Assembly: GCA_977017645.1 (NCBI GenBank)
Contig: OZ360237.1
Location: 8,742,001 to 8,806,000 of the forward strand
DNA: 64,000 bases
From: Torpedo marmorata
Lineage: Eukaryota
Direction of reading: 5' to 3'
The position numbers and the translations under genes were made by a program. Shown in pieces: positions 1 to 64,000 of the stretch. Positions within the stretch are counted from its first letter, which is position 1; each line of letters opens with the position of its first letter. The notes beneath the pieces were generated by a model that was given only the letters and a program-made list of their open reading frames with translations, searched no databases and had not been told where the DNA came from.

Positions 1-99
1 TTCTCACAGCAGGATTTCAGGAGTTGAGTGCTGGGCTTAAGGTTTGCATGTGTGGAATCTATCTACCCATGGATATTTTAAAAATAATTTGTAAATGTT

Positions 100-1760
100 A
101 TTGTCACAGTTCCAGCAATCTGGGTTCAGGCCTGGCTTCCATTGCTGTCTCCGTGGAGTTTGTATCTTCCCTCTATGACCACACAGGTTTTCCCTGGATG
201 CTTAAGTTTCCTCTGACATCCTAACTATGCAGCCCAGCTGACGGATGTCCTAATGGACATCATCAACGTCTCATTGCAGCAGTCCACTGCCCCACAGGAA
301 TCAAGGCAGCCACCATCATCCTGGTGCTCAAGAGAGTGATGATAACTGGACTAAATGCCTACCGCCCAGTGGCACTGACATCTACGATCGTGAATTGCTT
401 TCAGCGACTGGTAATAGAACACATCAAATTACATCTTCCAGTGACATTGGACCCGTTCCAGTTTGCCTACCATTCAAATTGCTCCACAAATGATGCTATA
501 GCCTTGACCCCACTCCAATCCGTCCTGACCCACCTAGAGAATGATGCCTCATACCCCAGGCTGTTGTTCATAGACTTCAACTCAATCATACCTCAGATGC
601 TGCTTGATAAACTGTCCTCGTTGGGGCTCAACGTGCCTCTTTGCAATTGAATTCTGGACTTCTTGACCGAATGACCACAGTTAGTTCGGTTGGTAGCAAA
701 ATCTCGTCAATCACACTGAGCACAGGATATCTCAGGGCTACTTACTGTTCAGGCTGATGACTCACGACTGCACTTCCAGATTCAGTTCAAACAGAATCCT
801 CAAGTTTGCGGATGATACAACAGTAGTTGGTCTCATCGGCAACAGTGTTGAATTAGCTTACAGAGAGGAGGTTGAGTGGCTCGTAAAATGGTGCGAGAAC
901 AACAACCCGAGTCTCAACGTGGACAAAACAAAAGAGATGATTGTGGACTTCAGGAGGATGAAACTTAACCATTCACCATTACACATCAATGTTCCATCAT
1001 GGAGAGAGTGGAGAGCACAAAGACGACCTATCCTGGACCCACAACACTTTATTAGTCAGGAAGGTGCAGCAGTGAGGAAGTTGAGAAGGGCAAGGCTACC
1101 AGCCCCCATCTTGACAATAATTTACAGGAGCACAATTGACAGTGCCCTGCCTGGCTGCATCATGGTATGGTAGCTCCAAAGCATCACTACATAGGATCAT
1201 CAAAACAGCCGAGAAGATCACTGGGCTCTCCCTTTCCTCTATTGACGACATTTACTGGGACTTTTGCATAAATGGGGCTCAATGAATTATAGAAGACCCT
1301 TTCCATCCAGCACACAGTATCTTTGACCCACTACGATCAAGAATGAGGTACAGGAGCATCAAAATCAGGACTGCCAGGCTGAGAAGTAACATCTTATAGT
1401 GATCAACAGTATCCTCTAACTGAGAAAATCATTCCAAAATATTAATATATGTTTATTTTAAATTATATTTTTATGTATATATGTGATTAGTATGACCTGT
1501 GTATTGTGTATGTGTGCGCACTGTGGTCCGGAGAAACACTGTTTTGTTGGGTTGTACAGTCAGATGATAATACACTCGAATTTAACAACATGAAGGCTGG
1601 CAGGTTAATTGTTCACTGTTATTTGTTCCTACTACATGGGTGAGTGGAAGAATCTGGGGACAGATAACAGGAAAATGGAGAGAATAAAAAGCATTAGTGT
1701 AAATTGGTTCTCAATAATTGGTGCAGCTTTTGTAGGCTAAAGGGGCTGCTTCTACACTGT
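100..1760 (+). mobile_element. Old V-SINE-like relic split in two (about 100-223 and 1586-1760) by a Rex1 insertion
   Basis: Left half gctgtctccgtggagtttgtatcttccc...gtttcctctgacatcc resembles the V-domain of the young SINE copies. The right half resumes with ggcaggttaattgttcactg and ends ggctaaaggggctgcttctacactgt (CR1-type tail). Confidence 0.5.
224..1585 (+). mobile_element. Degenerate 5'-truncated Rex1/Babar LINE (RT domain to 3' UTR)
   Basis: ORF fragments [47 protein letters not shown]; many stops and frameshifts. Confidence 0.88.
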
Positions 1761-2275
1761 GTGACTGTACGACTCTACAAGTCAAGGGTTTCACTTCATA
1801 TGTTGGTGAAATCTATTGCATTTGATCAATACTATTCTGATTTTTATTTTTTTCCTCATAATAATTGGCAGATTGTTCAGTTTGATGTTGCTCAGGTTTC
1901 CAATCATCTTGAAAACATTTATGACTTCATCTAAAAACAGTGATTTTGTAAACTAACCAAACAAACAAACAGACATCACAATACTTGGTTTTGTTCACAA
2001 TCATTATGATTACAGTGTTAACTCATTCATGGAGCCATATATTTCTTTGAGCTAATCCTTGAATCTTTTGTACATGTAAGAAGGAATCAGACCCAAGTAT
2101 TTTCTTTTTCCTCTTCCCTCATTTGGAAGAACCAAATGAGGGAAGAGGAAGCAGAAAATAGTTGGGTCACATGCAGGTGTACAATGTGAATTACACATTT
2201 GAAAATTACTTAATAGAAAACACTACTATTGTTGCTGGTGGGAATTGTGCCAATATGTCATTTTTCTCTTAATAG

Positions 2276-2486
2276 GATTCTGACAACAACAAAGTTTGTT
2301 CCTTGTACTCCTTCCGCAATGCAACTACCTCACCGCACAAGCCAGAAGAAGGGGCCCGTGACCGCAGTGACATGATCACTGGTGCAGCTTTTGGAACACC
2401 TGAGCGGCGTAAAGGAAGCTTAGCTGACGTGGTGGACACGTTGAAGCAGAAGAAGCTCGAAGAAATGACAAAGACTGAACAAGACG
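2276..2486 (+). CDS. SOX6: Internal coding exon of SOX6 (SoxD transcription factor, N-terminal region upstream of the coiled coil)
   Basis: Acceptor tttttctcttaatag|GAT at 2275/2276 and donor GACG|gtaggc at 2486/2487; 211 nt, phase 0 to phase 1. Translation: [89 protein letters not shown] is the SoxD motif; [12 protein letters not shown] and KQKKLEEMT resemble SOX6 rather than SOX5 (from recall of the vertebrate proteins). Confidence 0.93.
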
Positions 2487-3264
2487 GTAGGCATGGGTTC
2501 CTTTTCCCTCTGGAGTTCACACCTGGTTTAAAAAAAACATTGTGATCAGACGGCCAAAGCAGGTGTGGTTAAAAAATGAATATCCGATGGTTGTCTTTGC
2601 AATAGGACTTTGAAGACCGTTAGAGAGTATAGATAGTATCCCTTTCTGTCAAATCTTAAATTACGTAATACCAAAATTCTTCAGTGTTCATCCTTCCTTC
2701 TGCCTAGGTTATGAAGCACACTTGAGTCGCATCAAACTAATAAGATCTATCTTATCTATGACTTACAAACATGTGCCAAGAGATGTTGAACCATGTCAGT
2801 CAACTTTCAAAGGAGAGAATCAGTTATTGCAACTTATTCATGCAGTCAAAAAGGAACAACAATGACTAACTGGGTTAGAGTAAGTGAAATTTCAGAAAAC
2901 CTCTCTGGCAGTACATGGATGTTGATTTTATTTGAATTGAGATATTTGAACATGCTGAGTCAGGAACTACTTAAAGCTAGCCAGTCCACACAAAAGGCCT
3001 TGTTTAATTATAATTTTAGCCTTTTCTTGAGAATGAAAAGGGGTCTTTTTAGTCTGCTGAATGTCTAATTAAAATTTATTTATAATTGGCTGACAGCAAG
3101 AAAATGTTGCTGTAAAAATACGATGCCTAATTTTTAGGTGGGTGCTTTATGATTAAAGGAATGGTGACCATTCATTCTGATCAGGAACAATGACTAGTTT
3201 TAATTAAAGACCTCTGTGCATATTTTGCATGTTCAGATATGCATATTCTGGTTTTATGTCTGTC

Positions 3265-3329
3265 TATTTATTCATCTATTTATTTATTTATTTATCTATC
3301 TATTTATTTGTTTGTTTATTTATTTATTT
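3265..3329. repeat. Imperfect (TATT/TATC/TGTT)n microsatellite
   Basis: Run tatttattcatctatttatttatttatttatctatctatttatttgtttgtttatttattt read directly. Confidence 0.8.
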
Positions 3330-5407
3330 CATGGATTTTTTTACAGAATTTATTGCCCATCTTATTCAGTCCTGAATAGAATACATTTTTGAGCCATTCC
3401 ACTCGTGATGTTGAGGGTTGACCATGTTGTTATTGAGCTTGAGTTATCCAAAAACCAGACTAAGTGGGAATGAGACAGAGAATTAGACTGTTTTTGACCC
3501 TTCCACAGACATCCTATTCTGTTTTCATTCCTGCTCGTCTCTTTCTCTGCAGCTTAAAGCACATTTCATTTCTTACTGTTCCCACTTCTGACAGAAGGTC
3601 ATCAGTGCAAAATGTTACCCTGTTTTTCTCTCTCTATAGAAGTTCTATGACTTGCTCAATATTTCCAGGTCTGCAGTATTTGGCTTTTGGATTATTGAGG
3701 TTAGATGTTTATTCCAGTTTTATTTTAATTCCTTATTTCCAGGTGATACAATGGCCTCACAGCTCTAAAGATATGCAGGTAGTAGGCCACTGTAAATTGC
3801 CACTAGTATAGGTGATGGTAAAATAGGGGGGTGGGGGCTGCAGGGGTATTGATGGAAATATGGGCAGGAAAGGTTGCAGGACAAGTTAATGCAAGAGCTA
3901 AAAGAGATCTGAAGGGCTGAATGGCCCAAACATGAATATGAAAGCATGGTATTGAACTCAGTTCTCCAGATCAATTGCCCTGTCTCCTTAATACTTGTCT
4001 GCTATCAGAATTATTATGCTTTAGAATTAATATGATAAAGAGCATTTGTTTTAAAGATTTGAGTAAATTTTATGTGTGCATAGTGTGCAGAAGAGTTTTG
4101 TATTTTGGCCAATATCAGCTCCAATGACTCTTGAATTGAAATCAGCATATATATTCTATAAATGGGTCTCTCCCTCAAGTCAGATCACACAGTGATAGAT
4201 CATACCATAAAGCTTGCAAGATTGATTTATTATTAATGTTGTTGACTTGGGACACCAGAAATGGGTTGAAACCATCTGGATTTATTTTTATATGGGGCTT
4301 TAAAACTGATAGATGACCAATCTTTCTGTTGTATGGATAAGCAGATAGCATCGTCCTTGTTGATTTGAGCATTTTATCAAATTCCTCAGGAGACTTTATC
4401 AATCTGACGTATGTCCATAACCAGACTCTGGACCAGCACACATTTTTGAAACCACCCATCACTTTCAACAAGTTTTGCAAGGTTAACAATCAGCGATAAC
4501 AATAACATCAACTCGAATAGCCAGGCATATGGCTCAAAATGCTGTATAGCTGAAATATACATGCTTGCTGCCTCAGCCATTACATTTAGAACCTTGAAGC
4601 TAATATTGAACAAAGAAATAATTCCTGTCGGAGTGTAGGATATATTTTTTGTAGTACAGCAAAATACATCATTAAATAGAGACCAATGGAATATCGTATT
4701 TCTATATTTGTCAGCAGAACCATCATAGATTTGTTTTTCTTCAAACTCATTGCAAATTTGTTAAATGAAAAATCTTCTGACATTCTTTGCAAGTTAGTTT
4801 TACTAGAAATGTTAAAAGTAGAAACTAAAAAAGCACATGTGCTGATCCTCTGCCTGACAGAAGTATTTGATGTATTTAACAGTTCAGGAAAAAAAGTTGA
4901 CTTGGGATTTCAGCAATATTATTCAGTATCTGTGTGAGCGGATGAATGGGTATCTATCATCAATGGAGCCAATGATGGATATATTTTGTCCTTCTATGCT
5001 GAAGGAAGTCTTGTCAAACCTTTGGGAGAAAAAGTGGCAGGTGGAACTATGTTTAACTTCAGATAACAATAAAAAAAGATTCCATTTATAAAATAGAATA
5101 AAAACAAAGAAAAATCAAGAAATTGAAATGTTGCATTCTGTATTGGGAGCCTGCCTATATTTAGGATACTAAGGCAATGGAGTTGTTTCAGTATGTTGAC
5201 CAATATGGGAAGGAAATGATCCCCAGAGAGACTGAGGTTATATTCCAGATGGAATCAAGAACACGAACAAAATTATTTATGAGTAAACACAACCAGGTTC
5301 AGCTCATCACTTCTCTTAGAAAAATGGTATCACCAGATATACATCTAAATGAAGAAATATTTCATCAAACAAGGAAGGCATTCTATTTTGGTTGTCTTGG
5401 ATGAAAT

Positions 5408-5915
5408 GAATCAGAATCAGAATTTATTGTCATGAACAAGTCACAAATTTGTTGTTTTACAGCAGCATCACAATGCAAACATTTATATAAACCACCTTAC
5501 AAAAATAAATAAAAATAGTGCATGAAAAGTCAAAGTAAGGCAGTGTCTTTGGTTCATTGATCATTCAGGAATCTGATGGCAGTGGGGAAGAAGTTGTCCT
5601 TGTGCCGCTGAGTGCTCACCTTCAGGCTCCTGTACCTTATTCCCGATGGTAGCAGTGTGAAGCGGGTATGGTCTGGGTGGTGGGGGTCCTTGAGGATAGA
5701 GGCTGCTCTCTTAAGCCACCGCCTCTTGCAGATGTCCTTGATGGAGTGAAGACTGGTGCCCGTGATGTCGCAGGCCGAGTTAACAACCCTCTGGAGTTTT
5801 TTCTCGTCCTGAGCATTGGCACCTCCACACCAGACAGTGAGGCAACCAGCCAGAATGCTCTCCATGGTACACCTGTAGAAGTTTTCGAGAGTCTTCGGTG
5901 ACATACCAAATCTCC
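5408..5915 (-). mobile_element. Rex1/Babar LINE 3' end with (ATTCTG)n tail
   Basis: ORF 5554..5928 ends KDPHHP...FFPTAIRFLNDQ; gaatcagaatcagaat tail at 5408. Close relative of the copies at 13.7 kb and 33-36 kb. Confidence 0.9.
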
Positions 5916-6207
5916 TACTGTACTGCATAAGAAGATTTGAGATGAATTCTGACCTTTTGCTATGACTTTCAGATTGACATTGATGTACACTACATCAAAA
6001 ACTTTGGATAAGTTCACTCCCTTTATGGTGAGCAATGTCCCAGCAAGTTGGAAACACTTATGGTCATGCCTTACATTGGCTTGCCAGAAAGGAAGGCCAT
6101 CCCATTAAAGTCTCATGCAAGATGTTGATAACCCTAGAGTAGCTTCAACTGTCTTGCAAGAGTGGCAAGGCATTGTCATTGAGTTCAGTCAAGGATTGCA
6201 GGAAGAC

Positions 6208-6419
6208 GTAAACCACTAAAATCTGTAGTTGAAGTAAGAACACAATGCAGGAGAAACTCAGCAGGTCAAACAGTATCCTTTATATAGCAAAGGTAAAAAT
6301 ACATAACCGATGTTTCGGGCTTGAGCCCTTTATCAAGATATGGAAAAATGTTGGCAGGCGTCCGAATAAAAGAGTTGGGGGGGGGGGAAGACGTGGTCGC
6401 AAAGGCAGGAGGTAGGAAG
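6208..6419 (-). mobile_element. Penelope-like terminal-repeat insertion with hammerhead-like motif
   Basis: Reverse complement contains catatc-ttgataa-a-gggctcaagccc-gaaacatc-ggttatg, then gacctgctgagtttctcc. Flanked by ttgcaggaagac (6196-6207) and ttgcaagaagac (6420-6431). Confidence 0.8.
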
Positions 6420-6659
6420 TTGCAAGAAGACATCTGAAATGGATCTTAAAAACATCATTGGACTACTGATAGTAATCTTTAGCATATGAAGTGGCAGAAT
6501 TCCATTCATGAAGGCAATTGCCCAGATTTTTGACTTTGTCTTTTTGGGGCTTGATTTATTAAGAGTAAACTGCTGGGAAAATGAGGATGAAAGCTCCTGC
6601 AGTATGAGAGGATTGCACAAAATAAAAGAAGAAAGGAAAGACTTGCAAATAGGCAATCT

Positions 6660-7035
6660 CCCACACAACCTCACATCCTAAAATGCTCTACAGCCAATAT
6701 TTTTTTTAGAAGTGAATCAGAATTGCAGTGTCAAAGACATGGTAGCTAATTTCATGCACAACAAGCTCTCTCAAGAAATAATGTCATAATAACTCTTGTA
6801 TTTCAGAGATGCTGATTGAGGGACAGATATTGACCAGAATTTTGAGAATAACTTTCTTGCTGTTCTCCAGAACAGTTTAGTGGATTCTTTCACTAGCATG
6901 AGCAAATGACAATTAGCCATTAGAACTCTGAAAGCATAGCAATCACTTAGTACTGTACCAAGACTTTTCTTCACAAGTGTGTGGAGAAGGGACTTGAACC
7001 TTTGGGCCTGCAGCTGAGATGGCTGCTAAGTGAGC
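6660..7035 (-). mobile_element. Degenerate Deu-domain SINE (SacSINE1/AmnSINE1-like) relic
   Basis: tcctaaaatgctctacagccaat...gaagtg...tagctaatttcatgcacaacaagctc...gctgattgagggacagatattgaccag resembles the reverse complement of the Deu core as I recall it. gggacttgaacc is a tRNA B-box-like motif on the minus strand. Confidence 0.6.
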
Positions 7036-7616
7036 AATGGCTGATGCAAACTGAGAAAAAGATTTGGAAGAGGAAAAGAAAATCTTCGACAATCTACAGC
7101 AGTCAATTCAAAAATCACTTGTACTAAATGTGGCTGTGTCTCTGCTTTATGAATCAGGATATTATGCCATACAAAAGTCCATTCCAGGATTCACACTGCC
7201 TCTATAATTTGAGGAATATGTGGTTAAGACAACATTTGAACAGATAATAATGCATGGAGTTTATTCTGAAGAGCAAGGTTAGTTTACTTTAGTGCCAGCC
7301 CACTTAATGCCATTTATAGTGGATGCCCATTTTGTCATTAAGCTTTGTTTGTTTTATTACCTGCTGCACTTTTAAGACTAGGTCACAATCTTTAGGTTCT
7401 CCCCCTTCTAGTATTCAACCTGGAAAGTAGGCCAGAAGGTATGCTTCAAGGTCTTTGCTAATGTGCTAGTGCAGCTATTGGGTGAATAGATCAAGGGGAT
7501 TGGCATCTCTGATTCCTTTCTGCTTGACTTTTCATATATATGTGGGAACTTGCAGATTTGAATGGATCTATTGACCTGACAATTTATGCATTAGTATTTA
7601 CCTTTGTTGTGGGAAC

Positions 7617-7730
7617 ATAGAGCTCTATAGCAGGGAAGCAGCCCCTTCAGCTCAACTTGTCCATGCTGACCAAGCTAATCCCATTCGCCTGCTTTTAGCA
7701 CATATCTCTCTCAATCTTTCCGATCCGTCC
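7617..7730 (-). mobile_element. Short CR1-type 3' tail relic
   Basis: atagagctctatagcagggaagcagccccttcagctcaacttgtccatgctgacc is the reverse complement of a CR1/HER1-type tail (compare 41700-41740). Confidence 0.55.
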
Positions 7731-10699
7731 ATCAAACTTTTCCTTTCCTCTTTTGTTGCTATCAATTTGTTATATATTAACTACCAAAAGAAGATGCTGC
7801 AGCTCTCTTTGGAGAAGTAGTTTCATCAGAATCGCCTCCAAACTATTGTTGCTAAGCAGTAAAAGTGGCTGACTAACTTTATAGGGGTTCATTGTGAAAT
7901 AGTTCATTTTAAATTATTCTCTGAAAAATGCTGCATCATGTTGGAGAAAAGTACTGGCAGTGTTGCTAACATGCAGTTTTCTTTGGCTGCAACACTTTAT
8001 ATATTGATCCCATGCACCATGACTAATTAGCTGTCTCACAGAAGAGGATTTTCATACCAGTAAATTAATGTATTTTATTGCCAGAAAATATACATCATTT
8101 TGTCAAAAGGCACCACTGTCAGCATCTCAGTAGCTAGCTCTACAAATCATCACTGCACAATATCAATTTGTACAGTACACAGGAAGCTCCATAAAGTCAG
8201 AAGGAAAATAAAGTGAATGTTGAGCCAATAAGAGGAAGAGTCACCAAAATGTGTCGAAAATTTTATTTCTTAAGAGGGGCTTTAAAGGAAGGGTGGGAGG
8301 AGATGAGGCTCCGACAGCAAATCGCAATGTGGATTCTGGATCGTGATATGCACAGCCACCATTGGTGGAGATAAGGAAAGAGAGATGTTAAAAAGCCAGA
8401 ATTAAAAGATATTGTAGTCAAGAAAGCTACACAAATCAGAACGGTAACTCCATGAAGCAATGGGAACATAGTGGTGTCATTGTGTACCAACTTAGGGAAC
8501 ACATCAGTTTTATTCATCATTCCTTTGAATAGTCTTCAGAGGTCCAGGAGTGAGAAAATCTGGTTGATTTTTCTTTCCTGTCTCAGGAACCCAGGATCAA
8601 CTGTTATGCTTATACTATTACTCTTAACAGTTCTAACTGTTTCATTCTGCTCGGAATTCTCTGTGGAGGATTCACTTAGACATTGGATAGATGCCTTTCC
8701 CATTAATCCATTGGAAGAGCTTGCTAATCATATTTGTTTTCTGAGTATGTTTATTAGACTTGCCCTCTTTGGAAAGGAAAGATATGAAGGGCAGTATGGC
8801 ACTGTAACACCTTCAATAAGCCCATCAACTTAATGTTGCAAGTGTGTCTTTCCATTTACTTGCTGTCTAACAGCATTTGGTACACTGCTGCAAACAGTGC
8901 TTGGTCTGTCCTTGTCATTGTAGCTGGTAATTTGATCGAGTGTTACTCTAAGAACATTTTATGTCCATTTTCATTTTAAAGAAAAGAATATCTTGAAAGA
9001 TAAATCTTGATGCATTTATTTGGTTGCCTTGATAGAGAGCTGGGTCAGCTGAATTCAGCTTGTGTAAATGGGTGATGTAGCTCACATTCTCTGCTGTTTT
9101 GGTAACTGGGATCTTCAGTGAGTCTGAAAGAGTCTTAAGTGCTTATGATCACTGTAATGAAGGAAAATGGTTCCCGAGTACTCCATTAGTTTGAATTCTC
9201 ACCGTAGCTGTAAAGTGCTATTTGTAAAAGGGAAGATCCGGTATGTAAGAACTGTGTGTTGTATTTACATATTACTTGTGAGGATAAATGCAGACAGAAC
9301 TTGTCCAAATTATGAAATAAGGTTAGTTTAAAGCTCCATTAGTTTAAAAGAAAATATTAAAATCCTACATTTAGGACAATATCTATTCTCTGTTTATTAG
9401 GGGCAATTTTGTTCCAGTCATCATAGGTTATTTTTCACACTGGTAAAATAAAGATGGAAAATGTTAGAAACATTCAGCAGGTCAGACAGCATCAGTGGAA
9501 AGAGAAAGAAAGTTAATGATTTCCGTTGAAAATCCACAATCAGAACTGGTTTGATGAGAGCATATGTGGAGTATCGCTTAATGGCCACAAGAAGTCATCG
9601 GATGGTGCTGGCCACAGAATAAAAATAATGTTGCTCTGCAAGCCAGCCTGTTTCAATGCTAAACTGGTGATACAGCAGAAGTCAGGAAGTGTGCCACCAA
9701 GGTTCCAAAGACTCAGTTACAAAAATGTTATCACGTCATGGTTAAGAAGCGCAAGATAAGGCAGGTTGCAAGAGGAGAGGAAGTGAAGTCAGGAGGTGCA
9801 TTGAAACTAAGAAATAAAGGGTGTACATCATTTACCAACTGGAAGGTACCTGACCCTGTCGAGTAATTGAACTTCTGTAACTCAGGACTCTGAGGATACT
9901 CTTTATTGAGCTAGATCTGGTGTGCAGTGCTTTTTTGGGAGACCACCTCCCAGCTCGCACGTGAGGTCAGTGCCACAGAATATAGTGCAGAAGTTCCTTC
10001 GGTACAACTGACAGGCTGAATTCCCATACAGGCTTTGACAGCTGGCAGTTCACTGGCAGTTCACTGGCTGTCAAAGCTGTCACTTAAACTCAACATTTAC
10101 CACCCAGGGAATATTTTAAAAAGCACAACAAAACAATTAAAACTGAATATTTTCAAATATATCAAAGCACTAAAATAGCCGTATACATATTTCAAAACAA
10201 TCGTGTATATTTATGTTGCAATTAAATTAAATTGGAAGGTTCTCCTTGCAGGCATTTCATGATCATTTCATAGATGGCTATATGTGCACCAGATTAACCC
10301 ATGCAGGTTCAGCAGGCACATTTCTCTGCCTGACAGAGGAAGATTCTGCTTTCGTTTTGGACTCTCGGCGTGTGATGGTATCCCAGAGCCAAAGGTTTAT
10401 TGGAGCAGGAAACTGGACTTCTGCCTGCACACAACAGTTCTGAGCTTTCCTTCAGTTAAGTGCTTAAATCTATCAAATCCAAACAGACCTTGATGACTTT
10501 TAAGCTGGTGTTCTGCCTGAGTTTAGAGAAAATCTTAATGCAAGTGATGAGTGTACAAATCACGTTCAAAATGTAGGGAGGCGATATTGGAGGTTGAAGG
10601 AGCAACAGAATAAAATTCAATAACTATTGAGAAACATGAGAGGCTGCAATAGAGATGGAGATAAGTACAAAAGATGGATCATCACAACTAAAATCAATT

Positions 10700-11035
10700 T
10701 CTCCTGTCATTCTCTTTCCTTGCCCCTCTGTCTCCCTTCCTCCCACTCCCCACCCCTTCCCTTCCTTCTCCTATCAGAAAGCTATCCTTCTTAGCCCTCT
10801 ACCCTCTTCCCCATCACTTCTCAGCTTCTTTCTTTTCTACCCTCCTGCCTGCATCCACCCCCCTTCCTCCCTCCTCTTGTCTCCTCCTCCCACTCCCCCC
10901 CACCTTTTTATTCAGGTGGCTGCCTGATTTTCCACATTCTTGGTGAAGGGCTCAGGCCCGAAACATTAACTGCCTTTTACTTCCTATGGATGCTGCGTGA
11001 CCTGCTGAGTTTGTCCAGCACCTTTGTGTACTGCA
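10700..11035 (+). mobile_element. Penelope-like 3' terminal region (pyrimidine tract + decayed hammerhead-like motif)
   Basis: ttggtgaagggctcaggcccgaaacatt at about 10940, then gatgctgcgtgacctgctgagtttgtccagca. Confidence 0.75.
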
Positions 11036-11454
11036 ACGACTGGATTCCCATCTTTTTATCTCTGTTTAAATAATTCTCAGCTTTGTCTATTATTATTATT
11101 ATTGGATGTTCGTGAGCCAGTATATTTTCATTGCTGATGGTTCTGTCAAATAACACCATGCCGTGATTTGCACAGGTGTTCAAAATTCAATTCCATTCAA
11201 TTAGCACAATACAACCTCTCTTCCTCACTTAGATTGGCCATTTATGGCATCCACAGAGACATCCTGGCTGGATAGCTCTCTGCCATCTTGATGGATTGAA
11301 GCTGTGCTCTTACAGTGCTACAATATAGAGTGTTCTGCATAATTTTGGACATCCAAGTACATAGAGCATACTTAAATAAAGAAATTAAGGCCCTGGGCAA
11401 TGGCTAATAACTGGAAATCCAGAGCAGTATCCAACAAAGCACTATAAAACATTA

Positions 11455-11597
11455 CTTTGATGAAGGGCTCAAGCCCGAAACGTCGGTTATGTATTTCTAC
11501 CTTTGCTACATAAAAGACACTGTTTGACCTGCTGAGTTTCTCCAGCTTTTGTGTTTTTTACTTCTAACTACGGTGTCTACAGATTTTCGTGTTTACT
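11455..11597 (+). mobile_element. 143-bp Penelope-like terminal-repeat insertion with hammerhead-like motif and 12-bp TSD
   Basis: tataaaacatta at 11443-11454 and 11598-11609; insert starts ctttgatgaagggctcaagcccgaaacgtcggttatg. Confidence 0.85.
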
Positions 11598-13710
11598 TAT
11601 AAAACATTAAGACAACTGGTTTCAGCATTGGGGCACTGTTTTTTTAATTGCATTAATTAATATGTCTTTTGATTACTGGAGATAAAATACAATTTTAAAA
11701 TAATCTGGATACATATGTGTTTTCCAGAGAAATTTGCTGTGGATAGTGATTACAATACTGTATTACTGCAGGGGTAAAAGAAAAAACATTGGCTCAGATA
11801 GTGCCCTGAGTTACAGTAGTTCAAACATCCCCATTCCTCACCATATGCCGTTTAGTGGCTTATCAAGCCTGCAGGAATTGCCAGTCGCATTGGTTTAGAA
11901 ACTGATGACTCTGAATTCTCTGGCTGATGTTGTAGGCAGTTCAGATGCTGCCTTTAAATCCATATGTTGTTATTTTTGCAAACTGTTTGCATTTTAACTA
12001 GGCTTAATTTAAAGCATTTACATTTTGGATAAACTAAAAGAAATGTTCTGATTGTCAAGAAATGTCAGGGAAGTGGATGTGTTTGCATAATTGTTGGATC
12101 TACTGATGATCAATCAAGTAGAAAGGGGATAATAGGTTTTAATTATTGTTACTGTGTATTGTCCTGGTTGATTTTTGTTCCATAGCCATATTTACTGATG
12201 TTGATTTTGCAATCTTTCTTTTTCTATTGTAATCATTCTCATCTTTCTCTATCATTAGATTTCAGTGTGCTAGCATTTTTAATTATTGATGACAACATAT
12301 TTATCAAGCTTAACCCTGTCATTTAAAGAAATTTTGTTCTGATGAATGGAATACACTTTTTTTCCAGTAGAAACAAGGGCAGTTATGGCCCCAATTACAT
12401 GAAGAATGTGAGGATGCCCCAATATGACATATGAAAACCACAGATGGAACATGTAGTATTGGCTCCTTGCAAGTATATTGTGGTTTACTTGGCCCTCATA
12501 ATTGAAGGTTTCCCACAGGGCAAACTGTGCCAGATCTGGTCAGGGAGCTGGTATGACGAACGTCTGCCGTTTTGAAGGGTGTATGAGTCAATCAAACCAC
12601 ATTTGTAATAGCTGAAGGTTTAAATAGTGTATTTGATTAATCAGAACTAAATCTCTTTAAATGTAAAGTGAATTTAATGTATTTCTGGAATAAAAAAATG
12701 GAAGGATTTGGGTTGGATTTTACTGCTGTTTGGTCATAGGCAATACATTTAGGTTGCTGATTATATAATTGTTTTTACTGCAATCTTGGTTCTGAAAGTA
12801 TTCTTGAATATTTTTTATCCTTGCATATGAATTTCTACTTAATATTTTAATATCCAATTACGTTTAATAAATTAAGTTTATTGAAAATATTTTGTTTGAA
12901 AAGAACTCTTTTAGGACTGCAATAGTTTACATAAATGAAGCAATGATAAAATAATTATTGTACAGAATATGGTGAACAAAGTCTTTGAATGTTTACCTCA
13001 AATTGAATGCAGATTCATTCCCAACTAAAAGTTTTTGGAAAATGGAATTAGTTTTACCAGTTCGATTCAATTTACATGATTCATGTGTGGTTCTAAGTTT
13101 GACAAGTGCTGCATGAAACATAATCCCTTTTAGATGTGACCTGCCCCTTTAAGAGAAACCCTTTGAAATATACATCTTTATTAGGTCCTGGTTCTAACCC
13201 ATGAAGCTGTGGTTGAAAAATCATACACCACAGATGAATCTCTCAGCCCACAAAAAAAAAGCCTCATGGTAAAAATAGAACAGATGGTTGCCAGCTGTGG
13301 AATATTACTGCTGTAGCACTCGTGAACACGACCAATGTAACCAGCCAGCAGTGATCTGGTTCATGTACTGTGGAGTCACATACCACAGCCATGTACTTCT
13401 TGCTCGCTTTTTCAGCCTTTACTTTTCCTTTAATGAAGTATCGAAAAAAGCAGGTTTCCAAAGATTGTTTGCTCTAAATATTAAAGAAGACAACCAAGGT
13501 CCTATTTGTTCCTCATTTACAGATGTGATAAGATTACACCTAAAAATCGCATCATTTGAGTTGTTCAAAATGGCTCTTGGAGAAGCTGCTCAAAGTTGAA
13601 CTGAATCATACTAAGAAATCCCAGCTTTAATCATCAGTCTATGCTGAGCTGAGTAACTTCATACAGGTAAAAATGCACAGAAATGCTGGAGGAACTCAGC
13701 CAGTCTCACA

Positions 13711-14701
13711 GAATCAGAATCAGAATTTATTGTCATGAACAAGTCATGAAATTCGGTGTATTGCGGCAGCATCATAGTGCAATTAACATTCATATTAACC
13801 ATCTAACGACATTACTATAAAAAATTATAAACAATAGTGCACGAAAAGTAAGGTAGTGTCTTTGGTTCATTGATTATTCAGGAATCTGATGGCAGCGGGG
13901 AAGAAGCTGTCCTTGTGCCGTTGAGTGCTCGTCTTTAGGCTCCTGTCCCTTTTCCCCGATGGAAGCAGAGTGAAGAGGGCATGGCCTGGGTGGTGGGGGT
14001 CCTTGAGGATAGAGGCTGCTTTTTTAAGACACCGCCTCATGTAGATGTCCTCGATGGAGTGAAGTTTGGTGCCTGTGATGTCACAGGCCGAGTTAACAAC
14101 CTTCTGGAGTTTACTCTTGTCCTGGGAGTTGGCGCCACCATACCAGGCAGTGATGCAACCAGCCAGAATGCTCTCCACGGTACACCTGTAGAAGTTTACG
14201 AGAGTCTTTGGTGACATACCAAATCTCCGCAAACACCTCACAAAGTATAGCCGCTGACGAGCCTTCTTTGTGACTGCATCCACGTGGATGCTCCAGGACA
14301 GATCCTCGGAGATGTTTACACCCAGGAATTTGAAGTTCTTGACCCTCTCCACGACTGATCCCTTGATGAGGACTGGGTCGTGTTCCCCTGACTTCCTCCG
14401 GAAGTCCACAATCATCTCCTTGGTTTTGCTGATGTTGAGCTCAAGGTTGTTGTCATTACACAATTCAACGAGCTGATCTATCTCCCTCCTGTACGCTTCC
14501 TCATTGCCGTTTGTGATTCTGCCGACAACTGTGGTGTCATCGGCAAACTTGTATATGGCATTGGAATTGTGCCTGGCCACACAGTCATGAGTGTATAACG
14601 AGTAGAGCAGTGGACTAAGCACGCATCCTTGGGGTGCGCCTGTGTTGATAATCAGTGAGGAGGAGACGTTGTTTCCAATTCGTACTGACTGTGGTCTTCC
14701 G
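13711..14701 (-). mobile_element. Young 5'-truncated Rex1/Babar LINE inserted into a Penelope terminal repeat
   Basis: Uninterrupted 251-aa ORF 13867..14622 ([31 protein letters not shown]) and (ATTCTG)n tail. Host repeat halves lie at about 13670-13710 and 14702-14765. Confidence 0.93.
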
Positions 14702-15616
14702 TAGCATCCATAGGAGGGAAAGATATATTACTGTACCTATGTTTCGGGCCTGAGCCCTTCATACAGGGCCTGACCAGCAACAGTGCTCTAATTAGCCACC
14801 CAGCTTCTTGCGCTTGGGTAAAAAAAAAGACATAATTTGAAGATCCAGCTCATAATTATTGAGTTATGTTGGGAAGTATGTATGTGGATAGATGGTGAAG
14901 ATGGAATTAAGTTAACAGTGATATCCTCGATCAAGTACCCTGTCAGTACTTTTCGTCAGGCACCTTGTACATGAGAATGAATGAGAGGTTATTGTCATGT
15001 ACATAAGCATATAGTTGATGCACTGAAATTCTTGCATGCTGCAGCCACGGGTACATGAAATAAGTTTAAATTAAGTTACCACATGAGGGAAAAAAATATT
15101 AAATATAACGGGATAGATAAATATTCAGAGTTGCAGTTCGTGCAAAAAAAAAGTTACAATAGTGCAGAGAAATTTGAGGATATACAAAAGAGCTGATGTC
15201 CGAATGAATTAGTGCTTTCAGCAAGGGAAGAGAAGAAAGTTTCTTGCAAGTCGAAAATCATATTCTATTGGCATCTTATTGTAATGCAGGAGAGGCTAGG
15301 TAATTCTAACATTCTCTTTGATTCCAGATTTTCAGCAACTGCAGTCTTTTGTTTCTCAGATTTCTTGCATTGTTCTTGTTTCTTCTTCCTTTATCCTCAT
15401 TCATTTCCTTCTATTTACGTCTCTTGCAGACTCATCAGTTGCGATTAACAGCCCTTTCTCAACTGACGCGCCTTTACTTGTGGTCTCCACCTTTACACAG
15501 ATATTCCTTTTGTTGTTTTCAGTGCTCACCCTGCTTTGCAACTTGAAACATCTTTAATCTCCAACTTTTCCTGTTTTGGTTGAAAATTCGTTGGCTTGAA
15601 ATGTTAATTCTACTTT

Positions 15617-15620
<4 letters not shown>

Positions 15621-15655
<35 letters not shown>

Positions 15656-16039
15656 ATTTTATTTTAAGGTTTTCAATTTTTTCACAATAATACAAAATAA
15701 TGTAAAATGTACATTACACATCAGTTAAGTTCAAAACATAGTAGTTTCGTATTACCATGAATCTAACCCCATCTAAACCCACCCTTACTAAAACAACCCA
15801 CCCTCCACCCTTCCCGTCCCTTACCCCCTCCCCATACTAGAACTAAAAAGGAAAAGAGAATGGAAAAGCACAATTGAAAATATATCTATACACATCCATG
15901 GCTCGATGTAAGAGATTCAGCAATGTTCATTCTTCAAATTTAAACTTAGGAGAGTCAGCGGGGCTGAGTCACCCATAATGGCCATGAACCTGGCTCTAGC
16001 TTCACTCCCCAGCGGAACATTCACGTCCTAACATGGAAA
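15621..16039 (-). mobile_element. L1-clade 3' UTR-only insertion with long poly(A) and 15-bp TSD
   Basis: Poly-T of about 31 nt at 15621-15651; aattctacttttctt at 15606-15620 and 16040-16054. Sequence resembles the L1 3' ends at 37894 and 60525. It interrupts an older Penelope-type repeat that continues gctgcctgacctgctgagtacttccagc. Confidence 0.82.
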
Positions 16040-17699
16040 AATTCTACTTTTCTTCCCAAACTTGCTGCCTGACCTGCTGAGTACTTCCAGCCATTTCTGG
16101 TTTTAGTTTCAGATTTCCAGCATCTGCAGCGCACATCGAAATTTATAGTGAAAATATGCCAAGATAAATGATTCTAGAACTGTAAAGTTGGAACCTGCTA
16201 ATGAATGTGTGCCCTTACTCATAGACAATATACACCTGAGGCATGACAGTTCTGAGTTTCTAAAATGGCATCAGATGTTCTGTCACCAAATATATGCAGG
16301 ACCATGTCACCACATTGCATTAATTCACCAGCTGTAACTATTAAACCTGTATATCAAATGAAAATGTACTTGTAGCAGTGCCAAAGTGGTTTAATTGTTG
16401 TATTTATTGCCTATTGTGAAACCGAGCCACCGGGATCAGGAACGTTCCAGTTTTAATCCTGACTCTGAACTGCCTTTAGCTAATCTTGGTTGAGTTGTAT
16501 TTTTGGGGCATTATTGTTGGTCTCAGCATTGGTGAGGTGGAAACATCTCCAAGATTCAGTTGTCTTCCTCTGTTCAATAGCTTTCCCACCAGAACAGGCA
16601 AATAAAGATAGTGATGAATAAAATGTCAGAAACAATCAGTTGCACATAGTGCTGCCGGAACTTGAGTGTGCTTATTTCAGTTGTTGAGTTACGTGTGAAC
16701 ATTCACTGTTTAGCTGCACGAATTGGCCAGTAGGGCATCTGGTGAGTGACCACAGGCCTCTCTGGAACATGGCTCAGAGCCTTTACATTAAGAGAAAACA
16801 TTATGGCAGTTGGAAACAAATTGAAGAACTCACTGAAAATATATTGATTTGCCATGCTGTTACCAACTCACCTCCTTAACAACATACCGGTAGTTTGTTT
16901 TATTGCAACATACTGTATTCTTCTCTTTCAGTTTGTACTACCCTGTACTGTAATGTATTTCTGAGTGGACCTAGGGATCCAGAGTGCTGGTAAACTTGAA
17001 CCATGACAATATCAATAGGATGCAAGGATTTTCAAAACAGGGGAACATACACCGTGCTGGTGAAATGGCAAGTCAGACTAACGTGTATACATGCATCATG
17101 ATGTCATTGCATTCTAAAACCATCTGTCTTACTTATATTTTATACTCATATAAAAATACACAATTTGGTTTAAAAAAAATACCCCTATGATCATACAAAT
17201 CTCCCTTAAAATATATTAGTATCAAACTGCATTTACAACAATGTAAGTTCCCTATAAAAGTTCAGTGTCTGATTGGTATCGGTTATAAGATAAAAAACAA
17301 AGGAACCTATTAAAAATTCTAGAATCCTATTTTTACCATGTAAAATGATTTCTATTGTTTTCAACATCATTATCTTTCATTTTTTTAGCATTGTATATTC
17401 ATTGAAATCGATTTAAATTTGAAAAAAGCAGCAAACTCATTTGACAGTTTTTCAGTACATTAGTCCTCCCTTCTGATGCATTCTTCGAACTGTATTTAGG
17501 CCACAAAAACCCATAAAGCACATATTTTAAAATGAATGTACTTTATTCATTGTAAGGCATGCTTTTCCTTAATTCTTCAAATGAATTTTACTTTTGTCAT
17601 GGTAGTTCAAAAGCAACTGAACAAAAGTAGTAATATTTCATAAATGAGACTGTCACCACAAGGACAGTAAAATGGAGACACAAGAGACTGAAAATGCTT

Positions 17700-18952
17700 T
17701 CTGGCACCACTCCCTGACTCTTTCTGCACTACATCGATTTGCATTGATGCTATCTCCTGCATCCATGCAGAATGTGTCAATTTCATCAACTTTGCCACTA
17801 ACTTCCACTGAACCTCAAATTCACCTGGACCATTTCCAATTATTCTCTCCTCTTTCTGAGTCTCTCTGCCTCAGGAGACAAACTACTGACAATAATTATA
17901 AATCCACAGCTACCTGGACTACTCTTCTTTCCACCCTATCTCATGCATAATGTCATCCCTTTCTCTAGACATCTCCATCCCCGCCACATCTGTTCTCGAG
18001 ATGAGGTTTCCATTCCAGGACACCTGAAATGTCCTCCTCCTTCAGGATATGTGGCTTCCCCCTTGCTGTAGTTGATGAAGCCCTTCCACCCACACCCCCT
18101 CCATTTCCTGCACTTCTGCTGTCACCTCCCCTCTCCCTAAACCGAAGTGAGATAGAGGCCTCTTGGTCCTTACCTTTCACCCCATCCTTCTTCGACACCT
18201 CTGCCATTTGCAACTTGATCCCTACCCATCCCTTCTGCTATTCACAAAAGACCACTCTCTCGATGACTCCCTTTTTTGCTCTTCCCTTCCACCCATCCTT
18301 CCACTGACTTGGTCACTTTCCGCTGCAACCATAGGAGGTGTAACATCTGTCTCGATACCTACCTGCTCACCTCGATTCAGGGACCCAAACAGCCCTTCCA
18401 GGTGAGCAGAGTTTCCACATGCAACTTCTCTAACATCTACTGCGTCCTGTGCTCTCAATGTGGCCCACATTACATCGGTGAGACCTAGTGCAGACGAAGC
18501 AACCTTTGCTGAGCACCTCTTTTCTGTCCTCGTCTGCCAGGTCCGAGTTGCCAGCCATTTTCTCTCCTCTCCCCATTCCAACACCAACCTGTCTGTCATC
18601 AGCTTCCTCCACTACTAGAGTGAGGCTAAATGCAAACTAGAGGAACAGCAATTCCTATTCTGCTTGGGTGGATTATATCCAAAGGACATGAACATTGATT
18701 CTTTTTCAGTTTCAGGTAATCTGCACTCCTCTCTTCCTTACTCTCTGCTTGTGATGCACCAAGGTCCTCAGATACACACCCTTCTTTTCAACGTCCCCCC
18801 ATCCCAAGTCCTGTTACCCAGGTTTCTCCTTTCCTCCATCTGGTTCCATCTGCCTACCACGCACTGGGCCCCCTATCTCCTCCCCTTACTGTCCCATCTG
18901 CCCACCATCCCTCTCTTATCTGGTTCGACTCATCACCTTCCTTTCTTATCAG
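17700..18952 (+). mobile_element. Degenerate Penelope-like element: RT motif C/thumb + GIY-YIG endonuclease + pyrimidine-rich 3' region
   Basis: Remnants LFLHYID (about 17718), LKFTWTIS, YLDYSS, EMSSSFRICGFP, CNHRRCNIC and TCNFSNIYCVLCSQCGPHYIGET...FAEHL...KLEEQ, i.e. the Cys-rich linker and GIY-YIG layout of PLEs. Confidence 0.88.
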
Positions 18953-19304
18953 TGTCGCGGTCGCGTACTTACCTTGGTCACGAGCGGTGCCGGCCGCCGC
19001 TGATGACGTAAGCCATGCGATGCGCGGGGGTAATTGCGCACATGCGCGGGTGTGTTAAGTGTCAGTATACAGGTGATGAATCTCAGATGCAGGAGGAGGA
19101 GAGTGAGAGTGTCAGGATCACCCGTGTGGCGGTGAGCCAATGAGAAGGTCAGAGGAGTTTAGCTGGGTGGTGTTTGGGGAGTTGAAGAATGCAATGTTGT
19201 GTCTAGTTAAGAATAAAAGAAAGTCGACTTCATGGTGTGCTCAAAGAAATGAGTGAGTGTATTCTTTATTTGTTTGTAAGCTGTGGTAAATCAGTGTCAT
19301 TACA
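18953..19304 (+). mobile_element. Solo LTR (352 bp, TG...CA) with 4-bp TSD, Ty3/Gypsy-like
   Basis: tcag|TGTCGCG...CATTACA|tcag (TSD at 18949-18952 and 19305-19308); CpG-rich 5' part, CCAAT at about 19137, AATAAA at about 19212. Confidence 0.78.
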
Positions 19305-19339
19305 TCAGATTCCATAATCTGATTCCATAATTCCATAAT

Positions 19340-19840
19340 GGTTGCAACCATTTCAATTCTGAGTCACACTCCCAGACTCACATGCACTATCCTGCCCTGA
19401 CCACCCACAGATTGGAGGAACAACACCTTATCTTCCGTCTGGACACCCTCCAGCCAAATGGCTTTAACATTGATTTCTCTGCCTTCTGCTGAACTTGCTC
19501 ACCTTTTCTTTCCCCTCCCGCTTTCATGTCTTTCCAGTTCTCCTCTCCCTTCCCCACAAAGCCATCCCTCCTCCCCCTCATTGCTGCTGTCCCCTCCCTC
19601 CCCTCCATCCCCTCATCCACCTATCATCTCCTGCTTTGCCACCCCCCACCCCTCCCCCACTACCCTTTTGTTTGGATACCTGCCGGCATTCTCTCATACT
19701 TTGATGAAGGGCTCAGGCCCGAAACGATGGTTATGTATTTCTACCTTTGCTACATAAAGGACACTGTTTGACCTGCTGAGCTTCTCCAGCATTTTGTGTT
19801 TTTTATTTCAACCACGTGTCTACAGATTTTCGTGATTTAC
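19340..19840 (+). mobile_element. Second Penelope-like 3' end: GIY-YIG C-terminus directly followed by the hammerhead-bearing terminal repeat
   Basis: VATHFNSESHSQTHM and RLEEQHLIFRLDTLQPNGFNIDFS, then a pyrimidine tract, then catact-ttgatga-a-gggctcaggccc-gaaacgat-ggttatg (19695-19735) and gacctgctgagcttctccagca. Confidence 0.87.
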
Positions 19841-21680
19841 CCCTGATTGAGTTTATTGTTGACGCGTCTGATGGTGGAGGGGTAGCAGCTGGTCCTGAAC
19901 CTGGTGGTGTGAGTCTTGTGGCACCTTATACCACTGGCGTCACTAGGGGGGTGCGGACCGCACTGGGTGACACCATCAGAGGGGGTGACACCAAAATGAA
20001 TGTCTATAAAGTTTTTGTGCAGTGTTTTAGCAGAAATGTATTATTTTTTATAAAAATACCCCTGTAGTTAGTGATAACAACAAAAACATTTTTGTAAGTC
20101 CAGCTTACATGTATCAATATACCTACAAGGCTAAAACTCTATGCTAATTTACATTTTGAACCTTCGAATGCGCTCCGGTCAGAGCTGTCGTTATTACCCA
20201 ATTACAATGGTGCTTCGAATCACGTGGTTTCGTCTGCACGCGCTACAAGCACGCGCTGTTGTTTTCGTTGCTGCTGGTGTTTTTATAGTCAATGCTTTTG
20301 TCAAATTTTCTGGTGTTTTAGCTACAATATTGTGGTAATTAGCATTTGTGAACCTATATCAATAACTTTTTTGAGAATGAAGTAGTAATTAAAGGAAAAG
20401 AAGGAGAAAAATCAAAAAATGCTTCCGCTCAGTTACGTAATAATGTTGTAACTAATAATGTTGTAACTAATAATGTTGTAATTAAATGTAGAAAGGTTTT
20501 ACAAAACAAATTTGTTGTTAGTATTCATATAATCTAAGAAATATTACATTTAAGCAATTTACGAGTAACATTAGTACAAAAAACATTACTAATGATTCTG
20601 TATGGTCTGGTACGGGAGAAGGTCCATGGGGGGTGGGGGGCGGGGGGGGGAGGGTGACACCATGAGTTACCGCACTGGGTGACACCAACCCTAGTGACGT
20701 CACTGCCTTATACCCCTTTCCTGATGGTAGCAGCGAGAACAAAGCATGTGCAGGGTGGTGTGGATCCTTGATGATCGCTGCTACTCTCAGACGACAATGT
20801 TCCCTGTAGATGTTCTCGATGATGGGGAGGGTTTTACCCATGATATCATGGGCTGTGTCCACTACCTTTTGCAGGGCTTTACACTCAGGGGCATTGGTGT
20901 CCCCATACAAGCCCATGATGCAGCCAGTCAGCACACTTTCCACCACACATCTGTAGAAATTTGCCAGGCTTTCTGGTGTCATTCCAAACCTCCGCAAACT
21001 CCTGAGGAAGTAGAGGCGCTGACGTGCTTTATTCATGATGCCATCAGTGTGTTGGGTCCAGGAAAGATGCTCCAAGATAGTGACTCCCAAGAACATAAAT
21101 TTGCTCACCCTCTCCACCTCTGATCCCCCAATGATCACTGGATCGTACACCTCTGATTTTCCCTTCCTGAAGACAAAAATCAGCTCCTTAGTTTCGGTGA
21201 CATTGAGTGCAAGGTGGTTGTTGGTGCACCATTCAGCCAGGTTTTCAGTCTCCCTCCTGAATGCTTAATCATCGCCCCTTTTTATACAACCCACTACCGT
21301 GGTATCGTCAGCGAACTTGTAGATGGTGTTGCTGCTGTAACGAGCCACACAGTCATAGGTGTAAAGTGAGTAGAGCAGGGGGCTAAGAACACAGCCCTGT
21401 GGTGCTCCGGTACTGATGGAAATTGTGGAAGAGATGTTCTTACCAATCCTCACTGATTGTGGTCTGGAGGTGAGGAAATCCAGGATCCAATTACACAGTG
21501 GGGTATTGTCTTAGAGTTTACTGATCATTTTTGAGGGGATGATGGTGTTAAATGTTGCACTGTAGTCGATAAAAAGAATCCTGAAGTCAACAATCAGCTC
21601 CTTGGTTTTGGTGACATTGAGTGCGAGGTTGTTGTTGGTGCACTATTCAGCCAAGTTTTAAATCTCCCTCCTGTATGCTG
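19841..21680 (-). mobile_element. Rex1/Babar LINE (RT to 3' end), interrupted by a hAT MITE and with a rearranged 5' end
   Basis: ORFs 21265..21453 ([28 protein letters not shown]) and 20518..21150 (ARQRLYFLRSLRRFG, KDPHHP). The ORF end YPSTIR lies left of the MITE. Confidence 0.88.
19932..20705. mobile_element. Non-autonomous hAT DNA transposon (774 bp)
   Basis: Perfect 8-bp TSD ccttatac (19924-19931; 20706-20713); TIRs cactggcgtcactaggg / ccctagtgacgtcactg (15 of 17 match); subterminal gggtgacacc repeats; internal (taataatgttgtaac)x3. Confidence 0.92.
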
Positions 21681-21684
21681 GCAT

Positions 21685-21760
21685 CGAGTGCAATACACTA
21701 AAGTGCTGGAGAAACTCATCAGGTCACGCAGCATCTATAGGAAGTAAAGGGTAACCATCG
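21685..21760 (-). mobile_element. Penelope-like terminal-repeat fragment
   Basis: aagtgctggagaaactcatcaggtcacgcagcatctataggaagtaaagggtaacc is the reverse complement of the repeat at 29140-29200. Confidence 0.7.
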
Positions 21761-22462
21761 ACCTCCAGCGGCTTGTATTTTGTACACAAGGACAGTTGTA
21801 GATTCATAGGTAAAGGACCACCAACTTCTGAGAACAAACAGTAAATGCAGTCTTCCCAGATGAAGTTTTAAAAAGTACTGTTTAAGTTACAAATTTATAG
21901 CAGTGGCATGGTCAAACTGAGTGCAATGCTTTCAGATAAATTAAACAATAAATACGTGCTTAGTATTATTTTTGCAGATATTGATCTCATTGGCAGAAAG
22001 CAGGAAGAATATTGATCTACCCAAAATGAATCCTCCTATATCTTCTAAAATGTCTCTCACATTCCAGGACAGGACACAGCAGAAAAAATGTCCAGCAACT
22101 CTTTCCACTGAGCTTCACTACCTTGTTCATCCTACGTTTCCTTCACATTTGTCCATCTGTCCCCATCTTCAAGTTGTTGAAATTTGCAGTCTTCAAAGCA
22201 TTTTACTCAGGATCTTGAAACTAAAGAATTCCTAACATTTCTCATTGCGTCCTTACGTTTTACAGCCCATGGATTTTTGAAATGCAAAGTTGTATCATTT
22301 AATTGTTAGTATTTAATTTACTTCATCTAGTGTCCACTTTTTAAAATATGATGATATCCTCCACTTGTGGACCTTGGACCCATACGTAGATATATCAGTG
22401 TTTTTTTTTCTGTACAGAGCTTTGATAATTTTAAATCTTGAAAGTACTGTACATTAACATTT

Positions 22463-22726
22463 GGGCGGCACGGTTAGCGTAGTGGTTAGCGCAACGCTAT
22501 TACAGTGCCAGCGATCGGGACCGGGTTTGAATCCCGCGCTGTCTGTAAGGAGTTTGTACGTTCTCCCCATGTCTGCGTGGGTTTTCCCCGGGGGCTCCAT
22601 TTTCCTCCCACCGTTCGAAACGTACCGGGGGTTGTAGGTCAATGGGTGTGATTGGGCGGCACAGGCTCATGTGCCGAAATGGCCTGTTACCGTGCTGTAT
22701 GTCTAAAAAATAATAATAAAAAAAAA
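22463..22726 (+). mobile_element. tRNA-derived V-SINE (HE1-like), near full length
   Basis: A-box-like tagcgtagtgg, B-box-like ggtttgaatcc, V-domain gctgtctgtaaggagtttgtacgttctcccc...ttcctcccac, CR1-type tail ggcctgttaccgtgctgtatgtct plus A-rich end. Confidence 0.9.
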
Positions 22727-24480
22727 TATGTGCAAGTTAAGTTAATTTGTTCAATTGCAATATGTAAATCAGCTACATATACAGTATCCTTAAAATATAT
22801 AATATCACTGAACATGTCATGGGTGAAGTATAATCTAATGCAACTGATATTTTACCTTGTTGTTTGACCCTTTGTTTTAAAATATAACCCTTTATGTCAC
22901 ATTAATAAAATATTACATCTCAGAGTTTTATGGCAGATGACAGACTTTGTTGGGTTTATGATAGTGCATGAGTTTGAAAGTCACTGAAGCCAATATGAAG
23001 GTGAAAATTGCATACCAGACCATAAACAGCTCAGATTCAGAGAAACCTTTGGTCAATATTGGCTGAAGTAATTTGGAAAGTTCATTTTGTGAATATTTGA
23101 ACTTCGCATGTAAAATCCTCCAGTATGCTACAGCAGGAGAAACTTGCATTTATATAAAGACTTACCACACCTGATAGAAACATCACCAAGTATACTAAAC
23201 CACCTTGAAATGCAAAGATAATAGTGCTGCAGTGTATTAGTACTTTGATGATGTTTTACATTTAAGTGGAATTCTGTTAGCGTTTGGTATTTAAATAATA
23301 GATATATTGTTTGCAAAGAATTTCTCTCAGGCTTTCAATGGAAGAATAAAAGGACCAATCCAAGCACACGGGAAAATTTTATGTACCTTTTATTTATCAA
23401 TCAATCTTGGTGTCTAATTTGGGTGATTGGCCGTCTTTGTGGGGCAAAAAACTAGCACAATTCAAGTTTTGTTCCTTAATTCATTGTGCTTATTTCTTGA
23501 CCTTTGAACGGGGTATCTAATTAAGCCTTGTGAAAAAAATTAATGAGGCTTAAAGCCTTTAGAAGAACCCTTTAAACAATTATTTCCCATTGAACGGTGC
23601 AGGTATTGAGAATTTATATCAATTTTGAAGCCTCTATTTACGATGTCAGAGTATCAGAAATGTTCTCCTGTTGCTCCAAGTGTCATGATCTTTCCTAAAG
23701 AATCCCTCCACAACTGTCATCCTTCACGGAACTACAGCTACATTTGGTAAAAAAATATCTGTGTTATCTGCAAGTCCTTTCTCTTCAACAAATCAAAATA
23801 AGGATTGCAGCAATAAAAACCTATGCAAGAATTTGCCTTTGCTTTCTCGCCTGTCAGACTCCAGTTCCCTGGAGCAATTCCACTGATTTAACATCACTCA
23901 GTTTCATTTTTCTCTCTTGTTTAATAATGTGCAGTTCACTCTGCCCAGCTTTGATTTAGACAACCTGCTTCTCTTGAAAGGGACCAATTCATTTGATCAG
24001 AAGCTTTCTCGTATTTTTCCTATTGTGTGAGATGAGAAGTAGAGTCGTGTAGTGGCCTGCCTGTCACTTTTGTCTGAATAGGTAATATCGTCTTGTTCAG
24101 CTGAAGAGGCAGGAGCACGAATCACTTGTTAGGCCACATGATCAAAAGTCACTCTCCTGCTTTTTCCCAATCTGTCCTCCCACTGCCCTGCTTGGCAGAC
24201 ATGAAATAGATTTTCCTTCATCTTGTGAATGTACTGAGCTAGCTCAACATTTGAAATGTTAACAAAATTTAAAAGACATTGCTGGGTCATTTATTTAGCA
24301 CTGTGTCTTTTTGGCCTATGAGGCGATTTCAGAAAACTTAAGCTATTACTGATTTTAATATGGGTGGGAGTACTTTTCAATTTGATGTTGACTTGTTACC
24401 ATTCTCAAAATCTTAATTGCGGTACATAGAAACTGAAGAAGAAGCTTATTTCGACCATTGTTGCTGTTGGTCCATCATTG

Positions 24481-24591
24481 ATAAAGGGTCCCATCAATAG
24501 CACAGGGTTATAAAGGGTTATAAAGGGTCCCGTCAATAGCACAGGGTTATAAAGGGTTATAAAGGGTCCCGTCAATAGCACAGGGTTATAA
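24481..24591. repeat. 39-bp tandem repeat, about 2.8 copies
   Basis: Unit ataaagggtcccgtcaatagcacagggttataaagggtt starting at 24481, 24520 and 24559. Confidence 0.9.
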
Positions 24592-25816
24592 TGGTGGCCC
24601 TGCAATACTATCTGCTTAAGTCAACCACAGATCTGCATGTTTGCACTTAAGCAATAAGTAATAGACATTATTGGCTCTTATCATTACTTTAGATGTTTGG
24701 ATAATCTTGATATTTTAATTGGAAAGGAGCTGAGTTTAGAACCTAAAGATAATATGCTGTCATATCTGTTGTTCTATCTGCTTCCTCACTATCCATTTTG
24801 TTACTGGGATGCTCACCACGAGGATTCACATTCCTTTAAAAGGCATTTGAAAAGGAAATAGTTCGTTCTTTTTAAAATCGTAAACAAGGCTATCACTGTT
24901 ATTAAACAAACACCGTCTTTTTGATTTCTATATTACCAGTGTTCTCTTCTTGAGTGTCGATTCTGTGCCCAGTTAATTTCTTTGTACTTTGGGTGACATC
25001 ATTGAGATAGTGTCATATTTGGATGTGGCCCAGGCTCTTCCAGCCATTGTGTGGCTTCAAATGGGCAAGTGGGACAATGCAAGTCTTTTCAAACATTATG
25101 ATAAAATCTTTATTTGAAGGAAAAAGAAGATCTTTTAAAAACACAAAATACACTGTAAGTGAAATGCCTTAAAATGGAACATTTCAGCTTTAAGTAACTT
25201 TATACAATGGATTTAAAGTTTGCAGCTGGTCCTCAGACTTGTTCTTTAGAACGCATCCATGTAAGCCTTCCACTGTTTCAAATTCTGTTTAATTAAAGGC
25301 TAGTATTCATTGCCGAATGCTGCATGCCATTTTATCTTTCATCCCCTTCTCCTTCTGCCCTGGGTTGTCAACGTCTCATTGCTACATTCCTCATGTTCCC
25401 TCCCTTTTTCCATCTTATTGCAATCGTCTTGCACCTGTGAGGATTGAGATAATGCATTCATTAACCAAGTTCTTCATTTACAAAGAAAAGTAAACCTTTG
25501 AATGTGCTTCCTCTCTTTGCTGAAGACACTGGGTATTTCCAGAGACATTTGTCAGCCACTGGTGCCATGCTGAAATGATTATTCTGCATACATGAGCCCA
25601 GAAAATGAGCAGCAGCAAATTAACACATGTCGGAGGAGTGCAAGCCCTAATTGTCTACCAACCAGAAATTAAGACTAATGCTCTTTTCAGTTAGGTCACA
25701 AAAATTGGAAGCCTATCTGACAATCCTTGAACCCACTTTCTTTCGTCATCAGAAACTTTAAAGCCAAAAGTAATGCTTCTATAGCCCTTAGTAGAGTTAT
25801 CAGACTTGCTCTAGAC

Positions 25817-26074
25817 CAGCCATTCTCAACCTTTTTTTGACCATGGCGCCCTTGGGACTCTGCTCGAAGTTTATAGGCCCCCTTCCATGTGTAGCAGACA
25901 AGTTTTGGTTTCTTCCGTACTTCTCTCCTACCGACTATATTATAAAAAATCAGAAAAAATACTCATGTTATGTGAGGTGAAAAGAAAACGAGGCTTTTAC
26001 TTAAATGCCCTGTGGCCCCTGGTTGAGGGGGGGAGGGGCATAGAACCCCCCCCCACCTCAGTTGAGAATGTCTG
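25817..26074. mobile_element. hAT-Charlie-like MITE (258 bp)
   Basis: TIRs cagccattctcaac / gttgagaatgtctg (13 of 14 match); 8-bp TSD ctctagac / ttctagac fitting the NTCTAGAN preference of Charlie-type hATs. Confidence 0.88.
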
Positions 26075-27070
26075 TTCTAGACTATGGATCAAGCCAGAGA
26101 TATTCTTTGATCGAATGCTTGATTATCATACCAGGAACGCAGACACCAAATTGTATCTTGACCAACTTGGAAAACAAATTTTAAAAATGGTAAAACAAAA
26201 TGATGCCAAATTAAGGCAGATGACAATGGAAGATTGAGATTTAAGACAGTAGTCTAATTGTACCGTTATTATATCCTTACCGTGGTCTGTTTTTAAGGCA
26301 AAGAGTACAAGGGTCACAGTTTATAGCTGAGGGTGACACACTGGCACTCGCCATTAACTAATGAAAAATGCATGGACATGTCCTTTGTGCAATCTGCAGT
26401 AAAGATCTGCTGGCGAGTAAGGTCCTGATCCAATATGGAAAGCCATTACATAGCGTCTTGTCCTTAAATGATGTAATGCCGTCACATGGATGGGCTAGAA
26501 CAAGGCCAGCTAATAAATCACGTGAAACATATTTTGATAGTTGGCGCTAGCTTGTTACTTTGCCAATTATTAAACCTCTCAAGAACTTTGAAGACTTCTA
26601 AATGGCTGTGACTTCAGAAACACAAATCTATTATAAAGTAAACAATTAAAATAAACCCATTAAAAACAATTTAAAGACTTTTATATACTTCTAACTAGTT
26701 GTTAACATTAAAACGAACTTCTATCTTTTACCTCAAACATTCCACTTGCCTTTCTCCATCGCAGTTGTTACTTTCCATTCAAATGAATGAGTCTGCTATC
26801 CTTGCAATGGTTGAACCATGCAAGTTCAGCCAGCAGAGTCCCTGACAAAACTGGTGAGAAACTCAGCAAGTTTGTGCTGTGCTCTATCTTTGGACTCTGA
26901 CATCAGAGTGCATTCAACAAATTGCCCCCAATACCTGGCTAACAAGTTTGGGACTTATTTTTGTGTATAGGTGTCCCAAACTTCCTGCTTGTTTATGTGG
27001 AAGCAAATATTGAAATTTCCCACCTATTTCCAGTGCCATTTAATTGAATTAAGCACTGATTCAATTAAGC

Positions 27071-28798
27071 ATTGAGTCACTTTCAGGACAGCAAGGACAC
27101 GCGACGCATGTGGAAGGGCATTCAAGATATCACTAACCACAAGACTACACCATCTGACTGTGCTGGTGATGCCTCCCTCCCAGATGCACTGAACAACTTC
27201 TACGCGCTTTTTGAGGCGAAAAATGATGTAGTGGCAAAGAAGACAACCCCTCCTCCAAATGATCAGGTGCTGTGTTTCACAGTGGCCGACGTGAGGAGAG
27301 TGCTAAGCAAGGTTGACCCACAGAAAGCTGCTGGGCCAGATAACATTCCCGGCAGAGTGCTCAGGGGATGTGCGGCCCAGCTGGCTGATGTTCTCACCGA
27401 CATCTTTAACATCTCCCTAACCAGTGCCGTGGTACCAACGTGCTTCAAAGCCGCTACCATCATCCCTGTGCCGAAGAAGTCGACGGTGTCCTGCCTCAAT
27501 GACTACCGCCCTGTCGCACTCACATCTACCGTCATGAAGTGCTTCGAGAGGCTCGTCATGAGGCACATCAAGCTTCTGCTGCCCCCCTCACTGGACCCCC
27601 TGCAGTTCGCATATAGATCAAACCGCTCCACAGATGATGCCATCATTACCACCCTCCACCTAGCCCTCACCCACCTGGAAAATAAGGACACGTATGTTCG
27701 AATGCTGTTTATTGACTTCAGCTCGGCATTCAACACGATCATACCTCAGTACCTGATAGGGAAGTTGAGCGGGGCTGGGCCTAAACTACACCCTCTGTAA
27801 TTGGATCCTAGACTTCCTGACGGGAAGACCTCAGGCAGTCCGGATTGGAAATAGCACTTCCAAGGTCATTACATTGAGCACGGGGGCTCCACAGGGCTGT
27901 GTGCTTAGTCCATTGCTGTTCACCCTGCTGACTCATGACTGTGCAGCAAAACACAGCTCGAATCACATCATAAAGTTTGCTGATGATACAACCGTGGTGG
28001 GCCTTATCAGTAAGAATGATGAGTCAGCATACAGAGATGAGGTGCAGTCACTAATGGAATGGTGCGGAAACACAACCTGCAGCTGAACGTGAACAAAACA
28101 AAAGAGTTGGTTGTCGACTTCAGAAGGGCCCGGGGGGTTCATTCTCCTTTGACCATGGACGGCTCTACCATTGAGGTCGTAAAGAGTACCAAGTTTCTTG
28201 GAGTGCACTTGGCGGAGAGTCTCAGCTGGTCCCTAAACACCAGTTCCATAGTCAAGAAAGCCCAGCAGCGTCTTTACTTCCTGCGAAGACTGAGGAAAGT
28301 TCATCTTCCACCCCCTATCCTTACTACATTCTACAGGGGATGCATTGAGAGTATTCTGAGCAATTGCATCACTGCTTGGTTTGGAAACTGTACCACCTCG
28401 GACCGAAAGACCCTGCAGAGGATAGTGAGGGCAGCGGAGAAAATTATTGGAGTCTCTCTCCCCACCATGACAGACATTTACAACGCACGATGCATGAGGA
28501 AGGCTAAAAACATTGTGAAGGACTTCTCACACCCCTTTGGTAAACTGTTTTCCTCCTTGCCATCTGGAAGGAGGTACCGAAGCACTCGGGCTCGCACGTC
28601 CAGACTGTGCAACAGTTTTTTCCCCCAAGCCATCAGGCTCCTCAATTCCTAGATATATATGTGTATTAGCATGTTATAGTTTTTTCTATTGTATTATGAT
28701 ATTTATGTACATCAGCCCATGGTCCTGGAGAAACGCTATCTTGTCTTACTGTGTATATGGTAATGAACGACAAATAAAGGTGACTTGACTTGACTTGA
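27071..28798 (+). mobile_element. Young 5'-truncated Rex1/Babar LINE with (GACTT)n tail
   Basis: ORFs 27072..27800, 27874..28086 and 28059..28652 together cover the RT ([60 protein letters not shown]) with two apparent frameshifts; tail gacttgacttgacttga. Confidence 0.94.
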
Positions 28799-28959
28799 TT
28801 ATTGAATCACTTTCTCCCCATATTAATATGCTGATTCATCGCCTCATGCCGACACAGATTCGCACACACTCACATGCACTCACAGATATTCGCACTCTCA
28901 CCTCACTGAAAAATTAGTCACTGTGATAAGTTTAAGCACTAGTGAACAATTACAACACT

Positions 28960-29212
28960 TTCCTGTCAGAGAGCTACCCTCTCCCCTATCACTTCTCAGC
29001 TTTTTTCTCTGATTCACTTATGACCTCTTACCTATTAGCCTATGCTTCTCTCTCCTCTCCTCCCACCCTGTCACCCCACCTTTTTATTCAGACGCCTGCC
29101 TGTTTTTGCTCATACATTGATGAAGGGCTCAGCCCTGAAATGTTGGTTACCCTCTACTTCCTATGGGTGCTGCGTGACCTGCTGAGTTTCACCAGCACAA
29201 TTGTGCATTGAA
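28960..29212 (+). mobile_element. Penelope-like 3' terminal region with decayed hammerhead-like motif
   Basis: cataca-ttgatga-a-gggctcagccct-gaaatgtt-ggttacc, then gctgcgtgacctgctgagtttcaccagca. Confidence 0.75.
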
Positions 29213-30772
29213 CAATTAAAATATCCTATTTAAACAGTGTTTGAATGTTGACTTTGTGGTGACAGTGCAATCACAATGGCAATTTAATGCTGATATTTTT
29301 TTTAAAGTTAGCGTCTTGTATCCTCTTTGTCTAAAATTAGGAGTATCTTCTTAAAAAGTCTTATTAGATGTATCAGTATAGCACAAAGGCTGCATAAGCT
29401 TTAAATTGAGATGAAAATTTTTATACATAATAATGTTTCATGACCGATTGTTGATGATGTAATGGATGATCTTGCACTGAGATAACAGAAAATTGGCAAA
29501 ACTGGAACATTTAAATCAGCATGAAGTCCTTAGTATTTTTTATTGGCCTTTTATTTGGCAGGCGCATGCACAAATGCAATTGACTTTTAATTCAATATAC
29601 ATTCTGAGGAACTCACTTTAACTAATGGTATTCACACTTGTCAATTGGATTTTCTGATTCTTCTCTTCATTAACGTGCACTGAAGTATGTTAAGACAAAT
29701 AACATACAGTAATGGGTCGTAGCCACAACTGCTTTCACGAGATTATGGGATATAGAAAGAAGGGCTAGGGTTGCAATGGAGGATATGGGGACATTTTCAA
29801 TAAGAAAGGCTGAGGAATGATTGTTTGGTGGGTTGGAAAAAAATTGGTATGCTCTTAATATCTAAACCTAGCTAGAATCTCACTTTAGATTGTAACTTAT
29901 CTTTTTCGTTCAAGTGTGGATGAAGGTGCTGCCCCATTCCTTTTTCTCAGATTGTAATTCTGATTTATTGAGTTTCCATTAAAATTGATAAAATGGATAC
30001 CCTAATAATAGTCCTCACGTTGGTTTTCAATATCCGTGCTGTATTATTTTCTTGAAAATGGGAAATAATTTTTGTTTCAAACTAATTTTTAGTGAGAATG
30101 TTTCGTGTCTCAGAGGAAGGAAATTTGATTCTCCTTCACCCTATCCATTGCAAGTTGAGAAGAAATGGTGTTACTTTTAACCTTTAAGTTGGTCTCCAGT
30201 GGAAATGTCCCTCTCGCAAGTCATGGTGCAAGTCTGCTTTTCTGCTGTATGTGAGAGCCACTAGCAGCAGCATTAATTGTATTGTAATAGGACCTTGAAC
30301 CAGTTAGTGACAGTTATTTGCTTTTTATATTTTTTTAAGAAAAAGGGCTTGTTTTTGAACTTCACCTTCAATCTAGTAATTGCTGTCTCGTCTTCCCTTG
30401 GTAAAATTTCGGTCTCCTTGTCAGTCCAAGTCTGATTATATGTTTGGGAAGTGAACCTTATCTGCACACAATAATCACTAAGATGGCTACTGTCCAGAGA
30501 GCACTGATATTGTCAATTATTTTTATATTAATAACCTGAAATATACCATTATATAATGGAGTCTAGATCAGGCATATCTAGAATTTTTTAAAAACTGAAA
30601 TATCAGTGTGAGCGAGAACAGATGTTGATGTTTTTGACTTTATCTGTTGTGATCCCATGTGCAGAGGTCAGGAAGGGCAAATGCTAGGAATTGTGCTTAA
30701 CATGACAAGATTGCCCGTGTAGCATTTCTCAGAGGTAGAGCTAAAAAAAAATCTTCTCTTCAAAATACTTTC

Positions 30773-30815
30773 AATGCATAAGGACATTCCACAAATGCAT
30801 AAGGACATTCCACAA
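30773..30815. repeat. 21-bp tandem duplication
   Basis: aatgcataaggacattccaca occurs twice in tandem. Confidence 0.85.
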
Positions 30816-33254
30816 GGCCACAAGGTTTGCATGACAGATGTTTAAATGTCACATAACAGAACTGAAGGAAACAGAGCAAATAATGTGGCTCCATGAAGAG
30901 AATGCAAATTCTGGGAAAATAGTATGGCTTGTTTTCAGGATAAATGCTGGCTGAAGCAGATTTCCTATTTTACTGCATTTGGGGCTTAGGGGGTTAAGGG
31001 GTAACCCACTATTCAATTTTGTGTTGCTGGCCGTTGTTAGTTCCTAATCCATTATTCCCTATCTCTCTTAATGGCAATAACTCATGTTGGGATTTGAGTT
31101 GTGGGTACCAAACACCTCAGGTTACCTTTCCAAGCATGAAAACTATAAGTTCTGCTGGACAATGCAGCTAAATCTTTTCTCATCTTTTGATCATGTATAT
31201 TTACTTAAAAGCATGTGGTAATCCAACGTAATCAGATGGTATGATGCTGGTCTGTTGAATGGAGTGAATCTCATAATGTAACTTCGAGAAGAGGCTAGGA
31301 GATATCCTGATGCATGTAAAATAGCTGTCTGTTTGTTAAATTCTCAGGGGATTCCTCAGATGCCCCGCTGAAGTTATAGCAGGAAACTAGAATAATGATC
31401 CCCATAGAAATTCCATACAATTACCGTATATTTAGCCAATAAGCTCATAGTTTACTGTACCCTTGATCTTAATTAATGTACGTCTGTCTGACAGGGCACA
31501 CTCAAATCTGAACTATCTGATGCTGAGACACTTTTTATCTTTCTAGGTAGACTTAAATTTAACCCAAAATTCAATTTATTTTGGATTGATCATGCTGAAT
31601 TTGTGTCCGTCAATGCATTGTGCAATATATTGTTCCAAATCCTCTGTATAAAATACTCATTGAAACATAATAAGTCTATAGTGAATGATCCAGCAGATTT
31701 TATTCTCCAATGGGACACAAAGAGCTAATTCAAACAAGAACTGAGAGTTGCTGGATTCATTACCAGAGCCATTCATATATGGTGGCAGTGGACTCTCTTT
31801 TAACATTTATTTTACATAAACAATAGAATTCTGAGTTTGTTTTTGAAACATCACATTGTTCAGTTTTTTTATACTAGTCCTTTTAGAAATTCAAAAATCT
31901 TTCACAAGTTATTTCCAGGTAACTTAATTATTTCCAACCTTGTGTAATAATTATTTGCAAAATATAACGCTAATGTATTTTTAATTTTGATGCTGGGCTA
32001 TTCTTAAAAAATAAAGATTTTTTTTTCTCCATGATCATGCAGACTGCCAACAGTTACTGCCTGGGTTCAGACACAAGGGCTTAACATGTGGACAAAATAT
32101 CTATTGAATATTATCTAATCTCTAAGAAGATTAAGCAAAAATAGAAAGTAATAAAAAGTCTAACATTTATGTAAAAAATAAAAAAAATAATTTATTTTAA
32201 TAAAATCCTTTCTAGGGCTTTTATCATGTCCTTTTATTGATTGCATAGTTCGAGATTTCTGAAGATCCCAACGTACTATTAATTGATGGTTGTACATTCC
32301 AAGATAGCATTAATGAAGTGATTAATGGTGTACAAAATAGAAAATGCTTTGAGAAATCCTCCAATCAGCTTTAACCCAGAGAACCAAAAACAGACCTTGG
32401 CCAAAATGCAGACTTATAGGCAGTATAACATCCAATTAATGCTGCTGTTACATTTCCCATGCAGAAAAATGTTAAAAATGTGGCTCTGATAGGCAAAATT
32501 GGTGAAGGCCACTGGCATTGGTGGGAAGGCCACAGAAAAAAAAGACAGAGAAGTTTAGCCCAGAAGAACTCTTTTGTCCTTCTGAAGAATATTTTAGACT
32601 CCCAGATGGACTTTTGTGTTTGGTCCAGCTGCAGATTTCACTTCCCCACCCACACACTGGTTTCTTGGAGTCCTATTGACATACTACATGTCAGATTTTG
32701 ATTAATTTATGAGGCTCAGGCAGATGCCATGCAAGTTTTTATTAGGATTTGGAACAAGAACTGGCATGATTTTAACTGGCTACTTGGTTGATTTCCACTT
32801 GAGTTAAAACTCTGTCAACAATGTGGACCCCAATTTAAAATGTAAAAGTGATTTTTTTGTCTGGATGTCTGAGTTAGTTTATAAGTGTGGAATTGATTTA
32901 TATAAACCAGAATCATTCAAGCTTAAACCCCCAATCTATGTTGAATCAAGTTCAGGTTGTACAGTACAATTCACTATCCCTGATAGAAAAAGTTGCACTC
33001 AAGGCACCGGTTATTAATTTTATCACTATTCAATTGTTTCTGCTGGAAGGAATGCGAGATGATGTTTGAGTTGAACTTGCTTACTACAGTAGCAATAGAT
33101 GAATGGACTGTCAATATTAACTGCCTGGAGTTATAGATAGAATGTGGCTGCTTTGGTGAGATTCTACAAGGCAGTCATTCACTGCAGTAGTATATTAGCA
33201 ACATTACAGGACAAATTTAGAGTAAAGCTAACACTTTTAAATCCACATTTTAAG

Positions 33255-36102
33255 TTGCAACATGAGTATGAGCAGACACTCAGCACACTTACACATCGCG
33301 GAGGATTTAAAGGGACAGCGCACAGACCACTTAAACACCGCGGGAACTACCAGCAGCGGACCCACGGGCCAGGTAAAAAAGACCCGATCACGTGGATGCA
33401 GAGGGGGGCTACAGGTTAAGCTGAGACGCGGGGACCTGAAGCTTCTGCTCCCTCCTGGCCAACGTACAATCCTTGGAGAACAAACTTGACTAACTCGAAG
33501 CCAGACTTCAACATCAGAGGGTCATCAGGGAGTGCTGCGTGATGTGCTTTACAGAAACAGGGCTAAACGCGGACATTCCGGACGCTACAGCCCAAGGGCT
33601 ACACCCTCCATCGCGCTGACCGAACACTGGCGTCTGGAAAAACCAGGGGTGGTGGCGTTTGCGTCATCATCAATTCATCGTGGTGCACAGACGTGACGGT
33701 CATGTCCCAGTCCTGCTCCCCCGACCTGGAACATCTGGTGATCAAGTGTCGCCCATTCTACCTGCCGAGGGAGTTCACCGCCATCATCCTGGTCGCAGTG
33801 TACATTCCGCCCCAGGCTAACGTCAGGCTGGCACTGGACGGACTGAGCACTGTGATAAACAGCCATGAGACAGCACATCCTGATGCCTTCCCGATCATTG
33901 TGGGAAACTTCAATCAGGTCAATCTGAAGAAGTCTCTGACAAACTACCACCAACACGTCACATGCGAGACAAGGGGAACCAACACACTCGACCACTGCTA
34001 CACCACCGTGAAGAACGCATACCGAGCCATACCACGACCACACTTCGGCAAGTCTGATCACCTGACTGAAGTCGAGGGAGGCGGAGGGGCGTCTGCAGGA
34101 CTGCTTTGAATCGGTGGACTGGAACATATTCAAGAACTCATCCATAGACCTGAATGAATATGCAACAGGTGTCACCGACTTCATCAACACCTGCGTGGAT
34201 GAGTGTGTGCCCATACACAAATATCGGGTGTTCCCCAACCAGAAGCCCTGGATGAATCAGAGAATTTTCAACCTGCTGAGGGCAAGAACAAGGGCGTTTA
34301 AGGCCGGGGATCGAGATCTTTACAAGAAGTCCAGGCACGACCTGCGGAAGGCCATCTCTGAAGAAAAGTGGCAATTCCAGAGGAAACTAGAGACAGAGAC
34401 AGATACACGCCAGCTATGGCAGGGAGTGCAGGCCATTACAGCCTACAAAGCGAGGGCGAACACTATAGACGGCTGTGATGCTTCACTACCCGATGAGCTG
34501 AACACCTTCTATGCCCGCTTTGAGAAGAAGAACCAAACAGTGCCTACTAGAATCCCTGAAAAGGCTGAGGACCCTGTGATATCGGTCTTGGAGGGTGACG
34601 TCAGAGCATCATTCAAGAGGGTGAACCCTCGCAAGGCGTCAGACCCTGACGGCGTACCTGGCAGGGTACTGAAGATCTGCGCCAACCAACTAGCCGGAGT
34701 GTTCACGAACATTTTCAACCTCTCATTGTGGCAGGCAGAGGTTCCCACCTGCTTCAAAAGGGCATCAATCATCCCGGTACCCAAGAAGAGTAGTGTGAGC
34801 TGCTTCAACAACTACCGCCCAGTAGCACTAACTTCTACTGTGATGAAATGCTTTGAGTGGCCAGAATGAACATGTACCTAAGCAAAGATCTGGACCCACT
34901 GCAATTCGCCTATCATCACAATCGCTCCACAGCAGATGTAATATCGTTGGCTCTCCACTCAGCTCTGGATCACCTCAAAAACAGCAATTCATACATACGG
35001 CTGCTCTTCATCGACTACAGCTTGGCCTTCAATACCATTATTCCCACAGTGCTGGTCAAGAAGCTACAAACTCTAGGCCTCTGTACCCTACTCTGCAACT
35101 GGATCCTTGACTTTCTCATCGGAAGACCACAATCAGTACGAATTGGAAACAATGTCTCCTCCTCACTGATTATCAACACAGCCGCACCCCAAGGATGTGT
35201 ACTTAGCCCACTGCTCTACTCATTATACACCCATGACTGTGTGGCCAGGCACAATTCCAATGCCATCTACAAGTTTGCCGATGACACCACAGTTGTCGGC
35301 AGAATCACAAACGGCAATGAGGAAGCGTACAGGAGGGAGATAGATCAGCTCGTTGAATGGTGTAACGACAACAACCTTGCGCTCAATGTCAGCAAAACCA
35401 AGGAAATGATTGTGGACTTCAGGAGGAAGTCAGGGGAACACGACCCAGTCCTCATCGAGGGCTCAGTCGTGGAGAGGGTCAAGAACTTCAAATTCCTGGG
35501 TGTCAACATCTCCGAGGATCTGTCTTGGAGCCTCCACGTTGATGCAATCACAAAGAAGGCTCGCCAGCGGCTATACTTAGTGAGGTGTCTGAGGAGATTG
35601 GTATGTCAACGAAGACTCTTTTAAACTTCTACAGGTGTACCGTGGAGAGCATTCTGGCTGGTTGCATCACTGCCTGGTGGAGGCGCCAACTCTCAGGACA
35701 AGAATAAACTCCAGAGGGTTGTTAACTCGGCCTGTGACATCACAGGCACCAGACTTCACTCCATTGAGGACATCTACATGAGGCGGTGTCTTAAAAAGGC
35801 AGCCTCTATCCTCAAAGATCCCCACCACCCAGGCCATGCCCTCTTCACTCTGCTACCAGCGGGAAAAAGGTACAGGAGCCTAAAGACGAGCACTCAATGG
35901 CACAAGGACAACTTCTTCCCCGCTGCCATCAGATTCCTGAATAATCAATGAACCAAAGACTTTTCGTGCACTATTATTTATATTTTTTTATAGTAATGTC
36001 GCAAGATGGTTATAATATGAATGTTTGCACTATGATGCTGCCGCAAAACACCGAATTTCATGACTTGTTCATGACAATAAATAAATTCTGATTCTGATTC
36101 TG
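33255..36102 (+). mobile_element. Near-full-length Rex1/Babar LINE (APE endonuclease + RT), disrupted
   Basis: EN remnants (LLANVQSLENKL, CFTET, CRPFYLPREF, VYIPP, GNFN, TLDHCY, GKSDH), linker and RT ORFs 34114..34869 and 34857..35624, and (ATTCTG)n tail at 36085-36102. Internal deletion after SDHL and several frameshifts. The 5' boundary is approximate. Confidence 0.93.
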
Positions 36103-36529
36103 AAAATAGTTATCATCAATTAATAAATGGGTTTAAATCAAAATATCATAAGCTGAGTTTCTAAAACAATCAGTCAGAACAAGAATTTTAGAGTGGTAAA
36201 CTGCCGAAACATCTGTTGATGCTTTGGTAATTCCTGGGTACAGTGGCAGAGTGGTTAAGTTATTGAACGAGCAGCCAGATCTCTGGATTGTTGATCCAGA
36301 GACAGGAGTTTGAACCGCACCATTCCAGCTGGGGAATTTAAATTTAAGTAATTCAATAAAAAAAACATAGGATTAAACTACTCGATTGTCAAAAAACAAA
36401 ACATCTGGTTCAAATGTGCTGTAATCCTTTTCAGCTTATCCATTCTGACCTACATTTTTGTCTAAACTATCAACATAATTGACTGCTATCAGGTGTAGGG
36501 CAGAGGATTGCCACGATACTGAGAAACAA

Positions 36530-37030
36530 GAAAATATAAATGTAAGAGAAAAAGAATGCCAAATGGCCTCATGTGCCTGCTGTACTGTTCAATGATCATG
36601 ATCTGATCTTTGGCCTCCAATCCACTTTTCTGCTCTATCTCCACGTCCATTAATTCCCCCAGAGTGTAAAAATGTATCTCAGCTTTCATTATACTCAAGC
36701 AATCAGCATCTATAGCTCTCTTGGGTAGAGAATTTCAAATATTTGAACTCTGTGAGAGAAGTAATTCATTTTACTGTCGGTCTTTTGTTACTAACCCCTT
36801 AACCTGAGGGCATATCCCTTAGTTCTACACTCACTAATCAAGGAAAGCCTCCTTTACAGCATCCAACCACCACCCTCCACCATGCTTCCCTCCAAAATCT
36901 CAGAACTTTCACTGATACCTCTCATTCTTCTAAACTCACAATTTAATCCCATTCTACCCAATATATACTCAAAGAAAATGCCCCCTCATCACAGAACAAC
37001 CTTTTCATTCACAGGAAGCAATTCATTGAA
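36530..37030 (-). mobile_element. Old CR1-type LINE 3' relic
   Basis: tggcctcatgtgcctgctgtactgttcaatgatcatgatctgatc...ggtagagaatttcaaa...tgtgagagaagtaattc is the reverse complement of the kind of sequence at 37645-37893. Confidence 0.55.
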
Positions 37031-37644
37031 TCTTCACTCCACCATCTTCGAGGTGTATGTTCTCCCTATTGCAAGTATGTGCAAAATTAAGTTGTTAAAA
37101 TCTCCATTAAAACGTAAAATGGTTCAATCCACACTGAACTAAATAAAGCTCTAATCCTAAATTTATCTAATTAATATACTGCAGGTATTTACTGCTCCAC
37201 TGTATTAGCCATGATCCTGACCTTATCCAATTAACATGCCACTTATCTGGCCTATCAACCCTGAGCTTGCATTGATCTAATTAATGATAAACTATCATTG
37301 CTGCTGAACCTCGTCAGATCACTTAAAAGTACTGGTATGACTTCTTCAGTTTATCAATCTTAGGTTTGAACTTGTCCTGGTTAAACTAAAGTGCCTCACA
37401 AGTATGTACGTTTCTGGTTGTTTATCCTGGACTTGACCTGTCAGCAATCAATGTTCTAAATCTAATTTAATTACAACATTAAAACTTAACATCATTCAAA
37501 ATTTATAGAAAACAGAGCGTATGAAAACCAAGCCAACACTCTGCAAGAAGGTGGATATTTTCTCAATGTTCATACTTGATTTGTTCTAAGCATATCAGTA
37601 AATTCAATCGAGGTGATAATTTTCTATTTCTTGTCAAATGTCTT

Positions 37645-37893
37645 AATGAGGAAGAACTGCTTTTTACTAGAGAGTAGTGAACCTATGGAATTCTCTGTCC
37701 AAGGAAGCAGTAGAGGATACTTCATTAAATATATTTACGACACTGTTTGATAGATTTTTGCATAGTAAGGGAATTAAGGGTTATGGGGAAAAGGTAGATA
37801 AATGGAGTTGAGTCCGCAGCCAGATCAGGCATGATCTTATTAAATGGTGGAGCAGATTCAATGGCCAGATAACCTCCTCCTGCTTCTATTTCT
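37645..37893 (+). mobile_element. CR1-type LINE 3' end, host of the L1 insertion; resumes at 40470-40498
   Basis: Encodes RVVNLWNSLSKEAVE-like peptide; tail cagatcaggcatgatcttattaaatggtggagcag...cctcctgcttctatttct[L1]aatgttcttatg. Confidence 0.78.
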
Positions 37894-40469
37894 TTTTTTA
37901 AAAATATTTTATTTAAAATTTTAAATCACAAAATACATAGAATAAAATATAAAATTATCAAAAATACTTGTGATACATTTTCACCCCCCCTCCCACCCTC
38001 CCCTCCCCAACCCTCCCAACCCCACTAATCTAATAAAATAATTTAAAAAAAGAAAGAAATAGAAAAGAAAAAGATAAGGTAAGGAGAATGTCAATCTAAT
38101 AAATACATCTATAAACTAATTCTATTATGGAGGTTAGGTAGCCAGTAGATCCAATGTCCAGAGATCTTCAAATCCTTAAGCCAACAGCTTTCATATAAGG
38201 GCTCCATATTTTTAAAAAGAAATTATATTTATTCCGTAAGTTATAAGTAATTTTTTCAGGTGGTATACATGAACGAAGATCTGCATGCGATCTTTCTAAC
38301 CCTAAATCAACAACAGATTTCCAAGTAATAGCAATGCATTTCTTTGAAACAGCTAAAGCAATTCGCAAAAATTCTATTTGATACATACCGTATATTTCGG
38401 CGTATAGGTCGACCGGCAGATAAGTCGACCCCCCTTTTTCAGCCTCATTTTAATGGTTTTATGGTATATCCGGCGTATAAGTCGACCCCCAAAAATCGCG
38501 ATGCCTGAGATGTTGCGCATTTACCGGCGTATAAGTCGACCCCCAATTTTCAGGCTGTCTGGGCCTCCCAGCAACAACCCACAATTTGTTACAACATCCC
38601 AATCGCCAAGTAACAAAGCTGTAAATTAAGTAAGTTTAAAAAAACAGTAAAAAAAAACCTTTGCTTCTGGCCGGGAAGATGCAGGTGCGGCGACGTCTTT
38701 CTCCTGAGCAGTAGCAGGGAGCTCGTTCTCCCGAGCAGGAGCGGGGACGTCTTTCTCCCGGGTAGGAGCGGGGAGCTCGTTCTCCTGGGTAGGAGCGGGG
38801 AGCTCGTTCTCCTGGGTAGGAGCGGGGACCTCGGGCTCTACAATTGTAGAATGTCTGGGTGGTTTATGGCGGCGCCCGGCGGTGGGGAGGTGTCGTGGAG
38901 CGGCGGCACCGGCGGTGGGGAGGCGCTTCCAGGGTCGACCTATACGCCGAATCGTGTTTTCAGGGGTCGACTTATACGCCGAATCGGCGTGAACTCGATT
39001 TTGAGCTGATTTTAAGGTCTCAAAAGTATATCCGGCGTATAAGTCGACCCCCGTTTTTTGAGACATTTTTGAGGGTTTCAAGGGTCGACTTATACACCGA
39101 AATATACGGTATTTAATTTCATATTAATACTAAATTTTTTAATATCTCCAAACAAAAATATCATAAGATCCATCGGGAATATAATCTTAAATACTTTATC
39201 TAAAAATTTTTTAACTTTGAACCAAAAATCGTAGACTTTTGGACAAAACCATGTAGAATGTACAAAAGAACCTTCCTCTTTATTACATCTGAAACATAAA
39301 CCTGATAATGTTGGGTTAAATTTCTTTAATTTTTTAGGTGTTAAATATAATTGATGAAAAAAATTGTATTGTACTAATCTATATCTAACATTAATAATCT
39401 TCGTCATACTTAATTTACATAATTCTTTCCAATGATTTTCATCTATTGTTATGTTCAAATCTAATTCCCATTTTAATCTTGATTTATGAATTCCTACTTT
39501 AGGAATTTTCCTCTGAAACAATTTATACATTTGAGAAATAAATTTCTTTACATCTCCTTTAGTAACTAATAATTCTAATTCATTCTGTCTTGGTAAAATC
39601 AAAGCATAACCTAATTTCTAAATCAGTAAAGCTCTAATTTGATAATAAGCAAAAATTGTATTATCTAATATATTAAATTTATCTTTCATTCTTTGAAAAG
39701 TAATAAATTTCACAGCTTCAAAACAATCATTTATTTTCTTAATTCCTTTTTGAAACCAAATTTTAAATAATTGATTATTAATAGTAAATGGAATAAGTCC
39801 ATTTTGATATAAAGGCATCCTTGAAGAAATCAATCCTTTTCCTCCTATTTCCTTATCCGTCTTATTCCATATTTCCAACAAATGTTTAAGAATAGGAGAT
39901 TTTTTCTTTCTTGTTGATATTAATTTTGAATCCCATTTATAAATAACTTCTTCTTTGAAATCTTCTCCTATATTATTTAGTTCTATTTTAATCCAAGCAG
40001 AAGATTTAGTTGAATCAAAAAATTCATTAACAAATTTTAATTGAGCTGCTTTGTAATAATTTTGGAAATTAGGAAGTTGTAAACCACCCATTTCATAATT
40101 CCAAGTTAATTTTTCCATACCTACTCTTGCTAACTTTCCTTTCCATAAAAATTTTCTAATAACTGAATTTAAATCTTTAAAAAAATTTTGAGGAACTTCA
40201 TAAGGAATTGATTGGAAAAGATATTGAATTCTTGGAAAAATATTCATTTTAATACAATTTACCCTTCCCATTAAAGTTATAGGTAAATCTTACCAATTTT
40301 CTAAATCCTTTTTTATTTTCACAAATAATGGTAAATAATTTAATTTATATAAATTATCCAATTTTGTATCAATCTTTATTCCCAAATATTTAATTCCTTC
40401 TTTTGCCCATTTAAATTGTGTAATTTCTTTACACTTACTATAATCCCCTTGTGATAATGCCATAATTTT
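37894..40469 (-). mobile_element. 5'-truncated L1-clade LINE (end of RT + Cys-rich C-terminus + 3' UTR) with 16-bp TSD
   Basis: IKYLGI, GRVNCIKMNIFPRIQYLFQ, GGLQLPNF, CFRC...HSTWFC, EKITY motifs in ORFs 40290..40532, 39618..40271, 39090..39602 and 38168..38386; TSD tcctgcttctatttct at 37878-37893 and 40470-40485. Confidence 0.93.
38388..39109. mobile_element. Non-autonomous Tc1/mariner-superfamily (Tc2/pogo-like) element, 722 bp, TA TSD
   Basis: ta|ccgtatatttcggcgtataggtcgacc ... ggtcgacttatacaccgaaatatacgg|ta (27-bp TIRs, 2 mismatches). Internal copies of cggcgtataagtcgacc in both orientations and a 30-bp tandem repeat at about 38690-38835. Confidence 0.92.
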
Positions 40470-40917
40470 TCCTGCTTCTATTTCTAATGTTCTTATGTAA
40501 ATCAGTTTTCTTTTAATGTCATTCAATAGCATGGAATAAAAAAAAAGAATAAATAGAGCAAAACTCTACTTTCATGTGCATGGAAGAGCTCAAAGTCTTT
40601 TAAAGTAATATCTTTAAATTTCATAAACAGGGAAGAATAAGTTCTGATGAAGGGTTTATAATCTGCTTTCCATCCTTAACTCTCATTCAGCCCAAAATAA
40701 TCACCCTCTAGGAGTTAGCTTCAGGAGTTGCATTCACCTGTAATTGAGTGAATGGAAGTTGGTTGTTTTACGAAATGACTGTGGCCAAAAATATTTTGGT
40801 AATTACATTTTAAAATGGACATTTTAATATAATTACCAGATAATCAAAAAATTAGAATAACTGACATTATCAAATGTATTAATTTTATATTTTACAATGT
40901 GGGCGTGGGCTGAAAGA

Positions 40918-41760
40918 GGAGTGGGCTGAAAGATGGCAGATGGAGTTTAATGCTGATAAGTGTGAGGTGCTTCATTTTGGAAAGAATAATCAAAGCAAGA
41001 CATACGTAGTAAATGGGAGGGCATTGAAGAATGCAGTGGAGCAGAAAGATCTAGGAATAACGGTGCATTGTTCCCTAAAGGTACGATCGCATGTGGATAG
41101 GGTGGTGAAGAAAACCTTTAGTATGCTTGCCTATATAAATCAATGCATAGAATATAGGAGTTGGGAAGTGATGATGAAACTGTACAAGGCATTGGTGAGG
41201 CCAAATTTGGAGTATTGTGTGCAGTTCTGGTCACCGAATAAAAGGAAGGATATCAACAAAATAGAGAGAGTGCAGAGAAGATTTACAAGAATGTTGCCTG
41301 GGTTTCAGCATCTGGAATACAAAGAAAGATTGAAAAAATTATGTCTTTATTCGTTGGAACGTAGAAGGCTGAGAGGAGATTTGATAGAGGTATTTAAGAT
41401 TATGAGGGGGATAGATAGAGTTGATGTGGATAGACCTTTTCCATTGAGAATAGGAGAGATGGATACAAGAGGTCATGGATTGAGAGTTGATGGGAAAAGA
41501 TTCAGGAGTAACATGAGGGGGAACTTCTTTACTCAGAGAGTGGTTGATGTGTGGAATGGGCTTCCGGGAGAGGTGGTGGAGGCAGGGTCAATTCTGTCAT
41601 TTAAGGAAAGATTGGATAGGTATATGGATGGGAGGGGAACGGAGGGATATGGGAAGGGTGCTGGTAGGTGGGATTAGAGGAGGGTTCTTGGATCGGTGTG
41701 GACTAGAAGGGCCGAACTGGCCTGTTTCCGTGCTGTAGTTGTTATATGGTTATATGGTTA
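40918..41760 (+). mobile_element. CR1 (HER1-like) LINE 3' portion with open C-terminal ORF and (GTTATATG)n tail
   Basis: 245-aa ORF 40940..41677 (WQMEFNADKCEVLHFG, LYKALVRPNLEYCVQFWSP, LERRRLRGDLIEVFKI, FFTQRVVDVWNGLP); tail gttatatggttatatggtta. Confidence 0.94.
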
Positions 41761-43724
41761 ATGTAGGCAATCCTGTATTACAGCCATATGGGTAACAGAA
41801 ATTCACAAATCATTACCCAAAATTTGAGATGCAGAATAAAATTTGCTCTCACAATTAGTATTATATCTTGAAGATTTTACTGTAGTTGATGACTTGATAA
41901 AAATATTCATATCAATGTACTTCCATGAAAAATACAGGACAAAAATCATGGTGCACTGTGCTTCTTAATGCCCCCGTTCCTCCCTATCTTGGCACTGCTT
42001 CCAGTACTACAATTTTGCAAGAAATGTGAATCCTTCCATGTCTGACATCCCTATTTTACTTCATCCCATCAAGGGTGGTTGTTCTTTCTGTTGCATAAGC
42101 TCTGAACTTTTGCTTTGTGAATCTTTCAATTTTTAAACTTTCTTGTAAGGTGTTCATTAAAATCTACCTCTTTAGCTAAATTGTTTGACCTTCTATTTTA
42201 ACTTGGTGTCATACTTAGTCTGAGAACCTATAGTAAGAAGAAGCCCTAACTGCTTTGTAAGCACTTATCAAGTTTTGTACTTAGATGATGACCTTGCAGA
42301 GCATTGAAGTATGCCATCTTGGCACTTCACAGCTGCACACATGCCATCCACGAAGTCACAGTCGGGCAGAGTCCTAACACCGGAGGCTGATACATATGTT
42401 GATTTTTATTTTATTTTTATGACATTAATCCTATTTGCCAGCTGTTCCCCCAGCTGCTATTCTCCAGCTCAGAGGAGATTGGAGTGATTGAAAAGGGGAC
42501 AGCTAGGGTTAAGACTTACAGCCTTTTTTTTCCCATTCTACTTGCAGCCAACTCGTAAAAAAAAGAGTTCCTATAGGACTTCAGGTCCAGTTTATTTGAG
42601 ACATCCAGACACCCACTGATTACATAGAGTCCCTGTTTAGATTGAGTTTTAAACAGGAGCATTGATTCACTAACTCTTCCAATGCCAAGATTCTTGTTCA
42701 AAGGACATTAATCATAGATCTGAAAGGAATTGTTTTGAGTACCTTTAATGATTGTTTAGTTTAGTTTGACTGCATGGACACTATGATTTCATCAAACTTT
42801 TTATCCTGATATAACATTATAAAGCATAGAAAGTTTGAGTCCTGTTGTTTTCAATTCACATCCATGCTAAATAGCAATTTGTAAATATGGTGAAAGAAAT
42901 GCCTTCAAAATATTGTTCAAATACTATGATATATCTATTATATTTTATGCCTGACAAATACTAAGATAATTGCACATTGAAATGCAAAAAAAAAATAGGT
43001 TCAAAAATAGCACTATGTCTTTTGGTTATTAGAGACACAGTTTTGGAAATAGCTAACATAGTTTTAAGGAATGAAATATCCTTAAGCTTATAAACATAAG
43101 TGAACATGTCATCGTGGTCAACACTCATATAGACAGCAACAACAGCAAAGCACAATAGGATTAGCACCTGTGAGAAATGAAAATCTGACACTAAGTCTGT
43201 TTAGTGGAGTATATGGATTTAAATTAACCTTGGCTGCTTAAAAGAATTGATTCTGAAACCAACTATTTGGCATTAGCCCTGGTCCTGCTGAATTAATGGA
43301 GATCCAGATGGTTAGCACAGCAAGTTCTGCAACTAATGCTTTAGGAGTAAGTTATTGCCTGAAAACTCCAAATTCCATGCACATGTGGTTAAAGGGGAGA
43401 ATGTAACATACAAGAAAAATAAAACTTTATGGTACATATCATATTGTTAAAGTAAATCTTTGTGACACAGACTAAAGGTTCAATAAATTCCTACAATATT
43501 ATTCCTACAATAACACATTAAGACCTCAGGAAGCTTATAGAGGATGTGTGCCCTAATAGAACGAGTCATTGCCAAAATCAAACTTCACTAATGCCTGAGA
43601 TCTAAAGCCTCCAGTAGTATTGAATCACCATAGCATGCTTTTCTCTATGTGTTGTTCAAAGTGTGAAGCAAAGCTGAGAATGTTTGAAAGGTCAGGGTGA
43701 AAGAAATTTGACATTTGGGGTTGA

Positions 43725-44573
43725 ACTGGAGCTGGAGAAAAAAAAAAATGGCGGCGCTGCCAGAGCTGCTGTAACGGTGTGGCCCCGCGGAGAGTGGGGA
43801 GCGGAGACACTGCGCTCCCGCGGGGTCAAACTGCCCAGTTCGACTGCCGTCAGCTCCGTACAGGCTTTGAAGGAGCCGACGGTAGTTTTATTTAAAATCC
43901 CGCGACCGTGGGGTCTGGACCCAAGATGGCGGTGCCTATGATTGGCAGCAACCACGAGGGGTTGCAGACTCCAGGGAAGCTGAGTACTGGCGCAGGGATC
44001 CAGAAAACGGGGAAAATACCCCCCGTCTGAGAAGGAGAAGCAGAGGAGATGACCCACGGGACGGTGACCACGGCGGCGGACCAGTGAGGGGTTCTGCGGC
44101 TGAAGGACCCACACAGGTGGCGGGCTGCTGGTGACTCGAGGTGAGGAACCCACGGAGGCTGCGGGCTGCTGGTGACTGCTGTCTAGGGACTCGCACCAGG
44201 CTGCAGACTGCTGGAGACTGACTCGAAACTGGCTGATGGGGTACTAGGTATCAGAACTAGGATGCGAGAGAGTGCCGAGGGCGTTGAAGGTTTCCTAACG
44301 GTATCAGAGTTTCGAATCTGGAGCTCGGGTTGCCAATGGTTTGGACTGGACTCTGTGTGGCTGCGGAAGCACTGGAGGCGAATCCACGGATACTCGGTGA
44401 CTCTGGGGGGGACTCACTTTTGCTTCTCTTTCTCTGACTGTAAGGAATGTTAGAGGCGCTTCAGGCAATTTCTGCCGATGGTGAATCTGTCTGCCTTACA
44501 GCAGGCAAAGGGAATTTCGTGTAATATGACACTGTTTTTATTACATGACAATAAATTGAATCTTGAATCTTGA
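43725..44573 (+). mobile_element. CpG-rich non-coding retroposon-like element with Rex1-type 3' tail
   Basis: GC-rich island in an AT-rich intron; ends gaatttcgtg...catgacaataaattgaatcttgaatcttga, like the Rex1 tails at 36053-36102; no RT or EN motifs seen. The 5' boundary is approximate. Confidence 0.6.
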
Positions 44574-44729
44574 GATTTGCTATATCTGCATATGGCTGGA
44601 CACTGTAGGTCTTTTAGGGTGGAAAAGGAATCAAGGAATTGAAAGTACCTTGGGGAGTCAGAGGTTGGATAAATGGGGAGGGAAGTTGGATGTCAGAACT
44701 GAGACGTTTATTGGAGAGTTTGGAGGCTG

Positions 44730-45812
44730 AATCATAGAATTGTATAGCATGGAAAGAGGCTTGTTCATGCTGAATGGTGGATAATCTGTATTAATTCCAT
44801 TAGCCAGCATTTGGTCGATAACCCTCTGCCTATGTGATTGAAGTGCTTATCTAGACTCTTCTTCAATGCTGTTGGTGACCCAGCTTCACGCTCTTTCTCA
44901 GACAGTGCATTTCCGGTAGAGCCATAGAGCTATGTAACATGGAAACAGATCTTGCGGCTCAACTCATCCAGAGTGATTAAGTAGTCTATCAACCAAGTCC
45001 CACTTACCAGTCCTTGCCCCATATCCCTCTTACCCTTTCATATCTAAATACTTGTCCATATGTCTTTTAAGTGTCATAATTGTAGCTGCCTATACCAGTT
45101 TCTCTGGCAGCTTATTTTATTTAGGCACCAAATTCTGTGTGGAAAAAGTTGCCCATTGGGTTGCTTTCAAATCTTGCCCCTCTCATCTTAAACCTATACC
45201 CTCTCGTTTTAGACACTCCTACCTTGGGGAAAAGATTGTGACTATTTATCCTATCGATACCCCTCACAATTTTGTGCAGCTCTCTAGGGTCATCCTCAAC
45301 CTCTGATGCTCCAGGGATGAAGTCCCAGCCTATCCTGCCTCTTCCTATAGCTCAAGCCCACCACTCCTGGTGACATCTTTGTAAATGTTTCTGCACCTTT
45401 CTTGTTTAATGACACACTTACTATAACTAGGCAACCAGAACTGCACACAGTTTTCCAAATGTTGCCCTTCCAATTGTAACATGATGTCCCAACTTCTGAA
45501 CTCAGTACCCTGAAGGATGAAGACAAGCATGGCAATGTCTTCTTCACCACCCTGTATACTTGTATCGCCACCTTCAAGTAAATATGTAACTGTAACCCTA
45601 GGTCTCTCTGTTCTACCACACTCATCATGGCCCTATAATTTACTCTGTAACTGCTGCCCTGATTTGACTTACCAAAATGCAGCACATGGCACTTATCCAA
45701 ATCAAACCCCACCTACCATTCCTTGACTCTGTTGATTAAAGTACCATTGTAATCTTGGAAAACCTTCCTCATTCTCAATTACACCACCAATTTTAGTGTC
45801 ATTTGCAAACTG
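44730..45812 (-). mobile_element. Degenerate CR1-type LINE 3' fragments (two stacked tails)
   Basis: Remnants DKCHVLHFGKSNQG and LENCVQFWLP; CR1-type tails near 44733 and 44923. Confidence 0.78.
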
Positions 45813-45999
45813 ACTTACTCTTTGATTATTAGTTCTAACATCTTGTTAAAAATAGATATCAACTAACTGTTAAGTCCCAGTCTTGGTGCAGCCTGTTAGG
45901 TCCCAGTCTTGGGTGCTGGCTGTTAGTTCCCAACAATTTATTCACCTTTAGCCCGTGAGTTTCTCTAATAGTTTCTCTCTTGTGATTGAGACTTTTACA

Positions 46000-47200
46000 A
46001 TTTCCTTCATCTGAAATGAGCTTATCTATTATCTTAGGGATATTTAGTGTACTCCATGGTGAAGACTGATCAAAACAATCGATTCAACATATGTTTCTGT
46101 TTCACGTTATTAATTTGCCCGCCCGCCTCTTTCTCAAGCAGTTCCACACTTTCTTTAGCTTGTTCCTATTTATACATCCATAGAAACTCTTTCTGTTTGT
46201 TTTGATATCATACGACATTTTCTCTCAAGACCAATTTTCTCCATTCACATGAAATTTTGAGTCTTTTCTTGCCAGATCATAAAGCTTCCCATTCCTCTGG
46301 CTAACCACTGGTTCTTGCTACTTTGTATGCCTGACTTTTCAATTTGACATTATCCTTGACCTCCTTTGTTAACCTTGGTTCATTCTTCTTTCTTCTGGAA
46401 TCCCTCTTTCTAATTAGGATAAATTCCTGCTGTGTGTTATGGACCAGATGTTGAATATCTACCCCTGTTAATTTACTGACCTGTCTCTTAGCTTTTCTTT
46501 CCAGTCTACCTTAGACAACACCACCTTCATACAATTTGAAATGCCCATATTTAAGTTAAAGATAGTAGTTTAGGTCCTGTAATATCCACCCTCAAAATGC
46601 ATCTAGAATTCTAAAATATTGTGGTCACTACCTCTTGAGAGATCTTTAACCACAAGATCTCTTATTAATACTTCTTCATTACTTGTGACCAAGTCTAACA
46701 TAGCCTGCTCCTGGGTAGATTCCGAAAAAAAACTGTTCCAAGAAGCAATCCATGATGCACTCCACAAATTCTTCTTCTGTGATTGTCTTGCCAGTTTGAT
46801 TTGTTCTTTCAATACATAGATTAACATCTCCCCTGACAATTATAGTTCTCTTCAATCATGCCCTGTTTTCCCATTTTTCCTCTGCCTTTTCAAGAAGTGA
46901 CATTTTTGGGGCCTATGGACTACTTCCACTCTATTTTCTATCCCCTGTTGTTCTTGATTCAACCAAGACTGATTCTACATTACTATCCACTGCCTCTGTA
47001 ATATAACTCAGCATTGCTCTGTTACCTTCCTTGATTACCCCATCTCCTTTTGGAACATCCTATAATCTGGAATATTGATCACCCAGTCCTTGTCACCTTG
47101 CAACCATATCTCCTTGACATCTATGTGGTCAGATTCATTATTGCTATCTGTGCTGTCAACTCATCTATCTTGTTGCAAATGCTATGTGATAAGTTTTGAT
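46000..47200 (-). mobile_element. Highly degenerate CR1-type LINE endonuclease/linker region
   Basis: AMLDLVTSNEEVLIRDLVVKD...GSDHNILEF and SICNKIDELTAQI remnants. Confidence 0.68.
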
Positions 47201-48497
47201 ACTTTACAGATTTTACTAACTCTGAATTTATCCTATGCTGTATACTCTTGTTAACATTTTCTGCCCCAATCTGAGATTGTAGAATAGGTCCACTATTGCC
47301 AATCCCAAGTATGTTCCAATTTCCATCTAAATTTATTACAATATATTTAATCATATAAAAATACATAAGTAGCTGACGCCAAAGGAATTTTCTCATGCTC
47401 ACAACATTTTTAAGTATGATAGTTGAACTTTCAACTCAAATGTTCATTATTCATTCAAATTAGACGTTGTATACTCCAATTTAACTGAAGGAAGGATTGC
47501 AATTTTTTTAAGGTGATAGTTATTTAAAGTATAAAGAAAGCATGAAACAAGAATGGGTCATTCCGTTCCTTCTGCTTGGTTTATCATTTCAGTTTGACCG
47601 TTGCTGGTCTGTATCTCATCCCTTTAGCTCCATGTTCCTTGATCCCTTTGTGCAACAAAACCTTTAACCTTGTTTTCGAACGTCAATTTTCATAAGTACG
47701 CCAACCTTTTCAGGAGGGAAAATTTCACATTTTCTACCTTTAGTGGGAAGAAATGCTTCCCAATTCCAGATCTAAATGGCCTCTCTCTAATTCTAGTATC
47801 TATTCTCAGTTGTGATTCACTAACAGAAGAGTTAATTTTATTTTATCTGTTCCACCGAATCATTCTCACATTTTAAACACCACCATTAGATCTTCCTTTG
47901 ACCTATTAAACTCAACACAATACAACCTGTTTACATAGGTCAGCTATGGTACCAAATTAATAACATGAATTTTGCTTATAATCCTCTGCGAACACAACAT
48001 TTCACTCAAGATGTATCATTCCTAAACTTGTGTGTATAAATTTGCTCTCTCCTTTTCATTAAATTCTTTTGGTGAAAAATAAGCCAAAAATGTCCAAAAC
48101 GTTTCCAAAATGCAGCATTGTGGTGCAGCAGTCACTGGTGTTGGTACACAGTTGCAGCGACCTCAGATGCTATCTTTATGGAGATTGCAGATTCTCCCTG
48201 GATGGTGTGGGTTTCTTCCAGGTGTTCTGTTTTCCTCTCATATTTCACAGGTGTGCTGACATCAGGGAAGAATTGATGGCATGTGCTAAAAGATTGGTTA
48301 CAGGAAATTTGGACTGGTGGGAATGCTCTGAGAATTATTGTTGACTCAACAGACCAAATAGCATCCTTCAATATTCGAGGACCCATGGATTTTCTGCAGA
48401 AAGCAGGCTTGCTGGTTGCAAACAATTTGCCACAAGCAAATCTATCAGCATACAATCAGTTGATCTTCTTTCTGATCTTTCTGAACTGATCTTCTTA

Positions 48498-48726
48498 GGT
48501 TAGCATAGCGGTTAGCACAACGCTGTTACAGTGCCAGCGATCGGGACCGGGGTTCGAATACCGCGCTGTCTGTAAGGAGTTTGTAAGTTCTCCCCGTGTC
48601 TGCGTGGGTTTTCCCTGGGGTCTCTGTTTTCCTCCCACCGTTCAAAACATACTGGGGGTGTAGGTCAATTGGGTGTAATTGGGCGGCACGGCTCGTGGGC
48701 CGAAATGGCCTGTTACGTATGTCTAA
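48498..48726 (+). mobile_element. V-SINE (HE1-like)
   Basis: Closely similar to 22463-22704, with B-box ggttcgaatac and a small 3' deletion. Confidence 0.9.
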
Positions 48727-49238
48727 GTTTATAAAAATTCTTTACCCTCCAGAAACTAATGAAAAAGAAAATATTCATGTACACAATGAATCTATTAAAA
48801 TATTTTGGTTACTGTGGCATTGTAGAAAATATGAAACCCATTTTATGCATTACAAATTCCCCCAAACCACAAGGTAATAATGATAATATAATCTGCATTT
48901 TAGTAATGTTGCATGAAGAATAAACACAGGTGATAATTGCACTATTGAATCTACACCAAATAAAATTGCTTCTAAAATTATTGCATTATTATGGTAATAT
49001 TAGTATGTAACCTGAAATGCACTTACAGAGTGTGTTATTTCCTGCTTTATTTCCAAAGGAAATTCATTTTTAAAATTATGTTCCTTATTATCTTGATTCA
49101 CTTTTCATTATTAATCTGTACTATCTTTTGAGTTAGGAATGAGTTTCTAAATATTTAATCTTTTCTCCAATAAAAGCTCCATATTATTTTGGAATTTTTC
49201 TGGAGATTTTTTTTTTTGCTGAGATTTAAAAAAAAAAA

Positions 49239-49485
49239 TTTAGACATACAGCACGGTAACAGGCCCTTTCGGCCCATGAGCCCGTGCTGCCCAATTATAC
49301 TCAATTGACCTACAACCCCCTGTGCATTTTGAATGGTGGGAGGAAACCGGATCACCTGGAGGAAACCCACACAGACACGGGGAGAACATCCAAACACCTT
49401 ACAGGCAGCCTGGGATTCGAAACCCAGTCCCGATCACTGATGCTGTAACTGCATTGCGCTAACTGCTACGCTAACCATCCTGCCC
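49239..49485 (-). mobile_element. V-SINE (HE1-like)
   Basis: Reverse complement of the same family, from the tail (agacatacagcacggtaacaggcc) to the tRNA-like head. Confidence 0.9.
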
Positions 49486-51989
49486 TTTAGATGGTATAAT
49501 CTAAGTTGTTCTAATATACAGTATAACTTGTCAAGATCTAGCAGCCTTCTGCCCTGGCTCATGCACCTTAAAATGGCAACTGACCAGCAGAGCAACAGAA
49601 CCAGTTTTCACATGAGAAGAATTACTGTAACTCTGTAACTGAGCAATCCATTTGGTGTAGTATAATGTTTTAAATCCTAAATCACATCAAACTTTTGTCA
49701 ATTTGAAAATTAGATTGCCTCAAGGATAAGCAATAGTTTCCCATTAACTTTAATCCTAATATGAATTGCTAAAAGCTGCAGTTGCCTTTTCCACTTTCAT
49801 TAAACAGTACTTTCCTATTTCTATCTCAGCATTGAAAGAAAATAACTCACATGCACATATCAAAACAATCCACATTTCCCAAGTTCATATAAGCCAGTAT
49901 TTGTGTTCTTATCCATGTCTTTACTTATCCTGTCCTAATGTTGACATCTTAAGCTGTTCCTGAAAGATCACATCATTATTGCACTCAAAAATGCAGGCAC
50001 CCTTGTGGAAATGATTTATGATAAATAGTTCTTGTTATCATTGACGATGAAATATATTGTGTAAAGTTATATGGCAGCCTTTATAAAAACCATCTGGTGA
50101 AAGTATGGAGCAGGCAATATTGGAGCTCCAGGCAACTTCACTTCAATGCATACCTGATCAATAAATACCACTCCAAAGCCAATAGAAATTGGAACACACA
50201 AACCATTTCTGTCAATATCCATGATTCCATTGTTAATTTTTACTGGGAGGTTTACTTGGATTAATATTAATGTACCGTTTTTGTTATTTTCTGCCATTTA
50301 GCAGCTTGCATTCTGCAAAATGTAGAAAATTATAAAATAGAATGTTTTTTGCACAGATTTTTTATTGACCCTTGAAAGAGATTCTAGAATAGAGCAGTTT
50401 CTGAGGTGCAGTGTTTGAATCTAAAACATTGTGTAGCTCTAATTTTGACTTGTATCGCACTGTAAACGAACTACCATTACATATAATAGGTTTAGTATGT
50501 AAGCATTATCTATTTATAGAAAATCTGCACAGTTGCTATTGGTGATCTGGGCACCACCTAAATGAAAACCTACAGGTGACTATTAGTTGTATTCATTAAG
50601 TGGAATAATGACGGATATTTGGCAGCATTGAAATCAGAATTCCCTGAGGTGCAGGTGCTCCACAAAGTACTGACACATGTCAAATAGTGCAGGCACTTCA
50701 CCCATGCATATGAACTGCATTTGCATATTAAAGAGGCCTGAAATTATTTAACTGAACTAAAATCTTTTCAGAGATGATGGAGGTTATTAAAACTGTTGAC
50801 AAGAAAAGGGTAATTGCCTGAAAATGAGAGATCAGATTCTGTTGTACAGAGAGAATTTTGTTCTCCTTGCATTGTGCTAAACTGGCTGAGTCTAGCCTAT
50901 TGCATTCAGATTGCTCCCTTGCAATTAGACCTTTTTGTCTTGCATTCAATTAGACGATGATTATGAGGGATTTGAAAACACTTGATATATGTTCCATTCT
51001 CTATTGTGATGCAACTTCATCTTCGACGAGCAAATGTTGAATTTTTATCCTTGCTGTTCCTTGGAAGTTTGAGAAGATTATTATTTTGATTACAAACGTT
51101 ACAACCAGTATAGCATAGTTCTATACAAGGCTCTTGCTCTTTACAGAAGTATTTCCAGCTTCCTAGCTAATCATTTGAAATGGACAATGAGATCTTTAAC
51201 AAAATTAAATTGCGTTTGGCTTGAAATCTACCGGTCTTTAGTTTGAGATTTTTAAACATTTTAACAAGTGTCAGTAATTTGGGCAATGGACAAATCTAGC
51301 AGGGAATAAAACAGTCAAGACATTCAGATGGCATTGTAAAGAGCAAAGACAAAACTTGAGTGATTTGTGTAAGTTACCTCAACCAAGAGGATGTGTTATA
51401 GACTTTAACTATAGCAATCTTTGAGTGTTAATTGCAAGCTATATGTCTGAAGAATTTCCATCATTTATATGATAATGGATGACTATTGATGTCTTGAAAG
51501 TTTTTCGATGAAATAATGCATTTTGTATTGTTATTAATAATAATTATTGTTATTAATAATTTTATTCATTTGTTTCTTTTTTCACAAATATGAAATAATA
51601 CAAAAATCATTAGAAATATTTGTGCAACTAAAATTTATTTAGCAGAAATATTCCTCCCCTCCAATTGAGATTCAAGGTTGGATCTAAACTGAAAGGTTGT
51701 GTAGCAATAAGCAGCAACCTAAAATTAAATCTCACAAGCTTTACTGAAGACAATGTAATGCTGGCCCAATGAATACTTAAAGGTACCATTCAAATTTAAT
51801 AATCAAAGCAAATGAAGTATAAATGGAAGTAAGAATGAAATGTAATAAATGTTTACATCAGTGAAGGACAAGCTTCACTGATGTAAACAAGAAGATGCAT
51901 TCCATATAATTTTGTATGATTACTTGATTGAATCGGTAGAAAAACTTGGAGTAATTGAAAAGAAAACAAATTAAAGATGTTTTAAATAA

Positions 51990-52175
51990 AAATAGAAGAT
52001 GCTGGAAATGCTCAGCAGGTTAAGCAGCATCTGTGAAGACAGAAAGCAAAGTTAATGATTCAGGTTGATGAACTTTCATCAGATGAGAGATAATCAAACC
52101 GAAATGTTAACTCACTTCCTTCGCCACAAATGCTGTCGGCCTGTTGAGTTTTTGCACCATCATCTGTTTTTATTA
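51990..52175. mobile_element. Inverted pair of old Penelope-type terminal repeats
   Basis: Minus copy gatgctggaaatgctcagcaggttaagcagcatc...ctttcatcaga (reverse complement begins tctgatgaaag) abuts plus copy ...gaaatgttaactc...tgctgtcggcctgttgagt. Confidence 0.6.
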
Positions 52176-52317
52176 GTAATTTGGAAAAATTACCCCTCCA
52201 CCATCAGAATCCTCAATGACAAACTCAATCAGAGACTCATTTAAAGACTCTTACTTGTGCACTTTATTGATTTTCTTTTTGTTCTCTCTGTATTGCACAG
52301 TTTGTTTACATTCGTTA

Positions 52318-52531
52318 GTAAGTCTGCTGCTGTCCCCTCCCTCCCCTCACCCACCTATCATCTCCTGCCTTTGCCACCCCCCCCTCCCCCCTACCCTTTT
52401 GTTCGGATGCCTGCCGGCATTTTCCCATACCTTGATAAAGGGCTCAGGCCCGAAACGTCGGTTATGTATTTCTACCTTCGCTACATAAAGGACACTGTTT
52501 GACCTGATGAGCTTCTCCAGGATTTTGTGTT
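52318..52531 (+). mobile_element. Penelope-like terminal-repeat insertion with 17-bp TSD
   Basis: tttgtttacattcgtta at 52301-52317 and 52532-52548; insert closely matches 19585-19800. Confidence 0.85.
52426..52466 (+). ncRNA. Putative minimal type I hammerhead ribozyme (U3-A8 core variant)
   Basis: Stem I CAUACC/GGU(U)AUG; core UUGAUAA plus one extra A; stem II GGGC-UCAG-GCCC; GAAA-CG-UC with palindromic ACGU in place of stem III. Predicted cleavage after C52459; activity not shown. Confidence 0.62.
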
Positions 52532-55500
52532 TTTGTTTACATTCGTTATCTGTTTACAGTTCTTTGTTTGTTTACATGTTTTACGCTGTGTACAGTTTAT
52601 TGTTTGCACTACCGCGCCCGCAGGAAAAAGGATTCTCAGGGTTATATGTGATGTCATGTATGTACTCTGACAATAAATCTGAAATCTGAAAAAGCTATAG
52701 CTGATTAAATATTTTTAACAAAACTGCCAAGAATTTATATTAATATTTTACAAACCCATTGCATTGCACATTTTAATGGAAGAATGCAATCAATATTTTA
52801 CCATGATTGGCAAGAATTGAGAGGAGTGTGAGGAGTTTCACTGTTTTTGGTCTTGGAGTTCAGTTGGCTTCAGGACAAGGGGTCTGATTTACATTTACTA
52901 TAAAAGTAGCAACCAAGACCATCTCATTTTTTAATTGATAAATACATTGTCCCATATAGAATTAAGACCATTAGCACCAACAATCCCATATTTAGCGCCC
53001 AGTGTTTTCTAAGAAAATCTTAGCTGGGAAAATAGTATACTTTTCTAATTTTTTTCTCTCAATGCCCTGATGGAAAGGAAATCAACCAGAGATCCTGCTT
53101 CTGATGAGTTGGATGGCAGGAAAGGCCAAGGTTTGCTGATATGCGTTAGGTTCCAGAGGACATTAGCACCAACAAAAGAAAAGAGAACTAATCCCAGGAT
53201 TACTCAGTTTTGTTGCAATACTTCCATACTTTAGTATAGATCAGCAACTTGACATTTGGAATCGGCTCATTTAGAGTCTATTAGACTTACAGTTTCACTA
53301 TAAACTTATTTCAAGCCTCAGTTGTTGCTTGTAAATCTCTCCCTCTTCATTGCAGTCATGCTCTGATGAAATAAAGAAACAAAGAAAAAGAAATGCATAC
53401 AATGATTACACTGTCAGTTTATTGGAAGCTGATTGAAGAAACTGTACTAGTGTTGGTGCGGTATTGCAGCTGAGAACTAAATGTTGCAACATAATGTTTA
53501 TTACAATGAGACAAAGCTAGTCTGAAGGGAATTTGTTTCCCCTAGAAGGACACATGAAATTGCTGTCAAGTTCAGCATCAAAGTGGACTTGGATGCTTTA
53601 TTGCCTATTAAAATTTATGTTCACTGAAAAAATGTTACTTCTAAAATGATTTGACAGAGCTGCATCTGGAAGGTTAAACAAAGCCTTTATATTTTGTTCA
53701 TAAAAATATGATTTTTATTCAGCTGACAGTGCCCATTTAACTGTATTAAATTACAACTTTTGCCAAATTTAAATCATAATTTACACTTTCTTTATTTGAA
53801 CAATAATTATTGTTTTCTTTTTCAAATTATGACAAATTTTCTCCTTCAGTTTTGGATTATTTATCTCTTTCCCAAATACTTTTTGCTTCTTTTAAACATC
53901 CTTTTCATATTATTTTTCTTTTCTCTCTCATTTTCAGTTTCTTCATTCTCTTCTATTTCCCTAAACATTTTTACCTTCTTCATGTTTAAGTGTCTCTTAA
54001 TTATTCGCTCTATCTCACACCCCTTTTTCTCTAATGCTCAGTATTTTATCCTTGTGCTTTCTACCTGTGTTTGTTTTTAATTCAATTCATTTATTTTATT
54101 TTATTTACCTCATTCTCCTCATCTTTCACTAGTTCTTTCACTAAAAGTCTTTTCCTATAACTTTGTCAAATTCTGTCAAATCCTCTTTTTGAGGGTTTCT
54201 CTCAGTTCTCTCAGTTTCAATTGTTCTGTGCATGAAATTCTCATTTCAATTCGTCATTTTTTGTACTCTTCTCCAATTATTTTTACATTTTTCATCTTCT
54301 GTATACTTCCTTTCACCATTATGCCCTTTTCCCCTTGTTTCTTCCTCTGCGGTGTCAAAAAAAGGTCAGTTGCAACCTTTCTAACACAGAATGACCTTTC
54401 TTGAGAAGAATGCAGGAGAGACATTTTTTCATCACAACCTATTTTTAAATGATGATTGTGTGAATTATAAGGAAGAATATTGTTAAATGGAAGCAGAACA
54501 AAAGTTCAGAATTCATTAATCCTGTATAGTATCCTCAGAACGTCATCATCATTTTGGAATGTACAAAATATGTACCACTGTTTAAGGTACCAAATATGTA
54601 TTGCAGCTAGCTTGGTGGTAATGTCTTTCAGCCAGCTGAAATACTGTTTGGAAATATGATCATGAATAATTATACTTGCAAGATTGCTTAATTAACAGTA
54701 TTCTAATAATAAACTGAAGATTGCTGACCTTGTCTCTGGATAGAATGGAAATGCTGCTATATTATCTTACTGACCTATGCAGGTCTTTACTAAGACAGAT
54801 TAAGGAACCTAAAGTCTTCCCTTACTCTCTTGTTTCTCTTAAAAAAGAAACATATCAGTTGTTTGCAGAATATCAAGCAGCTGCCCGACAGTTTTGTATG
54901 TCGCGTGCCTGTAGTTCATAATAATGCATGGGTCTTCAATATAATGCAGAATGTCTCAGTTTATTACATGTTATTATTGAAACCATGTCTTGTGGACAAT
55001 AACAACAGGAACTGTAGGAACTTTTTCAGCAGAATTGAGTGCCCTACTTAGTAAATGAGAAAGGGGGTGAGAAAACATTTTTTCCCTAAACTACAGCTTT
55101 GCATATGTATGTTTGGCATTTTTCCCTTCATTAAATTGAGTTACTGTTTTTAGGAATGCATTATCTCATGTTATGTTTTTTAGGAAAGGTCAAGTCTCAT
55201 TAGTTCCCATTTCAATATAGTTTAATGCAGCAAAATGAGAGTACTTTTCAATTAGGATTTGCTTGCATTCCCTAAAGTGCCTCATCCCTGTTTAGTTTCC
55301 TAAGTGGTCAGTAAGAAAACATAAGGGTTGGCTGAGATGCCATTACTGCTGCAGGATATGTACTCAAGGGCAGATGGTGATTAATGTTTTATGCAACAGC
55401 AATTGGGATGAAATACTAAAAGAATATTTTGTAAATTTAATTAATATGAAAATATATTTGAGGCATATTTACAAGCAGCAAGAACAAAACATTTTATTGG

Positions 55501-57699
55501 TGGAGAAAGGGAAATAGTTGTAAAGCAAAAAAAAAGCTTCGATCTCTGTAATGTTAATGTTTCAGCCCATGTTGTTCAAAAGCAATGTTCTGTTGAAAAT
55601 AAAGACAGATTTATTTGGTTCTCATGATCATAGACTTGATGCTTTTAAATATTAGAAACAGGGGGGCTTATTTGGACATTTTTACTTCAGCCCCTCCTGG
55701 GGTCTTCAGTCTTGTAAGTATTATTGTCTCATAAAATTTCTGATTTGCATGCAAATGATTTTCATTTGTAAACAAAACTCAATTGACTGAATGGTAGCCA
55801 TTCTCACAGATTGAAGCAGTTAGTTAACATCCTTTTATTTACTCTATCTACAGTTACCAGTGTGTTACTTTATGTGCTTGTATCTATTCCCCAGATAAAG
55901 ATTTTTCCAAGGTTTTAACTTCAGAAGTTTCACTCTTTACAATATTTAAGTCAATAAATAGCCTCTGGCCAAGTTATAATAAAATCTTGTTAGTGAGTAA
56001 ATATTGATATTCTTCAGGGATAAAGCCAAATGTTCAGATTCAATATGTAACTTAAAGCAACAAATCTTTTGATCTGGCTCTGTTCATTAACTTTGATTTA
56101 AATAGTCCACTTAATTTGATGAGAATTAAAATGATTTAATTTTATTTTCATATTTTTCTGCTTCCATACATGAAGCTTCAAGAGGATAAACCTGGATCTC
56201 CAAAGTAACTGAAACATATGGGCATCTTTGTAAAAGTAATTGAAACATATAACCCAGAAATGTTAAGAGATTACACAAGAAATCAAAAACACCAACTCGT
56301 GGACAGCCATTTCCAATAAACAGCTTACATTTTCTATGACTGGACATCAGCCATGGTTAAGAATTCACCCAGTTTCCTTTTGACCACCTGTAGTGATTTG
56401 GACTCTCTGCAGGACCTTATAATGTGTTTCCAAAGCTCTGCAAAAATAAAACCTTACTGACATCTAAGCTAGTTCTTTGCTCGTGTAATTATGTTCCCTG
56501 GTTATCCCTATTATCAAATTTAAATAATCTTTCCATGTGCACATGGTTTGGTTCCTTCATTATTTTAAGGACCTCAATGAATGCTCCGTGAAATCTATGC
56601 TACCAGTTGCACAAATATTTGTATCAACTACATGCATAAGTACTTATTCACATTGGTCATTTTCCTCCATCATTAATATATATTGTGAAAGCAATGATAA
56701 CAAGCACAATTCAGATCCCACTAATAAATGGATTCTGTGTAAAATCATCAGTATTTATAACAACCAGCTTTAAGAATGTCTCCAGTTCCATAACTGCTCA
56801 AAATCTGCCCCAGCAATTGATCCTATCATTCAAAGTCTGGCAAAAGCAGCACAATTTTTATATTCAAATTCAAATTTGTATTTTCCACTGGAAGGTAGCA
56901 TCTTAGTGAATCTGAGGTGTGGAGGCTCAACATCCTTTTTCATACTGTGGTGCTCAAACTTACATATTATTTCAACCGTGCTCTTGATTCACCAGAACAC
57001 CCTGCCATTCATATTATATAGTATGACATTTTTTTTGTGTGGGTTAAACTGTTTATAGAACTTTGTGTAAGATTCATTAAGGTAAAAAGATAACACAACC
57101 CATTCCAAATGCATATCTACCACAATTCAGTTAAAATTTATGCTTGTTTACTTTAAAAAAAAAAATGTTTGTGCGCCCATTTGGAATGAAACAATAGAAT
57201 TATCTTGGCCGAAAGAGGGTTTCAGATGCAGTGTTTCCATTTGTTTTCGAAGTATCTCAGTCAGAATGTGTCATGGTTAAGGAGGTAGAGGAGCAGAAAA
57301 GGTTTGTAGTATTCAGATTTTAGTGCACACAGGATAACCATCTGAGCATATTGCAAGTCAGCAAGAGAAAGATTTGCTCTCTGCAGGAAGTTTATATTGA
57401 GCAAATTTGGCATAAAGCACAATCAGACTGCTTAAAATCATTATATTCACCAACTATTATGCAGTGTGGCATTTAAATATCATGTACTGCAACAAGGTGA
57501 AAGGCACATTGGTCAACTGTACTTTCATCTCCTTTCCCAGTGAATGTTCCACAACCCATGACCAAATATATTTAATCAGTGCATTCTCAAAATTCAATAA
57601 TGAAGCCCTTGAAATATTTGGGTGCATCTAGGCTCTCATTTATGCCCCTAATATGTCTTAACATATCAACAAGCATAGTTTTCAGTGAAAGAGATCAAA

Positions 57700-57797
57700 G
57701 CAAAACACAATCTGCTGGAGGAACTCAGCAGTGTCGAGCGGCATCAGTAGGCAATAAAGAATGGTCAATATTTTGGGCCTGGATTCTTCATCAAGGC
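57700..57797 (-). mobile_element. Penelope-like terminal-repeat fragment
   Basis: tgctggaggaactcagcagtgtcgagcggcatc...tttgggcctggattcttcatcaagg. Confidence 0.68.
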
Positions 57798-59329
57798 TCT
57801 CGGGTGTCCCAAAGTGATCAAAGGTTGTGCAAAGATGAGCTTAAATCTAATACATGATAGCGCTGTTTCGTCTTAACTTGTCACCTTTCTTTTTCAGATA
57901 GACACTGTTTATTCAGGCAGCAACAACTTTCCAGATTCAGCATAGTCTTTTCCTTCATGGAAGCTGGCCTCATATTACAAGCAGGGGAAAAACACCTTGC
58001 TGTATTTTTTTACAGCAGAATCTCCATTTTGCCAGCCATTATCTTCTTAGCCACATCTAATCTTCTATGCTCCATTGTTGCATTAGCTAATGTTTTCATC
58101 CAGAGAGACATTTCCGTGTTTATTGCTAATTTTTCCCCAGTGAATTATTAATCTCGGGATACTAATATAAGTCAATGTTAGATTCTACTTTGCAATTTTT
58201 CTTGTCAGGCATTTTATCATCGAACTATAATAAAGTTGTGCACTAATAAACACACACCTAATTCAATGCACGAGGCACGTTGTCCAGTCCCACAGCATAG
58301 AATTTTTGATCCAAATGTAATACTAAATAATTCTCGTATATCCTCCTGCTTTGCAGTTTTAAATGTCAGTCTCTCTAAGTTTAGTTAGCCAGTTGTAAAC
58401 TTCATCAGAAGCCCTAAACACAGTTTACAAGTCTGATTATTTTTCCATTTTGTGGATCAAAACTACTTTTGTGTTTTTCCCAAATTGATTGTTTTGGGAT
58501 TTGGTTGAAAGATATACAAACTGAACACACAATTCAGAATCCAGCAAAATCATATAATTTCTTAAGCATTTCCATGAGGTACTCATAAAAATCTAACTGT
58601 CTTCAGATGACAATATCAGTTTTTGACCCATGGGCACTGGGCCTGCATAGTGGAACTTCTTGTGTAAGGATTCACTTTAGTATAATATTAGGATGTGGTC
58701 AGTCTAAGAACAGGATTTATTTAGACTGCAATTTGCCTGAATAAAGCGGTTAAATTGACTGTACATTTATTCATATCGGAAGTATCTAACGCTATGGAAA
58801 ATAAAAGGTCCCATATTTATTTCTCGTCTGCTGCTTGAATAAGCCATTGTTTCATGTTGGAAAATTTCAACATTAGCTTGTTCCTGTTGCATGGGAATAC
58901 AATAATACATGGAATCTTATGACTCTGAAGGTTGGGTTGGCAGCTTGCCATGTTCTGATGGGTGAGGCTTTTGAATGGCACATTATGGTTAACAGCCACA
59001 TGATAATATTTTTTTAAAATTTCCAAATAAAACCCAATTCCTTTCCATATTTCTGTACCTCTAAAAGCAAAAGTTATTCATCAGGTTAGTGAGAAAGACA
59101 TAACCATGGAAGAAACGGATCATCTAGCTCTGTCTGACTGCCGGGAGGCTTTTTCACTTCCTGTGATTTACTTTTTATTTTTGTTTTCTGCTCATTTCTC
59201 CCTTCTTTCCTGAAGGCAATGACTCATGTTGAGGTACATTTCCAAAGGGGCTGGAAAATTTTGAGTGTCTCAGTCAAGTGGCTATTCTTCATGTATCATC
59301 CTAGATATCAAGCACTGACAGGAGTTAAA

Positions 59330-59605
59330 CAAGAAAGTCTGTAGATGCTGTGATTGTAGTTTAATACACAAAAGTGCTAGAGAAACTCAGCAGGTCACGC
59401 AGTGTTCTTTAGGGCAAAGATGCATAACCAACCCATATCCACGTATGACCTCTTGCCTGTGGGCCTGTGATTCTCCACCCTCCACCCTTTCCTTCTCTTT
59501 TGCTCATACCTTGACGAATGGTTCAGGCCCAAAACATTGGTTCTGTTTCTTTGCCATAAAAAATGCTGCATGACCTGCTGAGTTTCTCCAGTGCTTTGGT
59601 GTATA
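59330..59605. mobile_element. Inverted pair of Penelope-like terminal repeats
   Basis: Minus arm atacacaaaagtgctagagaaactcagcaggtcacgcag (about 59364-59402) and plus arm ctgcatgacctgctgagtttctccagtgctttggtgtat (about 59566-59604); decayed motif catacc-ttgacga-atggttcaggcccaaaacatt. Confidence 0.8.
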
Positions 59606-60045
59606 TAAAAATAATCAAGCTCTGACAGACAATTTAGTTTCAAGGGGCAAGGCAGTGGTGTTTGTCCACATTTGGTCACTAATCACGAGCAATTTGTGGC
59701 AGAAATTACTCCACATAGATCGTCCGGTCAGAATTTGAGGACAAAATGCTTGCTGTATCCCAATCAACAGTCTTGCAGGATCTTGTAGATCTCAAGGGCT
59801 GACTGATTACCACTTCGACACCACCACCCATTGGTGGAGTGGTTCTCCTTTAGGGATCGTGAATGAGTTACAATCCTAGCTGTGATTAATGGCACCATCC
59901 CAGCTCATGACAGACTTGGAAATTACCTAAACTGTCTGAGGTTGAAAGTGTCTGCATGGGATACCTAAATAAATTGATGAAGACATTGATAAAATTCATC
60001 TGTTTGCTTGTTAGCAAAAGTATGCAAGCTAAAATGTTTAATAGA

Positions 60046-61080
60046 CAAAGTGGTGCATCGTGTTCACATGTCCAAAGATAAATTGGCTAGTATTTTTTCT
60101 AATATTAACCCTATTTGTGACAGATGCAAATCTGAAATTGCTACATTGACACATATGTTTTGGTCTTGTTCATCGTTAGAAAACTATTGGAAAGAAATTT
60201 TTAATATCTTTCCAACTATACTCCAGGTGGAGCTACGACCCAATCCAATAACTGCTCTTTTTTGGGTTATTGATCCAGACATAGGGAGATTTTCTGTACC
60301 TGTTCAACGGGTTGTGGCCTTCTCTACATTGTTGGCTAGAAGAGCCATCCTATTCAAATGGAAAGACTCTAGACCTCCAACAGTGTTTCAATGGTTTTCT
60401 CATATTATGTCTTGTTTAAGCTTAGAAAAAATTAGATATCATGTATTTGATTCATCGGTGAAATTTGAAGATACATGGCGACCTTTTATGTCTTATTTTC
60501 ATTTCATATTTCATAAATTTTTCTTTTTTTAAAATATTTTATTTTAAATTTTGAATTTTCTCACAGTAGTACAACATACGTAATATACATTATTAATTCC
60601 AGTAAATAAAAACATAATTTGTATTACAGTGTATCTAACCCATTCCTTAACCCACCCTCTATAATGTTGCTACCCCACCCTCCACCCTTCCCCTCCCTGT
60701 AAATGTAAATTTTTCTAATGTGATTAGATGTATTTACTCTTCCAGATGAGATATAGTCTTACCTTTGTTTTTTTTATTTACGGTAGGAACCAAAAACTAC
60801 AAAATATATTTAACCCTCAGGATAAGCTGCTCAGCTGGTTTTTTTTTATAGTTGTTTCTTTTTTTTATTAGAGTAGGTTAGGTGGGGTGTTTTTTTTAAT
60901 ATAATACTTTTGATGTTTTTTTTTCATTTTCACCCATTGCAATGGAGGGGGGACCGAGTTTATACTGTTTGAAGTTTTATCTTAATATATATACATATGT
61001 GATATTGTATTTTCAGTTTCGTTCCCTTTTCTTCATTGTATTGTATTTCTTATAAAAACCAATAAAAAAGATTGAAAAAG
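60046..61080 (+). mobile_element. L1-clade LINE 3' end (Cys-rich C-terminal domain + 3' UTR) with probable 16-bp TSD
   Basis: KVVHRVHMSKDKL...CDRC...TLTHMFWSC...LARRAILFKWK...LEKIRY; AATAAA with A-rich end; taaaatgtttaataga (60030-60045) / taaaatgtttattaga (61081-61096). Confidence 0.9.
60525..60705 (-). mobile_element. Short L1-type 3' end inserted in the opposite orientation into the preceding L1
   Basis: T-run followed by aaaatattttattttaaa, as at 15650 and 37900; 11-bp TSD taaatttttct at 60514-60524 and 60706-60716. Confidence 0.8.
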
Positions 61081-61219
61081 TAAAATGTTTATTAGAATAG
61101 CAAACAGAGGCACTTCGCACAAATATATGAGTGAAAGATTTGTTTCTGTTCCCAGGGCTATATAGTTCAATACCATGCTGTAAGTATTTTTAAATTCATT
61201 GTATGTAGGTGTTTCGGGA

Positions 61220-62345
61220 AGCACCAGCATTTATTGCCCATCATTAATTTCCCTAGAGAAGGTGGTGGTGAACTGTTTTCTTGAACTGCCATAGCGCTCC
61301 TGTTGATACTCCTTCTGTGCTATTAGGCAATGAGTTCCAGGTTAGTGACCCAGTCATGATAAGGGAATGACTGTGTTCGTTCAAGTCAGGATGGTGTCTT
61401 GGTGTGGAACTTGCAGGTGTGTGCAAGTCAGGATGGTGTCTTGGTGTGGAACTTGCAGGTGTGTTCAAGTCAGGATGGTGTCTTGGTGTGGAACTTGCAG
61501 GTGTGTGCAAGTCAGGATGGTGTCTTGGTGTGGAACTTGCAGGTGTGTGCAAGTCAGGATGGTGTCTTGGTGTGGAACTTGCAGGTGTGTTCAAGTCAGG
61601 ATGGTGTCTTGGTGTGGAACTTGCAGGTGTGTTCAAGTCAGGATGGTGTCTTGGTGTGGAACTTGCAGGTGTGTTCAAGTCAGGATGGTGTCTTGGTGTG
61701 GAACTTGCAGGTGTGTGCAAGTCAGGATGGTGTCTTGGTGTGGAACTTGCAGGTGTGTGCAAGTCAGGATGGTGTCTTGGTGTGGAACTTGCAGGTGTGT
61801 TCAAGTCAGGATGGTGTCTTGGTGTGGAACTTGCAGGTGTGTTCAAGTCAGGATGGTGTCTTGGTGTGGAACTTGCAGGTGTGTGCAAGTCAGGATGGTG
61901 TCTTGGTGTGGAACTTGCAGGTGTGTTCAAGTCAGGATGGTGTCTTGGTGTGGAACTTGCAGGTGTGTGCAAGTCAGGATGGTGTCTTGGTGTGGAACTT
62001 GCAGGTGTGTGCAAGCTTCATCCTCTGTTTGCCTTTGTTCCTCTATGCCATAAAACCCATAAAAGCCATAAGGTTAGTGGGGAAATTCGAGAAATGATCA
62101 GTGTTGTTGCAGTGGAGTGGAGAGGTGGCACACTTTGCCTCCATGTGCATTGGTAATGAAGTGAGTGAATGCTATGATTGTGGATGGGGTGCCAAACTAT
62201 CAGCTCTGTCTTGGATGTCACTGAACTTCTTGAAAGAAATGGAAGCTTCCTTATCTACTGTATTCCTGACGAAAGTAGTTGATGATGGAATGACTTTGGG
62301 AATCAGGTGATGAGTCCCTCAAAGCAGGCTATCAGCCTTTGACCA
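61220..62345 (-). mobile_element. Old CR1/L2-group LINE 3' relic hosting the minisatellite
   Basis: Minus-strand TGSLTWNSLPNS...QFKKTVHHHLL followed by gggcaataaatgctgg; decayed LINE-like sequence continues right of the array. Confidence 0.6.
61382..62015. repeat. Minisatellite, 15 x 42 bp
   Basis: Unit caagtcaggatggtgtcttggtgtggaacttgcaggtgtgt(g/t); 630 bp divided by 42 gives 15 units; only the last base varies. Confidence 0.97.
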
Positions 62346-62382
62346 GATCTTTTATGCCCCTACCCCTCCTTCATATCAAATA

Positions 62383-62782
62383 GCCCCTTTTACACAGCCA
62401 CTTCAATGCGGGAATATTGCGCCTTTATTATGCAACACCTTCTGTGTAAAAGGTACGAACACGGAATGGGGGTGGGGGTCATTGTAGTCCCGCCTTTAAG
62501 CCGGCAGCAGAGGTAGTCACAGCGCCGAATTGACATCTGTGTAAAAAGGGAAATCCGGCAAGCCGGGACCAGGATGGGAAAGGATGTGTATGTGTACGTT
62601 ATACATCACACTTGATGCCACAAGTCCCGCATCCTTTGCTCCCCGAATGCCGCCTTGCTGTGTAAAATGACACACTGGCCCAGCATTATGCCGGCGTTGT
62701 TTGGTTCAGTGTAAACAAGCAAAGCCGGCTTATGACGGGTCTTCTTTACGGCAGTATTGCGGGATCTCTGTGTAAGAAGGGT
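62383..62782. mobile_element. Putative MITE (possibly PIF/Harbinger-like), about 400 bp
   Basis: Left end gccccttttacacag, right end ctgtgtaagaaggg; internal ctgtgtaaaa repeats at about 62442, 62537 and 62658; CpG-rich; TSD unclear. Confidence 0.55.
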
Positions 62783-63070
62783 GAAAGACTGAATGGATGC
62801 ACCAATGGGAATATTATTGATTTGCACAGGTAGTTGGTAAGACACCATCTTGTATGGATCAATTTCAACACCACTGAGGGAAACCATAGAATATCATTAA
62901 GTATCTAGGAAATATCAGATGACCAAAACAAGTCATCGTTCTGATTCACTTCCCATTGTGGCACCCTGAACAGGATAAATTGAAGCAGTTTGTTCACAAT
63001 GAATTACAATGTTACAAATGTTTTTAAATTATGCAGGATTTTCAGTTATTCTTCATTTTTTTTAGATGAA

Positions 63071-63329
63071 TTTTTTTTTTAGACATACAGCAAGGTAACA
63101 GGCCATTTCGGCCCACGAGTCCGTGCTGCCCAATTTACACCCCATTAACCTACACCCCCGGTACGTTTTGAACGGTGGGAGGAAACCGGAGTCTCCAGAG
63201 AAAACCCACGCAGATACGGGGAGAACGTACAAACTCCTTACAGACAGCACAGGAGTCGAACCTCGGTCCGATCCCGATCGCTGGCGCTGTAAAGGCGTTG
63301 CGCTAACCACTACGCCAACCATTCCGCCC
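63071..63329 (-). mobile_element. V-SINE (HE1-like), near full length with poly(A)
   Basis: Reverse complement of the 22463-22726 family; B-box ggttcgactcc on the minus strand. Confidence 0.9.
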
Positions 63330-64000
63330 TTGAAAATACAGGGCAAGTAGAGGTGAATCTACCTTGTAAGCTAATGAGATGCCTCATCTCAGAAATGATA
63401 TAAGGCTATGAAGAAGCTTTTTCTAAATGTCTTTTAAAAATTTGTCCCTCTGCAATTCTTTTTGAAAAATTCCATCCATTTATCTTTTCAGGGATATATA
63501 TATATATATATATACCACTTGATGGGGCATTTATTCAGGGAGGTTAGAAAGATCTCATATTTCATGATAGATCTGAGATTATAGTCCACTGTATTCCTGA
63601 TCAGGTTTCAAACTTCCAACCAGCAGAACCACGGAGTGCACTAATGTCGGCATCGTTGAACAACAGACTGGGCTTAGCTGTGATATTTTCCATAGCTCAA
63701 TGCATTGCTGACATTGTCTTGGCTTATATGTGAAGAATGACTGGCTCCATGGGTGAGGCAGCCACAGAATCATTTGCCACCAGTCAATTCCTGCCGCAGG
63801 AGAGGGAAGAAGATTGAGGAGGGGTGGGTGTGGCAAGAAGGATCAGAGAAGGTAAAAGTTTCTCATGTTTCTTGTATGAAATAGGGGCATCTCCATGCTG
63901 CCAAATTGATAACAATCTCACTTTTAGTTTATTTGGTAGGTATTTGCATGTGAGCAATATCCAACTGCTATCCCTTCATGCTCTGCCTATATCTGATTTG

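What the first reader, a model, noticed from the sequence alone, without database searches (positions are those of the whole stretch)
6208..59605. Dispersed Penelope terminal repeat carrying a minimal hammerhead-ribozyme-like motif throughout the SOX6 intron
Seen: about a dozen loci of one repeat (6208-, 10700+, 11455+, 13670/14702-, 15530/16055+, 19340+, 21685-, 28960+, 51990 pair, 52318+, 57700-, 59330 pair). The best copies read CAUACY-UUGAURA-A-GGGC-UCAR-GCCC-GAAACGUC-GGUUAUG. At 19340-19840 the repeat directly follows a GIY-YIG C-terminus on the same strand, tying it to Penelope-like elements. Established: PLE terminal repeats carry minimal type I hammerheads whose stem III is reduced to a palindrome (ACGU) and which cleave mainly as dimers. 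Inference: what looks like an anonymous SINE is a ribozyme-bearing PLE end. Sense copies lie in the SOX6 pre-mRNA and could in principle dimerise in cis (e.g. 11455 with 52426).
Basis: partly seen in the sequence, partly recalled or inferred. Interest (0 to 1): 0.7.

Follow-up and report, generated by a model that had tools for sequence, protein, structure and literature searches.

The report
Penelope retrotransposon stubs carrying minimal hammerheads
The repeats in this SOX6 intron of a cartilaginous fish are cut-off ends of a Penelope-like jumping gene that carry an already described kind of tiny hammerhead RNA motif; the motif was kept across the element's subfamilies, but the intronic copies are likely inert debris that does not cut the SOX6 transcript.

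Summary
Real but ordinary. The window holds 16 copies (8 per strand) of the terminal repeat of an endonuclease-bearing Penelope-like element, inside a 127-kb SOX6 intron. A full-length relative has pLTR-ORF(RT, zinc linker, GIY-YIG)-pLTR with the motif in both repeats. The motif fits the published minimal type I hammerhead. Across subfamilies the core is conserved (0.92 vs 0.44-0.68 in flanks), N7 and H17 vary, and stems I/II covary. The dominant family (60,725 exact 28-mers) has a U3·G8 wobble, a form already in the 2014 supplement. Single copies decay neutrally (core 1.3-1.4% per site, flanks 1.3%). Only 2 of 10 core-spanning window copies keep a full core. Sense copies are not depleted in SOX6/SOX5 (88 sense, 65 antisense), so cis-dimer cleavage of SOX6 pre-mRNA is unsupported. 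Copy 5' ends are not enriched at the cleavage site (42 vs 29-47 at controls) but pile up at the start of stem I (288). Cleavage is untested. The scan reported this family, the U3 core and the 5'-end pile-up before, in this genome and others.

The parts
2276..2486 (+). SOX6 coding exon; the rest of the window is the following 127-kb intron
11453..11597 (+). 145-nt PLE stub: begins at the stem I 5' strand, complete U3·G8 core (U3 11457, C17 11484), conserved box, tail; 12-bp target duplication at 11443-11454 and 11598-11609
19345..19840 (+). 3' end of the PLE: last 48 codons of the ORF (19346-19492), 3' pLTR, hammerhead motif broken at U16.1 (U3 19701), tail
52325..52534 (+). 5'-truncated pLTR, motif with sporadic G8>A (U3-A8; U3 52432, C17 52459), no tail; 17-bp target duplication
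6208..6411 (-). 5'-truncated pLTR, motif with G8>A and broken stem III palindrome
10837..11037 (+). older-subfamily pLTR, motif broken (A6>G)
29050..29214 (+). older-subfamily pLTR, decayed motif
59319..59607 (.). inverted pair: 59319-59432(-) tail fragment and 59499-59607(+) decayed motif
51992..52171 (.). old inverted pair, heavily decayed
57695..57798 (-). old-subfamily copy, motif broken (G12>A)
14701..14768 (-). fragment with decayed motif
13671..13715 (-). downstream-box fragment without motif
21677..21757 (-). fragment that starts downstream of the core
16047..16113 (+). old downstream-box fragment without motif

Best explanation
These repeats are 5'-truncated and inverted insertion products of an RT/GIY-YIG Penelope-like retrotransposon whose terminal repeat carries a minimal type I hammerhead motif, likely kept by selection only in the active parent elements and likely inert in the SOX6 intron. 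Shown: element anatomy, copy number, subfamily-level conservation and covariation, neutral decay of copies, target-site duplications, two 3' ends 35 nt apart, no strand bias in two genes. Inferred from published PLE work: the element protein nicks AT-rich DNA and starts cDNA at one of two internal sites downstream of the motif (giving copies with or without the tail); early stops leave 100-500 nt stubs that look like a SINE. Inferred, untested: the motif is a slow ribozyme (U3·G8 wobble, no stable stem III) that folds only as a dimer in tandem element RNA or with the element's protein; cleaved RNA is not the usual template, since copies do not begin at the cut site.
For: 29 of 29 other loci fetched with 19340-19845 share its 3' end and continue upstream into the element by 13 to >=1500 nt. 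L032 has 5' pLTR+motif+tail, ORF, 3' pLTR+motif+tail and an upstream inverted copy. Homologues of the ORF carry RT and GIY-YIG Pfam domains. 62 sequence clusters from 174 unselected copies: core majority fraction 0.92, flanks 0.44 and 0.68, N7 U/C/A/G 33/15/11/2, H17 U/C/G 32/22/4. On 81 distinct rows, 58 cells change on both sides (shuffles 30.7, 0/500; slid controls 9-32); 10.4-11.4 CG 53/UA 14, 2.2-1.2 CG 26/UA 21, 2.3-1.3 AU 21/GC 15. G5 and G8 mutants 867 and 784 against 60,725 intact, equal to flank decay 49/3759. 180 of 186 young copies end at +100-109 or +135-139. Starts at the cut site 42, control +6 nt 29, p=0.34. Strand counts 88:65 all, 8:7 strict.
Against: No cleavage data. Rfam finds no hammerhead. 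Position 3 is U with G8 in most of the genome (C3 general pattern only 4,572), and the 11457 copy's lowest-energy fold buries the core in a hairpin. Covariation rests largely on an old/young lineage split; the pair-count measures did not beat shuffles (108/500 and 163/500), stem I is only 61.7% paired and pair 2.1-1.1 shows no covariation. A downstream box is almost as conserved as the core (0.87), so conservation alone is not specific to catalysis. A first within-family comparison gave core 1.0% vs flank 3.1%; it mixed subfamily differences into flanks and vanished with matched conditioning. No tree was built, so Neptune is assigned from the zinc linker only.
Confidence: 0.85

Rival explanations
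1. The U3·G8 motif no longer cuts; it is kept as a folded 5' leader or protein-binding/promoter element of the PLE RNA.
For: U3·G8 family reached >60,000 exact copies with no U3-A8 rescue subfamily; no copies pile up at the cut site; 5' ends pile up at the start of stem I; hammerhead mutants did not affect PLE insertion in vitro.
Against: The variation pattern is the catalytic one (N7 free, H17 avoids G, position 3 only U or C); U3·G8 also occurs in a PLE-linked motif of Saccoglossus.
Confidence: 0.3
2. Sense copies in the SOX6 intron pair in cis (11457 with 52432) and cut the pre-mRNA, affecting SOX6 expression.
For: Both copies are sense and have a complete core (11457 U3·G8; 52432 U3-A8, a pair described as active); all pairs of a double hammerhead can be drawn.
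Against: 40,975 nt apart, rough effective concentration 3e-8 M, and the dimer is predicted 8.7 kcal/mol above the two monomers (crude, the same model also disfavours a 3-kb tandem). No sense depletion (control LINE 22:20). Neutral decay. Published min-HHRs are barely active even as close dimers and the anole motif needs PLE protein.
Confidence: 0.03
3. The short copies are an independent SINE or retrozyme family with its own transcription, merely related to the PLE.
For: Many copies are only 105-145 nt with target duplications and a preferred 5' start.
Against: 5' ends run continuously from inside the motif into the RT ORF (32 of 60 unselected copies extend beyond -60); same 3' ends and inverted partners as long copies; no tandem arrays of the unit in the window.
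Confidence: 0.07

Closest known systems
Minimal hammerheads (min-HHR) in pLTRs of metazoan Penelope-like elements (Cervera and De la Pena 2014, PMC4209133; read parts 1-2 of 4 of the text and parts 1-2 of 3 of supplement file 2)
   Same: Type I layout, extra nucleotide 9.1, G10.1-C11.1, palindromic ACGU instead of stem III, one motif per pLTR, mostly solitary truncated copies, inverted pairs; U3-A8 and U3·G8 variants both appear in its Fig. S3.
   Different: No cartilaginous fish in the Fig. S3 and Table S1 lists I read; here U3·G8 is the dominant form and copy number (>60,000 exact) exceeds the 4,000-9,000 reported for coelacanth and Xenopus.
Anole Poseidon element PAc (Frangieh et al. 2024, PMC11167929; read parts 1-2 of 4)
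   Same: Two internal RT start sites that give an optional tail just downstream of the hammerhead; cleavage not needed for insertion; no RNA ends at the cut site.
   Different: PAc has C3-G8 and belongs to Penelope/Poseidon; this element has a zinc-finger-like linker and a wobble core.
Neptune/Nematis EN+ PLEs (Craig et al. 2021, PMC8557442; passages)
   Same: RT, CX2-5CxxC linker, C-terminal GIY-YIG, partial tandem pLTRs, upstream inverted copy, 30-40 nt tail.
   Different: Clade not tested by phylogeny; all ORFs seen are broken.
Non-LTR retrozymes (bioRxiv 10.64898/2026.07.22.740005; part 1 of 5 and passages)
   Same: Type I hammerheads related to PLE pLTRs; one chondrichthyan genome was sampled.
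   Different: Retrozymes are tandem arrays; the window copies are dispersed monomers and inverted pairs.

Membership tests
EN+ Penelope-like element | single ORF with RT followed by C-terminal GIY-YIG endonuclease | tested here: met
   Pfam RVT_1 E 1e-4 and GIY-YIG E 0.017, both below cut-off on broken copies; intact homologues with both domains
EN+ Penelope-like element | pLTRs from partial tandem, upstream inverted copy, optional 30-40 nt tail | tested here: met
Neptune clade | CX2-5CxxC linker between RT and EN | tested here: met
   shared with Nematis
Neptune clade | placement in an RT phylogeny | not tested
   no named reference PLE proteins at hand
minimal type I hammerhead (min-HHR) | core U4 G5 A6 N7 G8 A9, G12 A13 A14 A15.1, U16.1 H17 | tested here: met
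   at subfamily level; 2 of 10 window copies
minimal type I hammerhead (min-HHR) | Watson-Crick pair 3-8 | tested here: not met
   dominant family U3·G8; older subfamilies C3-G8; same wobble listed for Saccoglossus
minimal type I hammerhead (min-HHR) | stem II with G10.1-C11.1, unpaired 9.1, covariation | tested here: met
   91.6% paired, CG/UA swap at 10.4-11.4
minimal type I hammerhead (min-HHR) | short stem I with covariation | tested here: met
   swaps at 2.2-1.2 and 2.3-1.3, but only 61.7% paired in decayed copies and lineage-confounded
minimal type I hammerhead (min-HHR) | palindromic 15.1-16.1 segment allowing a dimer | tested here: met
   ACGU in all large subfamily majorities; CpG decay in single copies
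minimal type I hammerhead (min-HHR) | self-cleavage after H17 as dimer or with protein | not testable with these tools
   needs an assay; only assembled contigs were offered
Rfam hammerhead families | match at gathering score | tested here: not met
   none at E<=10
non-LTR retrozyme | tandem array of hammerhead-bearing units | tested here: not met
   window copies are dispersed

The most novel reading that the evidence does not exclude
The hammerhead sits at the very 5' end of the element's RNA: the 7-9-fold pile-up of copy starts at the first bases of stem I marks the transcription start, the 105-145-nt 'SINE-like' copies are cDNAs of that leader primed at the two internal RT sites, and a wobble-core motif that may no longer cut was kept as a structural leader while the family spread to more than 60,000 copies.
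Probability: 0.25. Interest if true: 0.55.

Novelty: new member of a known kind. Interest (0 to 1): 0.25.

Why it matters
It reclassifies an abundant anonymous repeat of a ray-like genome as PLE ends, and offers a natural test of an open question, whether PLEs need hammerhead cleavage: the most successful family has a wobble core and its copies do not start at the cut site. It gives no reason to expect an effect on SOX6.

Tried and rejected
Rfam scan: no hammerhead family. U3-A8 subfamily suggested by two window copies: rejected, G8 mutants are no commoner than G5 mutants. Copies templated by cleaved RNA: rejected. TAC microhomology as the sole cause of the -4 pile-up: not enough, another TAC start gives 38. 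Purging of sense copies: not seen in 804 kb; only two genes, so weak depletion is not excluded. Sequencing runs: no RNA holder listed; four contig sets from three coded organisms cover the repeat but cannot show ends, strand or level. Dimer energetics ignore tertiary contacts and do not separate near from far pairs except through distance. Lunse et al. (PMC5785218), Przybilski and Hammann (PMC1986816) and Nelson and Uhlenbeck (PMC2271363) were not held, so I have no measured rate for U3·G8; paper searches on it gave none. Searches for chondrichthyan PLE hammerheads found no dedicated paper, which is not proof of absence; Lunse et al., supplement file 1 of PMC4209133 and the preprint's supplements could hold such entries.
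Full report
Setting. The window is G000:C50:8742001-8806000 of a 6.2-Gb genome. Bases 2276-2486 are a SOX6 exon, 99% identical over 70 aa to ray SOX6 and 91-97% to shark SOX6. The next exon lies at C50:8871830 on the same strand, so the rest of the window is one 127-kb intron.

Observation. A profile built from 90 motif-anchored copies elsewhere in the genome finds 16 copies in the window at E<=0.01, 8 per strand, and none in 5 shuffles. Ten copies span the core. 11457 has the complete family motif with a shortened stem I; 52432 is complete but has A at position 8; the other eight are broken at one or more core or stem positions. Rfam reports no hammerhead.

Parent element. A DNA search with 19340-19845 gave 8,722 first-look candidates, 40 scored; the 29 other loci fetched share the same 3' end and extend upstream for 13 to at least 1500 nt. 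Translations show RT motifs, a CxxxxCxxC linker and a GIY-YIG domain; intact homologues at up to 44% identity over nearly the whole query carry RT and GIY-YIG Pfam domains. L032 is full length: upstream inverted copy, 5' pLTR with motif and tail, broken ORF, 3' pLTR with motif and tail. This matches the EN+ PLE layout with the Neptune/Nematis linker (PMC8557442, passages). 180 of 186 young copies end at one of two points about 35 nt apart, as expected from two internal RT start sites (PMC11167929). 11453 and 52325 have 12- and 17-bp target duplications.

The motif. It reads as a minimal type I hammerhead as defined in PMC4209133: stem I, U3 U4 G5 A6 N7 G8 A9, extra A9.1, 4-bp stem II, GAAA, palindromic ACGU, H17. 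The exact 28-mer occurs 60,725 times, reversed control 0; 100 of 100 listed have U3. A broad C3 pattern gives 4,572 and U3 with N7 other than U gives 25,213. From 303 core-covering copies I kept 174 not picked by a motif search; their 62 clusters (many single copies) give majority fractions of 0.92 in the core, 0.44 and 0.68 in flanks, free N7, H17 mostly U or C, position 3 U 37 or C 23. On an alignment of 83 of 90 representative rows (7 gappy or cut rows dropped), two-sided changes occur in 58 cells against 30.7 in shuffles and 9-32 in slid controls; pair 10.4-11.4 ranks 2 and 2.3-1.3 ranks 8 of 861 column pairs by corrected mutual information, but 2.2-1.2 ranks 457 and 2.1-1.1 699. Relatedness inflates these figures and pair-count measures did not beat shuffles. 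The U3·G8 form is in print for a PLE-linked Saccoglossus motif (Fig. S3 of PMC4209133). I found no measured rate for it.

Single copies are neutral. Among otherwise exact copies, G8 is changed in 784 and G5 in 867, 1.3-1.4%, the same as flank sites (49 of 3,759 in 69 copies, subfamily sites excluded). The A8 in 52432 and 6336 is therefore chance decay. CpG sites in the motif are at 13%.

SOX6 hypothesis. In 484 kb of SOX6 and 320 kb of SOX5, copies are 88 sense to 65 antisense (p=0.075), strict intact motifs 8 to 7 (G8 required, so 52432 is not counted); a control LINE is 22 to 20. There is no sign of purging. The proposed pair is 40,975 nt apart; a rough model gives about 3e-8 M effective concentration and a dimer 8.7 kcal/mol above the monomers (crude). 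Published min-HHRs cut poorly even as close dimers and the anole motif cut only with PLE protein.

Where copies begin. Counting genome-wide copies whose six upstream bases all differ from the family: 42 at the cut site, 29 at +34, 38 at +41 (also a TAC start), 47 at -14, and 288 at -4, the start of stem I; corrected for chance, about 190-280 against 1,870 (full-copy totals for each string were not measured). Of 20 such loci 10 have a target duplication of at least 7 bp and 5 an inverted partner, so they are insertion-time ends. 9 of 60 unselected copies start in -10 to -1. The site resembles an initiator motif (YYANWYY, recalled), and Penelope of D. virilis has an internal pLTR promoter (PMC2377424, passages). 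Against a simple start-site model: of 6 distinct copies that run on into the ORF only one starts at -4, and it was selected for that. An RT stop or junction preference is as likely.

Verdict. Observation confirmed; identification as a ribozyme-bearing PLE end correct and of a published kind; effect on SOX6 unsupported.

Noticed in passing
window 11520-11550 and equivalents in all subfamilies: A box 35-65 nt downstream of the cut site is almost as conserved across subfamilies as the hammerhead core (0.87 vs 0.92) and can form a small hairpin; it lies just upstream of the two 3' ends and may be the RT-binding signal.
   Followed up: partly
window 17676-18699 (+): Decayed RT-to-GIY-YIG remnant of an older PLE family; no hammerhead copy found after it.
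   Followed up: partly
L124/L125 (C1:5814641-5814711) and L239: Short head-to-tail duplications of the motif 46 nt or less apart; such loci are better dimer candidates than the SOX6 pair.
   Followed up: no
window 61253-62140 and 38683-38859: Tandem arrays with 42-bp and 27-bp periods.
   Followed up: no
window 2090-2168: Long hairpin about 110 nt upstream of the SOX6 exon; scores below gathering against several miRNA models.
   Followed up: no
window 225-1173, 5554-5994, 13867-14727, 20518-21510, 27069-28652, 33567-35951, 39090-40565, 40883-41677: Fragments of other RT-encoding LINEs on both strands.
   Followed up: no
window 33141-33521: AT-poor stretch with overlapping open frames just upstream of the LINE at 33567; probably its 5' region.
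   Followed up: no
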